The translations under genes and the position numbers were made by a program. From Thermodesulfobacteriota bacterium (GTDB lineage: Bacteria; Desulfobacterota_D; UBA1144; Nemesobacterales; JAJCZQ01): a stretch of 64,000 nt of DNA. This document shows, one piece after another, positions 1-64,000 of the stretch. The stretch covers positions 864,911-928,910 of the forward strand of contig CBDBDR010000017.1 in the NCBI GenBank assembly GCA_965203965.1, written 5' to 3'. The notes under the pieces were generated by a model that saw nothing but the letters and a program-made list of their open reading frames with translations, did not search any database and had not been told where the DNA came from. Each line of letters begins with the position of its first letter. Position 1 is the first letter of the stretch.

Positions 1-489
1 ATGGCAGATTTATTATCTTTATTTAAAAAGACTGTAAAACATCTTGGAAAACATGACGACCCTATGCAGGCGTTTAAACTTATAAACTATGAGGCGGAAT
101 TTATCATCAGTGAAGCGTGCTGGCATCAACTTTTAAGACACAGAAAGGTTAATTGGATATACAAAGATCCTTCAATCTATAACGGTGTAACTATACCACC
201 TAATATTACAAATGCTGGTGCTAAAAATTTATTATATAGTGCAATATACAAAAGTGAAACAATGTATCATAAACTATTAAATGAAGGATTTGACAATGTT
301 GCCCATTATGTTGTAACAAATGCCCATAACAGAAGAGTAATTGGAAAGTTTGATCTATGGGAACTTTATCATCTTATCAACCTAAGAATGTCAGAACAAG
401 CCCAGTGGGATATAAAAAGTGTTATCGGAGAACTAGTTAAACAAGTTAAAGTACATCATCTCGATCTTGTAAAACCTGCGTTAGAATGA
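1..489 (+). CDS. thyX: FAD-dependent thymidylate synthase ThyX, C-terminal part (5' truncated by window edge)
   Basis: The translation carries a ThyX-like C-terminal signature (AHYVVTNAHNRRVIGKFDLWELYHLINLR, matching the ArYvlPnA..Tr....N.REl.hfi.LR consensus). The ORF begins at the window start, so the N-terminal RHR..S motif region is not visible. Confidence 0.55.
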   Translation: MADLLSLFKKTVKHLGKHDDPMQAFKLINYEAEFIISEACWHQLLRHRKVNWIYKDPSIYNGVTIPPNITNAGAKNLLYSAIYKSETMYHKLLNEGFDNVAHYVVTNAHNRRVIGKFDLWELYHLINLRMSEQAQWDIKSVIGELVKQVKVHHLDLVKPALE

Positions 490-510
490 TTAAAAAGTTG
501 AGGAAATAAA

Positions 511-696
511 ATGAACCTAACAAAATGCGAAGAGTGTGGTTACGAAATTTCATTGAAGACGGACACCTGTCTTAACTGTGGTGTAAATCTGAAGAAGAAC
601 AAAAAAGGTGGTATAAGAAGTCTTTTAAGAAGAATAATAATTGTAATTATAGTAATCCAAATCCTGATTACCGTGCTGAAGAAGGCTTTTAAGTAG
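511..696 (+). CDS. small zinc-ribbon membrane protein (hypothetical)
   Basis: A CxxC...CxxC ribbon (CEECGYEISLKTDTCLNCG) is followed by a basic patch and a hydrophobic helix. A GAGGA RBS lies 7 nt upstream of the ATG. Confidence 0.5.
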   Translation: MNLTKCEECGYEISLKTDTCLNCGVNLKKNKKGGIRSLLRRIIIVIIVIQILITVLKKAFK

Positions 697-701
697 TTCC
701 T

Positions 702-1199
702 ATGACAAAATCAAACCATCTGGAACTGATCAAACAGGGGGTACCTCTGTGGAACCAATGGAGAGAATCCAACCCGGAAGAATTACCCAATCTGGTTTGG
801 GCGAACCTAATAGGACTTGATCTAAGCTCTGCAAATTTTGAAGGTGCAAACTTGAAACTGGCTTATTTAAAAAACACCAATCTGGAAGGTGGGATATTTA
901 TTAATGCAAATCTTTATGGGTCTAATTTTGAAAATTCAAACATGGAAAATGTGAATATGAAAAACGCCAATCTGGAAGGGGCTCATTTAATAGGTTCTAA
1001 TCTTAAAAATGCGAACTTGAGAGGTTGCAATTTCAAACTTGCCAATTTGGATGGAGCCAATCTACAAGATGCAAACCTGTACGGTGCTAAAAAACTCAAC
1101 ATAAAGCAACTTTCAAATGTTAAATCTCTTAAAAATACCAAGTTGGACCCTACGCACGTAAATGAATTAAAAAAATCCTTTCCAGAACTGCTTTTGTAA
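702..1199 (+). CDS. pentapeptide-repeat protein
   Basis: Long tandem A(N/D)L(x)(x) pentapeptide repeats (ANLEGANLKLAYLKNTNLEGG... ANLRGCNFKLANLDGANLQDANL). Confidence 0.8.
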   Translation: MTKSNHLELIKQGVPLWNQWRESNPEELPNLVWANLIGLDLSSANFEGANLKLAYLKNTNLEGGIFINANLYGSNFENSNMENVNMKNANLEGAHLIGSNLKNANLRGCNFKLANLDGANLQDANLYGAKKLNIKQLSNVKSLKNTKLDPTHVNELKKSFPELLL

Positions 1200-1201
1200 A
1201 A

Positions 1202-2371
1202 ATGAACAAATTTCCTTCATTTAAAGATCTTATAAAAGGCAATATTCTGAAAGTCTCCGAGATAAACTCACAGATCCGGGGGATTATTGAGAAAGAATTT
1301 AAAAGCCACTACCTGTGGGTCGAAGGAGAAATATCAAACTTCAAAGGAAACTACACCAGTGGTCATTGGTATTTTTCACTGAAAGACAAAAAAAGCCTGA
1401 TCTCCGCAATCTGTTTTAAGAGGGAGAACCAGTATTTTAAATTCACTCCCAAGGAAGGACAGGAAGTAATATGCTGCGGACAAATTAACATTTATGAAAA
1501 ACAAGGAACCTATCAGTTAAATGTTACCTATATTGAACCAAAAGGTATTGGATCACAACAACTTGCCCTTGAACAACTGAAAGAAAAACTGAAGACGGAA
1601 GGACTTTTTGACAGTGAGCGCAAACGACAGTTGCCATTTTTGAGCAGGAAAGTCGGTGTTGTAACTTCACCAACCGGTGCGGCAATAAGAGATATAATAA
1701 AAGTAACTGGGCGCAGGTTTATCAACACGGAGATACTTATTTCACCTGCAAGGGTTCAGGGAGAAAACGCACCTTCGGAAATAGTAAAAGCGTTGGAGTT
1801 GCTATACAAGGTAAACGATATAGATCTGATTATAGTTGCACGTGGAGGTGGCTCATCAGAAGACCTGTGGGTATTTAACGAGGAGTCAGTTGCAAGAACC
1901 ATCAGTATATCTCCCGTTCCCACTATATCAGCAGTAGGACATGAAACAGATATAACGATTGCAGATTTAGTCGCTGATATAAGGGCAGCTACTCCATCCG
2001 TGGCGGCAGAAATTGCCCTAAAAGATAAAAACGAGCTTTTATATGAATTGAAAACCCTGGGAAAAAGAATTAATAATTCTATGAAAAATCGTCTGGAAGT
2101 CTTGATGGGGGATTTAGAACATATTAAAAGTAGAATTAATTGGAACATTAAATTTAACTACAATCAGAAACTATCACAACTTAATTTGCTGTCCGCAACT
2201 CTGGATAGCATAAGTCCACTAAAAGTGTTGAAAAGAGGCTACAGCATTGTATATAATGAGAACAAAAAATATGCTATAAAAAATTCAGAAGATATAAAAA
2301 TAGGAGACAAAATTATAATCAGGTTTCATAAAGGACAGGCAAATTGCACAGTAGATAAAACTACTGGCTGA
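1202..2371 (+). CDS. xseA: exodeoxyribonuclease VII large subunit
   Basis: N-terminal OB-fold region (YLWVEGEISNF...GHWYFSLKD) and central catalytic region typical of XseA. Length 389 aa. Confidence 0.85.
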   Translation: MNKFPSFKDLIKGNILKVSEINSQIRGIIEKEFKSHYLWVEGEISNFKGNYTSGHWYFSLKDKKSLISAICFKRENQYFKFTPKEGQEVICCGQINIYEKQGTYQLNVTYIEPKGIGSQQLALEQLKEKLKTEGLFDSERKRQLPFLSRKVGVVTSPTGAAIRDIIKVTGRRFINTEILISPARVQGENAPSEIVKALELLYKVNDIDLIIVARGGGSSEDLWVFNEESVARTISISPVPTISAVGHETDITIADLVADIRAATPSVAAEIALKDKNELLYELKTLGKRINNSMKNRLEVLMGDLEHIKSRINWNIKFNYNQKLSQLNLLSATLDSISPLKVLKRGYSIVYNENKKYAIKNSEDIKIGDKIIIRFHKGQANCTVDKTTG

Positions 2372-3365
2372 ATACAGTGAGTTCTGGCAAGTCAATAACT
2401 GAAATACCATCCCTGATCAAACTGCTTTTTATTTTATATTCCGGATCCCTATCAGTAAATAAATACTTGAGTCTTCCACCAAAGAATTCTTTTAATGAAA
2501 CCGTCCCGTTTTGTTCACTAAAGCACTTTACCGCCCATTCTATACCTTCACTCGAGAGAAACAGAACCGTCGGCATAACTTCCAACACATCGTTTAAAAA
2601 ATCCATCTTATTTTCGGCAATTGCTCCTCTGTTTCCTATGAAAATTGGCAAAAAATTAGCAAGCTCTGAAAAAGAACCCTGTGATGCAAGGTAGGAAAAA
2701 GACGAATCTTCCGGAGTTACAAATCTCAACTCTTTACAAGATAGGCGTAGAAGATTCAAAAGAAGCTTCTGAGTTATAATTTTACTTTCCATCTTTTCAT
2801 TATTAAAACTGTAGAAATTTATAGCAGGAGTGTCTGGGTTAACAGATATGAAAACCTCTGTTAATTCATCTTTGAGCTTTCTTGCCTTCAAAAATCCGAA
2901 TTTCACGACAGATTTGTAATCTACGATTTTATCATGCAATCCCGGACTGTTTTTAGAAAACAAGAATATCTTTTCAATGGCTTTATTTGATTCCAATACC
3001 TCTTTGAATCTGCTCAATACATCTTCATTACTGACAAAAACAAAGTTAATTTTTTCCTTATTCAGTATTTCACCAATATTCTCTACCTGAACAATGGAAG
3101 GTGCAGAAACCGAACAGCATCCCAGTAAAAACAGCGATGACTCTACAAATAAACGCTCAAGTGTATTTGGAGAAATTATCAAAACCCTACTCTCCTTGGT
3201 AAATCCACAATCTAGCATGAAAGCGGCAATACTATTGACCTGCGTATTAAAATCAAGCCATGTTATCTGTTTCCAACTCCACCCGTCACGCTTTTGAAAA
3301 AGCAGCCTAGACTTATTTGCCTTGACTCTATCTTGAAAAAAATCATAAAACCTTGTTTCAGTCAT
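2361..3365 (-). CDS. AMP-binding (acyl-CoA synthetase)-like protein, N-terminal-domain homolog with a degenerate ATP motif
   Basis: The translation resembles the N-terminal half of adenylate-forming enzymes (KQITWLDFNTQVNSIAAFMLDCGFTKESRVLIISPNTLE). The position where the T/SGTTGxPKG motif should be instead reads INFYSFNNEKMESKIITQ. The start was moved to the internal Met (MTETRFYDF) because the longer ORF would overlap the divergent cca start. Confidence 0.4.
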   Translation of the reverse strand: MTETRFYDFFQDRVKANKSRLLFQKRDGWSWKQITWLDFNTQVNSIAAFMLDCGFTKESRVLIISPNTLERLFVESSLFLLGCCSVSAPSIVQVENIGEILNKEKINFVFVSNEDVLSRFKEVLESNKAIEKIFLFSKNSPGLHDKIVDYKSVVKFGFLKARKLKDELTEVFISVNPDTPAINFYSFNNEKMESKIITQKLLLNLLRLSCKELRFVTPEDSSFSYLASQGSFSELANFLPIFIGNRGAIAENKMDFLNDVLEVMPTVLFLSSEGIEWAVKCFSEQNGTVSLKEFFGGRLKYLFTDRDPEYKIKSSLIRDGISVIDLPELTVFSQ

Positions 3366-3419
3366 AAAATCTCCATAATTAATAGTAAGGGATGATTCAG
3401 TTAATATACTACACAAGTA

Positions 3420-4787
3420 ATGTTTGAACAGGTCACAGTTAGCAGGAATTTTGAGCAATTTCAAGGAAGAGCATATAACTCAGCAAAGTCCATCGTCAAA
3501 AAGCTCCATGATAATGGGCATAAGGCATTTTTCGTTGGAGGATGTGTCCGCGATGCCTTGCTCAACTCGCAACCAGCAGAGTATGATATTACCACAAGTG
3601 CCAGCCCGAAAGTGATACAAAATCTGTTCAAAAGAAATGTCCCAATTGGCGAAAAATTTGGCGTCATACTTGTATTGCTCAATGGTTTTCAGTTTGAGGT
3701 TGCTACTTTTAGAGAAGAGAGTAAATACGAGGATGGCCGACATCCTTCAATCGTGAGCTATAGTAACAGCGAGAAAGATGACGTTTTGAGAAGGGATTTT
3801 ACAGTCAATGGAATGCTTTACGACCCGCTGGAGAATAAACTCCTTGACTACGTTGAGGGCGAAAAAGACCTGCTGAAGCAAACTATCAGAACAATTGGCA
3901 ATCCTTGTGTGAGATTTGATGAAGACAAACTCAGGATGATAAGAGCCGTTAGGTTTGCTTCAAGATTCTCATTCGAAATAGAAAAAAATACCTTCAATAC
4001 TATCAATGAACTGAGCAGTCAAATAAACGAGGTGAGCAGCGAGAGAATAAGGGATGAAATCTTAAAGATAATAACTCAGCAAAACCCTGGAAATGGGATT
4101 AGACTTCTTAATAAAGCAAAGTTACTGGAGCAGGTATTACCCGAGGTGTCCAATATGGCAGGTGTGGAGCAACCTCCGGAATTTCATCCTGAGGGAGATG
4201 TATTTATACATACCTGCATTGTACTGGACAAATTGTATGAAATAACGGAAGGCAACTACGCACCCGATACAGCGATGGGAGCATTGTTGCACGACATCGG
4301 AAAACCTGCGACTTTTGAAATATCAGACAGAATCCGATTTAACGGACATGACAGAGTGGGGGCATTCATGGCAAAGAAAATTTGCAGGAAACTGAGATTT
4401 TCCAAAAAACAAACTAACCATATTACTTCACTGATCAGAGAGCACTTAAAATTCAAAGATGTTCCCAATATGAGAGAAAGCACGTTAAAAAAATTCCTTT
4501 CTATTCCACGTTTTGATGATCACCTGACAATGCATCTTGCAGACTGCCTTGGAAGTCATGGGATAAGAGAAATATATGACTTTATAAAGAACAAGATGGA
4601 AACCATACCAGAAGAAGAAATAAAACCACCTCCTCTTTTGAATGGTAAAGACTTGATCAGACTCGGATTGAAACCCGGACCTTTGTTTGCAAAAATCTTA
4701 AATAAAATTGAAGAGCATCAACTTGAAGGCATGCTGAAAAACAAGGATGAAGCTATGGAATTTGTCAGGAACAACTTCAACGCTTGA
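3420..4787 (+). CDS. cca: CCA-adding tRNA nucleotidyltransferase with HD domain
   Basis: Pol-beta nucleotidyltransferase head (FFVGGCVRDALL...DFTVNGM), followed by an HD-domain region (HPEGDVFIHT...LLHDIGK). 455 aa. Confidence 0.85.
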   Translation: MFEQVTVSRNFEQFQGRAYNSAKSIVKKLHDNGHKAFFVGGCVRDALLNSQPAEYDITTSASPKVIQNLFKRNVPIGEKFGVILVLLNGFQFEVATFREESKYEDGRHPSIVSYSNSEKDDVLRRDFTVNGMLYDPLENKLLDYVEGEKDLLKQTIRTIGNPCVRFDEDKLRMIRAVRFASRFSFEIEKNTFNTINELSSQINEVSSERIRDEILKIITQQNPGNGIRLLNKAKLLEQVLPEVSNMAGVEQPPEFHPEGDVFIHTCIVLDKLYEITEGNYAPDTAMGALLHDIGKPATFEISDRIRFNGHDRVGAFMAKKICRKLRFSKKQTNHITSLIREHLKFKDVPNMRESTLKKFLSIPRFDDHLTMHLADCLGSHGIREIYDFIKNKMETIPEEEIKPPPLLNGKDLIRLGLKPGPLFAKILNKIEEHQLEGMLKNKDEAMEFVRNNFNA

Positions 4788-5211
4788 ATATATCCGAACT
4801 GAAATCCGGTTTAACAAACCAGCTTTTCCCCTTTTTTATCCAGACATCATTAACCTCTGCCGTTTTCTCAGAAACAGATGGATACCTGTAATATACAACT
4901 AAGACCCTCACCCTGGTTGGTTGTTCTGGATCGGACTCATCAATATCTACAGCCTCTTTTATTTCATAGTTGGTTATGTTAAGACTGTCCTTAATATCAG
5001 TGGTAATCTCGTCAAAGACAGCCACTTGTTCATGATGAACAAAATTGATGGCTTTTTCATAATACCTCCACCGCATATACTTGTAATAATCTTTAACGAC
5101 AGATGGAAGTTGGTTTTGTTCGTCTTTGAAAATTGACTTTCCACAAGCGGGTAGAAATAAAATAGTCAGTAGTAATAAAATACTTAAAATGACACGAGGC
5201 ATTATAATCAA
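4777..5211 (-). CDS. hypothetical lipoprotein
   Basis: Signal peptide ending in a lipobox-like LPAC|GK. No recognisable domain. Confidence 0.45.
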   Translation of the reverse strand: MIIMPRVILSILLLLTILFLPACGKSIFKDEQNQLPSVVKDYYKYMRWRYYEKAINFVHHEQVAVFDEITTDIKDSLNITNYEIKEAVDIDESDPEQPTRVRVLVVYYRYPSVSEKTAEVNDVWIKKGKSWFVKPDFSSDIFKR

Positions 5212-5249
5212 ATACGGGGGGGACCTTTATGCCCCCCGTGTGCTAGTTA

Positions 5250-5573
5250 TTAAATCTTTGCCTGCAACAAAAATGCAATGAGCAAAGCGTATATTACAAG
5301 AGATTCTATAAGTGCAAGACCAATGATCATAGGGGTCTGAATTGCAGATGCAGCATTGGGATTTCTTGCAATTCCAGTGAGCGCTGCTGCTGTAGCACGT
5401 CCTTGCCCTACTGCTGCAACACCTGCTGCAACACCAATTCCAATTCCTGCACCAATCCCTATGCCCATCTTCGCCAAATCACCTATCCCCTCACTTGCTG
5501 CATAAACTTCCGGAACAAATGCCCCAAAGGTGGCTGCTACAATTAAAGCTAATAGTGAAAATAACCTCTTCAT
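5250..5573 (-). CDS. atpE: F0F1 ATP synthase subunit c with N-terminal signal-like extension
   Basis: Glycine-rich helix 1 ([15 protein letters not shown]), loop ARNP, and helix 2 with a conserved acidic residue ([12 protein letters not shown]). An ATG with a strong AGGAGG RBS gives about 35 extra N-terminal residues that resemble a signal peptide ([19 protein letters not shown]|AS). Confidence 0.8.
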
Positions 5574-5620
5574 CAAAAACTCCTCCTGTGTATTGTGTGT
5601 TTATATTTTTTCTTCTTACT

Positions 5621-6310
5621 TTAATGTTCATGTCCCTCTGCCAGAGCAATATAAATAGCCGACAAAATGGTAAAAATAAACGCTTGTAAAAAAGAGACGA
5701 ATATACCAAGCCCAACAAAAACTGCAGGTAATAAGAAATGCGTCAGATTTGTAAATACCCCAAGAACCATATGGTCACCCGTAATGTTCATAAAAAGCCT
5801 TAGTGACAAAGATACAGGCCTCACAAGGTGACTTATCAACTCAATTATTATCATCAGCGGAGCAAGAAACAATACGGGTCCTGCAAAGTGCTTTAAGTAA
5901 GATATGCCGTGCTCTTTAAACCCATAGTAGTTATACATAACAAAAATAATAGCCCCAAGAGCAAGAGTTGTGTTCAAAGACCCGGTGGCAGGTAAAAACC
6001 CTGGAACAATTCCAAGTAGGTTCAAAAAAAGGATAAAAATAAATGAACCACAAAGAAGCGGAAAATATTTTTTTGCTTTCTCACTCGAACCAAAAATATT
6101 TTCAAAAATACCAAATAAGAAATCCAGACAGATAACCTGAAAGAAATTATTAAGGGATACTTTTGAATCCGGAACCACTGCAGAATCTTCAGAAACCATT
6201 CCTCTTAAAGCTATGCCGACAACAACAAGTAATAGCAGTACAAGAACAGCACCAAGTATATGGTCGTGCTCTATCATACCTACAAAGGTAAACCAGCTAA
6301 AATGCTCCAT
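5621..6310 (-). CDS. atpB: F0F1 ATP synthase subunit a
   Basis: Polytopic membrane protein carrying the subunit-a signature region (LSLRLFMNITGDHMVL, cf. LRLFGN..AGH). Confidence 0.85.
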   Translation of the reverse strand: MEHFSWFTFVGMIEHDHILGAVLVLLLLVVVGIALRGMVSEDSAVVPDSKVSLNNFFQVICLDFLFGIFENIFGSSEKAKKYFPLLCGSFIFILFLNLLGIVPGFLPATGSLNTTLALGAIIFVMYNYYGFKEHGISYLKHFAGPVLFLAPLMIIIELISHLVRPVSLSLRLFMNITGDHMVLGVFTNLTHFLLPAVFVGLGIFVSFLQAFIFTILSAIYIALAEGHEH

Positions 6311-6674
6311 TAACTCCTTTTAATCCTCTTCCAATAATAACAAATACAACTGCGGTCAGGGCTATAATAAAACCATAAATATTTAATTTTGCAAACACCA
6401 ACAAAGCCAATAAGATCCCAAGCAGTATTAAAAGTTTTAACACGAATAAAAAAACGATGAATTTGCCTGAATATCTCTTGGTAACTGTGGAATTCACAAT
6501 AAATTTTATCATTACAAAATCAATCAGAAACAGCAATCCCCCCAACCCTACAGCGATTGCAACCTGCTTTTGCTGAAATAACAGATTGCCTACTACAAAA
6601 AGTAGAATAACAACTGCAATTGCTTTTTCCGTTCCACCAAAAATTACAAACTCTGAGTTATTATTTTCTGCCAT
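6297..6674 (-). CDS. atpI: ATP synthase protein I-like small membrane protein
   Basis: Hydrophobic 125-aa protein immediately upstream of atpB, overlapping it in an operon arrangement. Assignment is by position only. Confidence 0.45.
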   Translation of the reverse strand: MAENNNSEFVIFGGTEKAIAVVILLFVVGNLLFQQKQVAIAVGLGGLLFLIDFVMIKFIVNSTVTKRYSGKFIVFLFVLKLLILLGILLALLVFAKLNIYGFIIALTAVVFVIIGRGLKGVNGAF

Positions 6675-6897
6675 CTTTATTTTTAACCCTCAACACCCTT
6701 ATCAGCAGAGTAATTGCTGAAAATACACCAAGAATTAATCCTATTAAGGTAAAGTATGGTTCTTCATTATCAAATTTACTGTCCAAGTATCTACCCAGCA
6801 ATAATCCGGCGGCAACTGAAAATCCAAAATTACTTCCAACGGCAATAAAGTAAATCCACTTTTGCTCTTTCTTGGGCATTGACCTACAAATTTCCAA
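6661..6897 (-). CDS. atpZ: AtpZ/AtpI-family putative F0F1-ATPase accessory subunit
   Basis: 78-aa protein with two TM helices, placed at the head of the atp gene string. Weak family recall. Confidence 0.4.
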   Translation of the reverse strand: MEICRSMPKKEQKWIYFIAVGSNFGFSVAAGLLLGRYLDSKFDNEEPYFTLIGLILGVFSAITLLIRVLRVKNKDGRK

Positions 6898-8167
6898 GCG
6901 CTTTTTTTATTACCCGCAGAGTTTTTTCCACATCATAATCAGAATGAGATGATGATACGAATGCAGTCTCAAACTGGGAAGGGGGAAACATAACACCGTT
7001 ACTTAAAAGCATCCTGAAAAATTTGGCAAATCTACTTGTATCAGATTTTGTCGCACTTTTGTAGTCTGTAACTTCATCTGATCCGAAGAAAATTGTGAAC
7101 ATGGAACCAAGACAATTCACTGATGCACAAACTCCATATTTTTTTATGAAAGTTTTTATTTCTTTTACCATTTTTTCCGATTTGTTATTTATATCGGCAA
7201 AAAAATTCTTTTTCATAATTTTATTAAGACTTGCTATACCGGCTGCCATCGCAACAGGGTTGCCGGAAAGCGTGCCCGCTTGATAAACAGAACCTTCTGG
7301 GGAAATATGGCTCATTATCTTTCTGCTTGCCCCGTAGGCTCCAACTGGCAAGCCACCACCTATGATCTTACCAAGACAAGTGATATCAGGCTTTACACCG
7401 AAAATCTTCTGAGCTCCACCCAATCCAAGCCTGAAACCGGTAATAACCTCATCAAAGATAAGGAGCGAGTCGTATTGCTTCGTTATGGATCTCAGCCTTT
7501 TTAAAAAACCTTTAACAGGAGGAACAACACCCATGTTGCCGGCAACCGGCTCTATAATGACACCTGCGATCTTATTACCGTATTTCTCGTACAGCTTTTC
7601 TACGGAATAAATATCGTTATACCGTGCAATCAACGTTTTGGAGGTAAAAGATCTTGGCACTCCCGGGCTGCTTGGGTAACCAAAGGTAGCGGCACCTGAT
7701 CCCGCTTTTACAAGAAGGTGGTCAGCATGTCCATGGTAGCATCCTTCAAACTTGATAATGTGGTCTTTTCCCGTATATGCTCTTGCCAACCTTATGGCGC
7801 TCATTGTTGACTCAGTACCTGAACTTGTCATTCGCACCTTTTCAATTGACGGCACACAATCAACCAAAATCTTCGACAGCAATATTTCATACTCACATGG
7901 CGCCCCGTAGCTAGTCCCAAACTCAGATGCTTTCTTTATAGCATTTAACACATCTTTATCTGCATGTCCAAGTATCAACGGCCCCCATGATCCTAAATAA
8001 TCAATGTATTTATTACCATCAACATCAAATATCTTTGAGCCTTTTGCTCTTGAAATGAAAATCGGACCTCCACCTACTGCATTGAACGATCTTACCGGGC
8101 TGTTCACTCCACCAACAAGGTATTTTTGGGCTTTGTGGAATAACTTATCAGATCTTTTACGGGACAT
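6884..8167 (-). CDS. hemL: glutamate-1-semialdehyde 2,1-aminomutase
   Basis: Class III aminotransferase fold with the HemL-typical N-terminus (AQKYLVGGVNSPVRSF...GPIFISRAKGSKIFDVDGNKYIDY). 427 aa. Confidence 0.9.
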   Translation of the reverse strand: MSRKRSDKLFHKAQKYLVGGVNSPVRSFNAVGGGPIFISRAKGSKIFDVDGNKYIDYLGSWGPLILGHADKDVLNAIKKASEFGTSYGAPCEYEILLSKILVDCVPSIEKVRMTSSGTESTMSAIRLARAYTGKDHIIKFEGCYHGHADHLLVKAGSGAATFGYPSSPGVPRSFTSKTLIARYNDIYSVEKLYEKYGNKIAGVIIEPVAGNMGVVPPVKGFLKRLRSITKQYDSLLIFDEVITGFRLGLGGAQKIFGVKPDITCLGKIIGGGLPVGAYGASRKIMSHISPEGSVYQAGTLSGNPVAMAAGIASLNKIMKKNFFADINNKSEKMVKEIKTFIKKYGVCASVNCLGSMFTIFFGSDEVTDYKSATKSDTSRFAKFFRMLLSNGVMFPPSQFETAFVSSSHSDYDVEKTLRVIKKALGNL

Positions 8168-8270
8168 ATCTTTTTTAGTTTCTTCGGTTTCAGCACACGG
8201 GTCAACAACCTCTCTTTTGCTAACCTGAACTGAAATTCAGAAATAGAAATACAGAGATACAAATACCCAA

Positions 8271-9047
8271 TTACAATTTAAACTCGGACATTAGCTTTTT
8301 AGCTTCATTTGCCTCTGATGATTCTGGATATTTATCAATGAGAATCTGCAAAAACAGCCTTGCTTCTTCTTCTTTATTTAACTTTATTAAACTCAGAGGC
8401 TGCTTCAAATATGCTAAAGGAACACGTGGGTCATCTTTGTATCCGTCAATGAAATTTTGATACTCAAGTATTGCCTCTTCATAAAACCCTTCATTGTAAT
8501 AGGAATCAGCTATCAAGAAAGCTGCGTCAGGTTTTTTAGATGAATTCGGGTATTGTCGCAGGAAACTACGGAATTTTTGTCTGGCATTGGCATAGTTGCC
8601 TAAGGCAACATCTTTGTCGGCAGCTTCAAACAGTGCTTCTTCTAATTCTTGTTTTGTGGGCTGCTCGCTTTGCTCTTGCACATCCTTATCAATTTCGGGG
8701 AGATTCAATGCGGGAAGACTCAATGGTGGAACGGGGACAACATCTTTATCTGAAACATCGTTTTTGATGTTATCCGCTTGTTTTTCAAACAACAACACCC
8801 TTCGTTCAAGATCATAAACTTTTATTTCCAGCTGAAAAAGCTGGTTTGATAAATCTACACCTCTATCTACATCTCTATTGAGATCACTCTCTCCACTTCC
8901 CGGACGTTGCTGCTTTAACAGTTTATCAACTTTCCTTTCAAGCCTACTTTGCCTTGCGTATATACCACCCACGTCATCTTGTGTTACCACACAAGATGCA
9001 GTAAATAACACCACCACGGCAACAATTGATATTAACAAAAACTTCAC
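8271..9047 (-). CDS. cpoB: Tol-Pal system protein CpoB/YbgF (coiled-coil + TPR)
   Basis: Signal peptide, a long coiled-coil, and a C-terminal TPR block (YPNSSKKPDAAFLIADSYYNEGFYEEAILEYQNFIDGY). Located directly downstream of pal. Confidence 0.7.
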   Translation of the reverse strand: MKFLLISIVAVVVLFTASCVVTQDDVGGIYARQSRLERKVDKLLKQQRPGSGESDLNRDVDRGVDLSNQLFQLEIKVYDLERRVLLFEKQADNIKNDVSDKDVVPVPPLSLPALNLPEIDKDVQEQSEQPTKQELEEALFEAADKDVALGNYANARQKFRSFLRQYPNSSKKPDAAFLIADSYYNEGFYEEAILEYQNFIDGYKDDPRVPLAYLKQPLSLIKLNKEEEARLFLQILIDKYPESSEANEAKKLMSEFKL

Positions 9048-9056
9048 TTCTACGAT

Positions 9057-9788
9057 CTAGTGTGTAACAAAATGTGCTCTTCTGTTTTGACTGTAAGCAT
9101 AATCCGATGTACCTGAAGACCACTTTTCAGTCTCACCCTTACTTATTGCCTTGATCATCTCTGGAGAAACGCCCTTTCCTATCAGATAATGCATAACTGA
9201 GTCTGCCCTGCGTTGTCCGAGAGCCAGATTATACTCTTCCGTTCCTCTAACGTCAGCATAACCCTCTATTACTATAATCGCCGATCCGCCGCAAACATCA
9301 CAAACATGATCGTCTGATTTTTTCATTTTTTTCATAATGTATTTTGCATTTTTATCAAGCAATTTTTTTGAATGAGATGTTATTTTTGCACTGTCATAAT
9401 CAAACAATATACCTTTAAGACGGGCTGAAGACTTAAGTTCATGCGAACCCATCATTTCAACTTCCTTTTGCATCTCGTCTTCAGTTTTGCCTTCCATAAA
9501 CTGCTCGCTAGCCATCTTTCCCTGTCCCTCAATAGCCTTGAACTTTGCTTCTTCGAGCAAACCCAATGCTTCGGTCTCCTTGCCTTCTCTCATAAGGAGC
9601 TTAGCTCTTGCAATTAAATCTACTGCTTCATCGTATGCGGGTGCATTTTTAACACCTGCTTCCTGTGTTGATTTTAAAACGGACTCTGTGTCCATTAGCT
9701 GCTTGGTAAACTTGGACACGCAACCAGCAGTAAGCCCCCCCGTTATTAACAAAACAAGAACAAAAACCTGAAATCTGACTTTACTCAT
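9057..9788 (-). CDS. pal: peptidoglycan-associated lipoprotein (OmpA-like)
   Basis: Lipoprotein signal (LTAGC) and a C-terminal OmpA-like domain (IEGYADVRGTEEYNLALGQRRADSV...NRRAHF). Confidence 0.8.
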   Translation of the reverse strand: MSKVRFQVFVLVLLITGGLTAGCVSKFTKQLMDTESVLKSTQEAGVKNAPAYDEAVDLIARAKLLMREGKETEALGLLEEAKFKAIEGQGKMASEQFMEGKTEDEMQKEVEMMGSHELKSSARLKGILFDYDSAKITSHSKKLLDKNAKYIMKKMKKSDDHVCDVCGGSAIIVIEGYADVRGTEEYNLALGQRRADSVMHYLIGKGVSPEMIKAISKGETEKWSSGTSDYAYSQNRRAHFVTH

Positions 9789-10178
9789 AACTTGTCACCT
9801 CCTAAAATCTTGCTGGTCATTATACCATAATTAGTTAAAAGAGTCTAAAATATTTGCAGGATGACTGAAGCCAAACTGCCAAGCACTCCACCTCGCTGCC
9901 CTAAACCCCCGCTTAACCTTGTAAAAATACCCTGAGTGAAGTTTTGAGACAGCAGTTGCGTGGCACTATTTGCGATAGCTCTGAGGGTGCTTTTTGTAAT
10001 GTCTCCCAAATTCTTAAAATTGCCCGTAATGACATTAAAAAATAAGTCCGAGAATGTGTCGCGAATCCAAGACATCGTATAACTGCCCCATTGCGTCACC
10101 AATTTGTTCTGACGTTTGAGATAGCTCCTCAAAGCTCCCTTTAACCCCGTCCTCCTCTTTTTTCTGGTATAATGCCCA

Positions 10179-10420
10179 TTATGGAACATGTTTGTGATGT
10201 TTGCGGAGTTGACAAAAGAGAGGTTGAGCCATGCTGGGACGATATGTCCTGTTCTGGTTGCGGAAGATACAAATCCTTCTGCGAGAGACTGGGAGAAGGA
10301 GAGTGTATTACCGATGACATCTTTGACCTTGTCATCATGTCTCCTCTCTTGCTGATCGGTGGCTTTCTTGTTCTTTGCTTCATTCTTGCCATTCTCGGAG
10401 CCCTCTTTGGTTGGTCTTGA
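10179..10420 (+). CDS. small Cys-rich membrane protein (hypothetical; strand ambiguous)
   Basis: Zn-ribbon-like CDVCG...CSGCG...C...C followed by one TM helix. A TATAAT-like box (10166-10171) sits 7 nt before the ATG, suggesting a leaderless transcript. Two overlapping minus-strand ORFs (9845-10189, 10141-10443) are alternative readings. The block is richer in GC than its surroundings. Confidence 0.3.
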
Positions 10421-10453
10421 TACATTCCGACATTTATGAGCACTACGTCGGGT

Positions 10454-10530
10454 TTTTTGGCGGAATTATTGACGCTTTAAATGGGGATTAAACGGGATTT
10501 AAACGGTGTTTAACAAGCGATTATTTTTCC
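10454..10530. repeat. 76-bp repeat element, copy 1 (inverted partner at 55501-55577)
   Basis: Identical to the reverse complement of 55501-55577 apart from one C/T mismatch. The similarity has sharp boundaries. There are internal short direct repeats (TTAAACGG x2). Confidence 0.75.
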
Positions 10531-10836
10531 ACTTACAAAAAATGACCGAAAACAGAGATAGTGTTGACTGCCAACGAGTTCCTAACCCCCCTTTAACATT
10601 GACTTTTTTTCTTTAAAATGTCCATAAATTCAGAGGTCAGCGATAATAAGTATCAAAAACTACAAATATTAAAAAGAGTAATGATTACAGGAGTTATGAC
10701 AGAAAAAAGGTAAAATTTAAGCAATTTACTTAAATATAGCGAAAAACAGTTGATTTGACGGATAAAAAAGACAAAAAACTTTTCCAACTCAACACCCCGA
10801 GTAGCCTCGCAACGTCATATAAGAATCGGGTCTGGG

Positions 10837-12549
10837 TCACTCAATATGAGCAGATTTTTGCCTGTCCCACGTATCACTCGTAATTCCCTGCTCTCTCAAT
10901 TTGTTCTTTTGAGTTCTCTGTGTCCCAGTTTTGGGAAAGGATTTTACAAACCTGACATACCTTGGGATCATAAAAGCAGGCATATTGGGTTCCAGAAATT
11001 TTACTAATTGATCCGGGTCTATCTTTACTCCCTCTTTAGAAATAATCAATATCATTATTTCGTTTTCCGCATATTTACCTTCTTCCGACTTAATCCCTAT
11101 TGCTGCCGACTCCTCTACATCCGGGTGGGAGTTAACTATCTTTTCTACCTCAAAAGAACTTACATTCTCTCCTCTTCTCCTTATGTAATCTTTCACACGA
11201 TCAACAAAATATATATATCCGTCTTCATCCATTTTACCGGCGTCTCCAGTGTGAAACCAGAAATTCCTGAAATCCTGCACCGTCTTTTCGGGCATTTTGT
11301 GGTAATAGTGGAGCATTATGTTGGGGATTCTTGGTCTTACCACTATCTCACCTATATCGCCTCTTGAAACCTCAATATCCGTTTGGGGGTCAACGATCTT
11401 TATTTCGTAATTTGGAGCTTCTTTTCCACATGATCCTACCCTGAACGGCTCACCCGGTCGCATCCAGGTGCACTGCCCGATTTCCGTCAAACCATAGCCT
11501 TCCATAATTCGGATATTAAACCTATGCATAAACTCCTCTACAATATCATGTGGAGCCGGCGAACCTAAAACTAACTTTACCTTGTGCTGTGTCTCTTCTA
11601 AAACGGGTGGAGTGTTCCAGACAAAGTAGCATATAGTCCCGACTATATTAAACTTTGTCACCTCATGGTCTTTCATCCACTTCCAGAAGTTGCGGGCACT
11701 GTATTTTTCTTCCACAACTGCCTTGGCACCCCTTATGAGCGCCGGATAAACGGTCATTACCATTGCGTTTGAATGAAAAAGTGGCAGACAGGTAAAGCAA
11801 ACATCGTTTGGACCCACATCCATAATTTCAACGTAGTTTCTTGCACTACTGTAATCCGCTGCTGAAGGTCTCATAACACCTTTTGATCTTCCAGTAGTCC
11901 CCGACGTATACATAAGCCTCGCATAATCCATGAAAGTAACTTCAATTCTCGGATCCTTTGAACTTTGCCCGTTTATAAAATCCGTGTAAGAGATCATATT
12001 TTTAAATTTAAATCCATGCCTTTTAAATTTAGGCTTTCCATCCTTCGTCCAAACAATAATGTGTTTAACTTGTGGAATTTTGTCCGCTATCGGTGGCATC
12101 CTGTCAAGATATTGTTCGGCAATAAAAAGAACTTTTGCATCCGAGTTGTCAATAACATATTGAAGGAAGTCCATCACGTATGCCGTATTGATCGGCACCA
12201 TGACCGCCCCCATTTTCAGTATGCCAAACCATGTAATGACGTAGTCATCAGAGTTTGGCATATATACTGCAACCTTTTCCTGCTTTTCTATACCGAGACT
12301 GACCAAACCGTTTGCGATCTTGTTAGCAAGTTGGTTTGTCTTGTGGAAGCTAATGGGGTTTTTATACCCGAACTGTAGAAAGGGTTTCTTGCCAAACTCT
12401 CTTGCTTGATCTTTCAAAATGCGTGGAAGCACCCACTCTGCCATATCTTCTTTCAGATACCACTCAACGTCAAACTTGCCGTTTTCCCTCTTGTAACTGA
12501 CCGTGTGCATTAGGTCTTTTGGTTTGGTCTTGGAAATCTTTTTTGCCAT
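10837..12549 (-). CDS. fadD: long-chain fatty-acid--CoA ligase (AMP-binding)
   Basis: AMP-binding signature YTSGTTGRSKGVM, plus the downstream GYGLTE and GDxG motifs. 570 aa. Confidence 0.85.
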   Translation of the reverse strand: MAKKISKTKPKDLMHTVSYKRENGKFDVEWYLKEDMAEWVLPRILKDQAREFGKKPFLQFGYKNPISFHKTNQLANKIANGLVSLGIEKQEKVAVYMPNSDDYVITWFGILKMGAVMVPINTAYVMDFLQYVIDNSDAKVLFIAEQYLDRMPPIADKIPQVKHIIVWTKDGKPKFKRHGFKFKNMISYTDFINGQSSKDPRIEVTFMDYARLMYTSGTTGRSKGVMRPSAADYSSARNYVEIMDVGPNDVCFTCLPLFHSNAMVMTVYPALIRGAKAVVEEKYSARNFWKWMKDHEVTKFNIVGTICYFVWNTPPVLEETQHKVKLVLGSPAPHDIVEEFMHRFNIRIMEGYGLTEIGQCTWMRPGEPFRVGSCGKEAPNYEIKIVDPQTDIEVSRGDIGEIVVRPRIPNIMLHYYHKMPEKTVQDFRNFWFHTGDAGKMDEDGYIYFVDRVKDYIRRRGENVSSFEVEKIVNSHPDVEESAAIGIKSEEGKYAENEIMILIISKEGVKIDPDQLVKFLEPNMPAFMIPRYVRFVKSFPKTGTQRTQKNKLREQGITSDTWDRQKSAHIE

Positions 12550-12639
12550 TTATAACTATTTTCCTATTATTTTACAAAGACGTTCAAGGAGAATATTACT
12601 CAAACATACTGAATGGGTAAACTATATTTTATCCCGTTA

Positions 12640-13857
12640 TCAACTTCTCGGATCAAATATCTCCCTCGCTATAAGCATCTTATGAATTTCATTTGATCCC
12701 TCATATATCTCACCAACCTTTGAATCTCTGTATATCTCTTCAACCTTGTAGTTGGATCTGTCATGTCCCAGTTCAACCATTAAACCCAGCCCTCCGAATA
12801 TTTGCACGGCATCCCTCGCCATGTCAACTGATACTTTTGACCCGTAAAATTTTGCACCAGACGATTCCAATACCGGGAATTTATTTCCCCTGTCAATTGA
12901 GAGAGCGCTCTTTACGTATAGATTTCTGGCGTTCTCTATCTCTATTGCTCTCTCTGCCATCAAAAACTGCCAGTGCTGAAATTGACTTATCTTTTTTCCG
13001 AAAGCTCTTCTCTTATCCATAAACCCTACACACTCATCAAAAGCTGACTGTGCCATTCCAACACCACTTGCTCCGATACCGGTTCTCCCATACATTAAGG
13101 CACCCACGCAAACCTTCAAGCCATCTCCTTCCCTGCCAATCAGGTTTTCCTCGGGAACTTCAACGTTATTAAAATATATATCGTAGGTCAACTCACCTCT
13201 GTTACCCAGTTTTTTGTCTGGCTCACTCACGCTACATCCCTCAGAATTCAAGTCAATAACCAACATGCACGGTCTGCCACCAATGTTGACTAGGGTTGAG
13301 ACGTAATCTGCAACCCCTGCGTTTGTTATATATCTCTTCTGACCACTTATCACATATTTCTTTCCTCTCTTAATCCCTTTGGTTATCAATGAGTCTGTCC
13401 TCACATCGGAACCTGATTGAGGTTCGGTCATTGCAAATGCCCCAATTGAGCTACACTCCAGGATCGGCTTCAGATATTTCGTCCTAATATATTCAGAGCC
13501 GAAACTGAGGCTTTTTCCTGCGAGCAGAAAATGTGCATTCACGGATCCCGCAAAACTGGCGCTCACGTAAGCCAACTCCTCAGTAAGAGATACCGAGGCA
13601 CAAGCGGGATACTTTAATCCCAGCCCCCCATCTGACTTTCCGAACGGAACTCTGAAAAGACCTTTCTCTGCCATTGATCTGAAAAGCTCCCAAGGGAAAT
13701 TAGCGTTATCTTCGACTTTCTGTCCTATCTGATATGCTTGTGGTAACAACTCATCTTCAGCAAACCGCCTGTATTTTTCACGTAACTCTAACGTTTCATC
13801 GGGAATAAGCTGATCATTATAAAGTTTATTTTGCATCCTTGGAGGTAATTTTCTCAT
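12640..13857 (-). CDS. acyl-CoA dehydrogenase
   Basis: ACAD signatures (FAMTEPQSGSD, a C-terminal helical domain containing YEGSNEI). Confidence 0.85.
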   Translation of the reverse strand: MRKLPPRMQNKLYNDQLIPDETLELREKYRRFAEDELLPQAYQIGQKVEDNANFPWELFRSMAEKGLFRVPFGKSDGGLGLKYPACASVSLTEELAYVSASFAGSVNAHFLLAGKSLSFGSEYIRTKYLKPILECSSIGAFAMTEPQSGSDVRTDSLITKGIKRGKKYVISGQKRYITNAGVADYVSTLVNIGGRPCMLVIDLNSEGCSVSEPDKKLGNRGELTYDIYFNNVEVPEENLIGREGDGLKVCVGALMYGRTGIGASGVGMAQSAFDECVGFMDKRRAFGKKISQFQHWQFLMAERAIEIENARNLYVKSALSIDRGNKFPVLESSGAKFYGSKVSVDMARDAVQIFGGLGLMVELGHDRSNYKVEEIYRDSKVGEIYEGSNEIHKMLIAREIFDPRS

Positions 13858-13953
13858 TTGGTTTCTCCTTTTTCCGACTTTTACATGTCTTAAAAGATTT
13901 GATTACACACATATTTTACGGCTAATATTAGAACAAACAACCAATATGATATT

Positions 13954-14958
13954 ATGCCAAAATTAGCGTTTGTTCTTCCAAATTGGGCAACGATCAACAA
14001 AGAGGGGATTATTTTCTACTCACATCTTGCTGAGGAACTTGGTTACGATTCCATCTGGGTTCCCGAGACTTGGGGCAATGATGCTTTTACCCTGCTGACT
14101 ACCATTGCTCACAACACAAAGACCTTGAAATTTGGAACAGGAATCACATCGATTTACAGCAGAAGTCCCGCTATAATGGCACAGACTATATCAACCATTG
14201 ATTCCATATCGGGTGGTAGAGCTATTTTAGGACTTGGTGCAAGCACGGGAATAGTGAATGAAAACTGGCATGGGATCAAACATGAAAAACCCGTTCAAAG
14301 AACCAGAGAATACGTTGAGATCATAAGACTAATACTGAGCGGTAAACGCGTAAATTACAAAGGTGAAATATTCAATCTAAAAAACTTCAGTCTACAATCC
14401 GAACCTTTGAGGAGAAATATTCCTATCTATCTTGCTTCACTCGGATCCAGAAATTTGCAATTGACAGGAGAAATAGCTGATGGATGGCTGCCTTTCCTTT
14501 GTTCTGTCAGCCATTTAATAGAGCTGAAGAACGAGGTGGAAAAAGCATCCGTAACCGCAGGGCGGACTACAAATAATATTTCAATATGTCCTTATGTCCC
14601 TACGCTATTATCCGATGAAACGGGACAGGCTGATCATAAACTGAAAGAGTTCATATCATTTTACGTGGGAGCAATGGGACCTTTTTACAGCAGGCTGATA
14701 GCCAGCTACGGGTTTGAGGATGAAGCAAATAGCATCAGGGACGCATGGAGCAGAAAAGATACGGCAGGTGCTACTGAGAGTGTCAGCAACAGGCTCTTGG
14801 ATGCAGTATCTGTAAACGGCTCTCGCAAATATGCACTGGGCAAGTTGAGAGCATTTCGATCCGAAACCGATTGTCCTGTTCTAATATTCCCCTTCAAAGC
14901 CTCTCGTGAACAGGTAGTGGAAACACTAAAGAAACTTGCACCCAACGGTATGTATTGA
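13954..14958 (+). CDS. LLM-class (luciferase-like) flavin-dependent oxidoreductase
   Basis: TIM-barrel LLM N-terminus (YDSIWVPETWGNDAF...LKFGTGITSIYSRSP). 334 aa. Confidence 0.75.
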   Translation: MPKLAFVLPNWATINKEGIIFYSHLAEELGYDSIWVPETWGNDAFTLLTTIAHNTKTLKFGTGITSIYSRSPAIMAQTISTIDSISGGRAILGLGASTGIVNENWHGIKHEKPVQRTREYVEIIRLILSGKRVNYKGEIFNLKNFSLQSEPLRRNIPIYLASLGSRNLQLTGEIADGWLPFLCSVSHLIELKNEVEKASVTAGRTTNNISICPYVPTLLSDETGQADHKLKEFISFYVGAMGPFYSRLIASYGFEDEANSIRDAWSRKDTAGATESVSNRLLDAVSVNGSRKYALGKLRAFRSETDCPVLIFPFKASREQVVETLKKLAPNGMY

Positions 14959-14960
14959 CT

Positions 14961-15704
14961 TTAATCCCCGTTTTGATCTGTTTTTTTACCGAACATAAGG
15001 GCAATGTATATACCGATCTCATAAAAAACAAGTAATGGTATCAGCATAAACATCATTGATATGGCGTCAGTTGTCGGGGTGATCAGTGCGGCGGCAACGG
15101 CACTAAGAAGCACGGCATACTTTCTCTGCTTTTTTAGCCAGTTGCTTGTAACAAGCCCCATTCTTGCGAGGATAAATACCAAAATGGGAGACTCAAAAAC
15201 CAGTCCGAAACCTATCATAAGAGAGAGCAGGAACGAAAGACTCTCTTTTATTGTGGGAAAAGCCTTTATATACTCGGTTGAATACTCTCCGAGCAAAAAG
15301 CCGAACCCTTTTGGAGCAACAACGTAATAGCAAAACATCGCACCACCAAGAAAAAACGCCGTGCCAAACAAGAGAAAAGGAAGCAATACTCTCTTTTCTC
15401 TCCTGTATAAAGCCGGGGAAATAAAGCTCCATAATTGATAAAGAATAACGGGAAAGGAAGCCGTAAATGCGGTAAAGATCGAGACTTTCAGATAAGTCAT
15501 AAACCCCTCAGCAGGCTTTATAAATATCATTGAACTACCACTTGGCAGACTCTCTATCACGGGGATCATAAGGAAATTGAATATCTCTTTTGAAAAAAAG
15601 TAGGAGGGTATAAAAAATACAAAGACAGTTATAAGTACATAAAATATCCTTTTCCTGAGTTCTTGAACGTGACCCAGAAAGTTCATTGATCCTTTCTCAT
15701 CCAT
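14961..15704 (-). CDS. tatC: twin-arginine translocase subunit TatC
   Basis: Six-TM protein with the TatC N-terminal motif (HVQELRKRIFYVLI). The start was moved to the internal MDEK. Confidence 0.85.
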   Translation of the reverse strand: MDEKGSMNFLGHVQELRKRIFYVLITVFVFFIPSYFFSKEIFNFLMIPVIESLPSGSSMIFIKPAEGFMTYLKVSIFTAFTASFPVILYQLWSFISPALYRREKRVLLPFLLFGTAFFLGGAMFCYYVVAPKGFGFLLGEYSTEYIKAFPTIKESLSFLLSLMIGFGLVFESPILVFILARMGLVTSNWLKKQRKYAVLLSAVAAALITPTTDAISMMFMLIPLLVFYEIGIYIALMFGKKTDQNGD

Positions 15705-15785
15705 GATTTTAAATCTTAACCAAACCGCAATTTTCAAACAATTTAACAGTTTGAACCATAACCGTCTTGTGATTGACAAAAACAG

Positions 15786-17428
15786 ATGCTCAAATATATT
15801 TTACATCCTTACTATACCCACCATTTTTGGAGAAATAATTTGAGAATACTAGCTACGGATGGACTTTCTGCGGAAGGGGAAAAGATTATCAGGTCAACAG
15901 AGGGAATTGATATTATCGTAAACAAGAGAACAGAGGTTGCAACACTGCTGAAAGAAGTAAAGAATTATCAGGGATTGATCATAAGGAGCGCAACAAAAGT
16001 TACAAAAGAAGTAATAGACGCTGCAGAGGGAAATCTGAAGGTAATAGGAAGGGCAGGCATCGGGGTAGATAACATTGACGTAGAAGCAGCTACAAGAAAC
16101 GGCATAGTCGTTATGAACACTCCGGAGGCAAACGCAATCACAACGGCAGAGCATAGCCTTGCACTTCTTTTTTCACTTGCGAGGAATATACCACAGGCAC
16201 ATCACTCCCTTGCCATAGGCAAGTGGGAAAGAAACAAATACAAGGGAGTTGAACTTTATGGAAAAACCATCGGTTTTATAGGTTTGGGCAAGATTGGGAA
16301 ATTAGTTGCCGAACGTTCCATAGGAATAAAGATGAAAGCCATCGCTTATGACCCCTTTTTAACACGCGACGCCGTTGCAAAACTGGGGGTTGAACTTGTC
16401 TCATTTGACGAGCTACTTGAAAGATCAGACATAATAAGCATACACACACCCTTTACGAAGGAAACAAAAGATCTAATAAACTCAGAAACCATCAGCAAAA
16501 TGAAGCAAGGTGTCCTGTTGATCAACTGTGCGAGGGGAGGCATTGTCAATGAGGAAGATCTGGCAAAAGCCTTAAAGGAAGGCAGGATCGCAGGAGCCGG
16601 CATGGATGTTTACTCTAGCGAACCAATTGAAAGTGACAATCCTTTACTTAGTGTTGACGAAGACATAGTCCACACTCCCCACTTAGGCGCATCAACCGAA
16701 GAAGCACAGAGAAAAGTCGGGGTTGCCATTGCTGAGCAAATTGTTGATTTTGCAACGAACGGAGTGGTAAGAAACGCGGTAAATATGCCTTCTTTAGACC
16801 TTGAACAGCTAAAATCTGCAAAGCCATATTTAAGTCTTGCCGAAAAGATCGGGAGCCTGCACGGACAAATATGCAAGGAAGCTGTCAAATATATAAGCAT
16901 TGAATTTGCCGGAGAGGTCGCAAAACTGAACACTGAATCTCTTACCATCGCAGCTCTTAAAGGTTTTCTCACACCCATAATGGACATGGTGGTTACATAC
17001 GTTAATGCCCCGATCATAGCTAAAGAGCGCAGTATTAAGGTTGTGGAATCAAAAACCGAAACCACAAATGAGTTCACAAACCTGATAAAGATCACGGTAA
17101 CAAGTTCAGATAAAACAACGGAAATATCCGGGACGATATTTGGAAAGGATGAACCAAGATTTGTTCGTCTTAATGGCATACCAATTGACGTAAAACCCCA
17201 GGGCTACCTGCTCTACAGTGAAAATTATGACAAGCCCGGGTTCATAGGTTCAATGACCTCCTTACTTGGAGAAAACGGAGTAAATATCGGACTTATGCAC
17301 CTTGGTAGGGAGAAGATCGGGGGAAGAGCCATTGTATTTACAAACGTTGATTCTCCCATATCGGAGGAGCTTATGAACAAAATAGGCGAACTCCCATTTA
17401 TGATCTCCTTAACACAGGTCAATTTTAA

Positions 17429-17432
<4 letters not shown>
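15786..17432 (+). CDS. serA: D-3-phosphoglycerate dehydrogenase (with ASB/ACT domains)
   Basis: 2-hydroxyacid dehydrogenase fold (GKTIGFIGLGKIG, catalytic HTPHLGAST) plus a long C-terminal regulatory extension. 548 aa. The exact start is uncertain. Confidence 0.9.
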
Positions 17433-19950
<2,518 letters not shown>

Positions 19951-19996
19951 CCCTTTTTTGTAGCTCTTTTTCCCCCAAACAGAACATAAGTAAAGT

Positions 19997-20965
19997 CTAA
20001 GTAAGTTTTTCATAAGCTTCAATTATTTCCCTCACCAGCGGATGCCTCACAACGTCATTCTTGTTAAAATATACAAGATCAATCCCTCTGAGATTAGACA
20101 GCAGGGATTCAGCTTCCATCAACCCTGAATTTTTGCCTTCTGGTAGATCAATCTGGGTTTTATCACCGGTTATAACTGTCTTTGAGCTGAAACCGAGCCT
20201 TGTTAAAAACATCTTCATCTGGTTTGAAGTAGTATTTTGAGCTTCATCAAGAATAACAAATGCATCGTTCAGTGTTCTTCCCCTCATAAACGCGAGAGGG
20301 ATGATCTCTATAGCGCCTTTTTCCACCAGATTTGTTACCTTTTCCATATCCATCATTTCATAAATAGCATCGAACAGAGGTGTCAGGTATGGGTCAACTT
20401 TTTGAGAAAGATCACCCGGCAAAAAACCCAGCTTTTCACCAGCCTCAACGGCGGGTCTCGCAAGAACTATCCTGCTGACCTTTTTGTTCAGAAAAGCAGA
20501 AACGGCCATGGACACGGCAAGGTAGGTTTTGCCCGTTCCAGCGGGACCAATACCGAAAACAATGTCGTTCTTTCTTATTGCGTCAATATAGATCTTTTGA
20601 TTAATGCTTTTGGGAGTTATCAGTTTCTTTCGTATGGAAACACAAACTGTGTCCAGAAATATCTCTTCCAGCGTGGTCTTTTCTTCTTTTAATATGCGGG
20701 ATGCAAGTTCTATATCACACGGTTCAAGATTGTAGCCTTTTTCCACGAGTGCATGGAGCGATTCTATCAGCTTTCCCGTTTCTTCAACGCCATCGCGGGG
20801 ACCTTTTAGGACAAATTGAGTTCCCCGTGAGTGGATCTTAACACCATAGACATTTTCTATCTCCTTTAAATTCCCGCTCAGTTTGCCGTATAAATATTTC
20901 ACAAAACCCGGATCATCAATTTCTATGTATTTGGTTGACTCATCGGTTTGCGGGAACTTCTCCAT
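19997..20965 (-). CDS. phoH: PhoH-family ATPase
   Basis: Walker A GPAGTGKTYLAV. PhoH-like fold, 322 aa. Confidence 0.9.
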   Translation of the reverse strand: MEKFPQTDESTKYIEIDDPGFVKYLYGKLSGNLKEIENVYGVKIHSRGTQFVLKGPRDGVEETGKLIESLHALVEKGYNLEPCDIELASRILKEEKTTLEEIFLDTVCVSIRKKLITPKSINQKIYIDAIRKNDIVFGIGPAGTGKTYLAVSMAVSAFLNKKVSRIVLARPAVEAGEKLGFLPGDLSQKVDPYLTPLFDAIYEMMDMEKVTNLVEKGAIEIIPLAFMRGRTLNDAFVILDEAQNTTSNQMKMFLTRLGFSSKTVITGDKTQIDLPEGKNSGLMEAESLLSNLRGIDLVYFNKNDVVRHPLVREIIEAYEKLT

Positions 20966-20989
20966 ACAAGTATGTAATTATAACCTCTG

Positions 20990-21490
20990 TTGAATATTTT
21001 TCATTTGATTGCCAATGTCACTCTATTATGTATCTTAACGATCTGTAAACTGGGCTTTAATGGAGGAGTAATGGAGGAATACTGGGGAGCAACAAAGGAA
21101 AACATAATTGAGAAGTTGGGCAAGCCCCACGAAACAAAAAATAATGAGCATAGCGGACTTGAGGAATTGACTTACGTCTTTCCTCCTAAAGCGGACTTTC
21201 AACCTCAAAAGGAAGTAACCTACGGTTTTCACAATAACAGCCTCGTGATAATATCTACCGGCTATGATTTTAACGAAGGGCTTTTCAAGCAGTATGAGCT
21301 ATACCATAAATCCCTTGAGGACAACTGGAACAAAAGGCTGGAAACCGAGCCCGTAAAGAACACGAAGGATGAAGAGGGAAATATAGTTACGATATGGAAA
21401 GCTAATAATTCAGAGATAGTGCTGTTTTTTAACAACAACCCCGAGAGCCCTGATCTTGTGGTTATTCAGAATTACAAGCCGTCAGATTGA
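20990..21490 (+). CDS. hypothetical secreted protein
   Basis: N-terminal hydrophobic segment. No recognisable domain. Confidence 0.35.
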   Translation: MNIFHLIANVTLLCILTICKLGFNGGVMEEYWGATKENIIEKLGKPHETKNNEHSGLEELTYVFPPKADFQPQKEVTYGFHNNSLVIISTGYDFNEGLFKQYELYHKSLEDNWNKRLETEPVKNTKDEEGNIVTIWKANNSEIVLFFNNNPESPDLVVIQNYKPSD

Positions 21491-21536
21491 TAATTTAGCT
21501 TCAGATAACGTGTTGATTGTGTCCACGTTCAATCAT

Positions 21537-21610
<74 letters not shown>

Positions 21611-21687
21611 TTCTCAAAAGAACAGCCATTGCTGTTCCTTATTGCATTCTCTTCTGATCTACCTAACCCACAGATCTTTTTTCATAC

Positions 21688-21730
21688 AAAAAAAGAGGGT
21701 GGTTGAAATTCAACCACCCTCTTCTAAAAT
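21688..21730 (-). terminator. rho-independent terminator downstream of the pilin gene
   Basis: Minus-strand stem GAGGGTGGTTGAA/TTCAACCACCCTC followed by a T7 run. Confidence 0.55.
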
Positions 21731-21754
21731 ACTAATACAATTTTCTATCAGGTT

Positions 21755-22303
21755 TTATCGACAACCATCTGAAGCACTATCAACTACAGTAATGTCAAAA
21801 TTATCTCCCGCCGCTGAACACCTGATAGATCCATCCGTGTATACAGCCATAGCATGCTTTCCATGTTTAGCAGTCGCAGGGGCACCCTCCCATCCAAATT
21901 CTTGAGGGAAAGCTCCAGTATCCTGTGGATCTACAGTGAAGCAGTAATTCGCCTTAGGGGTGCAAGTAGATGAGGTAGGACGAGTTCCAGTTGCTTTGTC
22001 TGGACCTGCAGTGGCTTTCTCAATACTTTTATCAACCAACCTATTCGCATCTGATGATAAAACATCCATCCGGTTTGTATAATCCCTAACGTTATTATTG
22101 TCACTATCTTGCTCATAAAAAGTAGTTTCTGCGTCACGGATCGTTGACATTACTTTCTTCGCACTTGCCTCATTGGCAGACGACCTTGCACCAAGCAGGT
22201 TTGGAACTGCTATTGCAATAAGCACCCCTAAAATTGCAGCCACAACAAGCAGCTCAATCAGGGTAAAACCTTTACTGCGTTTACTTCTAACTAATTTTAC
22301 CAT
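21755..22303 (-). CDS. pilA: type IV pilin (prepilin with N-terminal methylation motif)
   Basis: Leader MVKLVRSKRSKG followed by FTLIELLVV (G|F cleavage site, E+5). C-terminal Cys pair. Confidence 0.8.
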   Translation of the reverse strand: MVKLVRSKRSKGFTLIELLVVAAILGVLIAIAVPNLLGARSSANEASAKKVMSTIRDAETTFYEQDSDNNNVRDYTNRMDVLSSDANRLVDKSIEKATAGPDKATGTRPTSSTCTPKANYCFTVDPQDTGAFPQEFGWEGAPATAKHGKHAMAVYTDGSIRCSAAGDNFDITVVDSASDGCR

Positions 22304-22392
22304 AGTAAAATAGCCTCCCTATATAAAGATATTTTTTGGTATGAATGAATTTCAGAAAAACTTTTAACCTATTGAAACTGGATGTCAAGGTT

Positions 22393-22920
22393 CTATGCGT
22401 CAGCAGTAGACCCCACCCCACCACCTAACCTCTGGTCAAGAATAAGAATGGCAGCACTGTTGTCGCCCGCTAATTTAAGGCTCTCAACCACGTCACTGGC
22501 ACTCTTTTCCTCTTCAACCTGCTCCTGTATGAACCAATGAAGCTCTACCGATGCCGCATGGTCATTTTCCGACAAAGAAAGCTCATATAGTTTGTTTATC
22601 ATTGTCGTAACCTCTTTTTCATGGTCAAGGACTTCCTGAAAAACATCCTGCAACGAGCCAAACTCGGAAGGAGGCTGATCAATGGTATCCAAAACCACCC
22701 TGCCGTCCCTGTCCAACAGAAAATCAAATAGCCGCATCGCATGCGTAAGCTCTTCCTCACTTTGCTTCCTCAGCCAACTTGCAAACCCTGAAAAGTTCAT
22801 TGATTCACAGTAAGCCGACATGGACAGGTAAAGATAGGAAGAGTAATACTCATTTCTTATCTGTTCATTAATAGCTGATCGTAGATTATCAGAGATCATT
22901 TCTTTCACCTCACGAGTCAA
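22393..22920 (-). CDS. ftnA: ferritin (non-heme, ferritin-like diiron)
   Basis: Ferritin helix motifs (EQIRNEYYSSYLYLSMSAY...EEELTHAMRLFDFL...DHEKEVT). Confidence 0.75.
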   Translation of the reverse strand: MTREVKEMISDNLRSAINEQIRNEYYSSYLYLSMSAYCESMNFSGFASWLRKQSEEELTHAMRLFDFLLDRDGRVVLDTIDQPPSEFGSLQDVFQEVLDHEKEVTTMINKLYELSLSENDHAASVELHWFIQEQVEEEKSASDVVESLKLAGDNSAAILILDQRLGGGVGSTADA

Positions 22921-22971
22921 TTATTATATCATACAAGTGCTTACATACAATGCAACTCAACAGCAGTCTCA

Positions 22972-24075
22972 TCATCCCGTCAACTTTGATCCAGCAATCC
23001 TTTCTCCTACCAGTTCTGAAATGTTCTTTACTCCTTCTGCATCCATGTACTTCAAAAGACCATAATTAATTTTATTTGCAACTGAAGGACCCTCGCCTCT
23101 CAATCCGGTTACTATTTGCAAAGCCTTTGCTCCTGCACCAATTTTTTCAAGTGCAGAATTTGTATCCTTTATTCCACCAACACCTATTATCTCCAGCTTA
23201 TCGCCTGCTTGTTTGTAGATATGCTGGATCTTTTTTGTTGAGAGAGTTCTGTAGTCAACATCATCACCACTGAGACCTCCCTCGCTATCCTTCCACTTTG
23301 AACCGTATTTTGATCTGATATTAGCGTTGTCTGTGGTATTTGTGGCAATGATCCCAGTAATTCCACCACCAAGAGCAACGTCTATAACATCATCCACGGC
23401 ACGGTCGGTAATATCAGGCGAAATTTTAACGAACACTGACTTTTTTGTAACTTCCTTAACTGCCTGCACCACATCTGCCAACTGTTTTTTATTTTGTAAT
23501 TTCCTGAGTCCAGGAGTATTGGGAGAGCTAACATTAATCGCAAAATAGCTCGCATACTCATCTAAATATTCAGCAACAACAGCATTTGCCTTTGGAGCAT
23601 CATCAGGTTTAACAAACTTATTAATACCAAGACTAACACCAATGGGTATATCGGATCTTTCGTATTTTTTCAGATTGTATCCAATCTTTCTCATTCCGGG
23701 ACTGTTGAAACCAAGCCAATTGAGACAAACTCTCGAGTTCAACATAAACTGCCTCGGCTTTGGATTTCCCGGCTGACGATGCTCAACGACAGAACCGATC
23801 TCCACTCCCGCAAAACCCATTGCGATCAACGCCTTTACGGTTCTTGCCTTCTTGTCCCACCCAGCCCCAACAAGAAGCGGGTTTTCAAGCTCTATCCCAC
23901 CAAGATTGACGTTCAGCCTTTTATCTATAACTTTTTTACCACCGCATGAGGTAAACTCAACTAACTTCAAGGTAAAACTCGTCTGCTCTGCAAAATGAAG
24001 AGTTTCTCTGACAACCTCGTGCCAAAACTCGGAATCAAGCCTGTCTAAGATCGGGCGGATAAAGGTTTTATACAT
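22972..24075 (-). CDS. pyrD: dihydroorotate dehydrogenase (quinone), class 2
   Basis: N-terminal membrane-association extension plus a TIM barrel (NPLLVGAGWDK, PNTPGLR, GGI). 367 aa. Confidence 0.9.
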   Translation of the reverse strand: MYKTFIRPILDRLDSEFWHEVVRETLHFAEQTSFTLKLVEFTSCGGKKVIDKRLNVNLGGIELENPLLVGAGWDKKARTVKALIAMGFAGVEIGSVVEHRQPGNPKPRQFMLNSRVCLNWLGFNSPGMRKIGYNLKKYERSDIPIGVSLGINKFVKPDDAPKANAVVAEYLDEYASYFAINVSSPNTPGLRKLQNKKQLADVVQAVKEVTKKSVFVKISPDITDRAVDDVIDVALGGGITGIIATNTTDNANIRSKYGSKWKDSEGGLSGDDVDYRTLSTKKIQHIYKQAGDKLEIIGVGGIKDTNSALEKIGAGAKALQIVTGLRGEGPSVANKINYGLLKYMDAEGVKNISELVGERIAGSKLTG

Positions 24076-24271
24076 GGCAACATTTGTAGTTTAACATAAA
24101 TAGAATTCTAATAACCAGATCTGCGTTCCCCACACTTTTAATGTTTACGGCACGCTCCCCTGACGTGAACATAAGCCAGTAACCCAGAAAAATAACGGAT
24201 ACTTGATAAAGATGTTCAGGTATTGCGGGGGGTTCGTGTTTTACAACTTAATATAGACGTTCAGTAAAACA

Positions 24272-25372
24272 CTAAACGTTGAACCTAAATAGAATGACAT
24301 CCCCATCATTTACCACGTAGTCCTTCCCCTCTGATCTCATTTTACCTGCCTCTTTTGCAGCCAGATCCGACCCGGTTGAGATATAGTCATCATAGCTTAT
24401 TGTCTCAGCACGAATAAAACCCCTTTCAAAATCCGTGTGTATCCTGCCCGCGGCCTGCGGTGCCTTTGTTCCACTGGTTATTGTCCATGCACGCACCTCT
24501 TTTGGACCCGCTGTAAAATAGGTGATAAGTCCCAGCTTTGAATAAGCGGAGTTTACAAGCCTGTCAAGCCCGGACTCTTGCAAACCAAGCTCACTTAAAA
24601 ACATTTTCTTCTCTTTCCCGTCAAGCTCTGCTATTTCAGACTCTATTTTTGCACATATCAACAAAACGTCATCGTTAGACCTGCTCGCGTATTCCCTGAC
24701 CTTTTTCACGTGCTTATTATCCTCTACTCCAGAAATTTCATCCTCCGCTACGTTGCAGACATACAAAACTGGCTTTGAAGTTAAAAGAGAGAGACTCGCC
24801 AGAAAAATTTTCCCTGTTTCATCTGTCTTAAATTCTCTTGCATCCCCACCGCTTTCTATAATATCTTTGATAGATCTTATGATCTCACTCTCAGCCTTTG
24901 CCTCTTTACTACCACTTTTTAGCCGGGATTGTAGTTTATCTTCTCTCTTCTCAATCATCTCTAAATCCTTTAAAACAAGCTCATCACGAACTGCGTTTAT
25001 ATCACGGATCGTATCCACAAAGCCATCCACGTGAACTATACCATCGTCTTCAAAACACCTTACAACGTGTAGTATCAGGTCAACTTCCCTGATATGAGAA
25101 AGGAAGGCATTGCCCCTACCCTTGCCCTCCGAAGCTCCTTTTACAAGCCCAGCTATATCCACAATCTCAATAAAAGCAGGCACGGTTTTCAACGGTTTTA
25201 CAATTTCAGAAAGTCTATCCAACCTTTTATCGGGAACGGCAACCATTCCAATGTTTGGGTCAATAGTGCAAAAGGGAAAATTGGAGGCATCTGCACCCGC
25301 ACTGGTCAGTGCATTAAAAAGCGTGGATTTACCCACGTTTGGCAACCCTACAATTCCAGATTTAAATCCCAT
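24272..25372 (-). CDS. ychF: ribosome-binding ATPase YchF
   Basis: GLPNVGKSTLFNALT P-loop and a TGS-like C-terminus. 366 aa. Confidence 0.9.
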   Translation of the reverse strand: MGFKSGIVGLPNVGKSTLFNALTSAGADASNFPFCTIDPNIGMVAVPDKRLDRLSEIVKPLKTVPAFIEIVDIAGLVKGASEGKGRGNAFLSHIREVDLILHVVRCFEDDGIVHVDGFVDTIRDINAVRDELVLKDLEMIEKREDKLQSRLKSGSKEAKAESEIIRSIKDIIESGGDAREFKTDETGKIFLASLSLLTSKPVLYVCNVAEDEISGVEDNKHVKKVREYASRSNDDVLLICAKIESEIAELDGKEKKMFLSELGLQESGLDRLVNSAYSKLGLITYFTAGPKEVRAWTITSGTKAPQAAGRIHTDFERGFIRAETISYDDYISTGSDLAAKEAGKMRSEGKDYVVNDGDVILFRFNV

Positions 25373-25377
25373 TTTTT

Positions 25378-25457
25378 CGAGGGGTGGATGACCGGATTTG
25401 AACCGGCGACCTCCTGGGCCACAACCAGGTGCTCTAACCGGGCTGAGCTACACCCAC
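25378..25457 (-). tRNA. tRNA-His (anticodon GTG)
   Basis: The reverse complement folds as a cloverleaf with anticodon stem CCTGG/CCAGG and loop TTGTGGC. There is an extra 5' G(-1) opposite C73, as expected for tRNA-His. T-arm GGTTCAAATCC. It lies 5 nt upstream of ychF on the same strand. Confidence 0.85.
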
Positions 25458-25657
25458 CATTGGTGCTGATAAGCAAGTATGAAACCTGTGCGGTTCACAC
25501 AAGCAGGTAATTATCATTCATACTGTCCCCAATATCAAGTTTGATAAAATATTATGGCAGACGAGTTGATCTGCGTTCATCATGGCTATAATTTGTGTGC
25601 CTCACGACCCCGCTTACTACTCTTTACATGACACGGTTATTCTATAATGTTTTGCCT

Positions 25658-26368
25658 ATGAATGAAGCTGAACTTAATAAACTGACATCTATATACAACG
25701 GTGAAACTTCTTCTATAAAAGAAGCATTCAAAATTCAAAAAGATCTGTCCAAAAAGATCATTAGGGAAAAAACCTATGATCAACTCAGAACGGTTGCAGG
25801 GGCGGATCTTGCAATACTTACAAAGCAGGAAAAATTTCTCTGCGGAATAGTTGTATTTTCATATCCAAGCATGCAGATCGTTGAAAAGGTGTATTCCATT
25901 ACAGAGATAAAATTTCCCTACATCCCGGGACTGCTCGCTTTTAGAGAATGCCCCGCTATTATTGAAACCTTCGAAAAAATCAGAAACAAGCCCGACCTGC
26001 TAATGATAGACGGGCACGGGCTTGCACATCCAAGGTCTTTTGGAATAGCATGTCACGCCGGTGTTATCCTCGGTATCCCGACTATCGGAGTGGCAAAGAA
26101 AAAACTCTTTGGCACATACATAGAACCGCAAAAGCAGAAAGGAAACTGGAGCAAATTGAAAAATAAAAAAGACAGTAAAACTATTGGAGCAGTTGTAAGA
26201 ACAAAGAACAATGTAAAACCCGTTTTTGTTTCAATCGGAAATAAAATTGATCTTCAATCCTCTGTAAAACTAGTGCTTGACTGCTCGGTGGGTTACCGAA
26301 TTCCAGAACCCACAAGACAGGCAGATAAATTTGTCTCAGAATTAAAACTAAAACCAACGATCGTGTAA
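25658..26368 (+). CDS. nfi: endonuclease V (deoxyinosine 3'-endonuclease)
   Basis: Motifs YIPGLLAFRECP, DGHGLAHPRSFG, GVAKK. The start was moved to the internal Met (MNEAELNKL). Confidence 0.8.
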   Translation: MNEAELNKLTSIYNGETSSIKEAFKIQKDLSKKIIREKTYDQLRTVAGADLAILTKQEKFLCGIVVFSYPSMQIVEKVYSITEIKFPYIPGLLAFRECPAIIETFEKIRNKPDLLMIDGHGLAHPRSFGIACHAGVILGIPTIGVAKKKLFGTYIEPQKQKGNWSKLKNKKDSKTIGAVVRTKNNVKPVFVSIGNKIDLQSSVKLVLDCSVGYRIPEPTRQADKFVSELKLKPTIV

Positions 26369-26447
26369 TTGTTCGCTTTTGCCTCTGCCGTTCAATTAGC
26401 CTTTGAAAGGATCGGGAGGTCTTTAATTAAAAAGCAAGTTCAAACTT

Positions 26448-27563
26448 TCAAGTCGTGGGATTTTTTCTCATAAGAGATATAAAATTATTAAACAGATAAG
26501 ACGAGTCACGTGGTCCCGGGGAAGATTCGGGATGATATTGAATGGAAAACAGAGGTAGGTCTTTATGCCTCAATCCCTCTATCGTGTTGTCGTTCAGATT
26601 AATGTGTGTTATCTCAATACAATTGCTCAGCGACTCTGGGTCGACTGCAAAACTGTGATTTTGTGAAGTTATTTCAATCTTGCCATTTGCAAGGTTTTTA
26701 ACGGGTTGATTTGCTCCGCGATGTCCAAATTTTAATTTATAAGTTTTACCACCAAGTGCGAGACTGATGATCTGATGACCTAAACAGATCCCAAATACTG
26801 GCTTCTTTCCTATCAAGTCTTTAACGTTTTCCACCGCGTAATCAACGCCTTGTGGGTCACCGGGACCATTTGACAGGAAAATCCCATCGGGGTTCATTTT
26901 GAGTACTTCAGTCGATTTGGTTGTTGAAGGAACAACCGTCAACTTGCACCCAAGCCGTTTGAGTTGTCTCAAAATGTTTGTTTTTACCCCAAAGTCATAG
27001 ACAACTACTTTATATTCAGGCTCGGGACATTGCCCTTCATCAACCCATGGGTAAGATCGTTTACAACTAACTTCTGTAACCAGATCCCGCCCGACTATGC
27101 TCGGTGATCTTCTGACTTTTTCCAAAAGACTTTCATTGTTGAAATCTATTGTAGAGATGAGGCTTTTTTGCGCTCCTTTTGTCCTGATCTGCTTAGTTAA
27201 TTGTCTTGTATCAATACCGTAAATTCCACTTACATTGTGGTTTTTCATATAATCGCTCAATGAACCTTCTGACCGCCAGTTGCTTGGCAGGTTCCAATAC
27301 TCTTTTACGACAAGTCCTTTTGTAAAGGGTCTCACTGATTCTGTATCAATGGAATTGACCCCGTAATTACCAATTTCAGGATAAGTCATAACCACGATCT
27401 GACCATTATATGAAGGATCGGTAATGATCTCTTGATATCCGGTCATTGAAGTATTGAAAACGATCTCACCCGTTGTTTCAGCTTCAGAACCAAAGCTGAA
27501 TCCTTCAAAAATTGTACCGTCTTCCGTAGCTAAAACCGCTTTTTTCTTCATAAGCAGACTCAA
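26448..27563 (-). CDS. carA: carbamoyl-phosphate synthase small (glutaminase) subunit
   Basis: CPSase small-chain N-domain plus a class I GATase (GICLGHQ, HPE). Confidence 0.9.
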   Translation of the reverse strand: MSLLMKKKAVLATEDGTIFEGFSFGSEAETTGEIVFNTSMTGYQEIITDPSYNGQIVVMTYPEIGNYGVNSIDTESVRPFTKGLVVKEYWNLPSNWRSEGSLSDYMKNHNVSGIYGIDTRQLTKQIRTKGAQKSLISTIDFNNESLLEKVRRSPSIVGRDLVTEVSCKRSYPWVDEGQCPEPEYKVVVYDFGVKTNILRQLKRLGCKLTVVPSTTKSTEVLKMNPDGIFLSNGPGDPQGVDYAVENVKDLIGKKPVFGICLGHQIISLALGGKTYKLKFGHRGANQPVKNLANGKIEITSQNHSFAVDPESLSNCIEITHINLNDNTIEGLRHKDLPLFSIQYHPESSPGPRDSSYLFNNFISLMRKNPTT

Positions 27564-27590
27564 AATTAATTACTGTGCAACCGTAACGCG

Positions 27591-29021
27591 TCAAACAGAG
27601 TTTATCAGCTTTTTGATCGCCTCGTTCACCAACTTGGGATTTGCCTTGCCTCCGGTCAGCTTCATAACCTGTCCAACAAAAAATCCTATCAGTTTATTTT
27701 CACCCGACCTGTATCTACTGACCTCTTCAGGATTGTCTTTGAGTATTTTGTAAACTATGGCTTCAATCTCGGAGGCATCGGAAATCTGCTCAATCCCTCT
27801 TTGTTTTATTATATCCCTTGCGGATTTCTTCTCTGCGATCATTATGGGAAAAATTTCCTTGGCAATTTTCCTGTTAATTATCCTGTCTCTTGTAAGGTTT
27901 AAAAGCTCTGCAAGCATCTGAGCAGTAACGGGAAACTGTTCAATATCATCATCAATATCCACCTCTCTAAGCATTTCCGTTATTATCCAATTACACAGTT
28001 CTTTTGGGTCATCAAAACTCTCAAGACATTTTTCAAAGTAGTTTGCAATATCCTTGTTTGAGACAAGTAGCTTTGCGTTATCATCAGAGAGTTGATAGCT
28101 TGATAAAAACCTTTTCAGTTTACGATCGGGAAGTTCGGGCAAAGAGTTTCTCAATTCCTCAACCCATTCTTTTTCAAGCACCAAAGGAGGCAGGTCAGGA
28201 TCGGGGAAATATCTGTAATCATGCGCATCCTCTTTTGTTCTCATTGAAAAAGTCCTGACCTTGTTAGAGTCAAAAAGTCTTGTCTCTTGTATTACCCGTT
28301 GCCCGTTCTTAACTAATTCAGTTTGACGCTGTGTCTCATGGTCAATGGCTTTTTGAATAAACCTAAATGAGTTGAGGTTTTTTATCTCTACTTTTGTTCC
28401 GAGTTTATCTGAGCCTTTTTCTTTTATTGATATATTTGCATCACATCTCAGATTTCCCCGTTCCATATTCCCGTCACATACGTCAACGTATTTCAAAATA
28501 GATCTTAGTTGTTTTACGTATGAAACCGCCTCGTCCGAATTTTGAATATCAGGCTCGGTTACTATTTCTACCAGTGGCATCCCCGACCTGTTCAGATCTA
28601 CAAAGCTGTAAGTATCCGAGTCCTCATGTATTAATTTCCCGGCATCTTCCTCCATATGTATTCTTTTAATGCGGATTTTCTTTGTTTGCCCTTTTACATC
28701 CACCCTTAGAAACCCGTCCGTTGAAAATGGCTCTACATGCTGTGATATCTGGTATCCCTTTGGCAAATCGGGATAAAAATAGTTCTTTCTTGCAAAACTC
28801 GAACGTAGCTGAACCTTACAGTTAGTTGCCAGTGCAGCCTTGACGGCAAACTCCAGTGCTTTGGTATTTAGAACCGGTAAAACCCCGGGCATTCCGAGGC
28901 AAATGGGATTTACCTGTGAGTTAGGAGGTGAACCGAATCTCGTTGAAGAGGATGAAAAAATTTTGGATTCTGTTTTAAGTTGTGCGTGAACTTCAAGTCC
29001 AATTACTGCTTCGTATTTCAT
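27591..29021 (-). CDS. gatB: Asp-tRNA(Asn)/Glu-tRNA(Gln) amidotransferase subunit B
   Basis: N-terminal YEAVIGLEVHAQL and a GatB/YqeY C-terminal domain. 476 aa. Confidence 0.9.
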   Translation of the reverse strand: MKYEAVIGLEVHAQLKTESKIFSSSSTRFGSPPNSQVNPICLGMPGVLPVLNTKALEFAVKAALATNCKVQLRSSFARKNYFYPDLPKGYQISQHVEPFSTDGFLRVDVKGQTKKIRIKRIHMEEDAGKLIHEDSDTYSFVDLNRSGMPLVEIVTEPDIQNSDEAVSYVKQLRSILKYVDVCDGNMERGNLRCDANISIKEKGSDKLGTKVEIKNLNSFRFIQKAIDHETQRQTELVKNGQRVIQETRLFDSNKVRTFSMRTKEDAHDYRYFPDPDLPPLVLEKEWVEELRNSLPELPDRKLKRFLSSYQLSDDNAKLLVSNKDIANYFEKCLESFDDPKELCNWIITEMLREVDIDDDIEQFPVTAQMLAELLNLTRDRIINRKIAKEIFPIMIAEKKSARDIIKQRGIEQISDASEIEAIVYKILKDNPEEVSRYRSGENKLIGFFVGQVMKLTGGKANPKLVNEAIKKLINSV

Positions 29022-29166
29022 ATAACTATAACCCGATGGATAAATTTGGTAAGGGTGAATAATGAAGGTGCATTGTCAAGAAAACAGATCAGCGGGAGAT
29101 CTTGCCTTTCTAACGACAACCACAAGAGTCTATCAATTTCATACTTATATCGGCTTTGTATATGAA

Positions 29167-29811
29167 TTATTTTAATATTTTCCCTGTCTTTTCACTCCAT
29201 ATTAACAAATCCAACTCATCGGAGTCAAAGTTGTTTATCCTTGCATATTGCTTGTATTGATTTTCCATTTGCAGGTATTGCATCCTGTTTGATGGGGTCT
29301 TTTTTTGATTAATAACTTTAAGATCAAATAACGCACTTACAACGTGCTTATCCAGTATTGCATAACCTTTATAACCAATGTTCCTCAAAAAATGGCTTGC
29401 TTCCTTAAAACCTATGCCCTTGATATTTTTGTTTAAAGCAAAAAAATCCCTTCTTTCGGGGTTGCTTGTAAAAGAGTTAAGCAAATCCCTTATCCTTAAA
29501 GCATAATTGGATTCCAGATATTCCCTCGTATGAAAAATATATTCAGCCCTGATATTGTAAAATCGGTATATACCTTTGAGTTTATTTCTAATCTCTACCC
29601 TGTTACCGGCAAATATGACATTTCCAATTTCATCAACCACCCTTATACCCATTTCTGCACTCGTTCCAGCTGTTAAAATGCAAAAAACAAGCTCACTGAA
29701 TATCCGTTTATCATCCGCTGTATCTTGAAGGTCTTCAAATTCAGCTACTCGCTCTTTAATTGCAACTTTCTTGCATTTGTAAGATAATTTGAGAGTTTTG
29801 GTGCTTATCAT
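29167..29811 (-). CDS. ogg: N-glycosylase/DNA lyase (Ogg2-like 8-oxoguanine glycosylase, HhH-GPD)
   Basis: Size of about 210 aa and an HhH region (IKGIGFKEASHFLRNIGYKGYAILDKHV) with a candidate catalytic Lys/Asp spacing. Assigned from memory of archaeal/Thermotoga-type Ogg. Confidence 0.6.
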   Translation of the reverse strand: MISTKTLKLSYKCKKVAIKERVAEFEDLQDTADDKRIFSELVFCILTAGTSAEMGIRVVDEIGNVIFAGNRVEIRNKLKGIYRFYNIRAEYIFHTREYLESNYALRIRDLLNSFTSNPERRDFFALNKNIKGIGFKEASHFLRNIGYKGYAILDKHVVSALFDLKVINQKKTPSNRMQYLQMENQYKQYARINNFDSDELDLLIWSEKTGKILK

Positions 29812-29839
29812 TAACAGACTGAATTTTTCGGAAAGGAAG

Positions 29840-32104
29840 TTATCTATATATCTTGAGATTTTTCCCAGCGGTCAACTTAGTTGTTCGCAGGTTATTCCAT
29901 TTTTTTATATCGTTGATGGATACACTGTATTGAACTGCGATCTCTGAAAGTGTGTCGCCGTGTTTAATGTCATGATTGATTGAGCCTTTACTGTTCTCCA
30001 AAGGTATTTCTAACTTCTGTCCTGCTTTTATTCTCGATGACCTCAACCCATTACGATTCGCCAAGGACGAAGTCCTTACTCCAAACTTCTCTGCTATCTC
30101 TCCCACCGTGTCTCCTTTCCGCACAACGTAAACCGCACCAGATCCAATACCTGAACCACTATTACTAACCTCTCTGCTCTCAATAGGTATTTCTAACTTC
30201 TGTCCTACTCTTATTCTCGATGACCTCAACCCATTACGATTCGCCAAGGACGAAGTCCTTACTCCAAACTTCTCTGCTATCTCTCCCACCGTGTCTCCTT
30301 TCCGCACAACGTAAACCGCACCAGATCCAATACCTGAACCACTATTACTAACCTCTCTGCTCTCAATAGGTATTTCTAACTTCTGTCCTACTCTTATTCT
30401 CGATGACCTCAACCCATTACGATTCGCCAAGGACGAAGTCCTTACTCCAAACTTCTCTGCTATCTCTCCCACCGTGTCTCCTTTCCGCACAACGTAAACC
30501 GCACCAGATCCAATACCTGAACCACTATTACTAACCTCTCTGCTCTCAATAGGTATTTCTAACTTCTGTCCTACTCTTATTCTCGATGACCTCAACCCAT
30601 TACGATTCGCCAAGGACGAAGTCCTTACTCCAAACTTCTCTGCTATCTCTCCCACCGTGTCTCCTTTCCGCACAACGTAAACCGCACCAGATCCAATACC
30701 TGAACCACTATTACTAACCTCTCTGCTCTCAATAGGTATTTCTAACTTCTGTCCTACTCTTATTCTCGATGACCTCAACCCATTACGATTCGCCAAGGAC
30801 GAAGTCCTTACTCCAAACTTCTCTGCTATCTCTCCCACCGTGTCTCCTTTCCGCACAACGTAAACCGCATTGCTATAAACAGGTATTGATCTTCTTATTA
30901 TCAACTTTTGACCGGGTCTCAACCTATCAGATTTGAGTTTATTGCCACTTTTTATGGAGCTAATTCTCACCCCGAATTTTTTTGCAATTACCCACAAGTT
31001 GTCGCCTCTTTTAACTGTGTATGCCGTATAAACTGATCTTCTGGGTGTGGTCTTTCTCAGATTCGCTATTCCTCTCTTATTCCTTGCGAATTTCTTTACA
31101 AATGACGGTTTAATATAAAGATGAGAATTACTACCGGGAGGTGTAATTCCTCTTATAAGAAACGGGTTGTGTGATTTGATTTCCTTGTATTTGTAACCAA
31201 CTATTCTTGCTATATCTCTCAGGCTTTTCCCTGGAGGAACAAAAACTTTTACAAACTTTTTATCATTAGCATGACGCACACTTTCAAAACCGTATTTTTC
31301 TGGATCCATGGCTATAATGAGCGATGCAATAAACTTTGGAACATAATTTCTGGTTTCTCTTGGAAGAGTTTTTGAAACAACCCAGAAGTCATTGGAACGA
31401 GTTTTCTTTATTCCTTTTCTTACTCTGGCTTCACCACAGTTGTAACCAGCGAGGGCAAGTTCCCATGAATCAAATTCTTTGTAAAGGTCTTTTAAATATT
31501 GGGAAGCAGCCACAGTGGCTTTCTTGTAATCTCTTCTCTCATCTACCCAAAAGTTGACTTCTAACCCATACCTTCTCCCAGTGGGCTTGATAAACTGCCA
31601 AAGACCGACCGCATGTTTTGGCGAGACAGCATTCGGGTTATAACCACTTTCAATCAACGGCAAATAAGCAAGGCTCTTAGGAACACCTGCGTTTGCTAAT
31701 AATTGCTTTAGTTCAGGTGTGTAATATGCTGATCTTTCAAGCCATCTTACAAAAGATCTCCTGTGGCTTGTCTGGAAAATCTTTAAGTAATATTCAACTT
31801 TCTCGTTATTGATATAGGATTTGCTATTGGTAAGTAGTCTGTCTAATTCAGAGTGTTTATTGTAATGAGTATCCTCAACCGAATCGGAAGGAGAAATATC
31901 CTTGAAATTGGAGTATTTATTTTCTTCCGGTTCCGGTATAATTGGTAGATCTTCTGAAACCTCAGGTTCTATTTCCTGCTCATAAACTCTATAAAAATTA
32001 GATAACTCCGCTTTTTTGGGAGCACAGCCAAGAAAGGCAAAAGAAATTACAAGTAAAAATAGTAATGCAAAAACCTTAATGGTTTGTATTTTATTGGGGT
32101 TCAT
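29840..32104 (-). CDS. mltD: membrane-bound lytic murein transglycosylase D-like (SLT domain + 7 LysM modules)
   Basis: Lipoprotein signal (FLGC). SLT catalytic region (ESGYNPNAVSP..GLWQF). C-terminal array of LysM modules (VKRGDTLxxIAxKFGV...). 754 aa. Confidence 0.85.
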   Translation of the reverse strand: MNPNKIQTIKVFALLFLLVISFAFLGCAPKKAELSNFYRVYEQEIEPEVSEDLPIIPEPEENKYSNFKDISPSDSVEDTHYNKHSELDRLLTNSKSYINNEKVEYYLKIFQTSHRRSFVRWLERSAYYTPELKQLLANAGVPKSLAYLPLIESGYNPNAVSPKHAVGLWQFIKPTGRRYGLEVNFWVDERRDYKKATVAASQYLKDLYKEFDSWELALAGYNCGEARVRKGIKKTRSNDFWVVSKTLPRETRNYVPKFIASLIIAMDPEKYGFESVRHANDKKFVKVFVPPGKSLRDIARIVGYKYKEIKSHNPFLIRGITPPGSNSHLYIKPSFVKKFARNKRGIANLRKTTPRRSVYTAYTVKRGDNLWVIAKKFGVRISSIKSGNKLKSDRLRPGQKLIIRRSIPVYSNAVYVVRKGDTVGEIAEKFGVRTSSLANRNGLRSSRIRVGQKLEIPIESREVSNSGSGIGSGAVYVVRKGDTVGEIAEKFGVRTSSLANRNGLRSSRIRVGQKLEIPIESREVSNSGSGIGSGAVYVVRKGDTVGEIAEKFGVRTSSLANRNGLRSSRIRVGQKLEIPIESREVSNSGSGIGSGAVYVVRKGDTVGEIAEKFGVRTSSLANRNGLRSSRIRVGQKLEIPIESREVSNSGSGIGSGAVYVVRKGDTVGEIAEKFGVRTSSLANRNGLRSSRIKAGQKLEIPLENSKGSINHDIKHGDTLSEIAVQYSVSINDIKKWNNLRTTKLTAGKNLKIYR
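30003..30880. repeat. tandem repeat, 183-bp unit x ~4.7, near-identical at nucleotide level (LysM-encoding)
   Basis: The unit beginning ggtatttctaacttctgtcct recurs at 30186, 30369, 30552 and 30735 with essentially no mismatches. Each unit encodes one 61-aa LysM module. Confidence 0.9.
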
Positions 32105-32423
32105 TTGAAAGTGCGTTGAGCAGTAATTTGTCTTTTAAACAAACACATAAACTATTCAATAAACTGAAGACAAACAGAACTATTACTACCATTTATTTTA
32201 TGAGAATGGTTTACTCTCTCTCTAACGAAACTATTGGACTTTGCATTACTCATACTATTAATGTTAATGAAATTTTTACATTTGCTTTGCAAGTCCCTGT
32301 TTGCTTTAATAATTTTATCGGGGCATTCTACACAGGTTTGATAATAATGGCAAAAAAAAGTTAAGTTCTTATTAACAACTAATCACTAAATTTTATCTTT
32401 TTATTTTTTTTCGGGATCCCAAA

Positions 32424-33500
32424 TTGAACAAGAAAACAGTTGCCGTCATATATGGTGGATGTTCAGTTGAGCATCAGATATCCGTGATCTCCGCCAAATC
32501 CGTAATGGATAATATCGATCTGGATCAATTTAACATTTTTCCAGTTTACATAAACAAACTTGGAATATGGTGTAAAGGACAGTTAAACAGTCTGAAAAAA
32601 AACCACGAGCGATTGATTCCTTCACTTTCCGTAATTGAAACTCCAAAATTCTATGAAGTCATAGATGATAGTGTAGTGAACTCACATGACGTTGATATTA
32701 TATTTCCCGTGCTTCATGGCACTTATGGTGAAGATGGCACAGTACAGGGGCTTTTTGAGTTGATGGGAGTGCCTTATGTTGGAACATCGGTAATGGGTGC
32801 ATCCGTCGGAATGGACAAGATCGTAATGAAAACCCTGCTGAAAAACTACAAACTACCAGTTGTTGACTTTGTGGGTTTTACTCTAAATCAGTGGGAAAAT
32901 GGGAAAAAGGATATTGTCGTAAAAATATTGGAAACAATAAAATTACCCTGCTTTGTAAAATCCGCTGATTTAGGTTCAAGTATAGGGATTACAAAAGTTG
33001 CCGATGAAAAAGACATAGAAAAAGCAGTTGAATATTCTGGAAATTTCTCAGACCGTATCATAGTGGAAAAAGCCGTTGTTAATTGCAGGGAATTTGAGGT
33101 AAGCGTGCTGGGCAATGATAACCCCATTGCTTCAGTTGTGGGAGAAATCATTCCCAAAAGGGATTTTTATGATTATAAGGCAAAGTATGAAGACCCATCC
33201 ACGGAGTTGATAATCCCAGCCTTACTTGACCGGCAACTATCTGAAAAAACGAGAGACTATGCAGTTGAGGTTTTCAAAGTGCTGAACTGTAGTGGAATGG
33301 GTAGAGTTGATTTTCTTATGGGTGAGAGTGGCGAAATATTCGTCAGTGAACTCAACACGATTCCCGGTTTTACAAGTGTAAGTATGTATCCAAAGTTATG
33401 GGAAGCCTCGGGTATAAGTTACCCGAAACTTATAAAAAGGCTTATAAATCTCGCTTTTGAAAGATTTGAAAAGGAAAAAGAACTTAAAAGAAGTTTCTGA
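32424..33500 (+). CDS. ddl: D-alanine--D-alanine ligase
   Basis: N-terminus KTVAVIYGGCSVEHQISVISA and an ATP-grasp core. 358 aa. Confidence 0.9.
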   Translation: MNKKTVAVIYGGCSVEHQISVISAKSVMDNIDLDQFNIFPVYINKLGIWCKGQLNSLKKNHERLIPSLSVIETPKFYEVIDDSVVNSHDVDIIFPVLHGTYGEDGTVQGLFELMGVPYVGTSVMGASVGMDKIVMKTLLKNYKLPVVDFVGFTLNQWENGKKDIVVKILETIKLPCFVKSADLGSSIGITKVADEKDIEKAVEYSGNFSDRIIVEKAVVNCREFEVSVLGNDNPIASVVGEIIPKRDFYDYKAKYEDPSTELIIPALLDRQLSEKTRDYAVEVFKVLNCSGMGRVDFLMGESGEIFVSELNTIPGFTSVSMYPKLWEASGISYPKLIKRLINLAFERFEKEKELKRSF

Positions 33501-33503
33501 TAG

Positions 33504-34415
33504 CTACTTGCCAAACAAGTTGGCATTTCCATCCCTGAAAAACACAAGAAAAACGACCCCAGTTATTATCAGTATGCCACCAAACATTTTCCAAATAGAA
33601 GGCAGATCATTGAAAATAAAATAAGACAGTATTACAACAAACAATGATTCCAGTGGCAGAATTGCCGTAGTTCTTGACACGTCCAACATTTTTATTGAAT
33701 GAAACTGACACGCTTTGGCTATACAAGCTCCACTAACTCCTCCCAGTCCCATAAATACAATATCTGCAAAATCAGGTGCATCGAACGTCCCCGTCAAAAT
33801 CAGGTATGCAAAAAGCACAATTGATACACCTAGAGTTCTCAGGGTTGCAACAGTAAGCATATTCAAGTCATTCGCTATTTTTTTGACAAGAAATGAAACT
33901 AGCGAGTAAAGCAATGCTGCCGAAATTGCAGTTACAGTTCCAATCATCAGATAACTATCCTTCTGATAAGCCACTATGATGCCTCCGGCTATTGTTACAA
34001 CAATTCCGAGACTTTCCCACTTGTTCAGTCTCTCACCCAAAAATAACATCCCCAGCACAAGTGAAAATAAAGTCTGTGTTTTGAGCAGAAAAGACGTTAA
34101 TGCAGGACCTATCGTCCAAAGTGAGAACATCCAGAGTGAAGCACCCGCAGAGGTCAATACTGAAGTGTATATAAATATATTCCCATAGCTGCGAAGGTTC
34201 CTAATCTCTTTGCGCTGAGAAGGAATAAAAGGAGAAACAAACAATGAAAATATAAAAGCTCCAAAAAACCAGAAAAAAGCTGTACTTTCTGGGTCTAGGT
34301 CTTTATCCATGATCTTTCCAATTACATAGGAAAGAGAGGTGAAAAAAGCGCTACCCACCAAAAGCAGATAACCGAATAGAGGAAACCTGATTTTATTATA
34401 ATTGAAGTCAGACAT
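33504..34415 (-). CDS. EamA/DMT-family transporter
   Basis: Ten predicted TM helices arranged as duplicated EamA-like halves. Confidence 0.7.
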   Translation of the reverse strand: MSDFNYNKIRFPLFGYLLLVGSAFFTSLSYVIGKIMDKDLDPESTAFFWFFGAFIFSLFVSPFIPSQRKEIRNLRSYGNIFIYTSVLTSAGASLWMFSLWTIGPALTSFLLKTQTLFSLVLGMLFLGERLNKWESLGIVVTIAGGIIVAYQKDSYLMIGTVTAISAALLYSLVSFLVKKIANDLNMLTVATLRTLGVSIVLFAYLILTGTFDAPDFADIVFMGLGGVSGACIAKACQFHSIKMLDVSRTTAILPLESLFVVILSYFIFNDLPSIWKMFGGILIITGVVFLVFFRDGNANLFGK

Positions 34416-34518
34416 AGTTTAATATTGCCGCCGGCACCGCCTATAAAAGTTGGTTCAACGGGAAAATATACTGAAACCAAATAGACAAACCGTAAAATTG
34501 AAAGATGGTATAACCCGG

Positions 34519-34935
34519 CTATCGCTTTCTTTCAACGGCAATGGAAAGTTTTGAAAACCCCTCGGACTTCGCCATGTCCATCACCTCTACCACTTTGCCG
34601 TGTTGCACTTCCCTGTCTGCTTTTATAACAACAATGGATTCTTTATACTCGTGTCGTTGCAGTTGTTTTCTGACTTGATTAACGGAAGATAGCTCATCAT
34701 CGTTATAATAAATTTTTCCATCTTTAGACAGGTTGATCGTTATGTTTTCCCGTTTTATGGGCTTGGCAGAGGAGGATTTTGGAAGCTTAATGTTTATGCC
34801 TCCTGATACTATAAAATTCAGACTCAGAGCGAAAAATATAAGAAGATTAAAAACAATGTCCACCATAGGTGTTAAATCAAGACCTGAACCAGGATGCCTA
34901 GACCTGAACTGCATTGATGTTCGTCTGAATTTCAT
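34519..34935 (-). CDS. exbD: biopolymer transport protein ExbD/TolR
   Basis: Single N-terminal TM (LDLTPMVDIVFNLLIFF) and a periplasmic domain. Forms an operon with the upstream MotA/TolQ/ExbB homolog. Confidence 0.85.
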   Translation of the reverse strand: MKFRRTSMQFRSRHPGSGLDLTPMVDIVFNLLIFFALSLNFIVSGGINIKLPKSSSAKPIKRENITINLSKDGKIYYNDDELSSVNQVRKQLQRHEYKESIVVIKADREVQHGKVVEVMDMAKSEGFSKLSIAVERKR

Positions 34936-35576
34936 TACTGTCCAACAGCCTCTGATTTTTTTGATAGAACCAATTTTGCAATTTCTTTTGATTCCTGTTC
35001 CAACAACACAACAAGCTCTTCATACCTTGACGATAGGTATTTGTATGCAAGAAAAGTTACGATTGCAATGGAAAGACCGATGGCGGTCGTATAAAGTGCC
35101 TCAGATATCCCCCCTGCTAATGCCGGCGGGTCTACAACGTCCTGCGAGGAAATTACTCCAAAGATTTTTATCATCCCGGAAATTGTTCCGAGCAACCCAA
35201 GCAAAGTGCTGACAGTACTGATGACCGCGAGTATATCTACATACTTTCCAAGCGTAAAAACTTCATGGTGGCCGACTCGTTCCAACTCCTCGGACATTCT
35301 TTCTTTTGTATAATTACGCAAGTCTATACCAACGGCGGCAATTCTGGAGATTGAAGAATCGTTTTGACGACAAAAATCCAGTGCCTCTTGCATTTTCCCT
35401 TTGTTAAGAAAACCGTAAAGCCTCTCAAGAAACACTCTTGAAATAACTTTTTTACCTCTCATGTCTGAGTATTTTTTAAGAAAAATTGCCAAACCTACCA
35501 CCGAACATAGCAAAAGAGGCCAGATAAATATACCGGTTTTGACTATCAATTCTCTAAGTGGTTCTAAAAACTCCAT
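34935..35576 (-). CDS. exbB: MotA/TolQ/ExbB proton-channel protein
   Basis: Three-TM MotA/TolQ/ExbB architecture. Its stop overlaps the exbD start. Confidence 0.85.
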   Translation of the reverse strand: MEFLEPLRELIVKTGIFIWPLLLCSVVGLAIFLKKYSDMRGKKVISRVFLERLYGFLNKGKMQEALDFCRQNDSSISRIAAVGIDLRNYTKERMSEELERVGHHEVFTLGKYVDILAVISTVSTLLGLLGTISGMIKIFGVISSQDVVDPPALAGGISEALYTTAIGLSIAIVTFLAYKYLSSRYEELVVLLEQESKEIAKLVLSKKSEAVGQ

Positions 35577-35629
35577 AACTTTTTATCCTCTTGTATTTAA
35601 GGTTTATTGTATTACTAAATGACAATCTT

Positions 35630-36892
35630 TTAAAGAAAAAATGGTATTTTTTCTCCTCTCACCAGATCATTAAATGTTTCTCTTTCCTTTATTACTTCAA
35701 ATCTGTCTCCTTTTACCATCACCTCAGCTGCCCTTGGTCTTGAATTGTAATTGGACGACATAACAAACCCGTAAGCCCCGGCGCTGAGTACCGAGAGATA
35801 ATCCCCTTTAGAGACAGGCGGGAACTCCCTATCAACGGCAAGAAAATCCCCCGATTCACATATCGGTCCCACTATGTCAAATTCCATACTTTCCAGATCG
35901 CTTGACTTTTTGACGGTAATTATCTCATGGTGCGAGTTGTAAAACGCAGGTCTTATAAGGTCATTCATGGCAGCATCAACAATAACGAAATTCTTGGATT
36001 TCCCTTCTTTAGTGTATAGAACCTGTGTTATCATCACACCCGCGTTCCCTATCAATGAACGTCCAGGCTCAACTACTATTTTACAGGAATTTCCCAATAC
36101 CGACTCCTTTATGACCTTTGCATATTCACCAACAGGCGGAGGTAACTCGTCCATTTTGTAATTTATAGCAAGTCCGCCGCCTATATCTATATACTTGATC
36201 TCAATATTTTCACTTCTCAAAGTATCTGCAAGCAAAACCAGCCTTCTAACGGAGTCGGAAAATGAGGAGAGATCAAATATCTGAGATCCTATATGTGCAT
36301 CTATTCCTACAATATCTACTCCCTCCATTTTTGAAGCATCCCTGTATACTTGAACAGCTCTATCCAATTCAATTCCAAATTTACTTTTTTTGAATCCCGT
36401 AGATATATAAGGATGTGTTTGTGGGTCTATATCCGGGTTAACTCTCAGAGCAATTGGCGCTTTCTTACTCATCTTTTTGCCGATCTCGTTAATTGAATTA
36501 AGTTCATCAACTGATTCAACATTGAAAAAAAGTATCCCAGCATTTATGGCTGCCTCTATTTCTGACCCAGTTTTCCCAATTCCCGAAAAAACTACTTTTG
36601 ACACATCACCACCAGCTTTGATAACACGTTTTAACTCTCCAATAGACACTATGTCAAAACCGGCACCCAAGTCAGCAAATGCTTTGAGGACTGCAATGTT
36701 GGAATTAGCTTTAACGGAAAAACAGATCAGCGAGTCCGTGTCCGAAAGTGCCTCTGAGTAATTGTTGAATTTATCGGCTATTGAATTATAGCTGTATAAA
36801 AAGCAAGGCGTACCAACGTTGTCAGCAACTTCCCTGATGGGGACGTTTTCCATGTATAGCTCGTTATCTTTATACTGAACGGAAAATGACAA
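35630..36892 (-). CDS. lysA: diaminopimelate decarboxylase
   Basis: Fold-III PLP decarboxylase (TPCFLYS...FSVKAN, GGG, EPGR). 420 aa. Confidence 0.9.
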   Translation of the reverse strand: MSFSVQYKDNELYMENVPIREVADNVGTPCFLYSYNSIADKFNNYSEALSDTDSLICFSVKANSNIAVLKAFADLGAGFDIVSIGELKRVIKAGGDVSKVVFSGIGKTGSEIEAAINAGILFFNVESVDELNSINEIGKKMSKKAPIALRVNPDIDPQTHPYISTGFKKSKFGIELDRAVQVYRDASKMEGVDIVGIDAHIGSQIFDLSSFSDSVRRLVLLADTLRSENIEIKYIDIGGGLAINYKMDELPPPVGEYAKVIKESVLGNSCKIVVEPGRSLIGNAGVMITQVLYTKEGKSKNFVIVDAAMNDLIRPAFYNSHHEIITVKKSSDLESMEFDIVGPICESGDFLAVDREFPPVSKGDYLSVLSAGAYGFVMSSNYNSRPRAAEVMVKGDRFEVIKERETFNDLVRGEKIPFFL

Positions 36893-37016
36893 TCAAAGCA
36901 TCCTTAATAGATGGGTGGGTATGAATTTAACAAGATGATTAGAAAAATCAAACTGATCAGATAATCTTACAAAGGTTTGACACGGCGGCAGCTTACACTG
37001 CCCGCTGCCTACTTTT

Positions 37017-38972
37017 ATGACAGAAAATTTTAACGGATTAAAGGTGACCTCGTTTGAAAGCCGTCTCTCAGAAGAGATGAAAAGGCTGATCTCCTATCAT
37101 GGTGGTATCGCCAGAGTTTCCCCCTCTATGAAAGAGTTGCCGGTTAAATCCACAAATATATCAAAATTTATTGAAACCCTCTACCAAAATAAAGTTGATG
37201 TGCTTGTTCTGTTTACAGGTGTCGGAACGCGAATGCTATCTGATTATGTAAAAAGGGAATGCGATTTTGAAAAATACACGGCAGCTTTGAGCAAGATCAG
37301 TATAGTTGCAAGAGGACCGAAACCAGTTTCAGCACTAAAAAGAATTAACATAAAGCCCAAAATTACAATTCCTGAACCAAACACGTGGAAAGATGTCCTG
37401 CAGACTATGGATGGGAAACTAAAGATCAATAAAAAAACGGTTTACGTCCAGGAATACGGTATTTCCAATAGGGAATTTATTAAATGCCTTGAGGAACGAG
37501 GGGCAAAAGTGGAGACAATAACCGTTTATAAGTGGGGATTTCCTGACGATTTAAAACCTCTTGAAGATGCAGTAAGATCCATAGACAACGGCAGGGAAGA
37601 CGTTGTCCTGTTTACAAGTTCACAGCAAGTTGTAAATCTTTTCAGCATAGCATCTGGATTGGGCTTGAAAAATAACCTGCGCAATTCTCTCTCTGACGTA
37701 GTTGTTGGTTCCATAGGTCCGACTACAACGGAGACACTGAAAAATTATGGAATATCTGCAGACTATGAACCCGACAGACCAAAGATGGGCAATTTTGTCA
37801 GAGAACTTGCAAGAGCTTCAAACAGGCTCTTGCTGAAAAAAAGAAAAGCACGCAATCTTGGAATAGAAACTTCTGACTGGAAAAGAATTGATATGGTCTG
37901 GGACAATAATGATCCCCTGCAAAAAACAAACAAAAAACGAGATTCAGTTTTTTTGAAAGCATGCGATCTTAAACAAACTGATTATACCCCTATCTGGATA
38001 ATGAGACAGGCGGGACGGTTTATGAGAGAATACAGGGAGATAAGATCAAGGGTATCTTTTCTGGAAATGTGCAAAACTCCTGACCTTGCCGCCGAAGTAA
38101 CTCTTATGGCAGTTGAGAGGCTGGACGTTGATGCAGCAATTATATTTTCGGATATTTTACTCATATTGCAGTCGCTCGGACTTAACTTGGAATACAGTGC
38201 AAATGATGGTCCTAAAATCAATAAAGCACTGCAAACTCCCTCAGCAGTTGATTCACTGCTTGAATTTGAGCCAGAGTCAATGGAGTTTGTATACAGTGCA
38301 ATAAAACTGACCAGAAGAGCACTAAATCCGCAAAAGTCATTAATAGGTTTTGCAGGAGCTCCCTTTACCCTCGCATCCTATGCAATTGAGGGCGGTGGTT
38401 CACGCGGTTACGAAAAAACCAAATCCCTCATGTTCAAAGACCATAATGCCTGGAATTTACTGATGACCAAACTTACCAATGCCACGGCAACCTATCTTAA
38501 CAAACAGATTGATGCAGGAGCAGATGCCGTTCAGATCTTTGACAGCTGGGTCGGCTGCCTATCTCCGGGTGACTACGGCGAATTTGTCCTTCCACATACA
38601 AAAAATCTTGTAAAAATGATAAATAAAAACGTACCAATAATTTTTTTTGGCACGGGCACTTCATCACTTTTAAAGCAAATTGCCGAGACAAAATGCGGGG
38701 TTATAGGTATTGATTGGAGAATTGATATAAAAGAAGCATGGAAACAGGTGGGTTATGACAGGGCAATACAGGGCAATTTGGATCCGGTTGTAATGCTTTC
38801 CACTCAATCACACGTTAACGATGAGGCAAAAAGAATTTTGAATGAAGTGGATGGTAGACCGGGACATATTTTTAATCTTGGGCACGGCGTATTGCCCGGA
38901 ACTCCCGTAGATAACGTTTTATCTTTGGTTGACACTGTCCATGAATACTCATATAAAATGGGAAAAGGATAA
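37017..38972 (+). CDS. hemD-hemE: fusion protein: uroporphyrinogen-III synthase (N) + uroporphyrinogen decarboxylase (C)
   Basis: Residues 1 to about 270 resemble HemD (two-lobed HEM4 fold: LVLFTGVGTR...VVLFTSSQQV). Residues from about 300 onward carry the UroD signature TPIWIMRQAGRFMREY and the rest of a UroD barrel. The ORF is continuous at 651 aa. Confidence 0.8.
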   Translation: MTENFNGLKVTSFESRLSEEMKRLISYHGGIARVSPSMKELPVKSTNISKFIETLYQNKVDVLVLFTGVGTRMLSDYVKRECDFEKYTAALSKISIVARGPKPVSALKRINIKPKITIPEPNTWKDVLQTMDGKLKINKKTVYVQEYGISNREFIKCLEERGAKVETITVYKWGFPDDLKPLEDAVRSIDNGREDVVLFTSSQQVVNLFSIASGLGLKNNLRNSLSDVVVGSIGPTTTETLKNYGISADYEPDRPKMGNFVRELARASNRLLLKKRKARNLGIETSDWKRIDMVWDNNDPLQKTNKKRDSVFLKACDLKQTDYTPIWIMRQAGRFMREYREIRSRVSFLEMCKTPDLAAEVTLMAVERLDVDAAIIFSDILLILQSLGLNLEYSANDGPKINKALQTPSAVDSLLEFEPESMEFVYSAIKLTRRALNPQKSLIGFAGAPFTLASYAIEGGGSRGYEKTKSLMFKDHNAWNLLMTKLTNATATYLNKQIDAGADAVQIFDSWVGCLSPGDYGEFVLPHTKNLVKMINKNVPIIFFGTGTSSLLKQIAETKCGVIGIDWRIDIKEAWKQVGYDRAIQGNLDPVVMLSTQSHVNDEAKRILNEVDGRPGHIFNLGHGVLPGTPVDNVLSLVDTVHEYSYKMGKG

Positions 38973-38980
38973 GGTATGAG

Positions 38981-39904
38981 ATGAAAAAAGATTTTGGAGC
39001 AGTATTGCTAATTGGATACGGAGCACCTGAGAAGCCAGAAGATATTATTCCTTTTCTCAAAAACGTAGCCAGTGGATTTTCCATACCTGAAGACAGGCTG
39101 AAGGAAGTGGCACATCACTATGAGCTTATAGGCGGTAGATCACCATTAAACGAGTTGACGGAGAAGCAAGCGGAAAAGTTACAAAAGTTATTGTCAGATG
39201 ACGGGTATAAACTCCCGGTATTTATCGGTATGAGAAATTGGAATCCTTTTATATCGGACAGCGTAAAGAAAATAGCAAATTTAGGAGTTAACAGGGTAAT
39301 AGGGGTTATAATGGCTTTACACCAGTCGGATGCAAGTTGGCAAAGATACCAGAGAGACGTTGATGAAGCTGTTGCAAGGATCGGGATTAAAACTGAATTT
39401 GTCTATACAAAACCGCTTTTTGACAACCCACTATTCATACAAAGCAGTTCTAATCAGGTAAGGAAATGCTTTGAGAAAATTAACGGTTCAGAGTTAGAAA
39501 ACACAAAGTTAATATTTACGGCACACAGTATTCCTGTAAAAATGGCAGAAGCCTCTCCCTACGTTGCACAGTTTGAAAAATCAGCCAGATTGGTTGCAGA
39601 AAATCTACGGCATAAAAGTTGGATGACTGCCTACCAGAGCAGAAGTGGTTCACCAAGTGTCCCATGGCTTGAACCGGACGTCTGTAACGTCATCAGTATT
39701 CTGGGCAACAAAGGGGTTAAAAATATAGTGATACAGCCAATAGGCTTTATGTGTGATCACGTGGAGGTACTTTACGACATCGGAATAGAAGCACAGGAAG
39801 CCGCTGAAGAAGCTGGTGTGAATTTGCATATTGCCAAAACTGTGAATGATGATGACCTGTTCATAAGAGCTATCTGTGATGAAATTGTAAGTAAAATCCA
39901 GTGA
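38981..39904 (+). CDS. hemH: ferrochelatase
   Basis: N-terminus AVLLIGYGAPEKPEDIIPFLKNV. The HSIP and CDHVEVLYD motifs are present. 307 aa. Confidence 0.9.
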   Translation: MKKDFGAVLLIGYGAPEKPEDIIPFLKNVASGFSIPEDRLKEVAHHYELIGGRSPLNELTEKQAEKLQKLLSDDGYKLPVFIGMRNWNPFISDSVKKIANLGVNRVIGVIMALHQSDASWQRYQRDVDEAVARIGIKTEFVYTKPLFDNPLFIQSSSNQVRKCFEKINGSELENTKLIFTAHSIPVKMAEASPYVAQFEKSARLVAENLRHKSWMTAYQSRSGSPSVPWLEPDVCNVISILGNKGVKNIVIQPIGFMCDHVEVLYDIGIEAQEAAEEAGVNLHIAKTVNDDDLFIRAICDEIVSKIQ

Positions 39905-41310
39905 AAATTGCAATAATTGGCTCCGGAATATCAGGTTTGAGCAGCGCCTATCATTTGAACGTATTGGCAAAGAAGTTAGGTGCAGACATTGAAATAGATA
40001 TAATGGAAAAAAACCATGCACCGGGCGGCGTAATCTCAACTATAAAAGAAAATGGCTTTATATTTGAAGAAGGAGCCGATTCTTTTATTACTACCAAACC
40101 TTGGGCTCTTGAAATATGTAGGGAAATCGGACTTGGATCCAAACTGATCTCTCCTTGTCAAAGTAATAGAAGAGCTTTTGTATATTTTGACGGCAAGCCA
40201 AACGCTCTGCCTGACGGATTTTTTCTCATGGCACCCTCAAATGTAAATTCATTTCTGGCAAGCGACTTTTTTTCCGGTAAGGAAAAAGAAAGGATATTAG
40301 ACGAACGGCTCGTTTGCGTAAAAGAAGACAATCTGGAAGAAAGTGTTGATGATTTTGTCAAAAGGAGATTCGGAAATGCCCTCCTCGAAAAAGCAGCCAA
40401 GCCACTGGTTGGTGGAATTTACACAGGCGACACAAAAAAGCTAAGTATTAATGCCGTCTTACCTGAATTTGTTTTAATGGAGAAAAAATTTGGCAGTGTA
40501 ACTAAAGGATTGCAGGAAAAACACGGAACTTCAAAATCCGAAAGTGGGGCAAGATACGGTTCATTTTTATCTCTGCAGGACGGCATGAGCACGTTGGTCA
40601 ATGGTCTTGTTAAAGCTATAAATGGGGTAAATTTTCACTACAACTGCAAAGTAATATCTATCCATAGGAAAGACAATAAATGGGTCTTGACTGATAAAAA
40701 GAAAAAAGAGCGTTTTTTTGATGCACTTGTGCTGGCTGTCCCTCCTTATACCGCATCCGAACTTGCCAGAGATATAGATACTGATTTATCAAATGCGCTG
40801 AAAAAAATTGAATCCGCTTCCTCAATCGTTGCCAATATTGCGGTCTTAAAAAAAGATCTGGTAAATTTCCCCAAAGGAGCAGGCATTGTTGTCCCCCCTT
40901 CAGAAAAAATGAACATATTGTCATGCTCTTTCACAAACCGCAAATTTCCGGGCAGATGTGCCGATGAATACGAGATAGTAAGATGTTTTGCAGGGGGAGT
41001 ATTAAACCCTGAACTGCTTTACAAAAATGAAAACGAGATAGCCGATCTTATTATCAGTGAACTCAGATTGATACTGAATGCAGACTTAAAACCTTTGTTT
41101 ACAAGAATAAAAAAATATTTCTACACAATGCCTCAATACAATCTTGGACATCTGGATATAGTCAGAAAGATCAACAATAGAGTATCTACCTTAAAAACAG
41201 TCGCCATTGCAGGCAACGCCTACAATGGCGTAGGCATCCCGGACTGTATTAAAAGCGGGCAAAACGCCGCAAATCTCATTTTGATCGACACTGTTCAGAA
41301 CAACAATTAA
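39901..41310 (+). CDS. hemY: HemY-type protoporphyrinogen/coproporphyrinogen oxidase (FAD)
   Basis: Rossmann IAIIGSGISGLSSAY and the amine-oxidase fold. The start overlaps the hemH stop (GTGA). Confidence 0.85.
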   Translation: MKIAIIGSGISGLSSAYHLNVLAKKLGADIEIDIMEKNHAPGGVISTIKENGFIFEEGADSFITTKPWALEICREIGLGSKLISPCQSNRRAFVYFDGKPNALPDGFFLMAPSNVNSFLASDFFSGKEKERILDERLVCVKEDNLEESVDDFVKRRFGNALLEKAAKPLVGGIYTGDTKKLSINAVLPEFVLMEKKFGSVTKGLQEKHGTSKSESGARYGSFLSLQDGMSTLVNGLVKAINGVNFHYNCKVISIHRKDNKWVLTDKKKKERFFDALVLAVPPYTASELARDIDTDLSNALKKIESASSIVANIAVLKKDLVNFPKGAGIVVPPSEKMNILSCSFTNRKFPGRCADEYEIVRCFAGGVLNPELLYKNENEIADLIISELRLILNADLKPLFTRIKKYFYTMPQYNLGHLDIVRKINNRVSTLKTVAIAGNAYNGVGIPDCIKSGQNAANLILIDTVQNNN

Positions 41311-41322
41311 AACGCTTCAATT

Positions 41323-42312
41323 TTACAGACAGTCTTGTTGTTTTTCCGCAGAGAAAACACCAACGAAAGTTACGGGGTCAGAATCAGTTGTCCCTAATCC
41401 AAAAGTCCCCCCTATTTGGTTCGCATTATCCCCGAAGAACTGAGCACCCCAGTTTCCCATGGGATTTCCCGTGACACCTGGCGGGAGTATTGAAAAAGAC
41501 ACCTTACCTCTGTAAAGCCCATTATTATCTCTTGAACCAGTTTGTTCAAGGCTAATTGTTGTGTCATCAGTGTCTTCCTCCCCTGAACCACCCGTCAGTC
41601 TTCCTCGTATAGTTCCATCCGCCTCAAAAATCAAATCAACTGTCCCAGCCAACAAGGCCAAATCGTCGTCGTCATAAAGAACGCCTGCTACTCTCCCACT
41701 ATAACACGTTCGTGAACTTGGAATACTACTTGCCGGTGTTTCCTGTGCATTAAATCCATCTGTAAGCATTCCCCAAATAATTTCATCCCCTGAATTAAAG
41801 TAACACCAAAACCCAAAAACCAATGGGTCATTACCTCGGAAAATAGGTATGAACTCATCCGAAGAAGTACCTGTTATATCGATAAAATCTGAAAAAATCG
41901 CTGCTAAAGCATTCCCGTCATCCGAAAAACAAAACTGACTGGGATTCTCCACAGGCACCGTATCTTCTGTAGTATCATCGGGTTCACACCTGTTCATTCT
42001 TATATTATCATTGATAGTAACACCGCTAATAGTATTTCCTGTTCTATTAACAGAAACTCGGTCAGAAGTTACCCCTTCACTATTCACACTACTTCCCTGT
42101 ATAATGCTTCCCGCTCGTGGCAGACTGCTTGCAACTGACATAACTAGTGAACGAGTCGGCTCAAGAACATCATCTCTTACTAATTGCCCATCAGAAGGAC
42201 CCCCAGAAGAACCCCCATCAGAAGAAGAACTCCCACAGGCACAGATAGAAAAAGCTACTGCAACAATACTCAACATAGGTATTAAACGGTATTTCATAAT
42301 TCGCACCTCCAA
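41323..42312 (-). CDS. surface lipoprotein with a Tbp/fHbp-like C-terminal beta-barrel (hypothetical)
   Basis: Lipobox ICACGSSSS, a Gly/Ser-rich linker, and a C-terminal segment (FFGDNANQIGGTFGLG...FVGVFSAEKQ) reminiscent of TbpB/fHbp-type lipoprotein barrels. Weak recall. Confidence 0.4.
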   Translation of the reverse strand: MEVRIMKYRLIPMLSIVAVAFSICACGSSSSDGGSSGGPSDGQLVRDDVLEPTRSLVMSVASSLPRAGSIIQGSSVNSEGVTSDRVSVNRTGNTISGVTINDNIRMNRCEPDDTTEDTVPVENPSQFCFSDDGNALAAIFSDFIDITGTSSDEFIPIFRGNDPLVFGFWCYFNSGDEIIWGMLTDGFNAQETPASSIPSSRTCYSGRVAGVLYDDDDLALLAGTVDLIFEADGTIRGRLTGGSGEEDTDDTTISLEQTGSRDNNGLYRGKVSFSILPPGVTGNPMGNWGAQFFGDNANQIGGTFGLGTTDSDPVTFVGVFSAEKQQDCL

Positions 42313-42394
42313 GTTCTGTATGCCGTTAATTATACACCAATCACATCTTAATTGCTTTAATTTTCAACCTTATTGTTTAATATTCTTTTAGTAT

Positions 42395-42469
42395 GCCAAC
42401 GTAGCTCAGTGGTAGAGCAGTTCACTCGTAATGATCAGGTCAGGGGTTCGACTCCCCTCGTTGGCTCCA
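42395..42469 (+). tRNA. tRNA-Thr (anticodon CGT)
   Basis: Acceptor GCCAACG/CGTTGGC, D-arm GCTCAGTGGTAGAGC, anticodon loop CTCGTAA, T-arm GGTTCGACTCC, encoded CCA. There is one T-T mismatch in the anticodon stem. Confidence 0.8.
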
Positions 42470-42535
42470 TGATCAAGCGTTTTGGTTTTTTACCTACATG
42501 GCAAAGCCTCCCGCCCTGCTCATCTGAGGAGTGGT

Positions 42536-42793
42536 TTACAATTTTGTGCCTTCTATCACATTTGATCTTGTTGCCCCATGGGTCACGTTCATCTTAATGT
42601 AAACAACATCTGGCACAAGCGAGTATACGTTCAATTCTCCCAGAAACCTCATTGCGTCCCCATGCAGGACGTCTATACGTTTATCATCCCAATCAAAATC
42701 ACGATTAACCAACGATGGAATGAAACTTTTATACTTAAGTTGTTGTTTTAATTTTCCAGCACTTTTATATCGTTTTTGGAAAGCTAAGTTCAA
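42536..42793 (-). CDS. hypothetical small protein (possibly the 3' part of a frameshifted gene)
   Basis: 85-aa ORF in a different frame from the 69-aa ORF 53 bp upstream. No domain recognised. Confidence 0.2.
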   Translation of the reverse strand: MNLAFQKRYKSAGKLKQQLKYKSFIPSLVNRDFDWDDKRIDVLHGDAMRFLGELNVYSLVPDVVYIKMNVTHGATRSNVIEGTKL

Positions 42794-42846
42794 GGGAGAA
42801 ACTACGGTGATTTTAAGTTTTCAAAGGCTTTACAAATCGAAACAGC

Positions 42847-43056
42847 TTAAAGAATCGCCATCATATACTCGCCTGAGTCCGTTTTTGTAACTGTATTATT
42901 CCCAACAAGTCTTTCAAGCGATTGACTCACTTCAAGCTCGGAGCAGGCAAAATCTCTTTTAAGCAACAATGCCAACTCGTATTTTTTTATTTTCTTCCCA
43001 TATTGACGTAAATTCCTTACGATTTTACGGTCAAAATTGTCCGCATCTTGCATCAT
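42847..43056 (-). CDS. hypothetical small protein
   Basis: 69-aa ORF whose start overlaps the pfkA stop. No domain recognised. Confidence 0.2.
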   Translation of the reverse strand: MMQDADNFDRKIVRNLRQYGKKIKKYELALLLKRDFACSELEVSQSLERLVGNNTVTKTDSGEYMMAIL

Positions 43057-44303
43057 TCGGCAACCTCGGAAAAGTAATTGATGAATTCCTTCTGTGTCAT
43101 ATTTGTAATTGCAGACATTTTTTTTACTCTTTCCCTATCGGTCAAATCATCCTTTTGCAACTTAATCATGTATTTCTGTGCAACTTCATAAGACTCTGTT
43201 TCAACGTCAACGTACCTTATTCTTGTTCCTCCCGTCTTTTTGTTCTTTAACGTGTCAAATCCAAGGGGCACCATTCTACCGTTTTTCATCGTGATCAATG
43301 AGCGAGTTCCACCGTCCAGTAAGTATTTCACGGCACTATAACCCAGATCCCTTGTATAACAAAGATCAAATGGTATTGGGGGAGCAGAACGAAGCTCATA
43401 ACCAATTCTTTTATCAACTATGGATATTTCTATGCCTTTTTCCGCAAGGCTCTCTTCAAGCTGGTTTTTAAGAAAAGGAGCAAGTTGAAATTCAGAGAAC
43501 TTTACCCTCCCGAGATCATCTCGTCTAAGAATACCTGTTTTTTCAATATCTGCTCCGTCAATCTTTTCGGTAATTCCTTCGGCAATTATTGCAACCCCGT
43601 AATCTCTGCCTATTTTCAACCTTTTAATTATTGAACCTTCTAATATCTTCACTATTTTTTTCACGGGCACGTTTTCCTCGGGAAATTCTTCCGGGATTAG
43701 CGTCAGAGTTACCCCCGAGGATTTACCGATCCCAACAGCGAGGTGTCCCGTCTTTCTACCCATTGTAACAATAAGAAACCATCTATGCGTAGTCTTGGCA
43801 TCCTCCATTAAATAACTGACTATTTGTGTTCCAACGTGCTTGGCAGTCTCATAACCAAAAGTAGAATCATTACTTGGAAGCGGGAGATTATTGTCAATTG
43901 TTTTGGGCAGATGAACCAATCTCAATGCTCCTTTCATCTCCTTTTCAATCCTGTCTGCGACAAACATTGTGCCATCTCCCCCTATCGTCATCAGGTATTT
44001 TATCCCGAGTTTTTTCAAAGAATTTACAGTGTTCTTTATCCGTTCAGGGCTCGAGATCGGACTTTGCCTTGAAATACCAATAATGGAGCCCCCTGCTGTA
44101 TGTATCCTTGACGTGTTGTCTATTGTCAGCTTACTGATCTTTGTTACGTTACCGTTTGCAATCCACCTGAAACCGTCCAATATGCCTATTACCTGTTTTC
44201 CCCTGTTCTGTGCTTCGATCGTAGCAGCGCTTATAACACCGTTAATACCAGGAGCAGGACCGCCGGAAACGATTATTCCAACATTATCTTTTTTAGATAC
44301 CAT
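43053..44303 (-). CDS. pfkA: 6-phosphofructokinase (ATP- or PPi-dependent)
   Basis: GIIVSGGPAPGINGVI, GGDGT and the PFK fold. 416 aa. Confidence 0.9.
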   Translation of the reverse strand: MVSKKDNVGIIVSGGPAPGINGVISAATIEAQNRGKQVIGILDGFRWIANGNVTKISKLTIDNTSRIHTAGGSIIGISRQSPISSPERIKNTVNSLKKLGIKYLMTIGGDGTMFVADRIEKEMKGALRLVHLPKTIDNNLPLPSNDSTFGYETAKHVGTQIVSYLMEDAKTTHRWFLIVTMGRKTGHLAVGIGKSSGVTLTLIPEEFPEENVPVKKIVKILEGSIIKRLKIGRDYGVAIIAEGITEKIDGADIEKTGILRRDDLGRVKFSEFQLAPFLKNQLEESLAEKGIEISIVDKRIGYELRSAPPIPFDLCYTRDLGYSAVKYLLDGGTRSLITMKNGRMVPLGFDTLKNKKTGGTRIRYVDVETESYEVAQKYMIKLQKDDLTDRERVKKMSAITNMTQKEFINYFSEVAE

Positions 44304-44431
44304 ACAAACACCTCTATTCTAAGCAATACTGTTTATTGACTTGTTCTTTCCCCGGTCATCAAATTGAATTTAAAGATCCAGCGAGTATTTTAAACCTTAC
44401 CTGCATTAGAGTTCAGTTAAAATAACGATTA

Positions 44432-44923
44432 ATGTTATTCCTTCGAAAAGATATTTCAGAAAAACTAAAAAGCGTAAAGTTCCTCATTATCAATCTAAAA
44501 ATATTCAAAAGCAGGGTAAAAAATTTTGAATACCGAAACTTCCATCAGATCAAAGGCAGGGATATAACTTCCGAATTAGCTAATCTTAACGTGCAGGTCA
44601 TAGGTTACAAACCAACAAAAAAAACGTCAGTGAGTATCGGGGACAAGCTCGGTATTGAGCTTATTGAATTGAATGGGAACAGAAAAATAGATATTCTTTC
44701 CCACTTTAAGGGCAATTACTCTTTTAAAGATATGACCATTATAGGCAATGATATGCAAGATGTGGACCTAATAAGGTATTCAAAGTTTTCAGTTACAACT
44801 ATAGATGCCCCGATTGAATTAAAGATGGAAGCACAATACGTTTCCAATTTCAGCGGACTGAAAGCGTTTGATGAGATCGGCAACCTGATAATCCATGCGA
44901 AAAGACATAACGGATGTTATTAA
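44432..44923 (+). CDS. KdsC-like HAD-IIIA phosphatase homolog, N-terminal catalytic motif degenerate
   Basis: The C-terminal half aligns by eye with KdsC (IIGNDMQDVDL...FSVTTIDAPIELKMEAQYVS). The N-terminal DxDG nucleophile motif is absent. Confidence 0.3.
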   Translation: MLFLRKDISEKLKSVKFLIINLKIFKSRVKNFEYRNFHQIKGRDITSELANLNVQVIGYKPTKKTSVSIGDKLGIELIELNGNRKIDILSHFKGNYSFKDMTIIGNDMQDVDLIRYSKFSVTTIDAPIELKMEAQYVSNFSGLKAFDEIGNLIIHAKRHNGCY

Positions 44924-46028
44924 GAAAGAGGGTTACAAAATCGGGTTTGATCTTATAGGAGTAGCTCCCGTTGATGATTATCCTGAAAGCCAGTTTTATA
45001 AAAAGTGGCTTGATAAAGGTTTTGAAGCAACCATGTCCTATATGTCAAAAAACCCGGAGAAAAGAAAAGACGTCAGAAATATTATGCCAAATGCCAGATC
45101 CGTAATTTCCTGTGCGTTAAACTACAACTCTGACCATCCATATTCAGTATCTCAGAAAAATACCAACAAAGGTTGGATAGCGAGATATGCGTGGGGCGAC
45201 GATTATCATGAAGTTATGAAGGTTAAACTTAACAGACTTAAAGGTTTTATAGAGGAAAATACAGGAGATGTTGATTCATTGACTTATGTTGATACTGGAC
45301 CGGTGCTTGAAAGAATGTATAGCAAGTATTCAGGAATTGGCTGGATAGGTAAAAACACCTGCACGATAAATCAGAACATCGGATCATGGTTTTTTCTCGG
45401 TGAAATAATTACAAACATGGAGTTGGAATATGACGGTTGCGTATCCGACAGATGCGGCACGTGCACAAGATGTATAGATGAATGCCCAACCGAAGCAATC
45501 AGAAAGCCTTATGTGCTTGATTCCTCAAGATGTATTTCATATTTCACAATTGAAAACAAGAACGAGATACCTTACAAATACCGCGAAGCCGTAGGCAGAA
45601 ACGTATTTGGATGTGACATTTGTCAGGACGTCTGTCCATGGAACAGCAAGGCACATACCACAACGGACGCCTCTTTTCTACCAAGAGATGGGTTATATCA
45701 ACCAGACCTGCGGTATCTTCTCGGTCTGGATCAGGAAAATTTCTCCACGGTTTTCAAAAACAGTCCAGTAAAACGCACAAAAAGAAGAGGTTTGATAAGG
45801 AACGTTCTGGTTGCTATTGGCAATACCGAAAGTTCTGAGTATCTCGATCTGGTAAACAATTTCATCAAAGATGAAGATCCACTTATACGGAGGCACGCAA
45901 TATGGGCATTGTGGAAAATTCAAGGCGATAGCTGTCTGGAATTTTTACGATCAATGATCGAGACAGAAACCGATGAAGGTGTCATAGTGGAGATAAAAAA
46001 TATTGTGGGTGATAAACTGGGAGATTAA
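44895..46028 (+). CDS. queG: tRNA epoxyqueuosine(34) reductase
   Basis: Typical QueG N-terminus. Two 4Fe-4S Cys clusters (CGTCTRCIDECP, CDICQDVCP). C-terminal HEAT-like repeats. Confidence 0.85.
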   Translation: MRKDITDVIKKEGYKIGFDLIGVAPVDDYPESQFYKKWLDKGFEATMSYMSKNPEKRKDVRNIMPNARSVISCALNYNSDHPYSVSQKNTNKGWIARYAWGDDYHEVMKVKLNRLKGFIEENTGDVDSLTYVDTGPVLERMYSKYSGIGWIGKNTCTINQNIGSWFFLGEIITNMELEYDGCVSDRCGTCTRCIDECPTEAIRKPYVLDSSRCISYFTIENKNEIPYKYREAVGRNVFGCDICQDVCPWNSKAHTTTDASFLPRDGLYQPDLRYLLGLDQENFSTVFKNSPVKRTKRRGLIRNVLVAIGNTESSEYLDLVNNFIKDEDPLIRRHAIWALWKIQGDSCLEFLRSMIETETDEGVIVEIKNIVGDKLGD

Positions 46029-46035
46029 TTTATTT

Positions 46036-46467
46036 ATGACAGATGATGCAAAAAAAGAGATAAGAATTATCAATGAAAGATTTTACGAGTCTATCAGCGT
46101 AGCGAATCTTTCTATGATGGAAGAACTATGGGCAAAAACAGATGAGGTTAAATGTGTCCATCCCGGATGGCCTGTAATAATGGGCTGGGAAAGCGTTCGT
46201 GAAAGCTGGCAAACCATATTTGAATCCGGTCTATGTTTTGCCAATATTGAGGTGTCTAATGTCTATATAGACGTAAACAAAAACTCGGCATGGTTGAACT
46301 GTGTAGAAAAAATAAGTTATGTAGTAAACAATCGCGTAATTATAACAATGGCACAGACGACCAACATCTTTGAAAAACAGGAACAAAAATGGAAGATAGT
46401 GCTTCATCATGCCTCACCGATGCCAATACCTCAATCTGAAATTCCCACAAAAACAACAATACAGTAA
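46036..46467 (+). CDS. NTF2-like (SnoaL/DUF4440-like) protein
   Basis: Conserved pocket pattern of the nuclear-transport-factor-2 fold (ELWAKTDEVKCVHPGWPVIMGWESV...NCVE). The start was moved to the internal Met to avoid overlapping queG. Confidence 0.45.
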   Translation: MTDDAKKEIRIINERFYESISVANLSMMEELWAKTDEVKCVHPGWPVIMGWESVRESWQTIFESGLCFANIEVSNVYIDVNKNSAWLNCVEKISYVVNNRVIITMAQTTNIFEKQEQKWKIVLHHASPMPIPQSEIPTKTTIQ

Positions 46468-46470
46468 GGA

Positions 46471-47526
46471 TCAGCCGTAAGGGATATTCTCAGCCGCCAC
46501 TACGTTATTTTCTGTCGTTTTTTTCTGAACCATTCCGAGTTTTTTTACTATTGTGCTTAACAAAACGTCCAAACCAACACCTGTCACCGCTGATATTGTG
46601 ATCACGTCTATGCCCCTGCTCCTAAAATTACTTTCCGTATCTTTCAATTCTTTTTCCGGTGTGATGTCTGCCTTATTTAATGCTACGATCTGAGGTTTGG
46701 ATGCAAGTTCTGGATCAAAAGCCTTCAACTCATGGTTTATTTTAACGTAATCTTCCAGAGGGTTCTCGTTCCGCATAAGCGAAGCGTCAATCAGATGAAC
46801 AAGAATTTTTGTTCTCTCTATATGCTTTAGAAATTTCAAACCCAACCCAGCGCCCTTGTGAGCTCCCTCTATGATCCCCGGTATGTCTGCCACGACAAAG
46901 GAAGTATCTCCTTGGTAATTCACAACACCGAGATTAGGCACCAGAGTTGTAAAAGGATAGTCTGCAATTCTGGGTCTGGCTGCTGAAATTGTGGAAATCA
47001 ACGTGGATTTCCCCGCGTTTGGAAAACCGATTATTCCCACATCCGCCAGCAGTTTAAGTTCAAGTTTCAGATCCAACTCCTCACTTTGCCCGCCGGAGTC
47101 TGCTCGCCTCGGTGCCTGATTGGTTGAGGTAACGTACTTTGCGTTGCCCTTCCCACCTTTTCCACCCTTTGCAATAACAATTTGCTGACCGTTTTCTATA
47201 ATATCTCCTATAATTTCCCCTGATTTGACACTCCTGATCAACGATCCCACTGGAAGACGGATAATCAGATCCTCTCCTTTTTTACCATATCTGTTTTTAC
47301 CGCTTCCATGCTTACCACTTTCAGCTTCGTATATTTTCTTATACCTGAGATGCATCAGAGAAGTTAAATTTTCATCTCCTACCAATATCACGTCTCCACC
47401 CCTGCCACCGTCTCCCCCGTCTGGTCCCCCAAGAGGTACGTATTTTTCACGTCTGAAACTTATGCAACCGTCCCCCCCCGTGCCGGAAACAACTTTAATA
47501 ATGGTCTCATCTATAAAATATGACAT
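46471..47526 (-). CDS. obg: GTPase Obg/CgtA
   Basis: Obg fold glycine-rich N-domain (GGDGCISFRREKYVPLGGPDGGDGGRGGDV) and a G domain (GFPNAGKST). Confidence 0.9.
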   Translation of the reverse strand: MSYFIDETIIKVVSGTGGDGCISFRREKYVPLGGPDGGDGGRGGDVILVGDENLTSLMHLRYKKIYEAESGKHGSGKNRYGKKGEDLIIRLPVGSLIRSVKSGEIIGDIIENGQQIVIAKGGKGGKGNAKYVTSTNQAPRRADSGGQSEELDLKLELKLLADVGIIGFPNAGKSTLISTISAARPRIADYPFTTLVPNLGVVNYQGDTSFVVADIPGIIEGAHKGAGLGLKFLKHIERTKILVHLIDASLMRNENPLEDYVKINHELKAFDPELASKPQIVALNKADITPEKELKDTESNFRSRGIDVITISAVTGVGLDVLLSTIVKKLGMVQKKTTENNVVAAENIPYG

Positions 47527-47578
47527 CATACCCTCGTGCAATTTTCATGTTCTAATATACAACATCGACTTATAAAAA

Positions 47579-48499
47579 ATGAATATCCACTCATATTTGT
47601 TCATAATACAATACATTATGAAATTTGGTTTATGCCTGCCTATTAGAAGAGACTGCTCATTAGAGTTTAATATTGATCTGGCAATTAGAGCCGAAATGCT
47701 TGGATTTGATTCCGTATGGGTCAGCGACCACGTAATAATGCCGAGCAATATGAAAAAGACCTTCAGTTCAGTTTTTTACGACCCATTTGTATTATTGACT
47801 GCCATAGGAGCAAATACCAAGAATATAAAAATCGGCACCAGCGTAATTGTACTGCCTTACAGGCATCCCGTAGTTGTTGCAAAGATGGTGTCCACCCTTG
47901 ACATCATGTCAAAAGGGAGAGTAGTTTTTGGAGTTGCATCAGGGTGGCTAAAAGAGGAATTTGATACACTTAACGCAAACTTTGATAAGCGTGGAAAAAT
48001 CACGGACGAATATCTACAGTCAATATTAACGCTCTGGCAAAATGATGATCCTGTTTTCAAGGGTGATTTTGTTAATTTCTCGGACATAGATTTTTACCCC
48101 AAACCTTACAACAATAGAATGCCCGAAGTCTGGGTTGGAGGGAGCAGTCATTTTGCCATAGACCGCGCATTAAAGTATGGAACCGGCTGGCAGCCGACTT
48201 GGATAAGTCCGCGGGACATGTGCAAATTAAAGCAATACTTGCTTGGCAAGTCAGACGATATGAACATAAATATGAAAAACTTTACCTTTTCAGTCCGTAA
48301 CAGAGTTAGCTTTAAAAAAACACAAAGCAACACCATATACACATTTTACGGAGATATGGACAATATCAGCAAGGAAGTTGAAGCCTTTAAAAGTGCAGGC
48401 GTTGATCACATAGTTTTTGACCCTGACACAAAAAATGATTTGGAAACGATCCAAATGATAGAAGAACTTTCAGAAGGGATAATAAAGAAATTTAACTAA
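47579..48499 (+). CDS. LLM-class flavin-dependent oxidoreductase (second paralog)
   Basis: Luciferase-like TIM barrel (FDSVWVSDHV...GTSVIVLPYRHP). 306 aa. Confidence 0.7.
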   Translation: MNIHSYLFIIQYIMKFGLCLPIRRDCSLEFNIDLAIRAEMLGFDSVWVSDHVIMPSNMKKTFSSVFYDPFVLLTAIGANTKNIKIGTSVIVLPYRHPVVVAKMVSTLDIMSKGRVVFGVASGWLKEEFDTLNANFDKRGKITDEYLQSILTLWQNDDPVFKGDFVNFSDIDFYPKPYNNRMPEVWVGGSSHFAIDRALKYGTGWQPTWISPRDMCKLKQYLLGKSDDMNINMKNFTFSVRNRVSFKKTQSNTIYTFYGDMDNISKEVEAFKSAGVDHIVFDPDTKNDLETIQMIEELSEGIIKKFN

Positions 48500-48504
48500 C
48501 TGAG

Positions 48505-48900
48505 TTAGCCTTCCCTTTTAGTCATGTAGTCACCGATTGCCTTCCAGTATTTCCACCAGTAGGAATTTTTAGGGTGATTTGCTTTTTGTTGTTCCGTCCA
48601 AACAATAACCTGTTCCTTATCCTGATAAAGAAGGAATTTTTCCCCAGCATCTTTGATCTCATCCTGATCTATCTCAATTTTATTAAGGTCTTCAAATATG
48701 ACCGAATTTATTTTATCCACGGAGGAGTGAATTGTGTGGCATGCCTCTATAATGATCTCTGATAATTCAGCAGTATCACCACTTATGAGATCGGCATTAT
48801 TTTTTATCAGATCAACAAAATCAAGTAGATGATCAGACGATCTCTTTGCTTTTTTAACCTCTTCCATAAGTTTTGTATAGTCTTTTGCTGTTGGTGGCAT
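48505..48900 (-). CDS. hypothetical protein
   Basis: 131-aa acidic cytoplasmic ORF. No recognised domain. Confidence 0.3.
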   Translation of the reverse strand: MPPTAKDYTKLMEEVKKAKRSSDHLLDFVDLIKNNADLISGDTAELSEIIIEACHTIHSSVDKINSVIFEDLNKIEIDQDEIKDAGEKFLLYQDKEQVIVWTEQQKANHPKNSYWWKYWKAIGDYMTKREG

Positions 48901-48956
48901 TTTTTTCTCCCTTCGGATTCAAATTATTTTTCAATCTTACATTATAAATAACTACC

Positions 48957-49748
48957 TTATAAAGTCCTGTAAACAACCACTCCGGGCTTACCCTTCAAAT
49001 AGTCCATAAGATTTTCATCTACGACGTGACCTTTTCTATTTATTGAAGAAGCATGCCTTATATAGATCTCATCACCTTTTCTGATCACGATCCCCGTGTG
49101 TGATACATCAAGCCCGGATCTATGGGAATAAATTCCCACGTAATCACCCGTTTTTAACTTATCGGCAACAGAGCTTACTGTGTCCGATGGAATGTAATTT
49201 ATTTCCCTCGTAACCATAGGTATTTGGGGTAAATAACGAGACCCATCTTCTTTTTCGTTAAGAGATTTTACTACTGAAATAACTGGCTTGCCTCCCACGA
49301 TCTTGGTTACGTCCCTGATCTCTGTGGTGTCGGAGTTTACCCAATCAGAAAAAAAATGTTTTCTGTGTTTATAAGATATTTTTCCTTTCTTATATCTCAC
49401 CCTCATCACGTTATTTTTGAACTCGTGGTATTGCGAAGATAGCCTGATAGCCTCCACGTAATCAAGGTAAGTAAAGCAATCAAGTCCTGCCAGATTTATG
49501 GTTAAAACTTCCCTGTTTTTATGATTCCCTATCAGCGTGGATTCCATATACGGAACGTTAATAAAATGCGCCGATATAAAATCAATTCTTTCCCCATTTG
49601 AACTGTATAGCGAGGACGCCTTGATCATCCGGGCTATTTTATCCTCCGTAAATCTACCAAGATCAATGTAGTCGGGATATCCTACACCATTTGAAGCAGG
49701 CTGAACAATAAAAGTCAATAAAACAATTAACAAGATTTTTTGCATCAT
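48957..49748 (-). CDS. secreted DUF1460-like (amidase/transglutaminase-like) protein
   Basis: Signal peptide plus a region with Cys/His/Asp spacing (LDCFTY...SHTGIV) reminiscent of DUF1460 / NlpC-like folds. Weak recall. Confidence 0.35.
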   Translation of the reverse strand: MMQKILLIVLLTFIVQPASNGVGYPDYIDLGRFTEDKIARMIKASSLYSSNGERIDFISAHFINVPYMESTLIGNHKNREVLTINLAGLDCFTYLDYVEAIRLSSQYHEFKNNVMRVRYKKGKISYKHRKHFFSDWVNSDTTEIRDVTKIVGGKPVISVVKSLNEKEDGSRYLPQIPMVTREINYIPSDTVSSVADKLKTGDYVGIYSHRSGLDVSHTGIVIRKGDEIYIRHASSINRKGHVVDENLMDYLKGKPGVVVYRTL

Positions 49749-49894
49749 AAGGTTTATATTGTAACCGATTCATAGTGTAACAAACTCAGGGACAGTAACT
49801 CATAACAAATAATGAAAAACCCCCGAGTTAATGGGGTAGTTCCAAATTATGTGGTGGTAATAACAACGTTGATGGCATAATCTATAATTATCCC

Positions 49895-50764
49895 TTAACA
49901 CCAAATACTAACTAAGCAGTTAGAGATGGTGAGAGGAAAACCTCCTGTGAAAATGAAAAGTATAGCTCCAAACGATATAAATGGACCGTAGGGAATGGCA
50001 AATTTCATATCGCCCTTTTTCATCAGAATTATCGTTATGCCGACAACTGCCCCCAAAAGGGAGCTTACAAATATCGTAAAAAACACCCCTTTAATTCCCA
50101 AAAATGCACCAAGCATCGCTAGCAGCTTTACATCTCCCATTCCCATACCTTCACTTTTTTTTATCAGCCTATAAAAGACGGCAATCGCGTAGAGAATCCC
50201 CCCACCAAGCAGTATTCCGAAAAAAGAGTTGATCACCGGAATACTTGTAATCAAGTGTAAAACACTATGAGAATCTATATATCCGAGACTTGCAGATAGT
50301 TGCCCAAAATCCGTTATCAAAAAATTGTATGTAAAACCGATAACTATCCCTGGGAGTGTAATTACGTTTGGTATTATCATGTATTCTAAATCTATGAACG
50401 TTATAACGATCAAGGAAAGAATAACAATCAGGTAAACAAAAGTTATAACTGTAAGCCCAAACTTATAGAAAAGAAGCGTTGTAAGCAATGCCGTCAACAA
50501 TTCCACAACGGGATAAACAAGAGATATTCTCGATCCACAACTATGGCATTTTCCCCTTAAAAATATGTAGCTCAGCAAGGGAATATTTTGATAAAACCGT
50601 ATGCCCGAACCACAGTTTGTGCAGTGCGAGGGAGGATAGATTATTGATTCCTCTCTGGGAAGTCTATAGATAACTACGTTGAGAAAGCTGCCCAATATCA
50701 AACCCAAGACAAAAACAAACGAGTAAAACATATATGCGTTTATAATTGCGGTCTCCAAGAACAT
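49895..50764 (-). CDS. pilD: prepilin peptidase (A24 family)
   Basis: N-terminal Zn-binding CxxC...CxxC (CTNCG...CHSCG) and catalytic Asp-containing TM regions. 289 aa. Confidence 0.85.
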   Translation of the reverse strand: MFLETAIINAYMFYSFVFVLGLILGSFLNVVIYRLPREESIIYPPSHCTNCGSGIRFYQNIPLLSYIFLRGKCHSCGSRISLVYPVVELLTALLTTLLFYKFGLTVITFVYLIVILSLIVITFIDLEYMIIPNVITLPGIVIGFTYNFLITDFGQLSASLGYIDSHSVLHLITSIPVINSFFGILLGGGILYAIAVFYRLIKKSEGMGMGDVKLLAMLGAFLGIKGVFFTIFVSSLLGAVVGITIILMKKGDMKFAIPYGPFISFGAILFIFTGGFPLTISNCLVSIWC

Positions 50765-50772
50765 TCTCTACT

Positions 50773-52893
50773 TTATTTTCTGGATATTGATGCGCCTTTG
50801 AGTTCTTTTATGGATTTATTGAAGTGCTTATTGCAGATCGTAAAAACCCTTTTCTTGCTTGTGATGTGATCTTTTATAGCCAGAATTGCCGAGCGTTTAC
50901 AAATAAATTCCACATCTGCACCATTAAGTCCTTTTAATTTGGATGCAATATCTTGAAGGTTCACGTCTTTATTGAGAGGCTTGTGGTTTGTGTGTATTTT
51001 TAAGATCTCGTAAATTTCTCTGACGTCTGGATACGGAACTTCAAGGATTAGATCAAACCTGCCAGAACGCAGCATCGCAGGATCCACCATGTCTATTCTG
51101 TTAGTTGAAGCAAGAACAAAAACATCAATTAACTCTTCAACACCGTCAATCTCGGTCAGAAATTGACTTACTACTCTTTCAGATACCCTGTTGGAATCTA
51201 TGTTCCTATGTGGTGTGATAGCATCAACTTCATCAAAGAAGATTATTGAGGGCGATACCTGTCTGGCTTTACGAAAAATCTCCCTGACGGCTTTTTCTGA
51301 TTCCCCCACGTATTTGGAAAGCAATTCGGCTCCTTTGATAGAAATAAAATTCACGTTGCTTTGGTTTGCAAGTGCCTTTGCAAGTAGGGTTTTCCCTGTG
51401 CCGGGTGGACCTGATAGCAATATTCCTTTGATAGTATTGACCTTTGCACTTTTGAACAGCTCTTTATGCTTGAGCGGAAGAGCGACGGACTCTATCAACT
51501 TCTCTTTTATTTCTTCCAGCCCTCCCACTTCGTTCCACGTTACCTTTGGGATTTCAATCAGTACTTCCCTGATAGCAGATGGATTGACCCCTTTGAGAGC
51601 TTCAAGAAAATCATCCATATTCACCCTGAAAGAATTGGTGTTCTCAAATTCAAACGACTCATCGTAAAATTCAAGATCGGGCAACGTCCTCCTAAGAGCT
51701 ATCATTGCAGCTTCTTTGCAAAGGCTTTCTATGTCAGCTCCCACAAAACCCTGTGTTCTCTCCGCAATCTCGCTGAAATCAACATCTGAGGAAAGAGACA
51801 TTTCCCTTGAATGCACCTTGAGAATTTCATATCTGGAATTCTGGTCTGGAACTCCGAGGTGTATCTCTCTGTCAAATCTGCCGGGCCTTCTCAAAGCGGG
51901 ATCAATAGCGTCTGGTAAGTTGGTTGCACCAATGACCATTATATTGCCTTTTTCCTTAACTCTGTCCATAAGCGTCAGCAGTTGTGAAACAACTCTTTTT
52001 TCAACGTCCCCCGTTACTTTATCTCTCCTCGGTGCAATTGCATCAAGTTCGTCAAGAAAAATTATGGAAGGCTGATGTTTAGATGCAACTTCAAGAAGAT
52101 TCCTGATCTTTGCTTCACTCTCGCCGTAGTGCTTCTGTATAATTTCCGGTCCGTTTACGATTTGAAAATTCATGTTTGATTCATTTGCTATTGCGTTTGC
52201 CAGAATGGTTTTTCCGCTTCCTGGCTGACCGATCAGAAGTACGCCTCTCGGTGGTTCAATGCCCAATTTTGCAAACACTTGAGGGAATTTAAGTGGGAAC
52301 TCTATTATCTCGCGGATTTTGCTTATCTGGCTGGAAAGTCCGCCCAAATCATCATAGCAAACGTTGTGCTTGTTTATTTTTCCCGTTGGCTTTTTACGCA
52401 CGTCAACTTTGGTATGCTGATTAACAACCACACAGTTAGACGGCGTGGTATTTAAAACATCAAAACTCTCACTTTTTGACCCGGGTATTCTTACCGGGAT
52501 CGTATCGCCGGCAGCCAGTGGCAATCCTTCAATAGAGTGGGGTATAAATTTCAATCTTTCTGGGTTATATAGAACATCTTTATTATGAGGACACAAAACC
52601 ACTCTACTCGCATTTTTTGAATTGGCTCTTTTAACCGTTACAAACTCATCTATATCAGCACGTGCATTTTCACGAGTGTATAGATCAATTTCTATTATTA
52701 ACTCCATTTCACAGCTTTCATATCCATTCAACTCAAGTGGCATAGCTCTTACAAAGGTTTTTCTTCTCCCGCCAACCTCTATCATATCCCAAGTAGTTAT
52801 ACCCAGATCCATCATGCTGCGCTCGCTTATACGCGCATACCCTTTTCCCGCGTCCCGTGCATGTATTTCTGAAATTCTTAAGGAAATCATTAC
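50773..52893 (-). CDS. CDC48/VCP-like AAA+ ATPase (N-domain + tandem D1/D2 AAA modules)
   Basis: CDC48-type N-domain, then two AAA cassettes with Walker A GPPGTGKT / GQPGSGKT, Walker B DELD / DEVD, and SRH regions. The start was moved to the internal Met. Confidence 0.85.
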   Translation of the reverse strand, partial: VMISLRISEIHARDAGKGYARISERSMMDLGITTWDMIEVGGRRKTFVRAMPLELNGYESCEMELIIEIDLYTRENARADIDEFVTVKRANSKNASRVVLCPHNKDVLYNPERLKFIPHSIEGLPLAAGDTIPVRIPGSKSESFDVLNTTPSNCVVVNQHTKVDVRKKPTGKINKHNVCYDDLGGLSSQISKIREIIEFPLKFPQVFAKLGIEPPRGVLLIGQPGSGKTILANAIANESNMNFQIVNGPEIIQKHYGESEAKIRNLLEVASKHQPSIIFLDELDAIAPRRDKVTGDVEKRVVSQLLTLMDRVKEKGNIMVIGATNLPDAIDPALRRPGRFDREIHLGVPDQNSRYEILKVHSREMSLSSDVDFSEIAERTQGFVGADIESLCKEAAMIALRRTLPDLEFYDESFEFENTNSFRVNMDDFLEALKGVNPSAIREVLIEIPKVTWNEVGGLEEIKEKLIESVALPLKHKELFKSAKVNTIKGILLSGPPGTGKTLLAKALANQSNVNFISIKGAELLSKYVGESEKAVREIFRKARQVSPSIIFFDEVDAITPHRNIDSNRVSERVVSQFLTEIDGVEELIDVFVLASTNRIDMVDPAMLRSGRFDLILEVPYPDVREIYEILKIHTNHKPLNKDVNLQDIASKLKGLNGADVEFICKRSAILAIKDHITSKKRVFTICNKHFNKSIKELKGASISRK

Positions 52894-53003
52894 TACCTCT
52901 ACTGAGATTTTACAGGCACTCATATTGAGGTCAAGAATCACGACAAATTGAACTGGTGATTATTCTATTTATAATTGTTCAACTCGAATTTATACTATGC
53001 CCC

Positions 53004-54092
53004 GTGAAATTAAGATCCCTAAAACTGAGGAATTTCAGAACTTATGAAAATCTGAACATCTCCTTCCACAATAAGTTTAATCTTTTCTACGGTAACAATG
53101 CTCAGGGGAAAACCAACCTCCTTGAAGCCGTTTACTATATCTGCTCGTTCAGATCATTTAAGTCAGCTAAAAATGAGGAATTGATAACTTTTGGACAGGA
53201 AAATGCCGGAGTAAAGGGCGAAATAGTATCAAAACATGGATTTGATGAGATCAACATTCACATAAACAGGAGCAAAAAGAACATAAAACTGAACGGCAAA
53301 GTAGTTTACAAGCTCAGCAGTCATCTGGGACGATTTGGAGTAGTACTTTTTGTCCCAAAAGATCTGGAAATTGTCAGAGGCTCACCGGGAGTAAGACGCC
53401 GTTACATTGACGCTCTTGTATGCAACCTGAACGCAGATCACGTAAATGACCTCAAAAGCTACAACAAGATCATAAGCCACAGGAACAAGATCCTTGCTAG
53501 TCCAAAAAATATCAACAGTAATATGCTTGAAGTATTGGATGCAAAAACTGCTGAAACAGGGGCAAGCCTAACGGCAAGAAGACTAAAGATAATAAATGAC
53601 CTGACAAAAAGACTTGGCGAGCTTTACAACTCCACCTCCGGCGTCAGTGCAAAAATTGACATAGCTTATAAAACGTCTTATGAGAGAGATAGAGATATTC
53701 AGGGTTCAATATTGAAGTCGTTAAAAAAAAATTTTAATAAAGACCGAGCAAAAGGACATACCACCGCTGGGCCACACAGAGACTACGTGGGCCTAAGGAT
53801 AGACGGTAATGATACAACGGTATATGCCTCACAGGGTGAATCCAAGAATTTTGTTCTTGCCCTAAAAGCTGCTGAAATAAATATCTATGAATCAACAAAA
53901 GGACAAAAACCGATCCTTCTACTTGATGATATTACCAGCGAGCTTGATAGGAGCAGAAAAAGTTTTTTATTTCAACTTTTAAGAAACTACGATGGACAGG
54001 TATTTGTAACTTCAACCGGGGCAGACGAAATCCCCTACAAAGGAGATAAAAAAGTTTTCAGAGTAACAAAGGGTAAGGCACAGGAAGTTTGA
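53004..54092 (+). CDS. recF: DNA replication and repair protein RecF
   Basis: N-terminus LKLRNFRTYEN and Walker A GNNAQGKTNLLEAV. The ABC signature and D-loop (LLLDDITSELD) are present. The likely GTG start at 53004 (VKLRS) is in frame with the longer ATG ORF that begins at 52956. Confidence 0.8.
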   Translation: MKLRSLKLRNFRTYENLNISFHNKFNLFYGNNAQGKTNLLEAVYYICSFRSFKSAKNEELITFGQENAGVKGEIVSKHGFDEINIHINRSKKNIKLNGKVVYKLSSHLGRFGVVLFVPKDLEIVRGSPGVRRRYIDALVCNLNADHVNDLKSYNKIISHRNKILASPKNINSNMLEVLDAKTAETGASLTARRLKIINDLTKRLGELYNSTSGVSAKIDIAYKTSYERDRDIQGSILKSLKKNFNKDRAKGHTTAGPHRDYVGLRIDGNDTTVYASQGESKNFVLALKAAEINIYESTKGQKPILLLDDITSELDRSRKSFLFQLLRNYDGQVFVTSTGADEIPYKGDKKVFRVTKGKAQEV

Positions 54093-54164
54093 TTTATGCG
54101 GGAAACGTGCGATCAGACGCTTTCCAGTTAAAATAAACTCAGTTTCTGACAAATGGAGATAAAA

Positions 54165-55055
54165 ATGAATGTAAAAATCATGGATTTAAATTTTTTTGGA
54201 ACTGAGACAATTGCATCCTACCTTGTAGAAACAAGCGAGGGACCTTTTATCATTGAGACGGGACCTGCTTCTACTTTTGAGAATCTTGAAAAAAGTATTT
54301 CCAACAATGGTTATAAAATTTCGGATATAAGCAACGTATTTGTAACTCACATACACCTTGACCATTCCGGTGCAGCGTGGAAGTTTGCAAAAGAAGGTGC
54401 CACAATTTACGTGCATCCGAGAGGTGCCCCGCATCTTATTGACCCCGAAAGGCTTATGGCTTCCGCAACAATGATCTATGGAGACAGGATGGATGAGCTT
54501 TGGGGTAGAGTTGAAGGAATAGATGAAGATAAGGTAATTCCTACTGAGGACGGGCAGGTAATAAAAATAGGCAACGTTGAGATACAAGTGCATGAAACAG
54601 CAGGACACGCCAACCACCATAACGCATACCTTATAGAGAATAACCTTTTCACGGGTGACGTTGCAGGGTGCAGAATTGCGGACGGTCCGCCAATCCCGCC
54701 AACACCTCCCCCGGAAATACACGTTGAAAGGTGGCACAACTCTGTGGATAAGATACGCAGTATAGATCCCGAGGCACTTTACCTCACACATTTTGGAAAA
54801 TTCACAAACGTAAAAGAGCATTTGGATAACCTTATAAAAACCCTTGACGAATGGTCAGTTTGGATGGGTGAAAGGGTAAAAAATGGGAAACCGGAAGAGG
54901 AAATCACACCTGAATTTCTTGAATTTTACAGGACGTATTTTAGCAAATTTGGCACATCAGAGTCCGTGTTTGAAAAATACGAATCAGCTGACCCTCATTG
55001 GATGAACGTCGGAGGACTTATAAGATACTGGAACAAGTATAAACTGGCTGAATAG
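54165..55055 (+). CDS. MBL-fold metallo-hydrolase
   Basis: HxHxDH motif (THIHLDHSG) and later His/Asp ligands. GGAG RBS 7 nt before the ATG at 54165. Confidence 0.8.
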   Translation: MNVKIMDLNFFGTETIASYLVETSEGPFIIETGPASTFENLEKSISNNGYKISDISNVFVTHIHLDHSGAAWKFAKEGATIYVHPRGAPHLIDPERLMASATMIYGDRMDELWGRVEGIDEDKVIPTEDGQVIKIGNVEIQVHETAGHANHHNAYLIENNLFTGDVAGCRIADGPPIPPTPPPEIHVERWHNSVDKIRSIDPEALYLTHFGKFTNVKEHLDNLIKTLDEWSVWMGERVKNGKPEEEITPEFLEFYRTYFSKFGTSESVFEKYESADPHWMNVGGLIRYWNKYKLAE

Positions 55056-55125
55056 CCTCAATGGTTTATCAACCTGTGTCTATTGCTGTTTTGATAATTC
55101 ATAGTTACAATTGACCTTTTTTGAT

Positions 55126-55202
55126 CGGGGCGTGGCGCAGTTGGCTAGCGCGCGGCATTTGGGATGCCGAGGTCGGAGGTTCAAGTCCTCTCGCCCCGAC
55201 CA
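55126..55202 (+). tRNA. tRNA-Pro (anticodon TGG)
   Basis: Acceptor CGGGGCG/CGCCCCG, anticodon stem CGGCA/TGCCG with loop TTTGGGA, T-arm GGTTCAAGTCC, encoded CCA. Confidence 0.85.
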
Positions 55203-55210
55203 TTATTACA

Positions 55211-55372
55211 TCATACCCTCTCCACAACCATAGCTATCCTCATTTCTCCCCCTATGCAGAGAGATACCATTCCATACTTGGCATTCTTATCACTATTAAG
55301 TTCATAAAGAATTTTATAAGCATTATGGCTCCCGTTGCCCCAACGGGGTGTCCAAGTGCAATTATAACGGGA
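55211..55372 (-). pseudogene. decayed duplicate of the 3' end (last ~53 codons + stop) of the thiolase gene
   Basis: About 93% nucleotide identity to 55754-55915. It begins exactly at the stop codon and carries a 1-nt deletion that shifts the frame. It abuts the 3' end of tRNA-Pro. Confidence 0.7.
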
Positions 55373-55500
55373 CACGTAAAATGGCACAATGAGACAAAAA
55401 ACCGAAAAATGACCGAGACGAAAATTAAGTAAATTACTCAATTTTTATTTCAAGGGGGTATTTGCCCTCATTTTTGCCCCGCTTTTTGAGGAATTTAAAC

Positions 55501-55577
55501 GGAAAAATAATCGCTTGTTAAACACCGTTTAAATCCCGTTTAATCCCCATTTAAAGCATCAATAATTCCGCCAAAAG
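55501..55577. repeat. 76-bp repeat element, copy 2 (inverted partner of 10454-10530)
   Basis: Reverse complement matches copy 1 at 75/76 positions. It sits between the thiolase fragment and the intact thiolase 3' end. Confidence 0.75.
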
Positions 55578-55753
55578 ACCTCTCTAATCCGAGCCTTATT
55601 GGAATTGAGAAAAGCAAAAAATATGTTGATATGGCAAAAAAGAGACTGAAAAAAATTATGGCTATGCCAGAATCACAATTAAAAACATGGATAATAAAAT
55701 TCCATCACAAACATTATTTGTAAGTTGATTAATCAAAAGAGCCTTTACTATTA

Positions 55754-56950
55754 TCATACCCTCTCCACAACCATGGCTATCCCCATTCCTCCTCCTATGC
55801 AGAGAGATACCATTCCATACTTGGCGTCCTTATCACTATTAAGTTCATAAAGAAGTTTTACAAGCAATATGGCTCCCGTTGCCCCAACGGGGTGTCCAAG
55901 TGCAATAGCTCCACCATTCACGTTTAACTTGTTTTGCGGAATTGGAAAATCCCTTAACACCGCAAGGGACTGTGCCGCAAAGGCTTCGTTCAACTCATAA
56001 ATATCTATATCTTCAATACCCAGTCCTGATCTATCCAGTGCAGCCTGCATTGCCGAAACGGGACCAATTCCCATAATAGCCGGATCAACTCCTGAAACTG
56101 CATAAGATCTTATTAACCCCAGTGGTTTCAGTCCTAATTTTTCAACTTTTGATTCAGAAACCACTATCATGGCGGCAGCACCGTCGTTGATCCCTGAAGA
56201 GTTACCGGCAGTTACCGTTCCATCTTTTTTAAACACGGGTTTCAACTTATTTAGCTGTTCGGAAGTTACAGAAGGACGGGGATGCTCATCAGTTTCAAAT
56301 TTTGTGGGATCACCTTTTCTCACTGGAATAAAAACAGGAACGATCTGATCCGCAAACTTGTTATTCTCCAGTGCAGATTTGGCTTTTAGCTGACTGTTGT
56401 GTGCAAACTTATCCTGCTCTTCTCTGGATATCTCATACTTTTGTGCAAGATTTTCCGCGGTAACTCCCATGTGGTAATTGTTGAACACGTCCCATAGACC
56501 ATCGTAAACCATCCCATCTATCAATTCGTCAGACGGCGAAGACATCTTGTATCCCCATCTTGCTTTCTTCAAGTAAAAAGGTGCCTGGCTCATATTTTCA
56601 ATTCCCCCTGCGATGATACAGTAGCAGTCTTCTGCCTTGATAGCCTGTGCGGCGTGTATAACGGACTGCAAACCTGAGCCACACATCCTGTTGATCGTCA
56701 TTGCAGGAGTTTCAAACTTTAATCCAGAATTGACTGCCACCTGCCTTGAAGGATTTTGACCCAATCCCGCACCCAGTATATTGCCCATTATACAATCGTC
56801 TATTTCATTTGGATCAATGGTCGTTTCGTTTATGATCTCTTTAACAACTACCGTTCCCAGATCAACGGCAGAAACATCTTTTAAACTCCTCCCAAATGAA
56901 CCGATTGCTGTCCTGAGTGGTTTGCAAAGTAAAACATCTTCCATGACCAA
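55754..56950 (-). CDS. acetyl-CoA C-acetyltransferase (thiolase II)
   Basis: Thiolase active-site regions (NRMCGSGLQ, GHPVGATG, CIGGGMG). 398 aa. Confidence 0.9.
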   Translation of the reverse strand: MVMEDVLLCKPLRTAIGSFGRSLKDVSAVDLGTVVVKEIINETTIDPNEIDDCIMGNILGAGLGQNPSRQVAVNSGLKFETPAMTINRMCGSGLQSVIHAAQAIKAEDCYCIIAGGIENMSQAPFYLKKARWGYKMSSPSDELIDGMVYDGLWDVFNNYHMGVTAENLAQKYEISREEQDKFAHNSQLKAKSALENNKFADQIVPVFIPVRKGDPTKFETDEHPRPSVTSEQLNKLKPVFKKDGTVTAGNSSGINDGAAAMIVVSESKVEKLGLKPLGLIRSYAVSGVDPAIMGIGPVSAMQAALDRSGLGIEDIDIYELNEAFAAQSLAVLRDFPIPQNKLNVNGGAIALGHPVGATGAILLVKLLYELNSDKDAKYGMVSLCIGGGMGIAMVVERV

Positions 56951-56959
56951 CCTCCCTTG

Positions 56960-57742
56960 TCAGCATCCCCTGAAATCTGCTTTTCTTTTTTCAAGAAATG
57001 CACTCATCCCCTCTACTCTGTCTTGCGAATCAAAGCATTCAAGTCCGTTTTCCAACTCATATTCAAGTCCTTGTGAAATATCCATGTCAGATCCTCTATT
57101 AATTACCTTCTTTGCAAGACTGACTGCCAAAGGACTGTTGGTTGCGATCTGGTTGGACATTTTCCGTGATTCCTCAATAAGCTCTTCTTGCTTAACCACC
57201 TTGTCAACAAGACCTATCTCAAGAGCCTCATCTGCAAGGATCATTTTGCCGGTAAAGATCAACTCTTTAACCTTTCCAAGTCCCATAAGCCTCGTACCCC
57301 TCTGGCTTCCACCCCAGCACGGAAAAAGTCCCAGCCCGGTTTCAGGAAAGCCGATCTTTACATTGTCAGAAGCTATACGTATATCACACGCAACAGCAAG
57401 TTCACAACCTCCCCCTAATGCGTAACCATTTATTGCTGCAATAACGGGAAACGGTGCTTGCTGCAAACCGTTAAAAATACCGTGTGCAGCCTTGGAGTAG
57501 TTTTCAAACTCTCCTCTTGTCATCTCACACATTTGCCCAATGTCCGCACCGGCAACAAAGGCTTTTTTTCCTGCTCCTGTAATGATCAAGCCCTTCAGGT
57601 TTTCGTCTGGCATTTGCTTATCTACAAACTTTTCAAGCTCCAGAACTGTTTCATGACTTAAAACGTTCAAAGATCTTTCTTTGTTAATTGTCAATAAACC
57701 AACGCCGTTCTCTTCCTTTTTAAATAATAAATCCTTATACAT
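56960..57742 (-). CDS. enoyl-CoA hydratase (crotonase)
   Basis: Crotonase fold (AAINGYALGGGCELA, GLFPCWGGSQRGTRLMG). Confidence 0.85.
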   Translation of the reverse strand: MYKDLLFKKEENGVGLLTINKERSLNVLSHETVLELEKFVDKQMPDENLKGLIITGAGKKAFVAGADIGQMCEMTRGEFENYSKAAHGIFNGLQQAPFPVIAAINGYALGGGCELAVACDIRIASDNVKIGFPETGLGLFPCWGGSQRGTRLMGLGKVKELIFTGKMILADEALEIGLVDKVVKQEELIEESRKMSNQIATNSPLAVSLAKKVINRGSDMDISQGLEYELENGLECFDSQDRVEGMSAFLEKRKADFRGC

Positions 57743-57768
57743 GAAAGCCCTCCTTACAAAATATGATT

Positions 57769-58629
57769 TTAGCTATACTCAAAGAAACCTCTCCCAGATT
57801 TTCTCCCCAAGTATCCCAACCTTACCATCTCTTTCAGCAAAATAGCTGGCCTAAATTTAGGGTCTCCAAACTCGCGGTAAAGCACGTTCAACACGTCAAG
57901 CGTTACATCCAGCCCGATTAGATCTGCAAGCGACAAGGGCCCCATGGGGTGATTTGCCCCAAGTTTCATAGCCGTATCAATATCTTCAGCAGAGGCAACA
58001 CCTTCTTCCAACACAAAAATTGCCTCATTGATCATAGGTAGCAATATCCTGTTTACTACAAATCCTGCTCTATCTTTAACTACAACTGGAGACTTGCCGA
58101 GGGCTACTACAAAATCCATAGCTGAATTGAGAGTTTCAGGTGAAGTTTTTGCAGTCTTTATTATCTCCACAAGGCTCATTACTGGGGCAGGGTTAAAAAA
58201 ATGAATGCCCAAGATATTTTTCGGTTTACCCGTGTTCACGGCAAGCTCCGTAACGGGGAGCGTGGATGTATTGGTTGCGATGATTGATTCTCTGTTAGTA
58301 TTTTTCTCTATTTCCTTAAAAACCGTCTTCTTTACGCTCAAATCCTCACTTACCGCCTCAACCACAAGGTCTGTATGACCCAAGTCCGCATAATTTCCAG
58401 TGGTATGGATCCTACTAATGATCTCGTTAGCCTCATCCGCTGTGATCTTGTCCTTCTCTGCAAGCCTATCCAGATTCTTGCGTATTTTCTGCAAAGCAAG
58501 TTCGGCAAGATTTTTATCTAAATCCAAAAGGATCACTTCTATATCTTTTGAAGCTATCAACTGGGCAATCCCTGAACCCATCGTTCCCGATCCTACAACA
58601 CCAACCTTAGCCGAATTAAATTTTGTCAA
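57769..58629 (-). CDS. hbd: 3-hydroxybutyryl-CoA / 3-hydroxyacyl-CoA dehydrogenase
   Basis: N-terminal Rossmann VGVVGSGTMGSGIA and a 3HCDH C-domain. Confidence 0.9.
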   Translation of the reverse strand: MTKFNSAKVGVVGSGTMGSGIAQLIASKDIEVILLDLDKNLAELALQKIRKNLDRLAEKDKITADEANEIISRIHTTGNYADLGHTDLVVEAVSEDLSVKKTVFKEIEKNTNRESIIATNTSTLPVTELAVNTGKPKNILGIHFFNPAPVMSLVEIIKTAKTSPETLNSAMDFVVALGKSPVVVKDRAGFVVNRILLPMINEAIFVLEEGVASAEDIDTAMKLGANHPMGPLSLADLIGLDVTLDVLNVLYREFGDPKFRPAILLKEMVRLGYLGRKSGRGFFEYS

Positions 58630-58641
58630 CCTTTTTTCCTT

Positions 58642-59790
58642 CTAAAGAGATTCAGATAGTATCTGCCTTGCAATTACAATCCTTTGTATCTCGGACGTGC
58701 CTTCATATATCTCGGTTATTTTGGCATCCCTGAAATAGCGCTCCACAGGATAATCAGTCGTATACCCATTTCCCCCGTGTATCTGTATAGCTTTAGTAGC
58801 CGCCCACATGGCCGTCTCCGACGCATACAGTTTGGACATGGCTGAGTATTTAGTGTATTTCTCTCCACTGTCTTTCATCATTGCTGCTTTGTACGCAAGC
58901 AATTTGGAGGCTTCCACCCTTGTTGCCATATCCGCAAGCATAAATTGTATTCCCTGAAAATTAGATATTGACCCACCAAAAGCCTTTCTTTCCTGTGAAT
59001 ATTTTATTGATGCTTCAAGGGATGCCCGTGCTATTCCCACGGCTTGTGCTGCAACCCCTATCCTCCCTCCGTCAAGCGTCTTCATTGCAATTCTAAAACC
59101 CTCGCCTTCCTTTCCAAGAATGGATTTTGCCGGCAGTCTGCAATCCTCAAAAATAAGCTGCGTGGTGCTTGTGGCTTTTATACCGAGTTTATGTTCTGAT
59201 TTCCCAAGAGAAACACCCGGATTATCCAGATCGACAATAAAAGCCGTGAGACCTCTACTTCCTTTCGACCTGTCAGTTGACGCAAAGAGTATTGCCACCT
59301 CTGCTTCAGCACCACTGGTAACCCAGCATTTTACTCCATTTATAATATAATGATCACCTTCTTTTCTCGCACTCGCCCTTATGCTCGCCGCATCCGAACC
59401 CGATTCAGCTTCACTCAGCGCAAAACAGCCTATAACGTCACGAGAAAATGCAGGAAGATATTTCTTCTTTTGCTCTTTTGTCCCAAAATCCAAGATCGGA
59501 ATACAAGCAAGAGAGTTGTGTGCCATAACAATTGTTCCAGTTGACGCACAGGCTTTGGATATTTCTTCAATCACAATTACATAAGACAAACTGTCAAGAC
59601 CACTACCCCCGTATTCTTCGGGTATAAAATGCCCCATAAATCCGAGTTCAAATAACTTTTTAACAGTCTCAGAAGGAAAAGCAGATTTCTTGTCAATCTC
59701 AGAAGCGACAGGTTTAATTTCAGTCTCAGAAAAATCAGAAATAAGCCTCCTGATCATCTTCTGTTCTTCTGTCAGACTTGCGCTAAGCAT
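58642..59790 (-). CDS. acyl-CoA dehydrogenase (short-chain/butyryl-CoA type)
   Basis: ACAD motifs ([22 protein letters not shown]). 382 aa. Confidence 0.9.
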
Positions 59791-59874
59791 GGATTCACCA
59801 TCTTTTTATTGATGATTGAGAGCTGGTGAGCAAGAAGGAATTATAATGCAGTCTGGTAAACAAATCAAAAATTC

Positions 59875-62832
59875 TCAACTTTCCGTAAATATGCGAGAAG
59901 GATCCCCGATCCAGTAATCCTTATAAGACTCCGGGGGATTGGCACCAGGATTGTAAAGAAGTAGGTTTACCGAAACATTGTATTTCCCATGTTTGAAAAC
60001 ACGAACCTTGTCGTCTTCTGAGAAAAATTTTTTGTAGCCGTCAATTTTATGGCAGGAAGCAGTATATTCGTCTCCCTTTGGATCAACGAACACAATCCGG
60101 TATTCATTCTTTTTACACATCCAGAATACAAAATCGGGTAGAAAACGGCGATATTCGTTTTTATCCGAATCGTAGTAGGGAATATGAACATTGTCCAAAG
60201 ACTCATCTATCTTGCTGAACATCCAGGCGTCCCACCCCGTTTCATTGTTTTGCAACCATTGTTCCAAATCGTTAAGAAAGTCAGCCTCGCTTTGGGTTTT
60301 AATTATGTGCTGTATGTAATCCGCCGTGTCATTTCCCAAAATAACGGGCAGATAGTAGTGATTGGCAAGTTTCTTAACCGTCAATTGCAGATAGGTTTCC
60401 TCATCTGACCCCTGAGAAATATCGTTGAATTGTTCAAGCGAAATCTTTCCTTGGGAAAGTCGTCCCGCCGCTTTCCTTATTTCCTCGCCAGATGCTTTCC
60501 CTTTTTCAACATTTGCTATTTTTTCTTGAAGTTCCCGATAATGTTCCGGATGAACGCGAATGTGGCGAAAATGAACAATGTCTTTGTCCTCATCCATTTT
60601 CCGAACGCCGTCTGAGACTTTGACGGATTTAGTAAGGTGGGACAAAAAACGCTCTTGCAGAAAAGGAATCATCGCATAAGGTTTTCCCTGAATTTCCACG
60701 GCGCTCAAACATCCTACCGTATCGCGTAATTCTGCAATCTGCGAAAACACAAGTCCATCTCGCACTGCAAAGACGGAATCCGACGTTCTGTCTATCCATG
60801 CTTTGAATCTACGCAATGTTTCTTCGCTCATTGAAAACGGAGACCTGACCAAATTCCCCTTATCTTCCCGATATTCTGGGATCAACAACGGCATCTCCTC
60901 TCCTTCAACTTCAGGTATCAGTGCCTTTTCAAAACCTTCCAGTTTTTCAAAGTCTGGGTGTTTCTCTGTTTCCAATCCTTCCAGCACGGCTTTCACGGCC
61001 TTGCGATTGGTGGCAAAGAGAAAAAGAGTTTCCAACGGGGCTATTTGGTCGTGATGAGACTCTAATGTGGTCTTTTTTTCTCCCTCTAGAATTGGTAACA
61101 AATAGGCGAGACGGCGACGATGTTTAGGAATCGGCTCTAAGCGAACACCTCGCCCGACGGACTGCACAACAAACTTCTTCGCATCACTACCGCCGATATT
61201 GATAAAATTAATAACGTTGGGACGATTGGAATCCCAACTTTCAAAGAAGGTGCGAGAGCCCATCAGAATTGTGATTGGGCTTTGCTCCAATCCGTCAAAA
61301 AATGATTGCTCCTGTAATGCGGTTGTCTCTTCATATCCGACCAGAATTTTATTGCGCCACTTTGTAGTGTCGCCAATGCGTATAAGCGCAAAAGGAGAGT
61401 CAGCATTCTTCATCTGGAAAGCCAACTCTTTATTGTCACTACTACGAATATACTCTAACGCTCCCTTTTTCCGGCTGAGGAAAATTGCCGCACGTAAATC
61501 GGTGATTTTCATCGTTTTAATCGGGGTTTCATCAATACCGATAATCCCGCCACCGTCTTTTCCAAAAAGAAGAGGTGTATTTTTCCAATCTTCAATCAGT
61601 TCCTTTTTTGAATCTTCAAAAATTTTCCTGTCAATCTCACCTGTGGCGATTTCACGTAAGGTTTGAAAGAACGCCCATAAATCGTTTCTTTCGTTCTCAA
61701 TATCCGTATTTACAGAGTTAACCAAAGTCAACATAAGAGGAAGGTGATACAGTTCATTAAAACCGGTATTCTCCCGAAGCATATCAACCCGCATGGATAC
61801 ATAAGCAAGAGTTATGAGGGACTTCAAAACGATTTTTTGTCTCTCCGCATGGCTGATTTCCTCTCCTCTATTTCTGAACGCGATATATTCCCTTTCGTTC
61901 AGGTAAATACTTTTTCCATAGCCATTTTTTGTAAAGTCCTCCAGATTGTATTTTTTAACGGTTGTTACAATGTCCTCTCTGTCGGTAAACGTAGCGGAAA
62001 AATTAAAAAGAAAACCCTCCCGTGCCATAACTTTGTAATACGCCTGCCGCTTGGAATCTTCCTTGCCACCCTTGTGCGCCTCATCTAGAAGCACGTACCA
62101 CTTGCCACCGTTTTCATAAGTTCGGTAATCTGTCAGTGCATCTTTTTGAACATCAGAAATGTTGTCGCTACGGTGATAATAGACCGTCACAGTTTCTCCA
62201 AGCCGCGCTTGACGGCTACGGTGCATTTCACGAAGCGGAACAAGATCAATATGCAAACCGGAGCGGTTAAACTCATCTACGGTTTGCCGGATTTGTTTGA
62301 GCAGATGCTTACTTGGTGCAAGTATAAGAATGTTATGAAGCGGAATTTCACCGTGCTTTTGCAAGGAATGTAGATATTCAATCAGCTTGACCATGACCAG
62401 CGTTTTACCGCTCCCCGTAGCCATCCAGAAACACATGCGGTTTATAAAATTCCAATATGGAATTTCATCTCCAAAGGAACGAATGTAATCCGCGAGAATT
62501 CGGAACACAGGACTTTGTTTGTCATTATTTCTGTCAGTCCGTGTTTCATACTTCTGTATATGCGGAATACCCGCGTCTTTATATAGATCACTAAAACTTC
62601 TCTTACGTTTATCTTTTACCGAAAGTGGTTCGCTGGGAGACCAATTATTGTCGTCTTTTCCGTAATGCAAATAAAGAGCGCGGGCAGCGTTCCTTAAAGC
62701 ATTCGCCTGATAATCGTAAAGCGTCTTTTCAGTAGAAAAACGCTCAATGTCAGGAACACGCCAAGTTTCCGGCAGGTCGCCGTAGTTCAGGGATTGGGTT
62801 ATAAGTTCAAGAGATAGCATTAAAACTTCCAC
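59875..62832 (-). CDS. SF2 DEAH-box helicase with C-terminal PD-(D/E)xK-like nuclease motif (type III restriction Res-like)
   Basis: Helicase motifs: Q-like YDYQ, motif I MATGSGKT, motif II LLDEAH, motif III FSAT, motif VI QSVGRGVR. The C-terminus carries PDFVFW...IVFVDPKG (PD...D-x-K). 985 aa. The start overlaps the upstream gene by 13 bp. Confidence 0.75.
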   Translation of the reverse strand: MEVLMLSLELITQSLNYGDLPETWRVPDIERFSTEKTLYDYQANALRNAARALYLHYGKDDNNWSPSEPLSVKDKRKRSFSDLYKDAGIPHIQKYETRTDRNNDKQSPVFRILADYIRSFGDEIPYWNFINRMCFWMATGSGKTLVMVKLIEYLHSLQKHGEIPLHNILILAPSKHLLKQIRQTVDEFNRSGLHIDLVPLREMHRSRQARLGETVTVYYHRSDNISDVQKDALTDYRTYENGGKWYVLLDEAHKGGKEDSKRQAYYKVMAREGFLFNFSATFTDREDIVTTVKKYNLEDFTKNGYGKSIYLNEREYIAFRNRGEEISHAERQKIVLKSLITLAYVSMRVDMLRENTGFNELYHLPLMLTLVNSVNTDIENERNDLWAFFQTLREIATGEIDRKIFEDSKKELIEDWKNTPLLFGKDGGGIIGIDETPIKTMKITDLRAAIFLSRKKGALEYIRSSDNKELAFQMKNADSPFALIRIGDTTKWRNKILVGYEETTALQEQSFFDGLEQSPITILMGSRTFFESWDSNRPNVINFINIGGSDAKKFVVQSVGRGVRLEPIPKHRRRLAYLLPILEGEKKTTLESHHDQIAPLETLFLFATNRKAVKAVLEGLETEKHPDFEKLEGFEKALIPEVEGEEMPLLIPEYREDKGNLVRSPFSMSEETLRRFKAWIDRTSDSVFAVRDGLVFSQIAELRDTVGCLSAVEIQGKPYAMIPFLQERFLSHLTKSVKVSDGVRKMDEDKDIVHFRHIRVHPEHYRELQEKIANVEKGKASGEEIRKAAGRLSQGKISLEQFNDISQGSDEETYLQLTVKKLANHYYLPVILGNDTADYIQHIIKTQSEADFLNDLEQWLQNNETGWDAWMFSKIDESLDNVHIPYYDSDKNEYRRFLPDFVFWMCKKNEYRIVFVDPKGDEYTASCHKIDGYKKFFSEDDKVRVFKHGKYNVSVNLLLYNPGANPPESYKDYWIGDPSRIFTES

Positions 62833-63293
62833 CCTTCTTTTGTCATAAATCCAATTAAATTCTCACACTCTATAAAATATTCCCTGCATATAACCGGAAT
62901 ACATGGAGCATTGGGTTTTTCTTTTTCTTGTGTTACGACACACCCCTGCATGGAATGTGCAAGTGCTATAATAAAAGGATCTGCCACAGGGTTTCCAGCA
63001 ACAATATTTCTGCTTTTTATCAGTTTTTGCCAGTGTGCATTTTCGAATAGCTCTCTAACAAATTTAGTCTGTTTTTGATCGGGAATGTGAAACAATGCAG
63101 AATTATGTTTTGCCCAATCAGCTAAACTGTCATCTCTTTTGTTAATTTCACGACGCGTTTCCCTAACTGAAAGAATGTCTCCACCTACCACCATACCATC
63201 AAATTTCTCCCACAAAGTTGTGAAAACATTTCTGTCGTAATTTCCACCTCTAAATAATGTAATGAAAGCACTTGTGTCAAAGATATATTTCAC
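62820..63293 (-). CDS. PIN-like domain protein (DUF4411-like)
   Basis: 157 aa. N-terminal YIFDTSAFI and a C-terminal acidic PVADPFIIALA, consistent with a PIN-like fold. The stop overlaps the helicase start, and the start overlaps the upstream peptidase stop. Confidence 0.5.
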   Translation of the reverse strand: MKYIFDTSAFITLFRGGNYDRNVFTTLWEKFDGMVVGGDILSVRETRREINKRDDSLADWAKHNSALFHIPDQKQTKFVRELFENAHWQKLIKSRNIVAGNPVADPFIIALAHSMQGCVVTQEKEKPNAPCIPVICREYFIECENLIGFMTKEGWKF

Positions 63294-63991
63294 TAACCTC
63301 TGCCTAACTGTTTTTCAACAAGGTAACCTTCAAGTTTTTCAATATTTTTTATTTTCATATTTAAAACTTGAGACATTTCATTTTCACTAATTCTGTTCTG
63401 GCGATGCTTGGTAAAGAGATTCTGTAAAAACGCTTTACCCCAATATGAGATATTATTCCAATAATAATCACCTCCATCACCCGTTTTATCTTCTCTGTTG
63501 TATTTCTTAAAAGACTCTTTCATTTCTAGAAAAATATTGTGAGAGATCAAGTTGTTTGATTTACACCTTACAAGAAGCATTAGAGGAGTAACCTTGTAGA
63601 GACGTGCTACTCTAGTGTAAAAATCTTTGCTTCTGCTGTTGCCTTGCGAAACTTGTCTTTTTAAATCATCGAGGGGAACAAGAGCAGAACCAGCAACACT
63701 ATCAAAATAATGTTCTAATCCCTGGCTATCCTCACTTATCTGTATTCCATGTTCACTCGATGTTACACTGCTCTTTCCGTGCAACAAATGAGCCAATTCG
63801 TGCAATAATGTGAAAATCTGGCGCCCTTTTACTTCCTGACTGTCAAGACAAATAACAGGAAATTCCTCATCATAAAGACAAAATCCCGACAAAGCTGTGG
63901 ACCTGAAGGGCCAGCGAAAAACGAAGATGCCTTGTTTTTCTATAGCATCTCTCCAAGATTCCAATGCCTCAATATAAGAATTAATCTGCAA
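63293..63991 (-). CDS. ImmA/IrrE-family Zn-metallopeptidase (COG2856-like); N-terminus may extend beyond window
   Basis: HEXXH motif LLHELAHLLHG in the usual ImmA/IrrE context. No in-frame stop lies between the first Met and the window edge, so the protein may be longer than the ORF as called. Confidence 0.7.
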   Translation of the reverse strand: MQINSYIEALESWRDAIEKQGIFVFRWPFRSTALSGFCLYDEEFPVICLDSQEVKGRQIFTLLHELAHLLHGKSSVTSSEHGIQISEDSQGLEHYFDSVAGSALVPLDDLKRQVSQGNSRSKDFYTRVARLYKVTPLMLLVRCKSNNLISHNIFLEMKESFKKYNREDKTGDGGDYYWNNISYWGKAFLQNLFTKHRQNRISENEMSQVLNMKIKNIEKLEGYLVEKQLGRG

Positions 63992-64000
63992 TTGCTCCTC

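Follow-up and report, generated by a model that had tools for sequence, protein, structure and literature searches.

Short direct repeats about one helical turn apart occur in the non-coding DNA of mobile elements, as exemplified by the tandem P' arm-type sites of lambda attP and by plasmid iterons. Other elements replace the end of the metabolic gene into which they integrate, the replacement fragment being about 165 nt long in the case of icd. For e14 in icd of E. coli, the resulting icd-icdC arrangement has been described (PMC13626634). Here we analyse a 76-bp element that is present in two inverted copies, 45 kb apart, within a 64-kb window (the whole stretch of DNA under study). Our preferred reading, to which we assign a probability of about 0.45, is that the 76-mer is a short, species-restricted, low-copy relic of mobile DNA located at two remodelled junctions, and that it does not constitute a working inversion switch.

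Results

The repeat pair consists of the following segments:

10454..10530, plus strand: copy 1 of the 76-bp element, with weaker homology out to 10451–10535
55501..55577, minus strand: copy 2 of the 76-bp element, with weaker homology out to 55496–55580

The inverted pair with a single C/T mismatch that had been reported in the initial annotation was borne out: 75 of 76 bases agree, the sole mismatch lies at position 10473, and the longest exact stretch comprises 57 bases. Taken to their full extent of 85 nt, the arms are 95% complementary. A 32-nt core has exactly two occurrences in the window and gave 0 matches across 100 dinucleotide-preserving shuffles; the repeat is genuine and chance is excluded. 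The edges of homology are sharp at both ends of each copy, in agreement with the abrupt loss of similarity described before, and in a MAFFT alignment the flanks are otherwise unrelated, with a companion 14-mer as the lone exception. Degenerate or partial copies were not found elsewhere in the 64-kb window, nor was an extra copy present in approximately 30 kb of conspecific contigs (L082, L087, L088 and L001). An exact search of genome, metagenome and viral collections with a 24-nt core gave 0 matches. As to copies in relatives, which the initial annotation had proposed to count, nhmmer and blastn searches across 121 loci returned none outside conspecific contigs. With 1 difference in 76, the two copies are about as divergent as strains are (1–2%).

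Both copies share an internal array and, further downstream, the 14-mer mentioned above:

10474..10517, plus strand: core of copy 1 with four 11-bp-phased units, GCTTTAAATGG, GGATTAAACGG, GATTTAAACGG and TGTTTAACAAG (sequence inspection, motif positions)
55514..55557, minus strand: core of copy 2 with the identical four-unit array (sequence and motif positions)
10720..10733, plus strand: 14-mer AGCAATTTACTTAA, 189 nt downstream of copy 1 in the orientation of the element
55425..55438, minus strand: 14-mer AGTAATTTACTTAA, 62 nt downstream of copy 2

The four units are of the TTTAAAC type and recur with a period of exactly one helical turn (11 bp). The core of copy 1 is surrounded by an imperfect dyad whose left arm, GGAATTATTGACGCTT, agrees with the reverse complement of its right arm, AAGCGATTATTTTTCC, at 11 of 16 positions. 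On the left side homology runs about 11 nt past the dyad arm, and the arms are not terminal in the homologous stretch. The segment from TTTAAATGGGG to TTTTTCC is unchanged in all copies observed. Judged from the sequence, phased units placed between dyad arms look like a protein-binding array. Relative to the element, the 14-mer AGYAATTTACTTAA has the same side and strand at both copies, and these are its only two sites in the window; at least two matches were obtained in 1 of 100 shuffles. At the 14-mer site next to copy 2 the strain contig L082 reads AGCAATTTACTTAA.

The surroundings of copy 2 comprise these features:

55126..55202, plus strand: tRNA-Pro(TGG), convergent with A' and 7 nt away from it
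55210..55362, minus strand: repeat A', the displaced thl 3'-end fragment (repeat families, alignment)
55363..55752, minus strand: segment B, a non-coding 390-bp insert with copy 2, between the thiolase 3'-end copies A and A'
55753..55906, minus strand: repeat A, the functional final 153 nt of thl including the stop codon (repeat families, alignment)
55754..56950, minus strand: thl (acetyl-CoA C-acetyltransferase), last gene of acd-hbd-crt-thl, into which the element integrated (Pfam)

Copy 2 is found in a 551-bp non-coding spacer (55203–55753) between convergent genes, which also contains a 153-bp thiolase pseudo-fragment. This pseudo-fragment had been overlooked in the initial annotation. Repeats A and A' form a direct duplication around the 390-bp insert, with the duplicated unit ending at the thl stop codon and the element located 176 nt from A and 138 nt from A'. 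The two repeats are 93–96% identical; A' carries a 1-nt deletion that causes a frameshift, and GGGMG is changed to GGEMR. The inner copy A completes an intact thiolase, whose sequence gives full-length matches to Thiolase_N and Thiolase_C, and the outer copy A' is non-functional. Originally, the thl 3' end presumably bordered on the tRNA-Pro gene. Segment B matched nothing in phage and plasmid collections, and no integrase or recombinase gene was detected in the 64-kb window (Pfam) or in 3 kb of the L082 island described below. A candidate methyltransferase relic next to copy 2 could not be confirmed.

Contig L082 is 98% identical to the window through thl and the whole of segment B, including the element, whose orthologue (11369–11444) differs at 2–3 of 76 positions, all of them in the left arm. 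At the very boundary between segment B and A' it departs into an island of defence genes, at least 2.8 kb long, and the contig ends short of the far island junction. The island encodes a HARE-HTH protein, an AlbA_2/PDC-S19 candidate defence protein, and a third protein whose C-terminus appears Res-like by eye and which had no match in PADLOC. Since this strain runs into the defence island precisely where segment B gives way to A', that boundary is an active island junction. Together, the duplication signature and the strain polymorphism show copy 2 to sit in an integration scar.

At copy 1 the relevant features are:

10172..10420, plus strand: 82-aa ORF with resemblance to FmdB zinc-ribbon proteins, the outer flank of copy 1
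10536..10600, no strand: strain-hypervariable patch adjoining copy 1 (comparison with L088)
10837..12549, minus strand: fadD-like AMP-dependent ligase gene (fatty-acid-CoA-ligase-like), its 3' end being the inner flank of copy 1

The 416-bp non-coding spacer (10421–10836) lies between convergent genes; copy 1 starts 33 nt past the stop of the FmdB-like ORF and ends 306 nt ahead of the stop of the ligase gene. The product of the ORF has CxxC motifs and a C-terminal hydrophobic stretch, and NCBIfam gives only weak hints. Neither a gene-end duplication nor another hallmark of a mobile element was found flanking copy 1. In the hypervariable patch L088 shows approximately 22 differences in 65 nt, compared with 3 differences in the adjacent 400 nt and 0 in the 35 bases of copy 1 that it overlaps. 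The short-read Logan contigs L001 and L088, which come from different runs and from strains that are 100% and 98.7% identical, both terminate at position 10501, that is exactly 30 nt (k−1) into copy 1. Since contigs break k−1 inside an exact repeat where the assembly graph branches at a true repeat, this repeat has at least two contexts.

Compared with the 80–83% relatives, which do not possess the element, both copies are located at gene-order breakpoints, the one at copy 1 coinciding with the 3' end of the fadD-like gene. In the 80% relatives thl is followed by unrelated variable genes, the next gene being only 18–100 bp away. The 81–83% relatives retain the order serA-tatC-lux-ACAD-fadD and have different genes approximately 45 bp past fadD; none of the left-flank genes of the window is present at their fadD locus. 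A genome in which thl directly adjoins tRNA-Pro, representing the empty site, was not found, and the 80% relatives differ in this neighbourhood. The alternative proposal of the initial annotation, a past rearrangement, fits these breakpoints and the location of copy 2 within the integration scar.

Analysis with Pfam confirmed that the 45-kb interior contains core genes only (serA, hisS, purA, phoH, pyrD, ychF, carA, gatB, ddl, hemD-E, hemH, pfk, queG, obg and recF) and that a recombinase is absent. The earlier view that a conventional mobile element does not explain the interval is upheld as regards a conventional transposon. Likewise, the long non-coding stretches noted beside β-oxidation genes correspond to the 416-bp and 551-bp spacers, with Pfam-confirmed neighbours (the fadD-like gene and an acyl-CoA dehydrogenase at copy 1; acd-hbd-crt-thl at copy 2). 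Each copy is situated past the end of a convergent gene, outside any promoter region, so its nearness to β-oxidation genes seems incidental. No orientation-dependent promoter or alternative gene end was found in the segment, which consists of housekeeping operons according to Pfam. Minus-strand genes predominate on both sides of both copies. A replication fork trap formed by opposed Ter sites was rejected: cumulative GC skew falls monotonically, with no switch point.

Folding yielded z-scores of −0.05, −3.84, −1.64 and −0.36, depending on copy and strand, and a search of Rfam with the element at E up to 1 gave no match. Strain differences break predicted pairs, with 0 compensated pairs and a covariation term of +0.89. 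The folding analysis proposed initially therefore produced no consistent stable hairpin, and the suggested small-RNA gene finds no support in the Rfam result, the inconsistent z-scores or the uncompensated pair-breaking changes. A palindrome of the REP/BIME type or a structured RNA was also discarded, there being neither a conserved stable stem-loop nor an Rfam match.

Discussion

We tentatively interpret both copies as relics of mobile DNA. For copy 2 the sequence shows an element that integrated into the thiolase 3' end and carried in its own version of the terminal 153 nt of thl. It is by virtue of this imported end that thl stayed intact, while the original 3' end was pushed beside tRNA-Pro, where it is decaying. 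The 390-bp segment B, with copy 2 inside, is a remnant of the integrated element. From its context we infer that copy 1, located in the lineage-specific 416-bp spacer, represents another relic, left by this element or by a relative of it. The conserved core may serve as a binding array for the element's own DNA-binding protein, in the manner of recombinase arm-type sites or iterons, a prediction that we infer from repeat geometry. Such an array would have stayed recognisable while the remaining element DNA diverged or was deleted.

Alternatively, the 76-mer might be a MITE-, REP- or Correia-like miniature repeat with many intergenic copies and a transposase acting in trans, the inverted pair being coincidental. 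We consider this unlikely. Sharp boundaries, an intergenic position between convergent genes, restriction to one species, the imperfect internal dyad (11/16) and the break of de Bruijn contigs at the element are all compatible with such a repeat, and at a density of two copies per 64 kb, 1.5 Mb would hold approximately 45. However, a target-site duplication is present at neither copy, the flanks share no direct repeat, and the dyad arms are not located at the ends of homology. The absence of partial copies from the window and of extra copies from approximately 30 kb of conspecific contigs also argues against a miniature repeat, as do the lack of a stable hairpin (z = −0.05 to −3.8 by copy and strand) and the absence of a transposase from the window.

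It is rather improbable that the second copy is a functionless, passively templated patch which arose by break repair or template switching, as filler DNA or a short gene-conversion tract. Only two copies were seen, they are inverted, abruptly bordered and placed at gene-order breakpoints, and they differ from each other about as much as strains do (1 in 76 versus 1–2%). Strong constraint is not evident from the 2–3 of 76 positions that differ in the L082 orthologue of copy 2. By contrast, the 14-mer on the same side of both copies, at 189 and 62 nt, is hard to fit with a single contiguous patch, and the identity of 35 element bases in L088 next to 65 nt with approximately 22 differences suggests that the element is conserved or homogenised. 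Moreover, the regular 11-bp phasing suggests a functional site over random filler.

A cis-regulatory site or small-RNA gene common to two β-oxidation loci is a quite improbable explanation. Both copies adjoin fatty-acid degradation genes, the phased repeats resemble a transcription-factor array and the core is unvarying in all copies, but the copies lie downstream of convergent 3' ends and upstream of no gene, their orientation relative to the adjoining operon is opposite, and the orthologous loci of all 80–83% relatives are devoid of the element. Scans for promoters and terminators remained at background level; Rfam was negative at E up to 1, and instead of covariation there were strain changes that disrupt pairs. 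Highly speculative, and with correspondingly little credence on our part, is the idea that the array and the 14-mer form the recognition module of a novel recombination or DNA-capture system that sets where defence islands enter and are swapped in this streamlined lineage, that the inverted copies could mediate reversible inversion of the 45-kb segment, and that the hypervariable patch beside copy 1 records repeated exchange along the edge of the module.

Least probable is a system in which a site-specific recombinase or RecA flips the 45-kb segment to give two chromosomal isomers, as in the inversion switch envisaged initially: near-perfect inverted repeats (57 exact bases, or 76 with one mismatch) offer a possible substrate for homologous recombination and both ends are gene-order breakpoints, yet the window encodes no recombinase, GC skew and gene-strand bias continue unaltered across the repeat borders with no sign of a flip, the enclosed 45 kb consist of housekeeping operons, L082 crosses copy 2 in the same arrangement with the same flanks on its outer and inner sides, and the un-inverted adjacencies (fadD 3' end with thl 3' end; FmdB-like ORF with tRNA-Pro) occur in no relative. 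Homologous recombination between the copies could take place at low frequency, and nothing points to its occurrence or use.

Should the relic interpretation hold, the finding is for the most part ordinary. It would document how an uncultivated bacterium with a small genome gains and loses defence islands at a metabolic gene's 3' end, and it would illustrate that perfect-looking short inverted repeats around core genes can be debris of mobile DNA and not switches. Its practical use would be that of a marker: the thl 3' end by tRNA-Pro would be a hotspot for islands in this lineage, and the 76-mer would serve as a sequence tag of the element. Greater importance would arise only if the array proved to be a new recombinase site or if both orientations of the 45-kb segment came to light.

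How does the locus compare with known systems? With Hin/Gin, fim, shufflons and IS- or rRNA-mediated inversions it shares inverted repeats that flank a segment; in the present case the segment comprises 45 kb of core genes, with no adjacent invertase and no sign of two orientations. Like Correia, ERIC, RUP and BIME sequences, the element is shorter than 150 bp, non-coding, intergenic and sharply bordered, has some dyad symmetry and is confined to one lineage. It differs from MITE- or REP-like repeats in having no target-site duplication, no terminal inverted repeats at the ends of homology and no stable hairpin, and in the two copies observed. Several short, helically phased direct repeats in non-coding DNA are reminiscent of arm-type sites and iterons, a resemblance that does not imply membership. 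Unlike for those sites, no cognate protein or crossover core was found here, and the distance of 138–176 nt to the duplicated gene end is rather far for classical arm-type sites if crossover took place at the distal edge of the 153-bp homology. The closest parallel is integration of e14 or phage 21 into icd. The thiolase locus differs from e14 in that only 390 bp of insert are left in the window and an integrase was not seen, and in its target, a thiolase of an uncultivated lineage whose nearest named relatives are labelled Candidatus Dadabacteria or Thermodesulfobacteriota. At the thiolase locus the content of the insert is polymorphic between close strains at one junction, as exemplified by L082. 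As with e14 and phage 21, integrated DNA provides a near-identical substitute for the final ~150 nt of a metabolic gene, of similar size in both cases (153 nt here), and leaves the gene intact; the native 3' end ends up beyond the insert, where it forms a direct repeat and turns into a pseudogene (icdC there, A' here).

A repeated element with sharp limits

The initial annotation described a 76-bp element present twice in inverted orientation, and this pair is confirmed:

copy 1, 10454–10530, forward strand, beside a fadD-like gene for an AMP-dependent ligase (10837–12549, reverse strand)
copy 2, 55501–55577, reverse strand, beside the acetyl-CoA C-acetyltransferase (thiolase) gene thl, the last gene of acd-hbd-crt-thl

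Apart from one C/T difference at 10473 the copies are exact reverse complements; they agree over 57 bases exactly and over 76 with this single mismatch, and according to a repeat finder the arms reach 85 nt, with 95% complementarity. A 32-nt core occurs exactly twice in the window and gave no match in 100 dinucleotide-preserving shuffles. The abrupt ends of similarity, likewise pointed out in the annotation, are borne out by a MAFFT alignment of the two spacers, in which similarity is lost at both edges of the element. Two Logan short-read contigs from different runs (L001 and L088, 100% and 98.7% identical to the window), both carrying the fadD-like gene, stop at position 10501, exactly 30 nt (k−1, with k = 31) inside the exact repeat. 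A de Bruijn graph breaks in this way where a sequence has two or more contexts, and the contig ends thus provide independent confirmation of the repeat.

A search for longer homology between the two spacers found only the 85-mer and a 14/23-mer in common. The 14-mer AGYAATTTACTTAA, the sole other feature common to both surroundings, keeps its side and strand relative to the element, at a distance of 189 nt (copy 1) or 62 nt (copy 2); it has no further site in the window, and two or more matches arose in one of 100 shuffles. Other 11–12-mers common to the spacers are A/T-rich chance matches, and a 21/26-nt agreement around ATGGCAAAAAAGA between the DNA enclosing copy 2 and the fadD 5′ end was judged to be low-complexity chance. 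An exact search with a 24-nt core returned no match in genome, viral and metagenome contig collections, in which this lineage is not represented.

An integration scar at the 3′ end of thl

Copy 2 lies demonstrably inside an integration scar (55210–55906), which the initial annotation had not described. Its parts are:

repeat A, 55753–55906: final 153 nt of thl including the stop codon
segment B, 55363–55752: 390 bp, non-coding, holding copy 2
repeat A′, 55210–55362: displaced copy of the thl 3′ end with a 1-nt deletion (frameshift) and a damaged GGGMG motif

A and A′ form a 153-bp direct repeat, 93–96% identical, that brackets B, and thl encodes a complete thiolase. A convergent tRNA-Pro gene has its 3′ end 7 nt away from A′. 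Classically, such an arrangement is left behind when DNA integrates into a protein-coding gene at its 3′ end and carries a replacement for that end. Segment B had no blastn match in phage and plasmid collections. A candidate methyltransferase relic beside copy 2 (peptide LIGIEKSKKYVDMAKKRL) was rejected as unsupported: it had no Pfam match, its only NCBIfam match was CcrM (E = 0.0027), and phmmer, run exhaustively against 1.84 billion proteins, yielded one spurious eukaryotic KH-repeat protein.

The ENA contig L082, from a strain whose thiolase is 97% identical to that of the window, matches the window at 98% identity from position 60000 down to 55365, that is, through acd-hbd-crt-thl, A and all of B with the element, and departs from it exactly at the B/A′ junction. 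There it carries an island:

L082 island, 11581–14349 of the contig, which ends before the far junction: a HARE-HTH gene, an AlbA_2 gene and an ORF with a Res-like C-terminus

The AlbA_2 gene matches the PADLOC candidate defence family PDC-S19; the third ORF, Res-like by eye at its C-terminus, had no PADLOC match. Since L082 differs from the B/A′ junction onward, the thl 3′ end is a junction with island content that varies between near-identical strains, and the window holds a minimal version of this island.

The region upstream of the acd-thl operon is variable as well, with type III restriction-modification and other defence-like genes in both strains. In the window (59875–63991) these are a type III Res-like helicase (985 aa), DUF4411 and an M78/ImmA-like peptidase; in L082 (780–7069) they are a type III Mod (901 aa), two small ORFs and a Res (849 aa). 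The beta-oxidation operon thus has variable islands to either side.

Copy 1 and gene order in relatives

Around copy 1 a gene-end duplication or direct repeats were looked for and none were found. Directly beside it, about 22 of the 65 positions of 10536–10600 differ between the window and L088, while the 35 element bases present in L088 are identical and the 400 nt beyond the patch differ at three positions. A third contig, L087, stops within k−1 bases of this patch; both alleles therefore probably coexist in that sample. On the outer flank, a 23-nt inverted repeat (96% complementary; 9289–9311 and 10184–10206) encodes the peptide HVCDVCG at both sites, within an OmpA-domain lipoprotein gene (9057–9788, reverse strand) and at the start of an FmdB-like 82-aa zinc-ribbon ORF (10172–10420, forward strand), whose products are otherwise unrelated.

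In four relatives with thiolases about 80% identical (L083–L086) only acd-hbd-crt-thl is common with the window; downstream of thl follow variable small ORFs or a sulfatase and then fumC, with no tRNA gene within 10 kb and no element. The order serA-tatC-luciferase-like-ACAD-fadD is preserved upstream in five relatives with fadD-like genes of 81–83% identity (L089–L091, L114 and L119). Past fadD, however, same-strand genes that are not in the window follow after about 45 bp, and none of the window's left-flank genes was found there. Based on these differing neighbours, each copy occupies a long, lineage-specific spacer at a point where gene order breaks. The element itself is confined to this species-level lineage.

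In L114 (83%) the block corresponding to 10855–20938 is inverted relative to the gene at 21068–21430, with ends at the fadD 3′ side and near 20.97 kb and three extra genes at the fadD-side junction. This inversion is an independent event whose breakpoint at the fadD 3′ end is common with the window.

Internal anatomy of the element

Every reading frame of the element is closed. Its centre is a series of four short units:

four-unit core, 10474–10517 (copy 1): GCTTTAAATGG, GGATTAAACGG, GATTTAAACGG and TGTTTAACAAG, spaced by exactly 11 bp

Imperfect dyad arms surround this core (left GGAATTATTGACGCTT, right AAGCGATTATTTTTCC; 11 of 16 positions match after reverse-complementing one) and are not placed at the ends of the homologous stretch. 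Short repeats phased at one helical turn are a typical look of protein-binding arrays, and the four-unit core may represent a putative array of this kind. Promoter and terminator scans stayed at background level.

The initial annotation had also considered a small-RNA gene, to be examined by folding. A structured RNA is not supported, on three counts. The element has no Rfam match, either at gathering thresholds or at E ≤ 1. Fold z-scores of the copies (−0.05, −3.84, −1.64 and −0.36) are unremarkable and inconsistent, with no hairpin. When aligned, the three full copies at hand vary at a few sites, located in the left arm or at the edges, and these show no covariation: strain changes disrupt predicted pairs, with no compensating change.

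Genes between the copies

Pfam annotation bears out the housekeeping content proposed for the interval: serA, hisS, purA, phoH, ferritin, pyrD, ychF, nfi, carA, gatB, ogg, a LysM/SLT protein, ddl, exbBD, a decarboxylase, hemD-hemE, hemH, pfk, queG, obg, a prepilin peptidase, a Cdc48-like ATPase, recF and four tRNAs. Within the 64-kb window neither a transposase nor a recombinase was annotated. ORF 39901–41310 encodes an amine-oxidase-family protein and is not fumC.

Three further features deserve mention. ORF 29840–32104 (reverse strand) encodes a 754-aa SLT transglycosylase with seven LysM domains and contains a 183-bp tandem repeat (29991–30839; 98% identity, four 300-nt copies at 183-nt spacing); such near-identity among LysM units points to a recent expansion or to concerted evolution. 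A single 651-aa ORF (37017–38972) fuses HemD (uroporphyrinogen-III synthase) to HemE (uroporphyrinogen decarboxylase), with ferrochelatase and amine-oxidase-family (HemY/HemG-like) genes downstream. Within 50773–54092 a Cdc48/VCP-like double-AAA ATPase of 722 aa with a CDC48_N domain stands in a bacterial context; it adjoins recF, which does not have dnaA, dnaN or gyrB as neighbours.

Origin of the element

On the best-supported reading, the 76-mer derives from a mobile element and persists at two remodelled junctions, probably as that element's putative protein-binding array. A mobile-DNA origin is plausible; for copy 1 the context suggests that it may be a relic like copy 2. As the main alternative, the element would be a self-dispersing miniature repeat with further copies elsewhere; against this speak the lack of target-site duplications, the position of the dyad arms away from the homology ends, the lack of a hairpin and the absence of any extra or degenerate copy from about 94 kb of conspecific sequence. 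It is also possible that the element is a passive patch templated at a rearrangement junction; the different spacing of the companion 14-mer and the contrast between the element and its hypervariable flank argue against this. That the element regulates the beta-oxidation genes is unlikely: each copy is situated downstream of a convergent gene end, the two have opposite orientations with respect to the adjacent operons, and no orthologous locus contains the element.

As to the rearrangements envisaged initially, a past event is plausible, and the inversion switch is not supported. The window encodes no recombinase, GC skew and minus-strand gene dominance run unchanged across both repeat borders, and L082 agrees with the window in the flank-element-flank arrangement at copy 2. 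Un-inverting the 45-kb segment predicts that the fadD 3′ end lay against the thl 3′ end, an adjacency found in no relative examined. Nothing thus supports an active or recent inversion, although the repeat length suffices for rare RecA-dependent exchange, so that low-level inversion is possible. A replication fork trap was dismissed, as there is no skew switch.

Taken as mobile-DNA-derived, the 76-mer and its setting represent a new case of feature types already known, namely an integration scar at a gene's 3′ end and a short repeat left by mobile DNA. In E. coli, prophage e14 is flanked on one side by icd and on the other by the C-terminal pseudogene icdC (PMC13626634), and the order A-B-A′ at thl is the same as that of e14 between icd and icdC.

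Follow-up and report, generated by a model that had tools for sequence, protein, structure and literature searches.

A decayed copy of a thiolase 3' end beside tRNA-Pro in a strain-variable segment

The 3'-terminal ~50 codons of a thiolase gene are present twice, in direct orientation, in a 64,000-nucleotide stretch of Thermodesulfobacteriota DNA (hereafter the window): once as the end of the intact gene and once as a decayed fragment, the relic, next to a tRNA-Pro gene. We consider it probable, if only just, that the relic is the former 3' end of the thiolase gene, left behind by recombinational remodelling between thiolase and tRNA-Pro. The segment containing it is polymorphic among strains, and neither recombinase genes nor att-type repeats were found in the DNA available. 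On our best reading there is no sign that an integrase made the relic, and the locus is genome archaeology of low interest. A previous interpretation, made from the sequence only, had seen here the scar of a site-specific recombinase or a recombination hotspot, and was partly supported overall. The features concerned are as follows.

55126-55202, plus strand: tRNA-Pro, anticodon UGG, with encoded CCA (ARAGORN; Rfam RF00005, 64.8 bits)
55203-55210: 8-nt gap TTATTACA from the tRNA CCA to the relic stop codon (sequence)
55211-55362, minus strand: relic, the decayed last ~50 thiolase codons and stop codon (alignments, translation, tblastn)
55363-55752: spacer of 390 nt between the two copies (comparison with contig L001)
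55496-55580: 85-nt dispersed repeat within the spacer (inverted-repeat search, alignment)
10451-10535: second copy of the 85-nt repeat, inverted, 95% complementary to 55496-55580
55754-56944, minus strand: intact thiolase (acetyl-CoA C-acetyltransferase), 396 aa (translation, homologues)
56960-57742, minus strand: enoyl-CoA hydratase (ORFs; Pfam of collinear genes on L001, L002 and L003)
57769-58629, minus strand: 3-hydroxyacyl-CoA dehydrogenase (same evidence)
58642-59790, minus strand: acyl-CoA dehydrogenase (same evidence)
59875-63991, minus strand: defence-type genes beyond the operon (Pfam; PADLOC hits REase_III and RmrA/CapP-like)

The intact thiolase has the same length, 396 aa, as all of its homologues. 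It was 100% identical to P0244 and 97% identical to P0001 (P0121 was likewise 100% identical to a window protein); relatives at 97-100% identity carry the Thiolase_N and Thiolase_C domains (PF00108, PF02803), and the named homologues are annotated as acetyl-CoA C-acetyltransferase. The closest named homologues belonged to Candidatus Dadabacteria. When the genome collection was scanned with the thiolase protein, all relatives had at most 58% identity and came from other phyla, and were of no use for synteny. The remainder of the beta-oxidation operon spans 56960-59790 on the minus strand, and the genes beyond it encode a ResIII/type III restriction-like helicase (985 aa), a DUF4411 protein and an M78 (ImmA/IrrE-like) peptidase. 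Relatives were compared as contigs, of which L004 and L007 are Logan contigs from other sequencing runs; collinearity of the window with L001, a 97%-identical contig, ended at ~62811.

The direct repeat pairs the thiolase end at 55754-55906 (minus strand, ~153 nt) with the copy at 55211-55362 at ~94% identity, and in pairwise alignment the tRNA-side copy differs by 8 substitutions and lacks 1 nt. A repeat search returned it as two segments, 55210-55315/55753-55858 (93%) and 55312-55362/55856-55906 (96%), offset by 543 and 544 nt. A 39-mer derived from the repeat occurred exactly 2 times in the window against 0 expected (100 shuffles), so the duplication is not due to chance. Similarity set in exactly at the stop codon, whose complement in the relic (TCA, 55211-55213) lies 8 nt from the CCA end of tRNA-Pro at 55202, and broke off abruptly at 55362/55906. 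Much of the sequence-only reading was thus borne out: the directly oriented duplication by repeat search, alignment and 39-mer count, the start of the relic at its stop codon 8 bp past the CCA by the sequence itself, and the 1-nt deletion and ~543-bp offset by alignment and repeat search. Its extents were revised. The repeat had been drawn over 162 bp, to 55372/55915, where similarity actually stops at ~153 nt; the spacer, given as 380 bp, measures 390 nt; and the repeat element within it, given as 76 bp, measures 85 nt and has the inverted second copy listed above.

Translation of the relic yielded IALGHPVGATGAIMLIK, a frameshift, and then ILYELNSDKNAKYGMVSLCIGGEMRIAMVVERV and a stop, and the relic matched thiolase by tblastn with an E value of 4e-13. 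Its active-site motif reads CIGGEMR compared to CIGGGMG in thiolase (G->E, G->R). With a frameshift and two active-site-motif substitutions the relic is nonfunctional, as had been claimed for the tRNA-side copy. No 5' part of a second thiolase was detected by tblastn anywhere in the window or in the loci of relatives. The argument that a copy ~93% identical to the gene must be old holds in part. Three of the 8 differences (positions 55232, 55285 and 55317) carry the states of the functional L001 allele, so some of the divergence between relic and gene may be allelic and may predate the duplication. Two other changes, the G->E substitution (55245) and a silent one (55250), are common to the relics of the window and L007 and absent from four functional genes, which indicates that both relics derive from one inactivated fragment.

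The tRNA-Pro gene is identical in L004, L006, L007 and L008, and the sequences part or end right after CCCGACCATT. Left flanks were 99.4-99.9% identical among strains, with SNPs common to L006, L007 and L008, which matched the window there at 99.4-99.6% identity, and the DNA differed from 2 nt after the tRNA CCA. Three states were observed beyond this point: the 153-nt relic, a 66-nt relic and a type III restriction-modification gene. A relic beside tRNA-Pro was present in L004 and L007, which are independent assemblies. In L007, CCATT is followed by relic and spacer; this relic is 66 nt long and lacks 86 nt, the deletion corresponding exactly to 55277-55362 and ending on the relic/spacer junction without microhomology, and the tRNA-side boundary carries an additional tandem CGACCATT (8 nt). 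In L006, CCATT is followed by a type III methyltransferase gene (mod) and a res gene, with no relic; the L008 contig ends at this position. In L001 the thiolase gene and the full spacer lead directly into defence-type genes (HARE-HTH, AlbA_2/PDC-S19 and the C-terminal part of a type III res gene), again with no relic, and the comparison of the window with L001 is a mosaic in which blocks of 0-0.4% divergence adjoin a 37% block. In sister species, too, defence or toxin-antitoxin genes follow tRNA-Pro, namely ThsB-TIR (L005) and HicAB (L089).

L006 and L001, two contigs from one sample, each end within a type III res gene, and the 6x and 38x in their respective names are taken to be coverage. 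Their contiguity is unproven, so the absence of the relic from the island haplotype is taken from the L001 junction only. A search with the L001 res fragment produced only matches of at most 93% identity from diverse phyla, a result that says nothing on this contiguity. By sequence comparison, tRNA-Pro is the conserved left edge of a strain-variable segment, and the data support a recombination hotspot at which the DNA from tRNA-Pro to the spacer varies between strains. A hotspot was one of the options of the sequence-only reading, and the near-identical left flanks with different DNA from 2 nt after the CCA agree with it; the comparison with related genomes that it had suggested found varying arrangements and island-bearing relatives, and no empty site.

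As the window belongs to a metagenome-derived genome with co-occurring strains, we considered whether two strain alleles of the thiolase end had been stitched together serially during assembly. The relic of L004 is chimeric (relic-like up to 55276, gene-like from 55283), which is typical of bubble popping in a k-mer assembler. Gene conversion was set aside as the source of this chimera; bubble popping explains it better, given that the switch points fall on 32-nt and 39-nt stretches common to the two copies. An artefact in the window itself, however, is scarcely credible. The relic lies beside tRNA-Pro in the independent assemblies L004 and L007 with private mutations, the L004 contig stops at precisely the point where a de Bruijn graph would be interrupted by a true repeat, and the L007 relic differs in length and joins the spacer without a shared k-mer, so that this junction must exist in the reads.

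The spacer aligned over its full length with the sequence after the L001 thiolase stop codon (96.9% identity), similarity ending at 55363-55369, and in this species it is the sequence that natively lies downstream of the intact thiolase. L007 has the same spacer end (TATAACGGG) joined to its 66-nt relic; the terminus takes the forms TATAACGGG and TGTAATGGG, and is also given as TATAACGGGACACG. The spacer matched no Rfam family (at a permissive threshold, 55000-56000 yielded the tRNA alone) and nothing in phage and plasmid collections. Its 85-nt repeat, also present in L001, contains three tandem CC(G/A)TTTAA-like motifs (CCGTTTAA-like). The copy at 10451-10535 is likewise intergenic between convergent genes and follows those for acyl-CoA synthetase and acyl-CoA dehydrogenase, as judged by Pfam of the neighbours. 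No significant fold was predicted for the repeat (z-scores of -1.0 to -2.7 by copy and strand), and a promoter/terminator scan stayed at background level. The repeat core and the spacer terminus had 0 matches in genome, metagenome (JGI, which is without this species) and viral collections, and no second copy of the terminus, inverted or direct, was found in the window.

Recombinase genes were sought by a Pfam scan of 56 window ORFs, which took in every non-overlapping ORF of 160 aa or longer apart from the partial one at 1-489, and a number of shorter ORFs. None of the 56 belonged to an integrase, resolvase or transposase family (64 kb of a ~1.5-Mb genome), and the stretches of the L001 and L006 islands that were visible contained no recombinase family either. 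An integrase encoded elsewhere in the genome might act in trans. With up to 2 mismatches allowed, the final 16 nt of the tRNA together with the TT that follows had no second match in the window, L001 or L004-L008, and the DNA visible downstream of the tRNA in L005 (6.3 kb) and L089/L090 (2.0 kb) held no second match to the tRNA 3' end. Strain-variable DNA does begin at the tRNA 3' end as in a tRNA-targeting island (window, L006 and L007 diverge there, and L008 ends), but such an island was rejected on its distal border, where no partial tRNA 3'-end repeat was present and just the 8-nt tandem CGACCATT of L007 was seen. Transposable elements (IS, MITE, Tn7-like) were likewise rejected: there was no inverted copy of the spacer terminus and no transposase, and the repeat is too long, 153 nt far exceeding any known target-site duplication. 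A Tn7-like or IS200/605-like origin of the spacer in particular was discarded: its ends are not repeated, the three junctions lack a conserved target motif, and a transposase was not found.

A recombinase could also have acted in the manner of e14 at icd: an element encoding an integrase, its attP supplying a substitute thiolase 3' end, would have inserted into the thiolase gene and shifted the displaced end to the far side beside tRNA-Pro, and almost the whole element would later have been lost so that a 390-nt attL-proximal arm was left. Such an origin seems unlikely to us, though it deserves to be taken seriously. The direct 3'-end repeats are as expected, one completing the gene and the other orphaned; the repeat is ~150 nt, the duplication at icd being of similar length, and thiolase was kept intact at 396 aa as in all homologues. 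The L001 spacer runs into horizontally mobile defence genes whose res fragment is ~90% identical to proteins of other phyla, and the three tandem CCGTTTAA-like motifs of the spacer are candidate protein-binding sites. Yet a recombinase within the element and repeats bracketing an insert, both belonging to that type, were absent from the window, L001 and L006. Integrase genes were missing from the 56 window ORFs and from the visible L001 and L006 islands, and the thiolase copies do not bracket the only island seen: in L001 the spacer passes directly into the island and in L006 the tRNA passes directly into mod (contiguity unproven), neither with a relic. A thiolase 3' end of this kind, a possible attP, was sought in degenerate form and not found in 2.9 million viral contigs, and there was no phage or plasmid similarity. 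At least 3 events would be required, and the deletions would have to end exactly at the boundary of the repeat. An integrase that excises precisely leaves one restored site; two copies separated by 390 nt are therefore not an excision product. For want of a recombinase in the 56 ORFs or the islands, of a tRNA repeat and of bracketed islands, we do not uphold the recombinase scar of the sequence-only reading.

Two further origins we regard as improbable to much the same degree. The spacer end at 55363 might be a discrete, reusable DNA end (a transposon terminus or recombinase site) at which various cassettes are joined and neighbouring deletions begin, and to which the thiolase fragment is an incidental neighbour. 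This would suit the three partners of the terminus (TATAACGGG / TGTAATGGG), namely the 153-nt relic, the 66-nt relic of L007 and the island of L001, as well as the L007 deletion of 55277-55362 that stops on the junction without microhomology and the L007 8-nt tandem duplication exactly at the tRNA-side boundary. Against it, the window has no second copy of the terminus and no transposase was found, the L001 junction can be placed no more closely than 55363-55369, and the 85-nt repeat and terminus are absent from genome, metagenome and viral collections; moreover, the two primary haplotypes define this boundary anyway, leaving a single L007 coincidence to explain. The other origin, local tandem duplication of the thiolase 3' end and its flank by unequal or illegitimate sister-strand exchange and subsequent loss of the flank copy, would need no foreign DNA and agrees with a direct repeat whose copies are just 543 nt apart. 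It predicts a second spacer copy after the intact end or before the relic, but none is present, and it needs an extra deletion ending exactly at the relic stop codon; three relic positions, in addition, carry the functional allele of another strain and not that of the neighbouring intact copy. Still less probable, in our view, is that the segment from tRNA-Pro to 55363 is the cassette site of an unrecognised recombination system with fixed ends CCATT and TRTAAYGGGA, which would swap defence islands and make end-anchored deletions, the relic being a trapped by-product and the 85-nt repeat with its CCGTTTAA-like motifs a protein-binding arm.

The displacement of a former 3' end accounts for the order of elements observed, which runs from the thiolase body through 55754-55906, spacer, relic and 8 nt to tRNA-Pro. 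The first five nucleotides of the gap (TTATT) look like the native tRNA trailer, since L089 of a sister species also has CCA-TTATT, followed there by unrelated DNA. We infer the following order of events and type of crossover. The ancestral thiolase gene would have ended ~8 nt from the tRNA-Pro trailer. DNA of another haplotype of the same species, consisting of a thiolase 3' end and its own 390-nt downstream flank, would then have been joined in by one homologous crossover and one illegitimate join (homology-facilitated illegitimate recombination); the same topology would result if a circularised fragment were inserted by a single, Campbell-type crossover. The incoming end would have become the working gene end, and the resident end would have been displaced while still attached to the tRNA. 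Freed of selection, the relic could have acquired the frameshift and active-site substitutions, and in one strain been trimmed to 66 nt. For the later cassette swaps between relic and restriction-modification island, ordinary homologous recombination in the conserved flanks would suffice. The junction 55362|55363 is abrupt, and scans of genomes and JGI metagenomes returned neither a donor nor an empty-site parent; the spacerless arrangement, in which a complete thiolase stops 8 nt short of tRNA-Pro, was found 0 times in the JGI metagenomes, a collection without this species. The two differences of L007, an 8-nt duplication and an 86-nt deletion, coincide exactly with the edges of the variable segment, which random decay does not predict and which counts against a displaced gene end.

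The locus offers a clean, datable case in which a housekeeping gene gains a new 3' end while the old end is fossilised, and is of little importance alone. For annotation, the relic is best treated as a pseudogene fragment, with no evidence of a prophage or integrative element. The tRNA-Pro-flanked hotspot is where close strains of an uncultured lineage swap defence genes. The exact-boundary coincidences of L007 are at present just a hint; if repeated in more strains, they could point to a site-specific cassette mechanism.

Among known systems, classic tRNA islands have an integrase beside the tRNA, and part of the tRNA is repeated at their distal end. The present locus resembles tRNA-flanked islands in its variable content within a few nt of the tRNA 3' end and in its cargo (restriction-modification, AlbA_2/PDC-S19, ThsB-TIR and HicAB), but unlike the classic ones it has no integrase next to the tRNA and no far-end partial tRNA repeat. 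In Escherichia coli K-12, the icd/e14/icdC locus carries a C-terminal pseudogene duplicate downstream of the intact gene (PMC13626634). The arrangement described here is similar to that one, and to that of phage 21, in having an intact gene with its last ~50 codons in a slightly diverged direct duplicate downstream. The E. coli copies, however, bracket a 15-kb prophage with an integrase, and excision has been observed; here the copies are separated by just 390 nt with no recombinase found, and they do not enclose the sole island seen in a relative. A likeness in process is offered by T6SS/Rhs loci, in which 3' ends displaced by incoming modules have been attributed to homology-facilitated illegitimate recombination (PMC5361080), a mechanism described in PMC3240628. 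As in the orphan ends of Rhs, CDI and T6SS effectors, a new 3' end with its downstream DNA would have been inserted behind the conserved gene body without an integrase, and the old end moved downstream and kept as a fragment. Those systems are polymorphic toxins, in which ends are exchanged as selection favours new toxin/immunity pairs, whereas here the two ends code for one and the same housekeeping enzyme sequence, which makes the duplication look like a neutral by-product.

A repeat search showed that the last ~153 nt of the thiolase gene recur in direct orientation at window positions 55211-55362, and a 39-mer derived from the repeat occurred exactly twice in the window compared with zero occurrences expected by chance. 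The duplication noticed in the sequence-only reading is therefore real, although that reading made it about 10 nt too long (162 nt). The spacer between the two copies measured 390 nt rather than the 380 nt given there, and the supposed 76-bp repeat proved to be an 85-nt element with an inverted copy elsewhere in the window. No further thiolase fragment beyond the tRNA-side copy (the relic) was found by tblastn of the window, so the duplication is limited to the 3' end. The features of the locus are as follows.

55126-55202, tRNA-Pro(UGG)
55211-55362, relic of the thiolase 3' end
55754-56944, minus strand, thiolase of 396 aa (ORF translation)
55662-55757, minus strand, predicted hydrophobic peptide of 31 aa, its ATG overlapping the thiolase stop codon (ATGA)
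55631-55723, plus strand, predicted basic peptide of 30 aa (MAKKRLKKIM...HHKHYL), a small spacer ORF
55496-55580 and 10451-10535, 85-nt dispersed repeat, copies mutually inverted and 95% identical

The window thiolase was identical (100%) to one protein, P0244, and 97% identical to another, P0001. Thiolase_N and Thiolase_C domains were present in its homologues, and those with names, at 72-73% identity, were acetyl-CoA C-acetyltransferases from Candidatus Dadabacteria and 'Deltaproteobacteria' MAGs. Similarity between relic and gene begins at the stop codon, the complement of which lies 8 nt from the CCA of tRNA-Pro, and ends abruptly at 55362/55906; the aligned copies differ by eight substitutions and a 1-nt deletion (~94% identity). 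Translated in the thiolase frame, the relic reads IALGHPVGATGAIMLIK, a frameshift, then ILYELNSDKNAKYGMVSLCIGGEMRIAMVVERV*, and two residues of the conserved active-site motif near the C-terminus have changed (CIGGEMR in place of CIGGGMG). At both altered positions the PROSITE pattern for the thiolase active site permits only A or G. The frameshift and the damaged motif bear out the earlier view that this copy is inactive. Two derived changes, at 55245 (the G to E change within the motif) and 55250, are common to the relics of the window and of the sister-strain contig L007. Because both are missing from four functional genes, we infer that the two relics descend from a single inactivated fragment and are now decaying independently in each strain.

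An assembly artefact was considered as the source of the relic and rejected, as contigs from two other runs, L004 and L007, also carry it, the latter with private changes. The Logan contig L004 was 99.93% identical to window 47798-55362, and its end coincides precisely with the repeat boundary, the point at which a genuine repeat would interrupt a de Bruijn graph. The first half of its relic (7413-7566, corresponding to window 55210-55362) is relic-like and the second half identical to the intact gene, with the switch falling in a 32-nt stretch common to both thiolase copies. Bubble popping during k-mer assembly, not biology, most likely produced this chimera, and short-read contigs at this locus should be read with caution. 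In L007, from a third run, the relic joins the spacer without a shared k-mer, and so this junction must exist in the reads.

Sister strains were compared at the same locus. L001 (ENA ERZ25068762) aligned collinearly over window 55365-62811 (96.4% identity) and holds the thiolase gene and the whole spacer, the latter 96.9% identical to the window. At the relic position its DNA is unrelated: a stretch of 63 nt precedes genes of the HARE-HTH and AlbA_2/PDC-S19 types, and after these comes the C-terminal part of a res gene (type III restriction). L006, from the same sample, matches the window at 99.4% identity across RecF, MBL hydrolase and tRNA-Pro; 2 nt past the CCA it runs into a type III methyltransferase gene and then a res gene of which the N-terminal part is present. 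The two contigs, whose names carry 6x (L006) and 38x (L001), figures read as coverage, may represent opposite ends of a single R-M island. L008 stops at CCATT. Left-flank SNPs are common to L006, L007 and L008; thus, very close relatives differ between tRNA and spacer. This agrees with the recombination hotspot proposed earlier. The thiolase copies do not bracket the island seen in a relative.

L007 differs from the window twice within L007 7113-7210 (window 55195-55370), each time exactly at an edge of the segment that varies between strains. One difference is an additional tandem CGACCATT following ...CCCGACCATT, an 8-nt duplication exactly at the tRNA-Pro 3' boundary. The other is the length of its relic, which comprises only 66 nt and meets the spacer at the same end, TATAACGGG, as in the window; the absent stretch is exactly window 55277-55362 (86 nt), a deletion that terminates on the relic/spacer junction without microhomology. 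As a single case, these border-exact changes can be coincidence. They would also be accounted for if the spacer end were a defined DNA end, which we regard as very improbable; a search of both window strands found the spacer terminus only once, and an inverted-repeat scan of 55200-64000 found nothing involving it.

In more distant species (L002, L003, L091 and L092), the thiolase was ~80% identical and the same four-gene operon lies away from tRNA-Pro; variable genes come after it and, beyond these, fumarase. In the L002 genome, tRNA-Pro is ~420 kb from the operon (loci at 349-366 kb and 771-788 kb in a single record), and a ThsB-TIR gene, then unknown genes, separate it from the downstream tsaD (L005). 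HicAB lies downstream of tRNA-Pro in L089. The trailer CCA-TTATT is common to L089 and the window, so that, of the eight nucleotides in the gap, the first five look like part of the native tRNA surroundings. In each of the three lineages examined, the DNA following tRNA-Pro is variable and rich in defence genes. Just upstream of tRNA-Pro, the conserved MBL-fold hydrolase (54165-55055) had a weak precomputed match to Anti-Pycsar Apyc1 (PF23023) besides Lactamase_B and no PADLOC match; it appears to be a core gene across related phyla.

The 85-nt repeat includes three tandem CC(G/A)TTTAA-like motifs, with no significant fold and no Rfam family. Each copy lies between convergent genes, just beyond the end of genes for fatty-acid beta-oxidation: the thiolase operon in one case, acyl-CoA synthetase and acyl-CoA dehydrogenase genes in the other. 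The two small predicted spacer ORFs overlap on opposite strands, and by eye both frames are also open in the aligned stretch of L001, with a few amino-acid changes.

The ResIII/type III restriction-like helicase gene (59875-62832) is mosaic relative to the 96%-identical L001, especially at 60062-60811: the block 60312-60561 has 92 mismatches per 250 nt, against 0-1 in the blocks on either side, which looks like a swapped or diversifying domain. At 62820-63991 the window has two adjacent, overlapping genes, one for a DUF4411 protein and the other for an M78 (ImmA/IrrE-like) peptidase with weak PADLOC matches to RmrA and CapP; the genes of L001 are different here, so that a second variable, defence-type region lies across the beta-oxidation operon from tRNA-Pro. 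Within ORF 29840-32104 (minus strand), a tandem array (29991-30869) repeats a 183-nt unit 4.8 times, the copies being 99% identical. The units encode LysM domains of a 754-aa SLT transglycosylase/LysM protein (seven LysM matches), and their near-identity suggests recent expansion or homogenisation.

A Pfam scan of 56 window ORFs, which took in all non-overlapping ORFs of 160 aa or more apart from the partial ORF 1-489 and, in addition, several below that length, gave no match to any integrase, resolvase or transposase family. Housekeeping genes lie left of the tRNA, among them Obg, prepilin peptidase, Cdc48-like ATPase and RecF; the helicase, DUF4411 and M78 genes lie to the right of the operon. 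The tRNA 3' end had no second copy in the window or in the sequence available from any relative. Scans of genome, metagenome and viral collections for the 85-nt repeat (as a 24-mer), of viral contigs for the degenerate thiolase 3' end, of metagenome contigs for a tRNA-Pro/thiolase adjacency pattern, and for phage or plasmid matches to the spacer were all negative; these nulls are weak, because the species seems absent from those collections.

At the locus the gene body and its 3' end are followed by the flank that belongs to them, then by the orphan 3' end and the native neighbour. Insertion of a replacement 3' end and its downstream DNA in front of the resident end leaves such an order, and it is known to arise by two routes: site-specific integration, and one homologous plus one illegitimate crossover. 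As stated, the earlier reading of an integration scar lacks support: no recombinase or att-type repeat turned up in these searches, and the thiolase copies do not bracket the sole island seen in a relative. For the same reasons we favour the replacement end and its flank having been joined ahead of the resident end by one homologous and one illegitimate crossover, or by recA-dependent Campbell insertion of a circularised fragment. An integrase origin is unlikely but keeps some probability, because our view took in 64 kb of the genome and part of the island. Three of the eight relic differences (55232, 55285 and 55317) are states of the L001 functional allele, suggesting that two alleles of one species met here, and between strains the region is a mosaic of near-identical beside strongly diverged blocks; both observations count toward the crossover or Campbell route. 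Existing relic and island haplotypes could then be moved between strains by ordinary homologous recombination in the flanks, which would explain the near-identical left flanks of L006 and L007.

Genomic fossils of this kind are known already, and the relic locus is of little general interest. It resembles e14 in icd, where site-specific integration supplied an element-borne surrogate end that completes the gene and left an orphan end downstream as the icdC pseudogene (PMC13626634), the counterpart of the relic. It also shares an orphan 3' end with T6SS and Rhs loci, for which one homologous plus one illegitimate crossover was proposed (PMC5361080), a mechanism described in PMC3240628.
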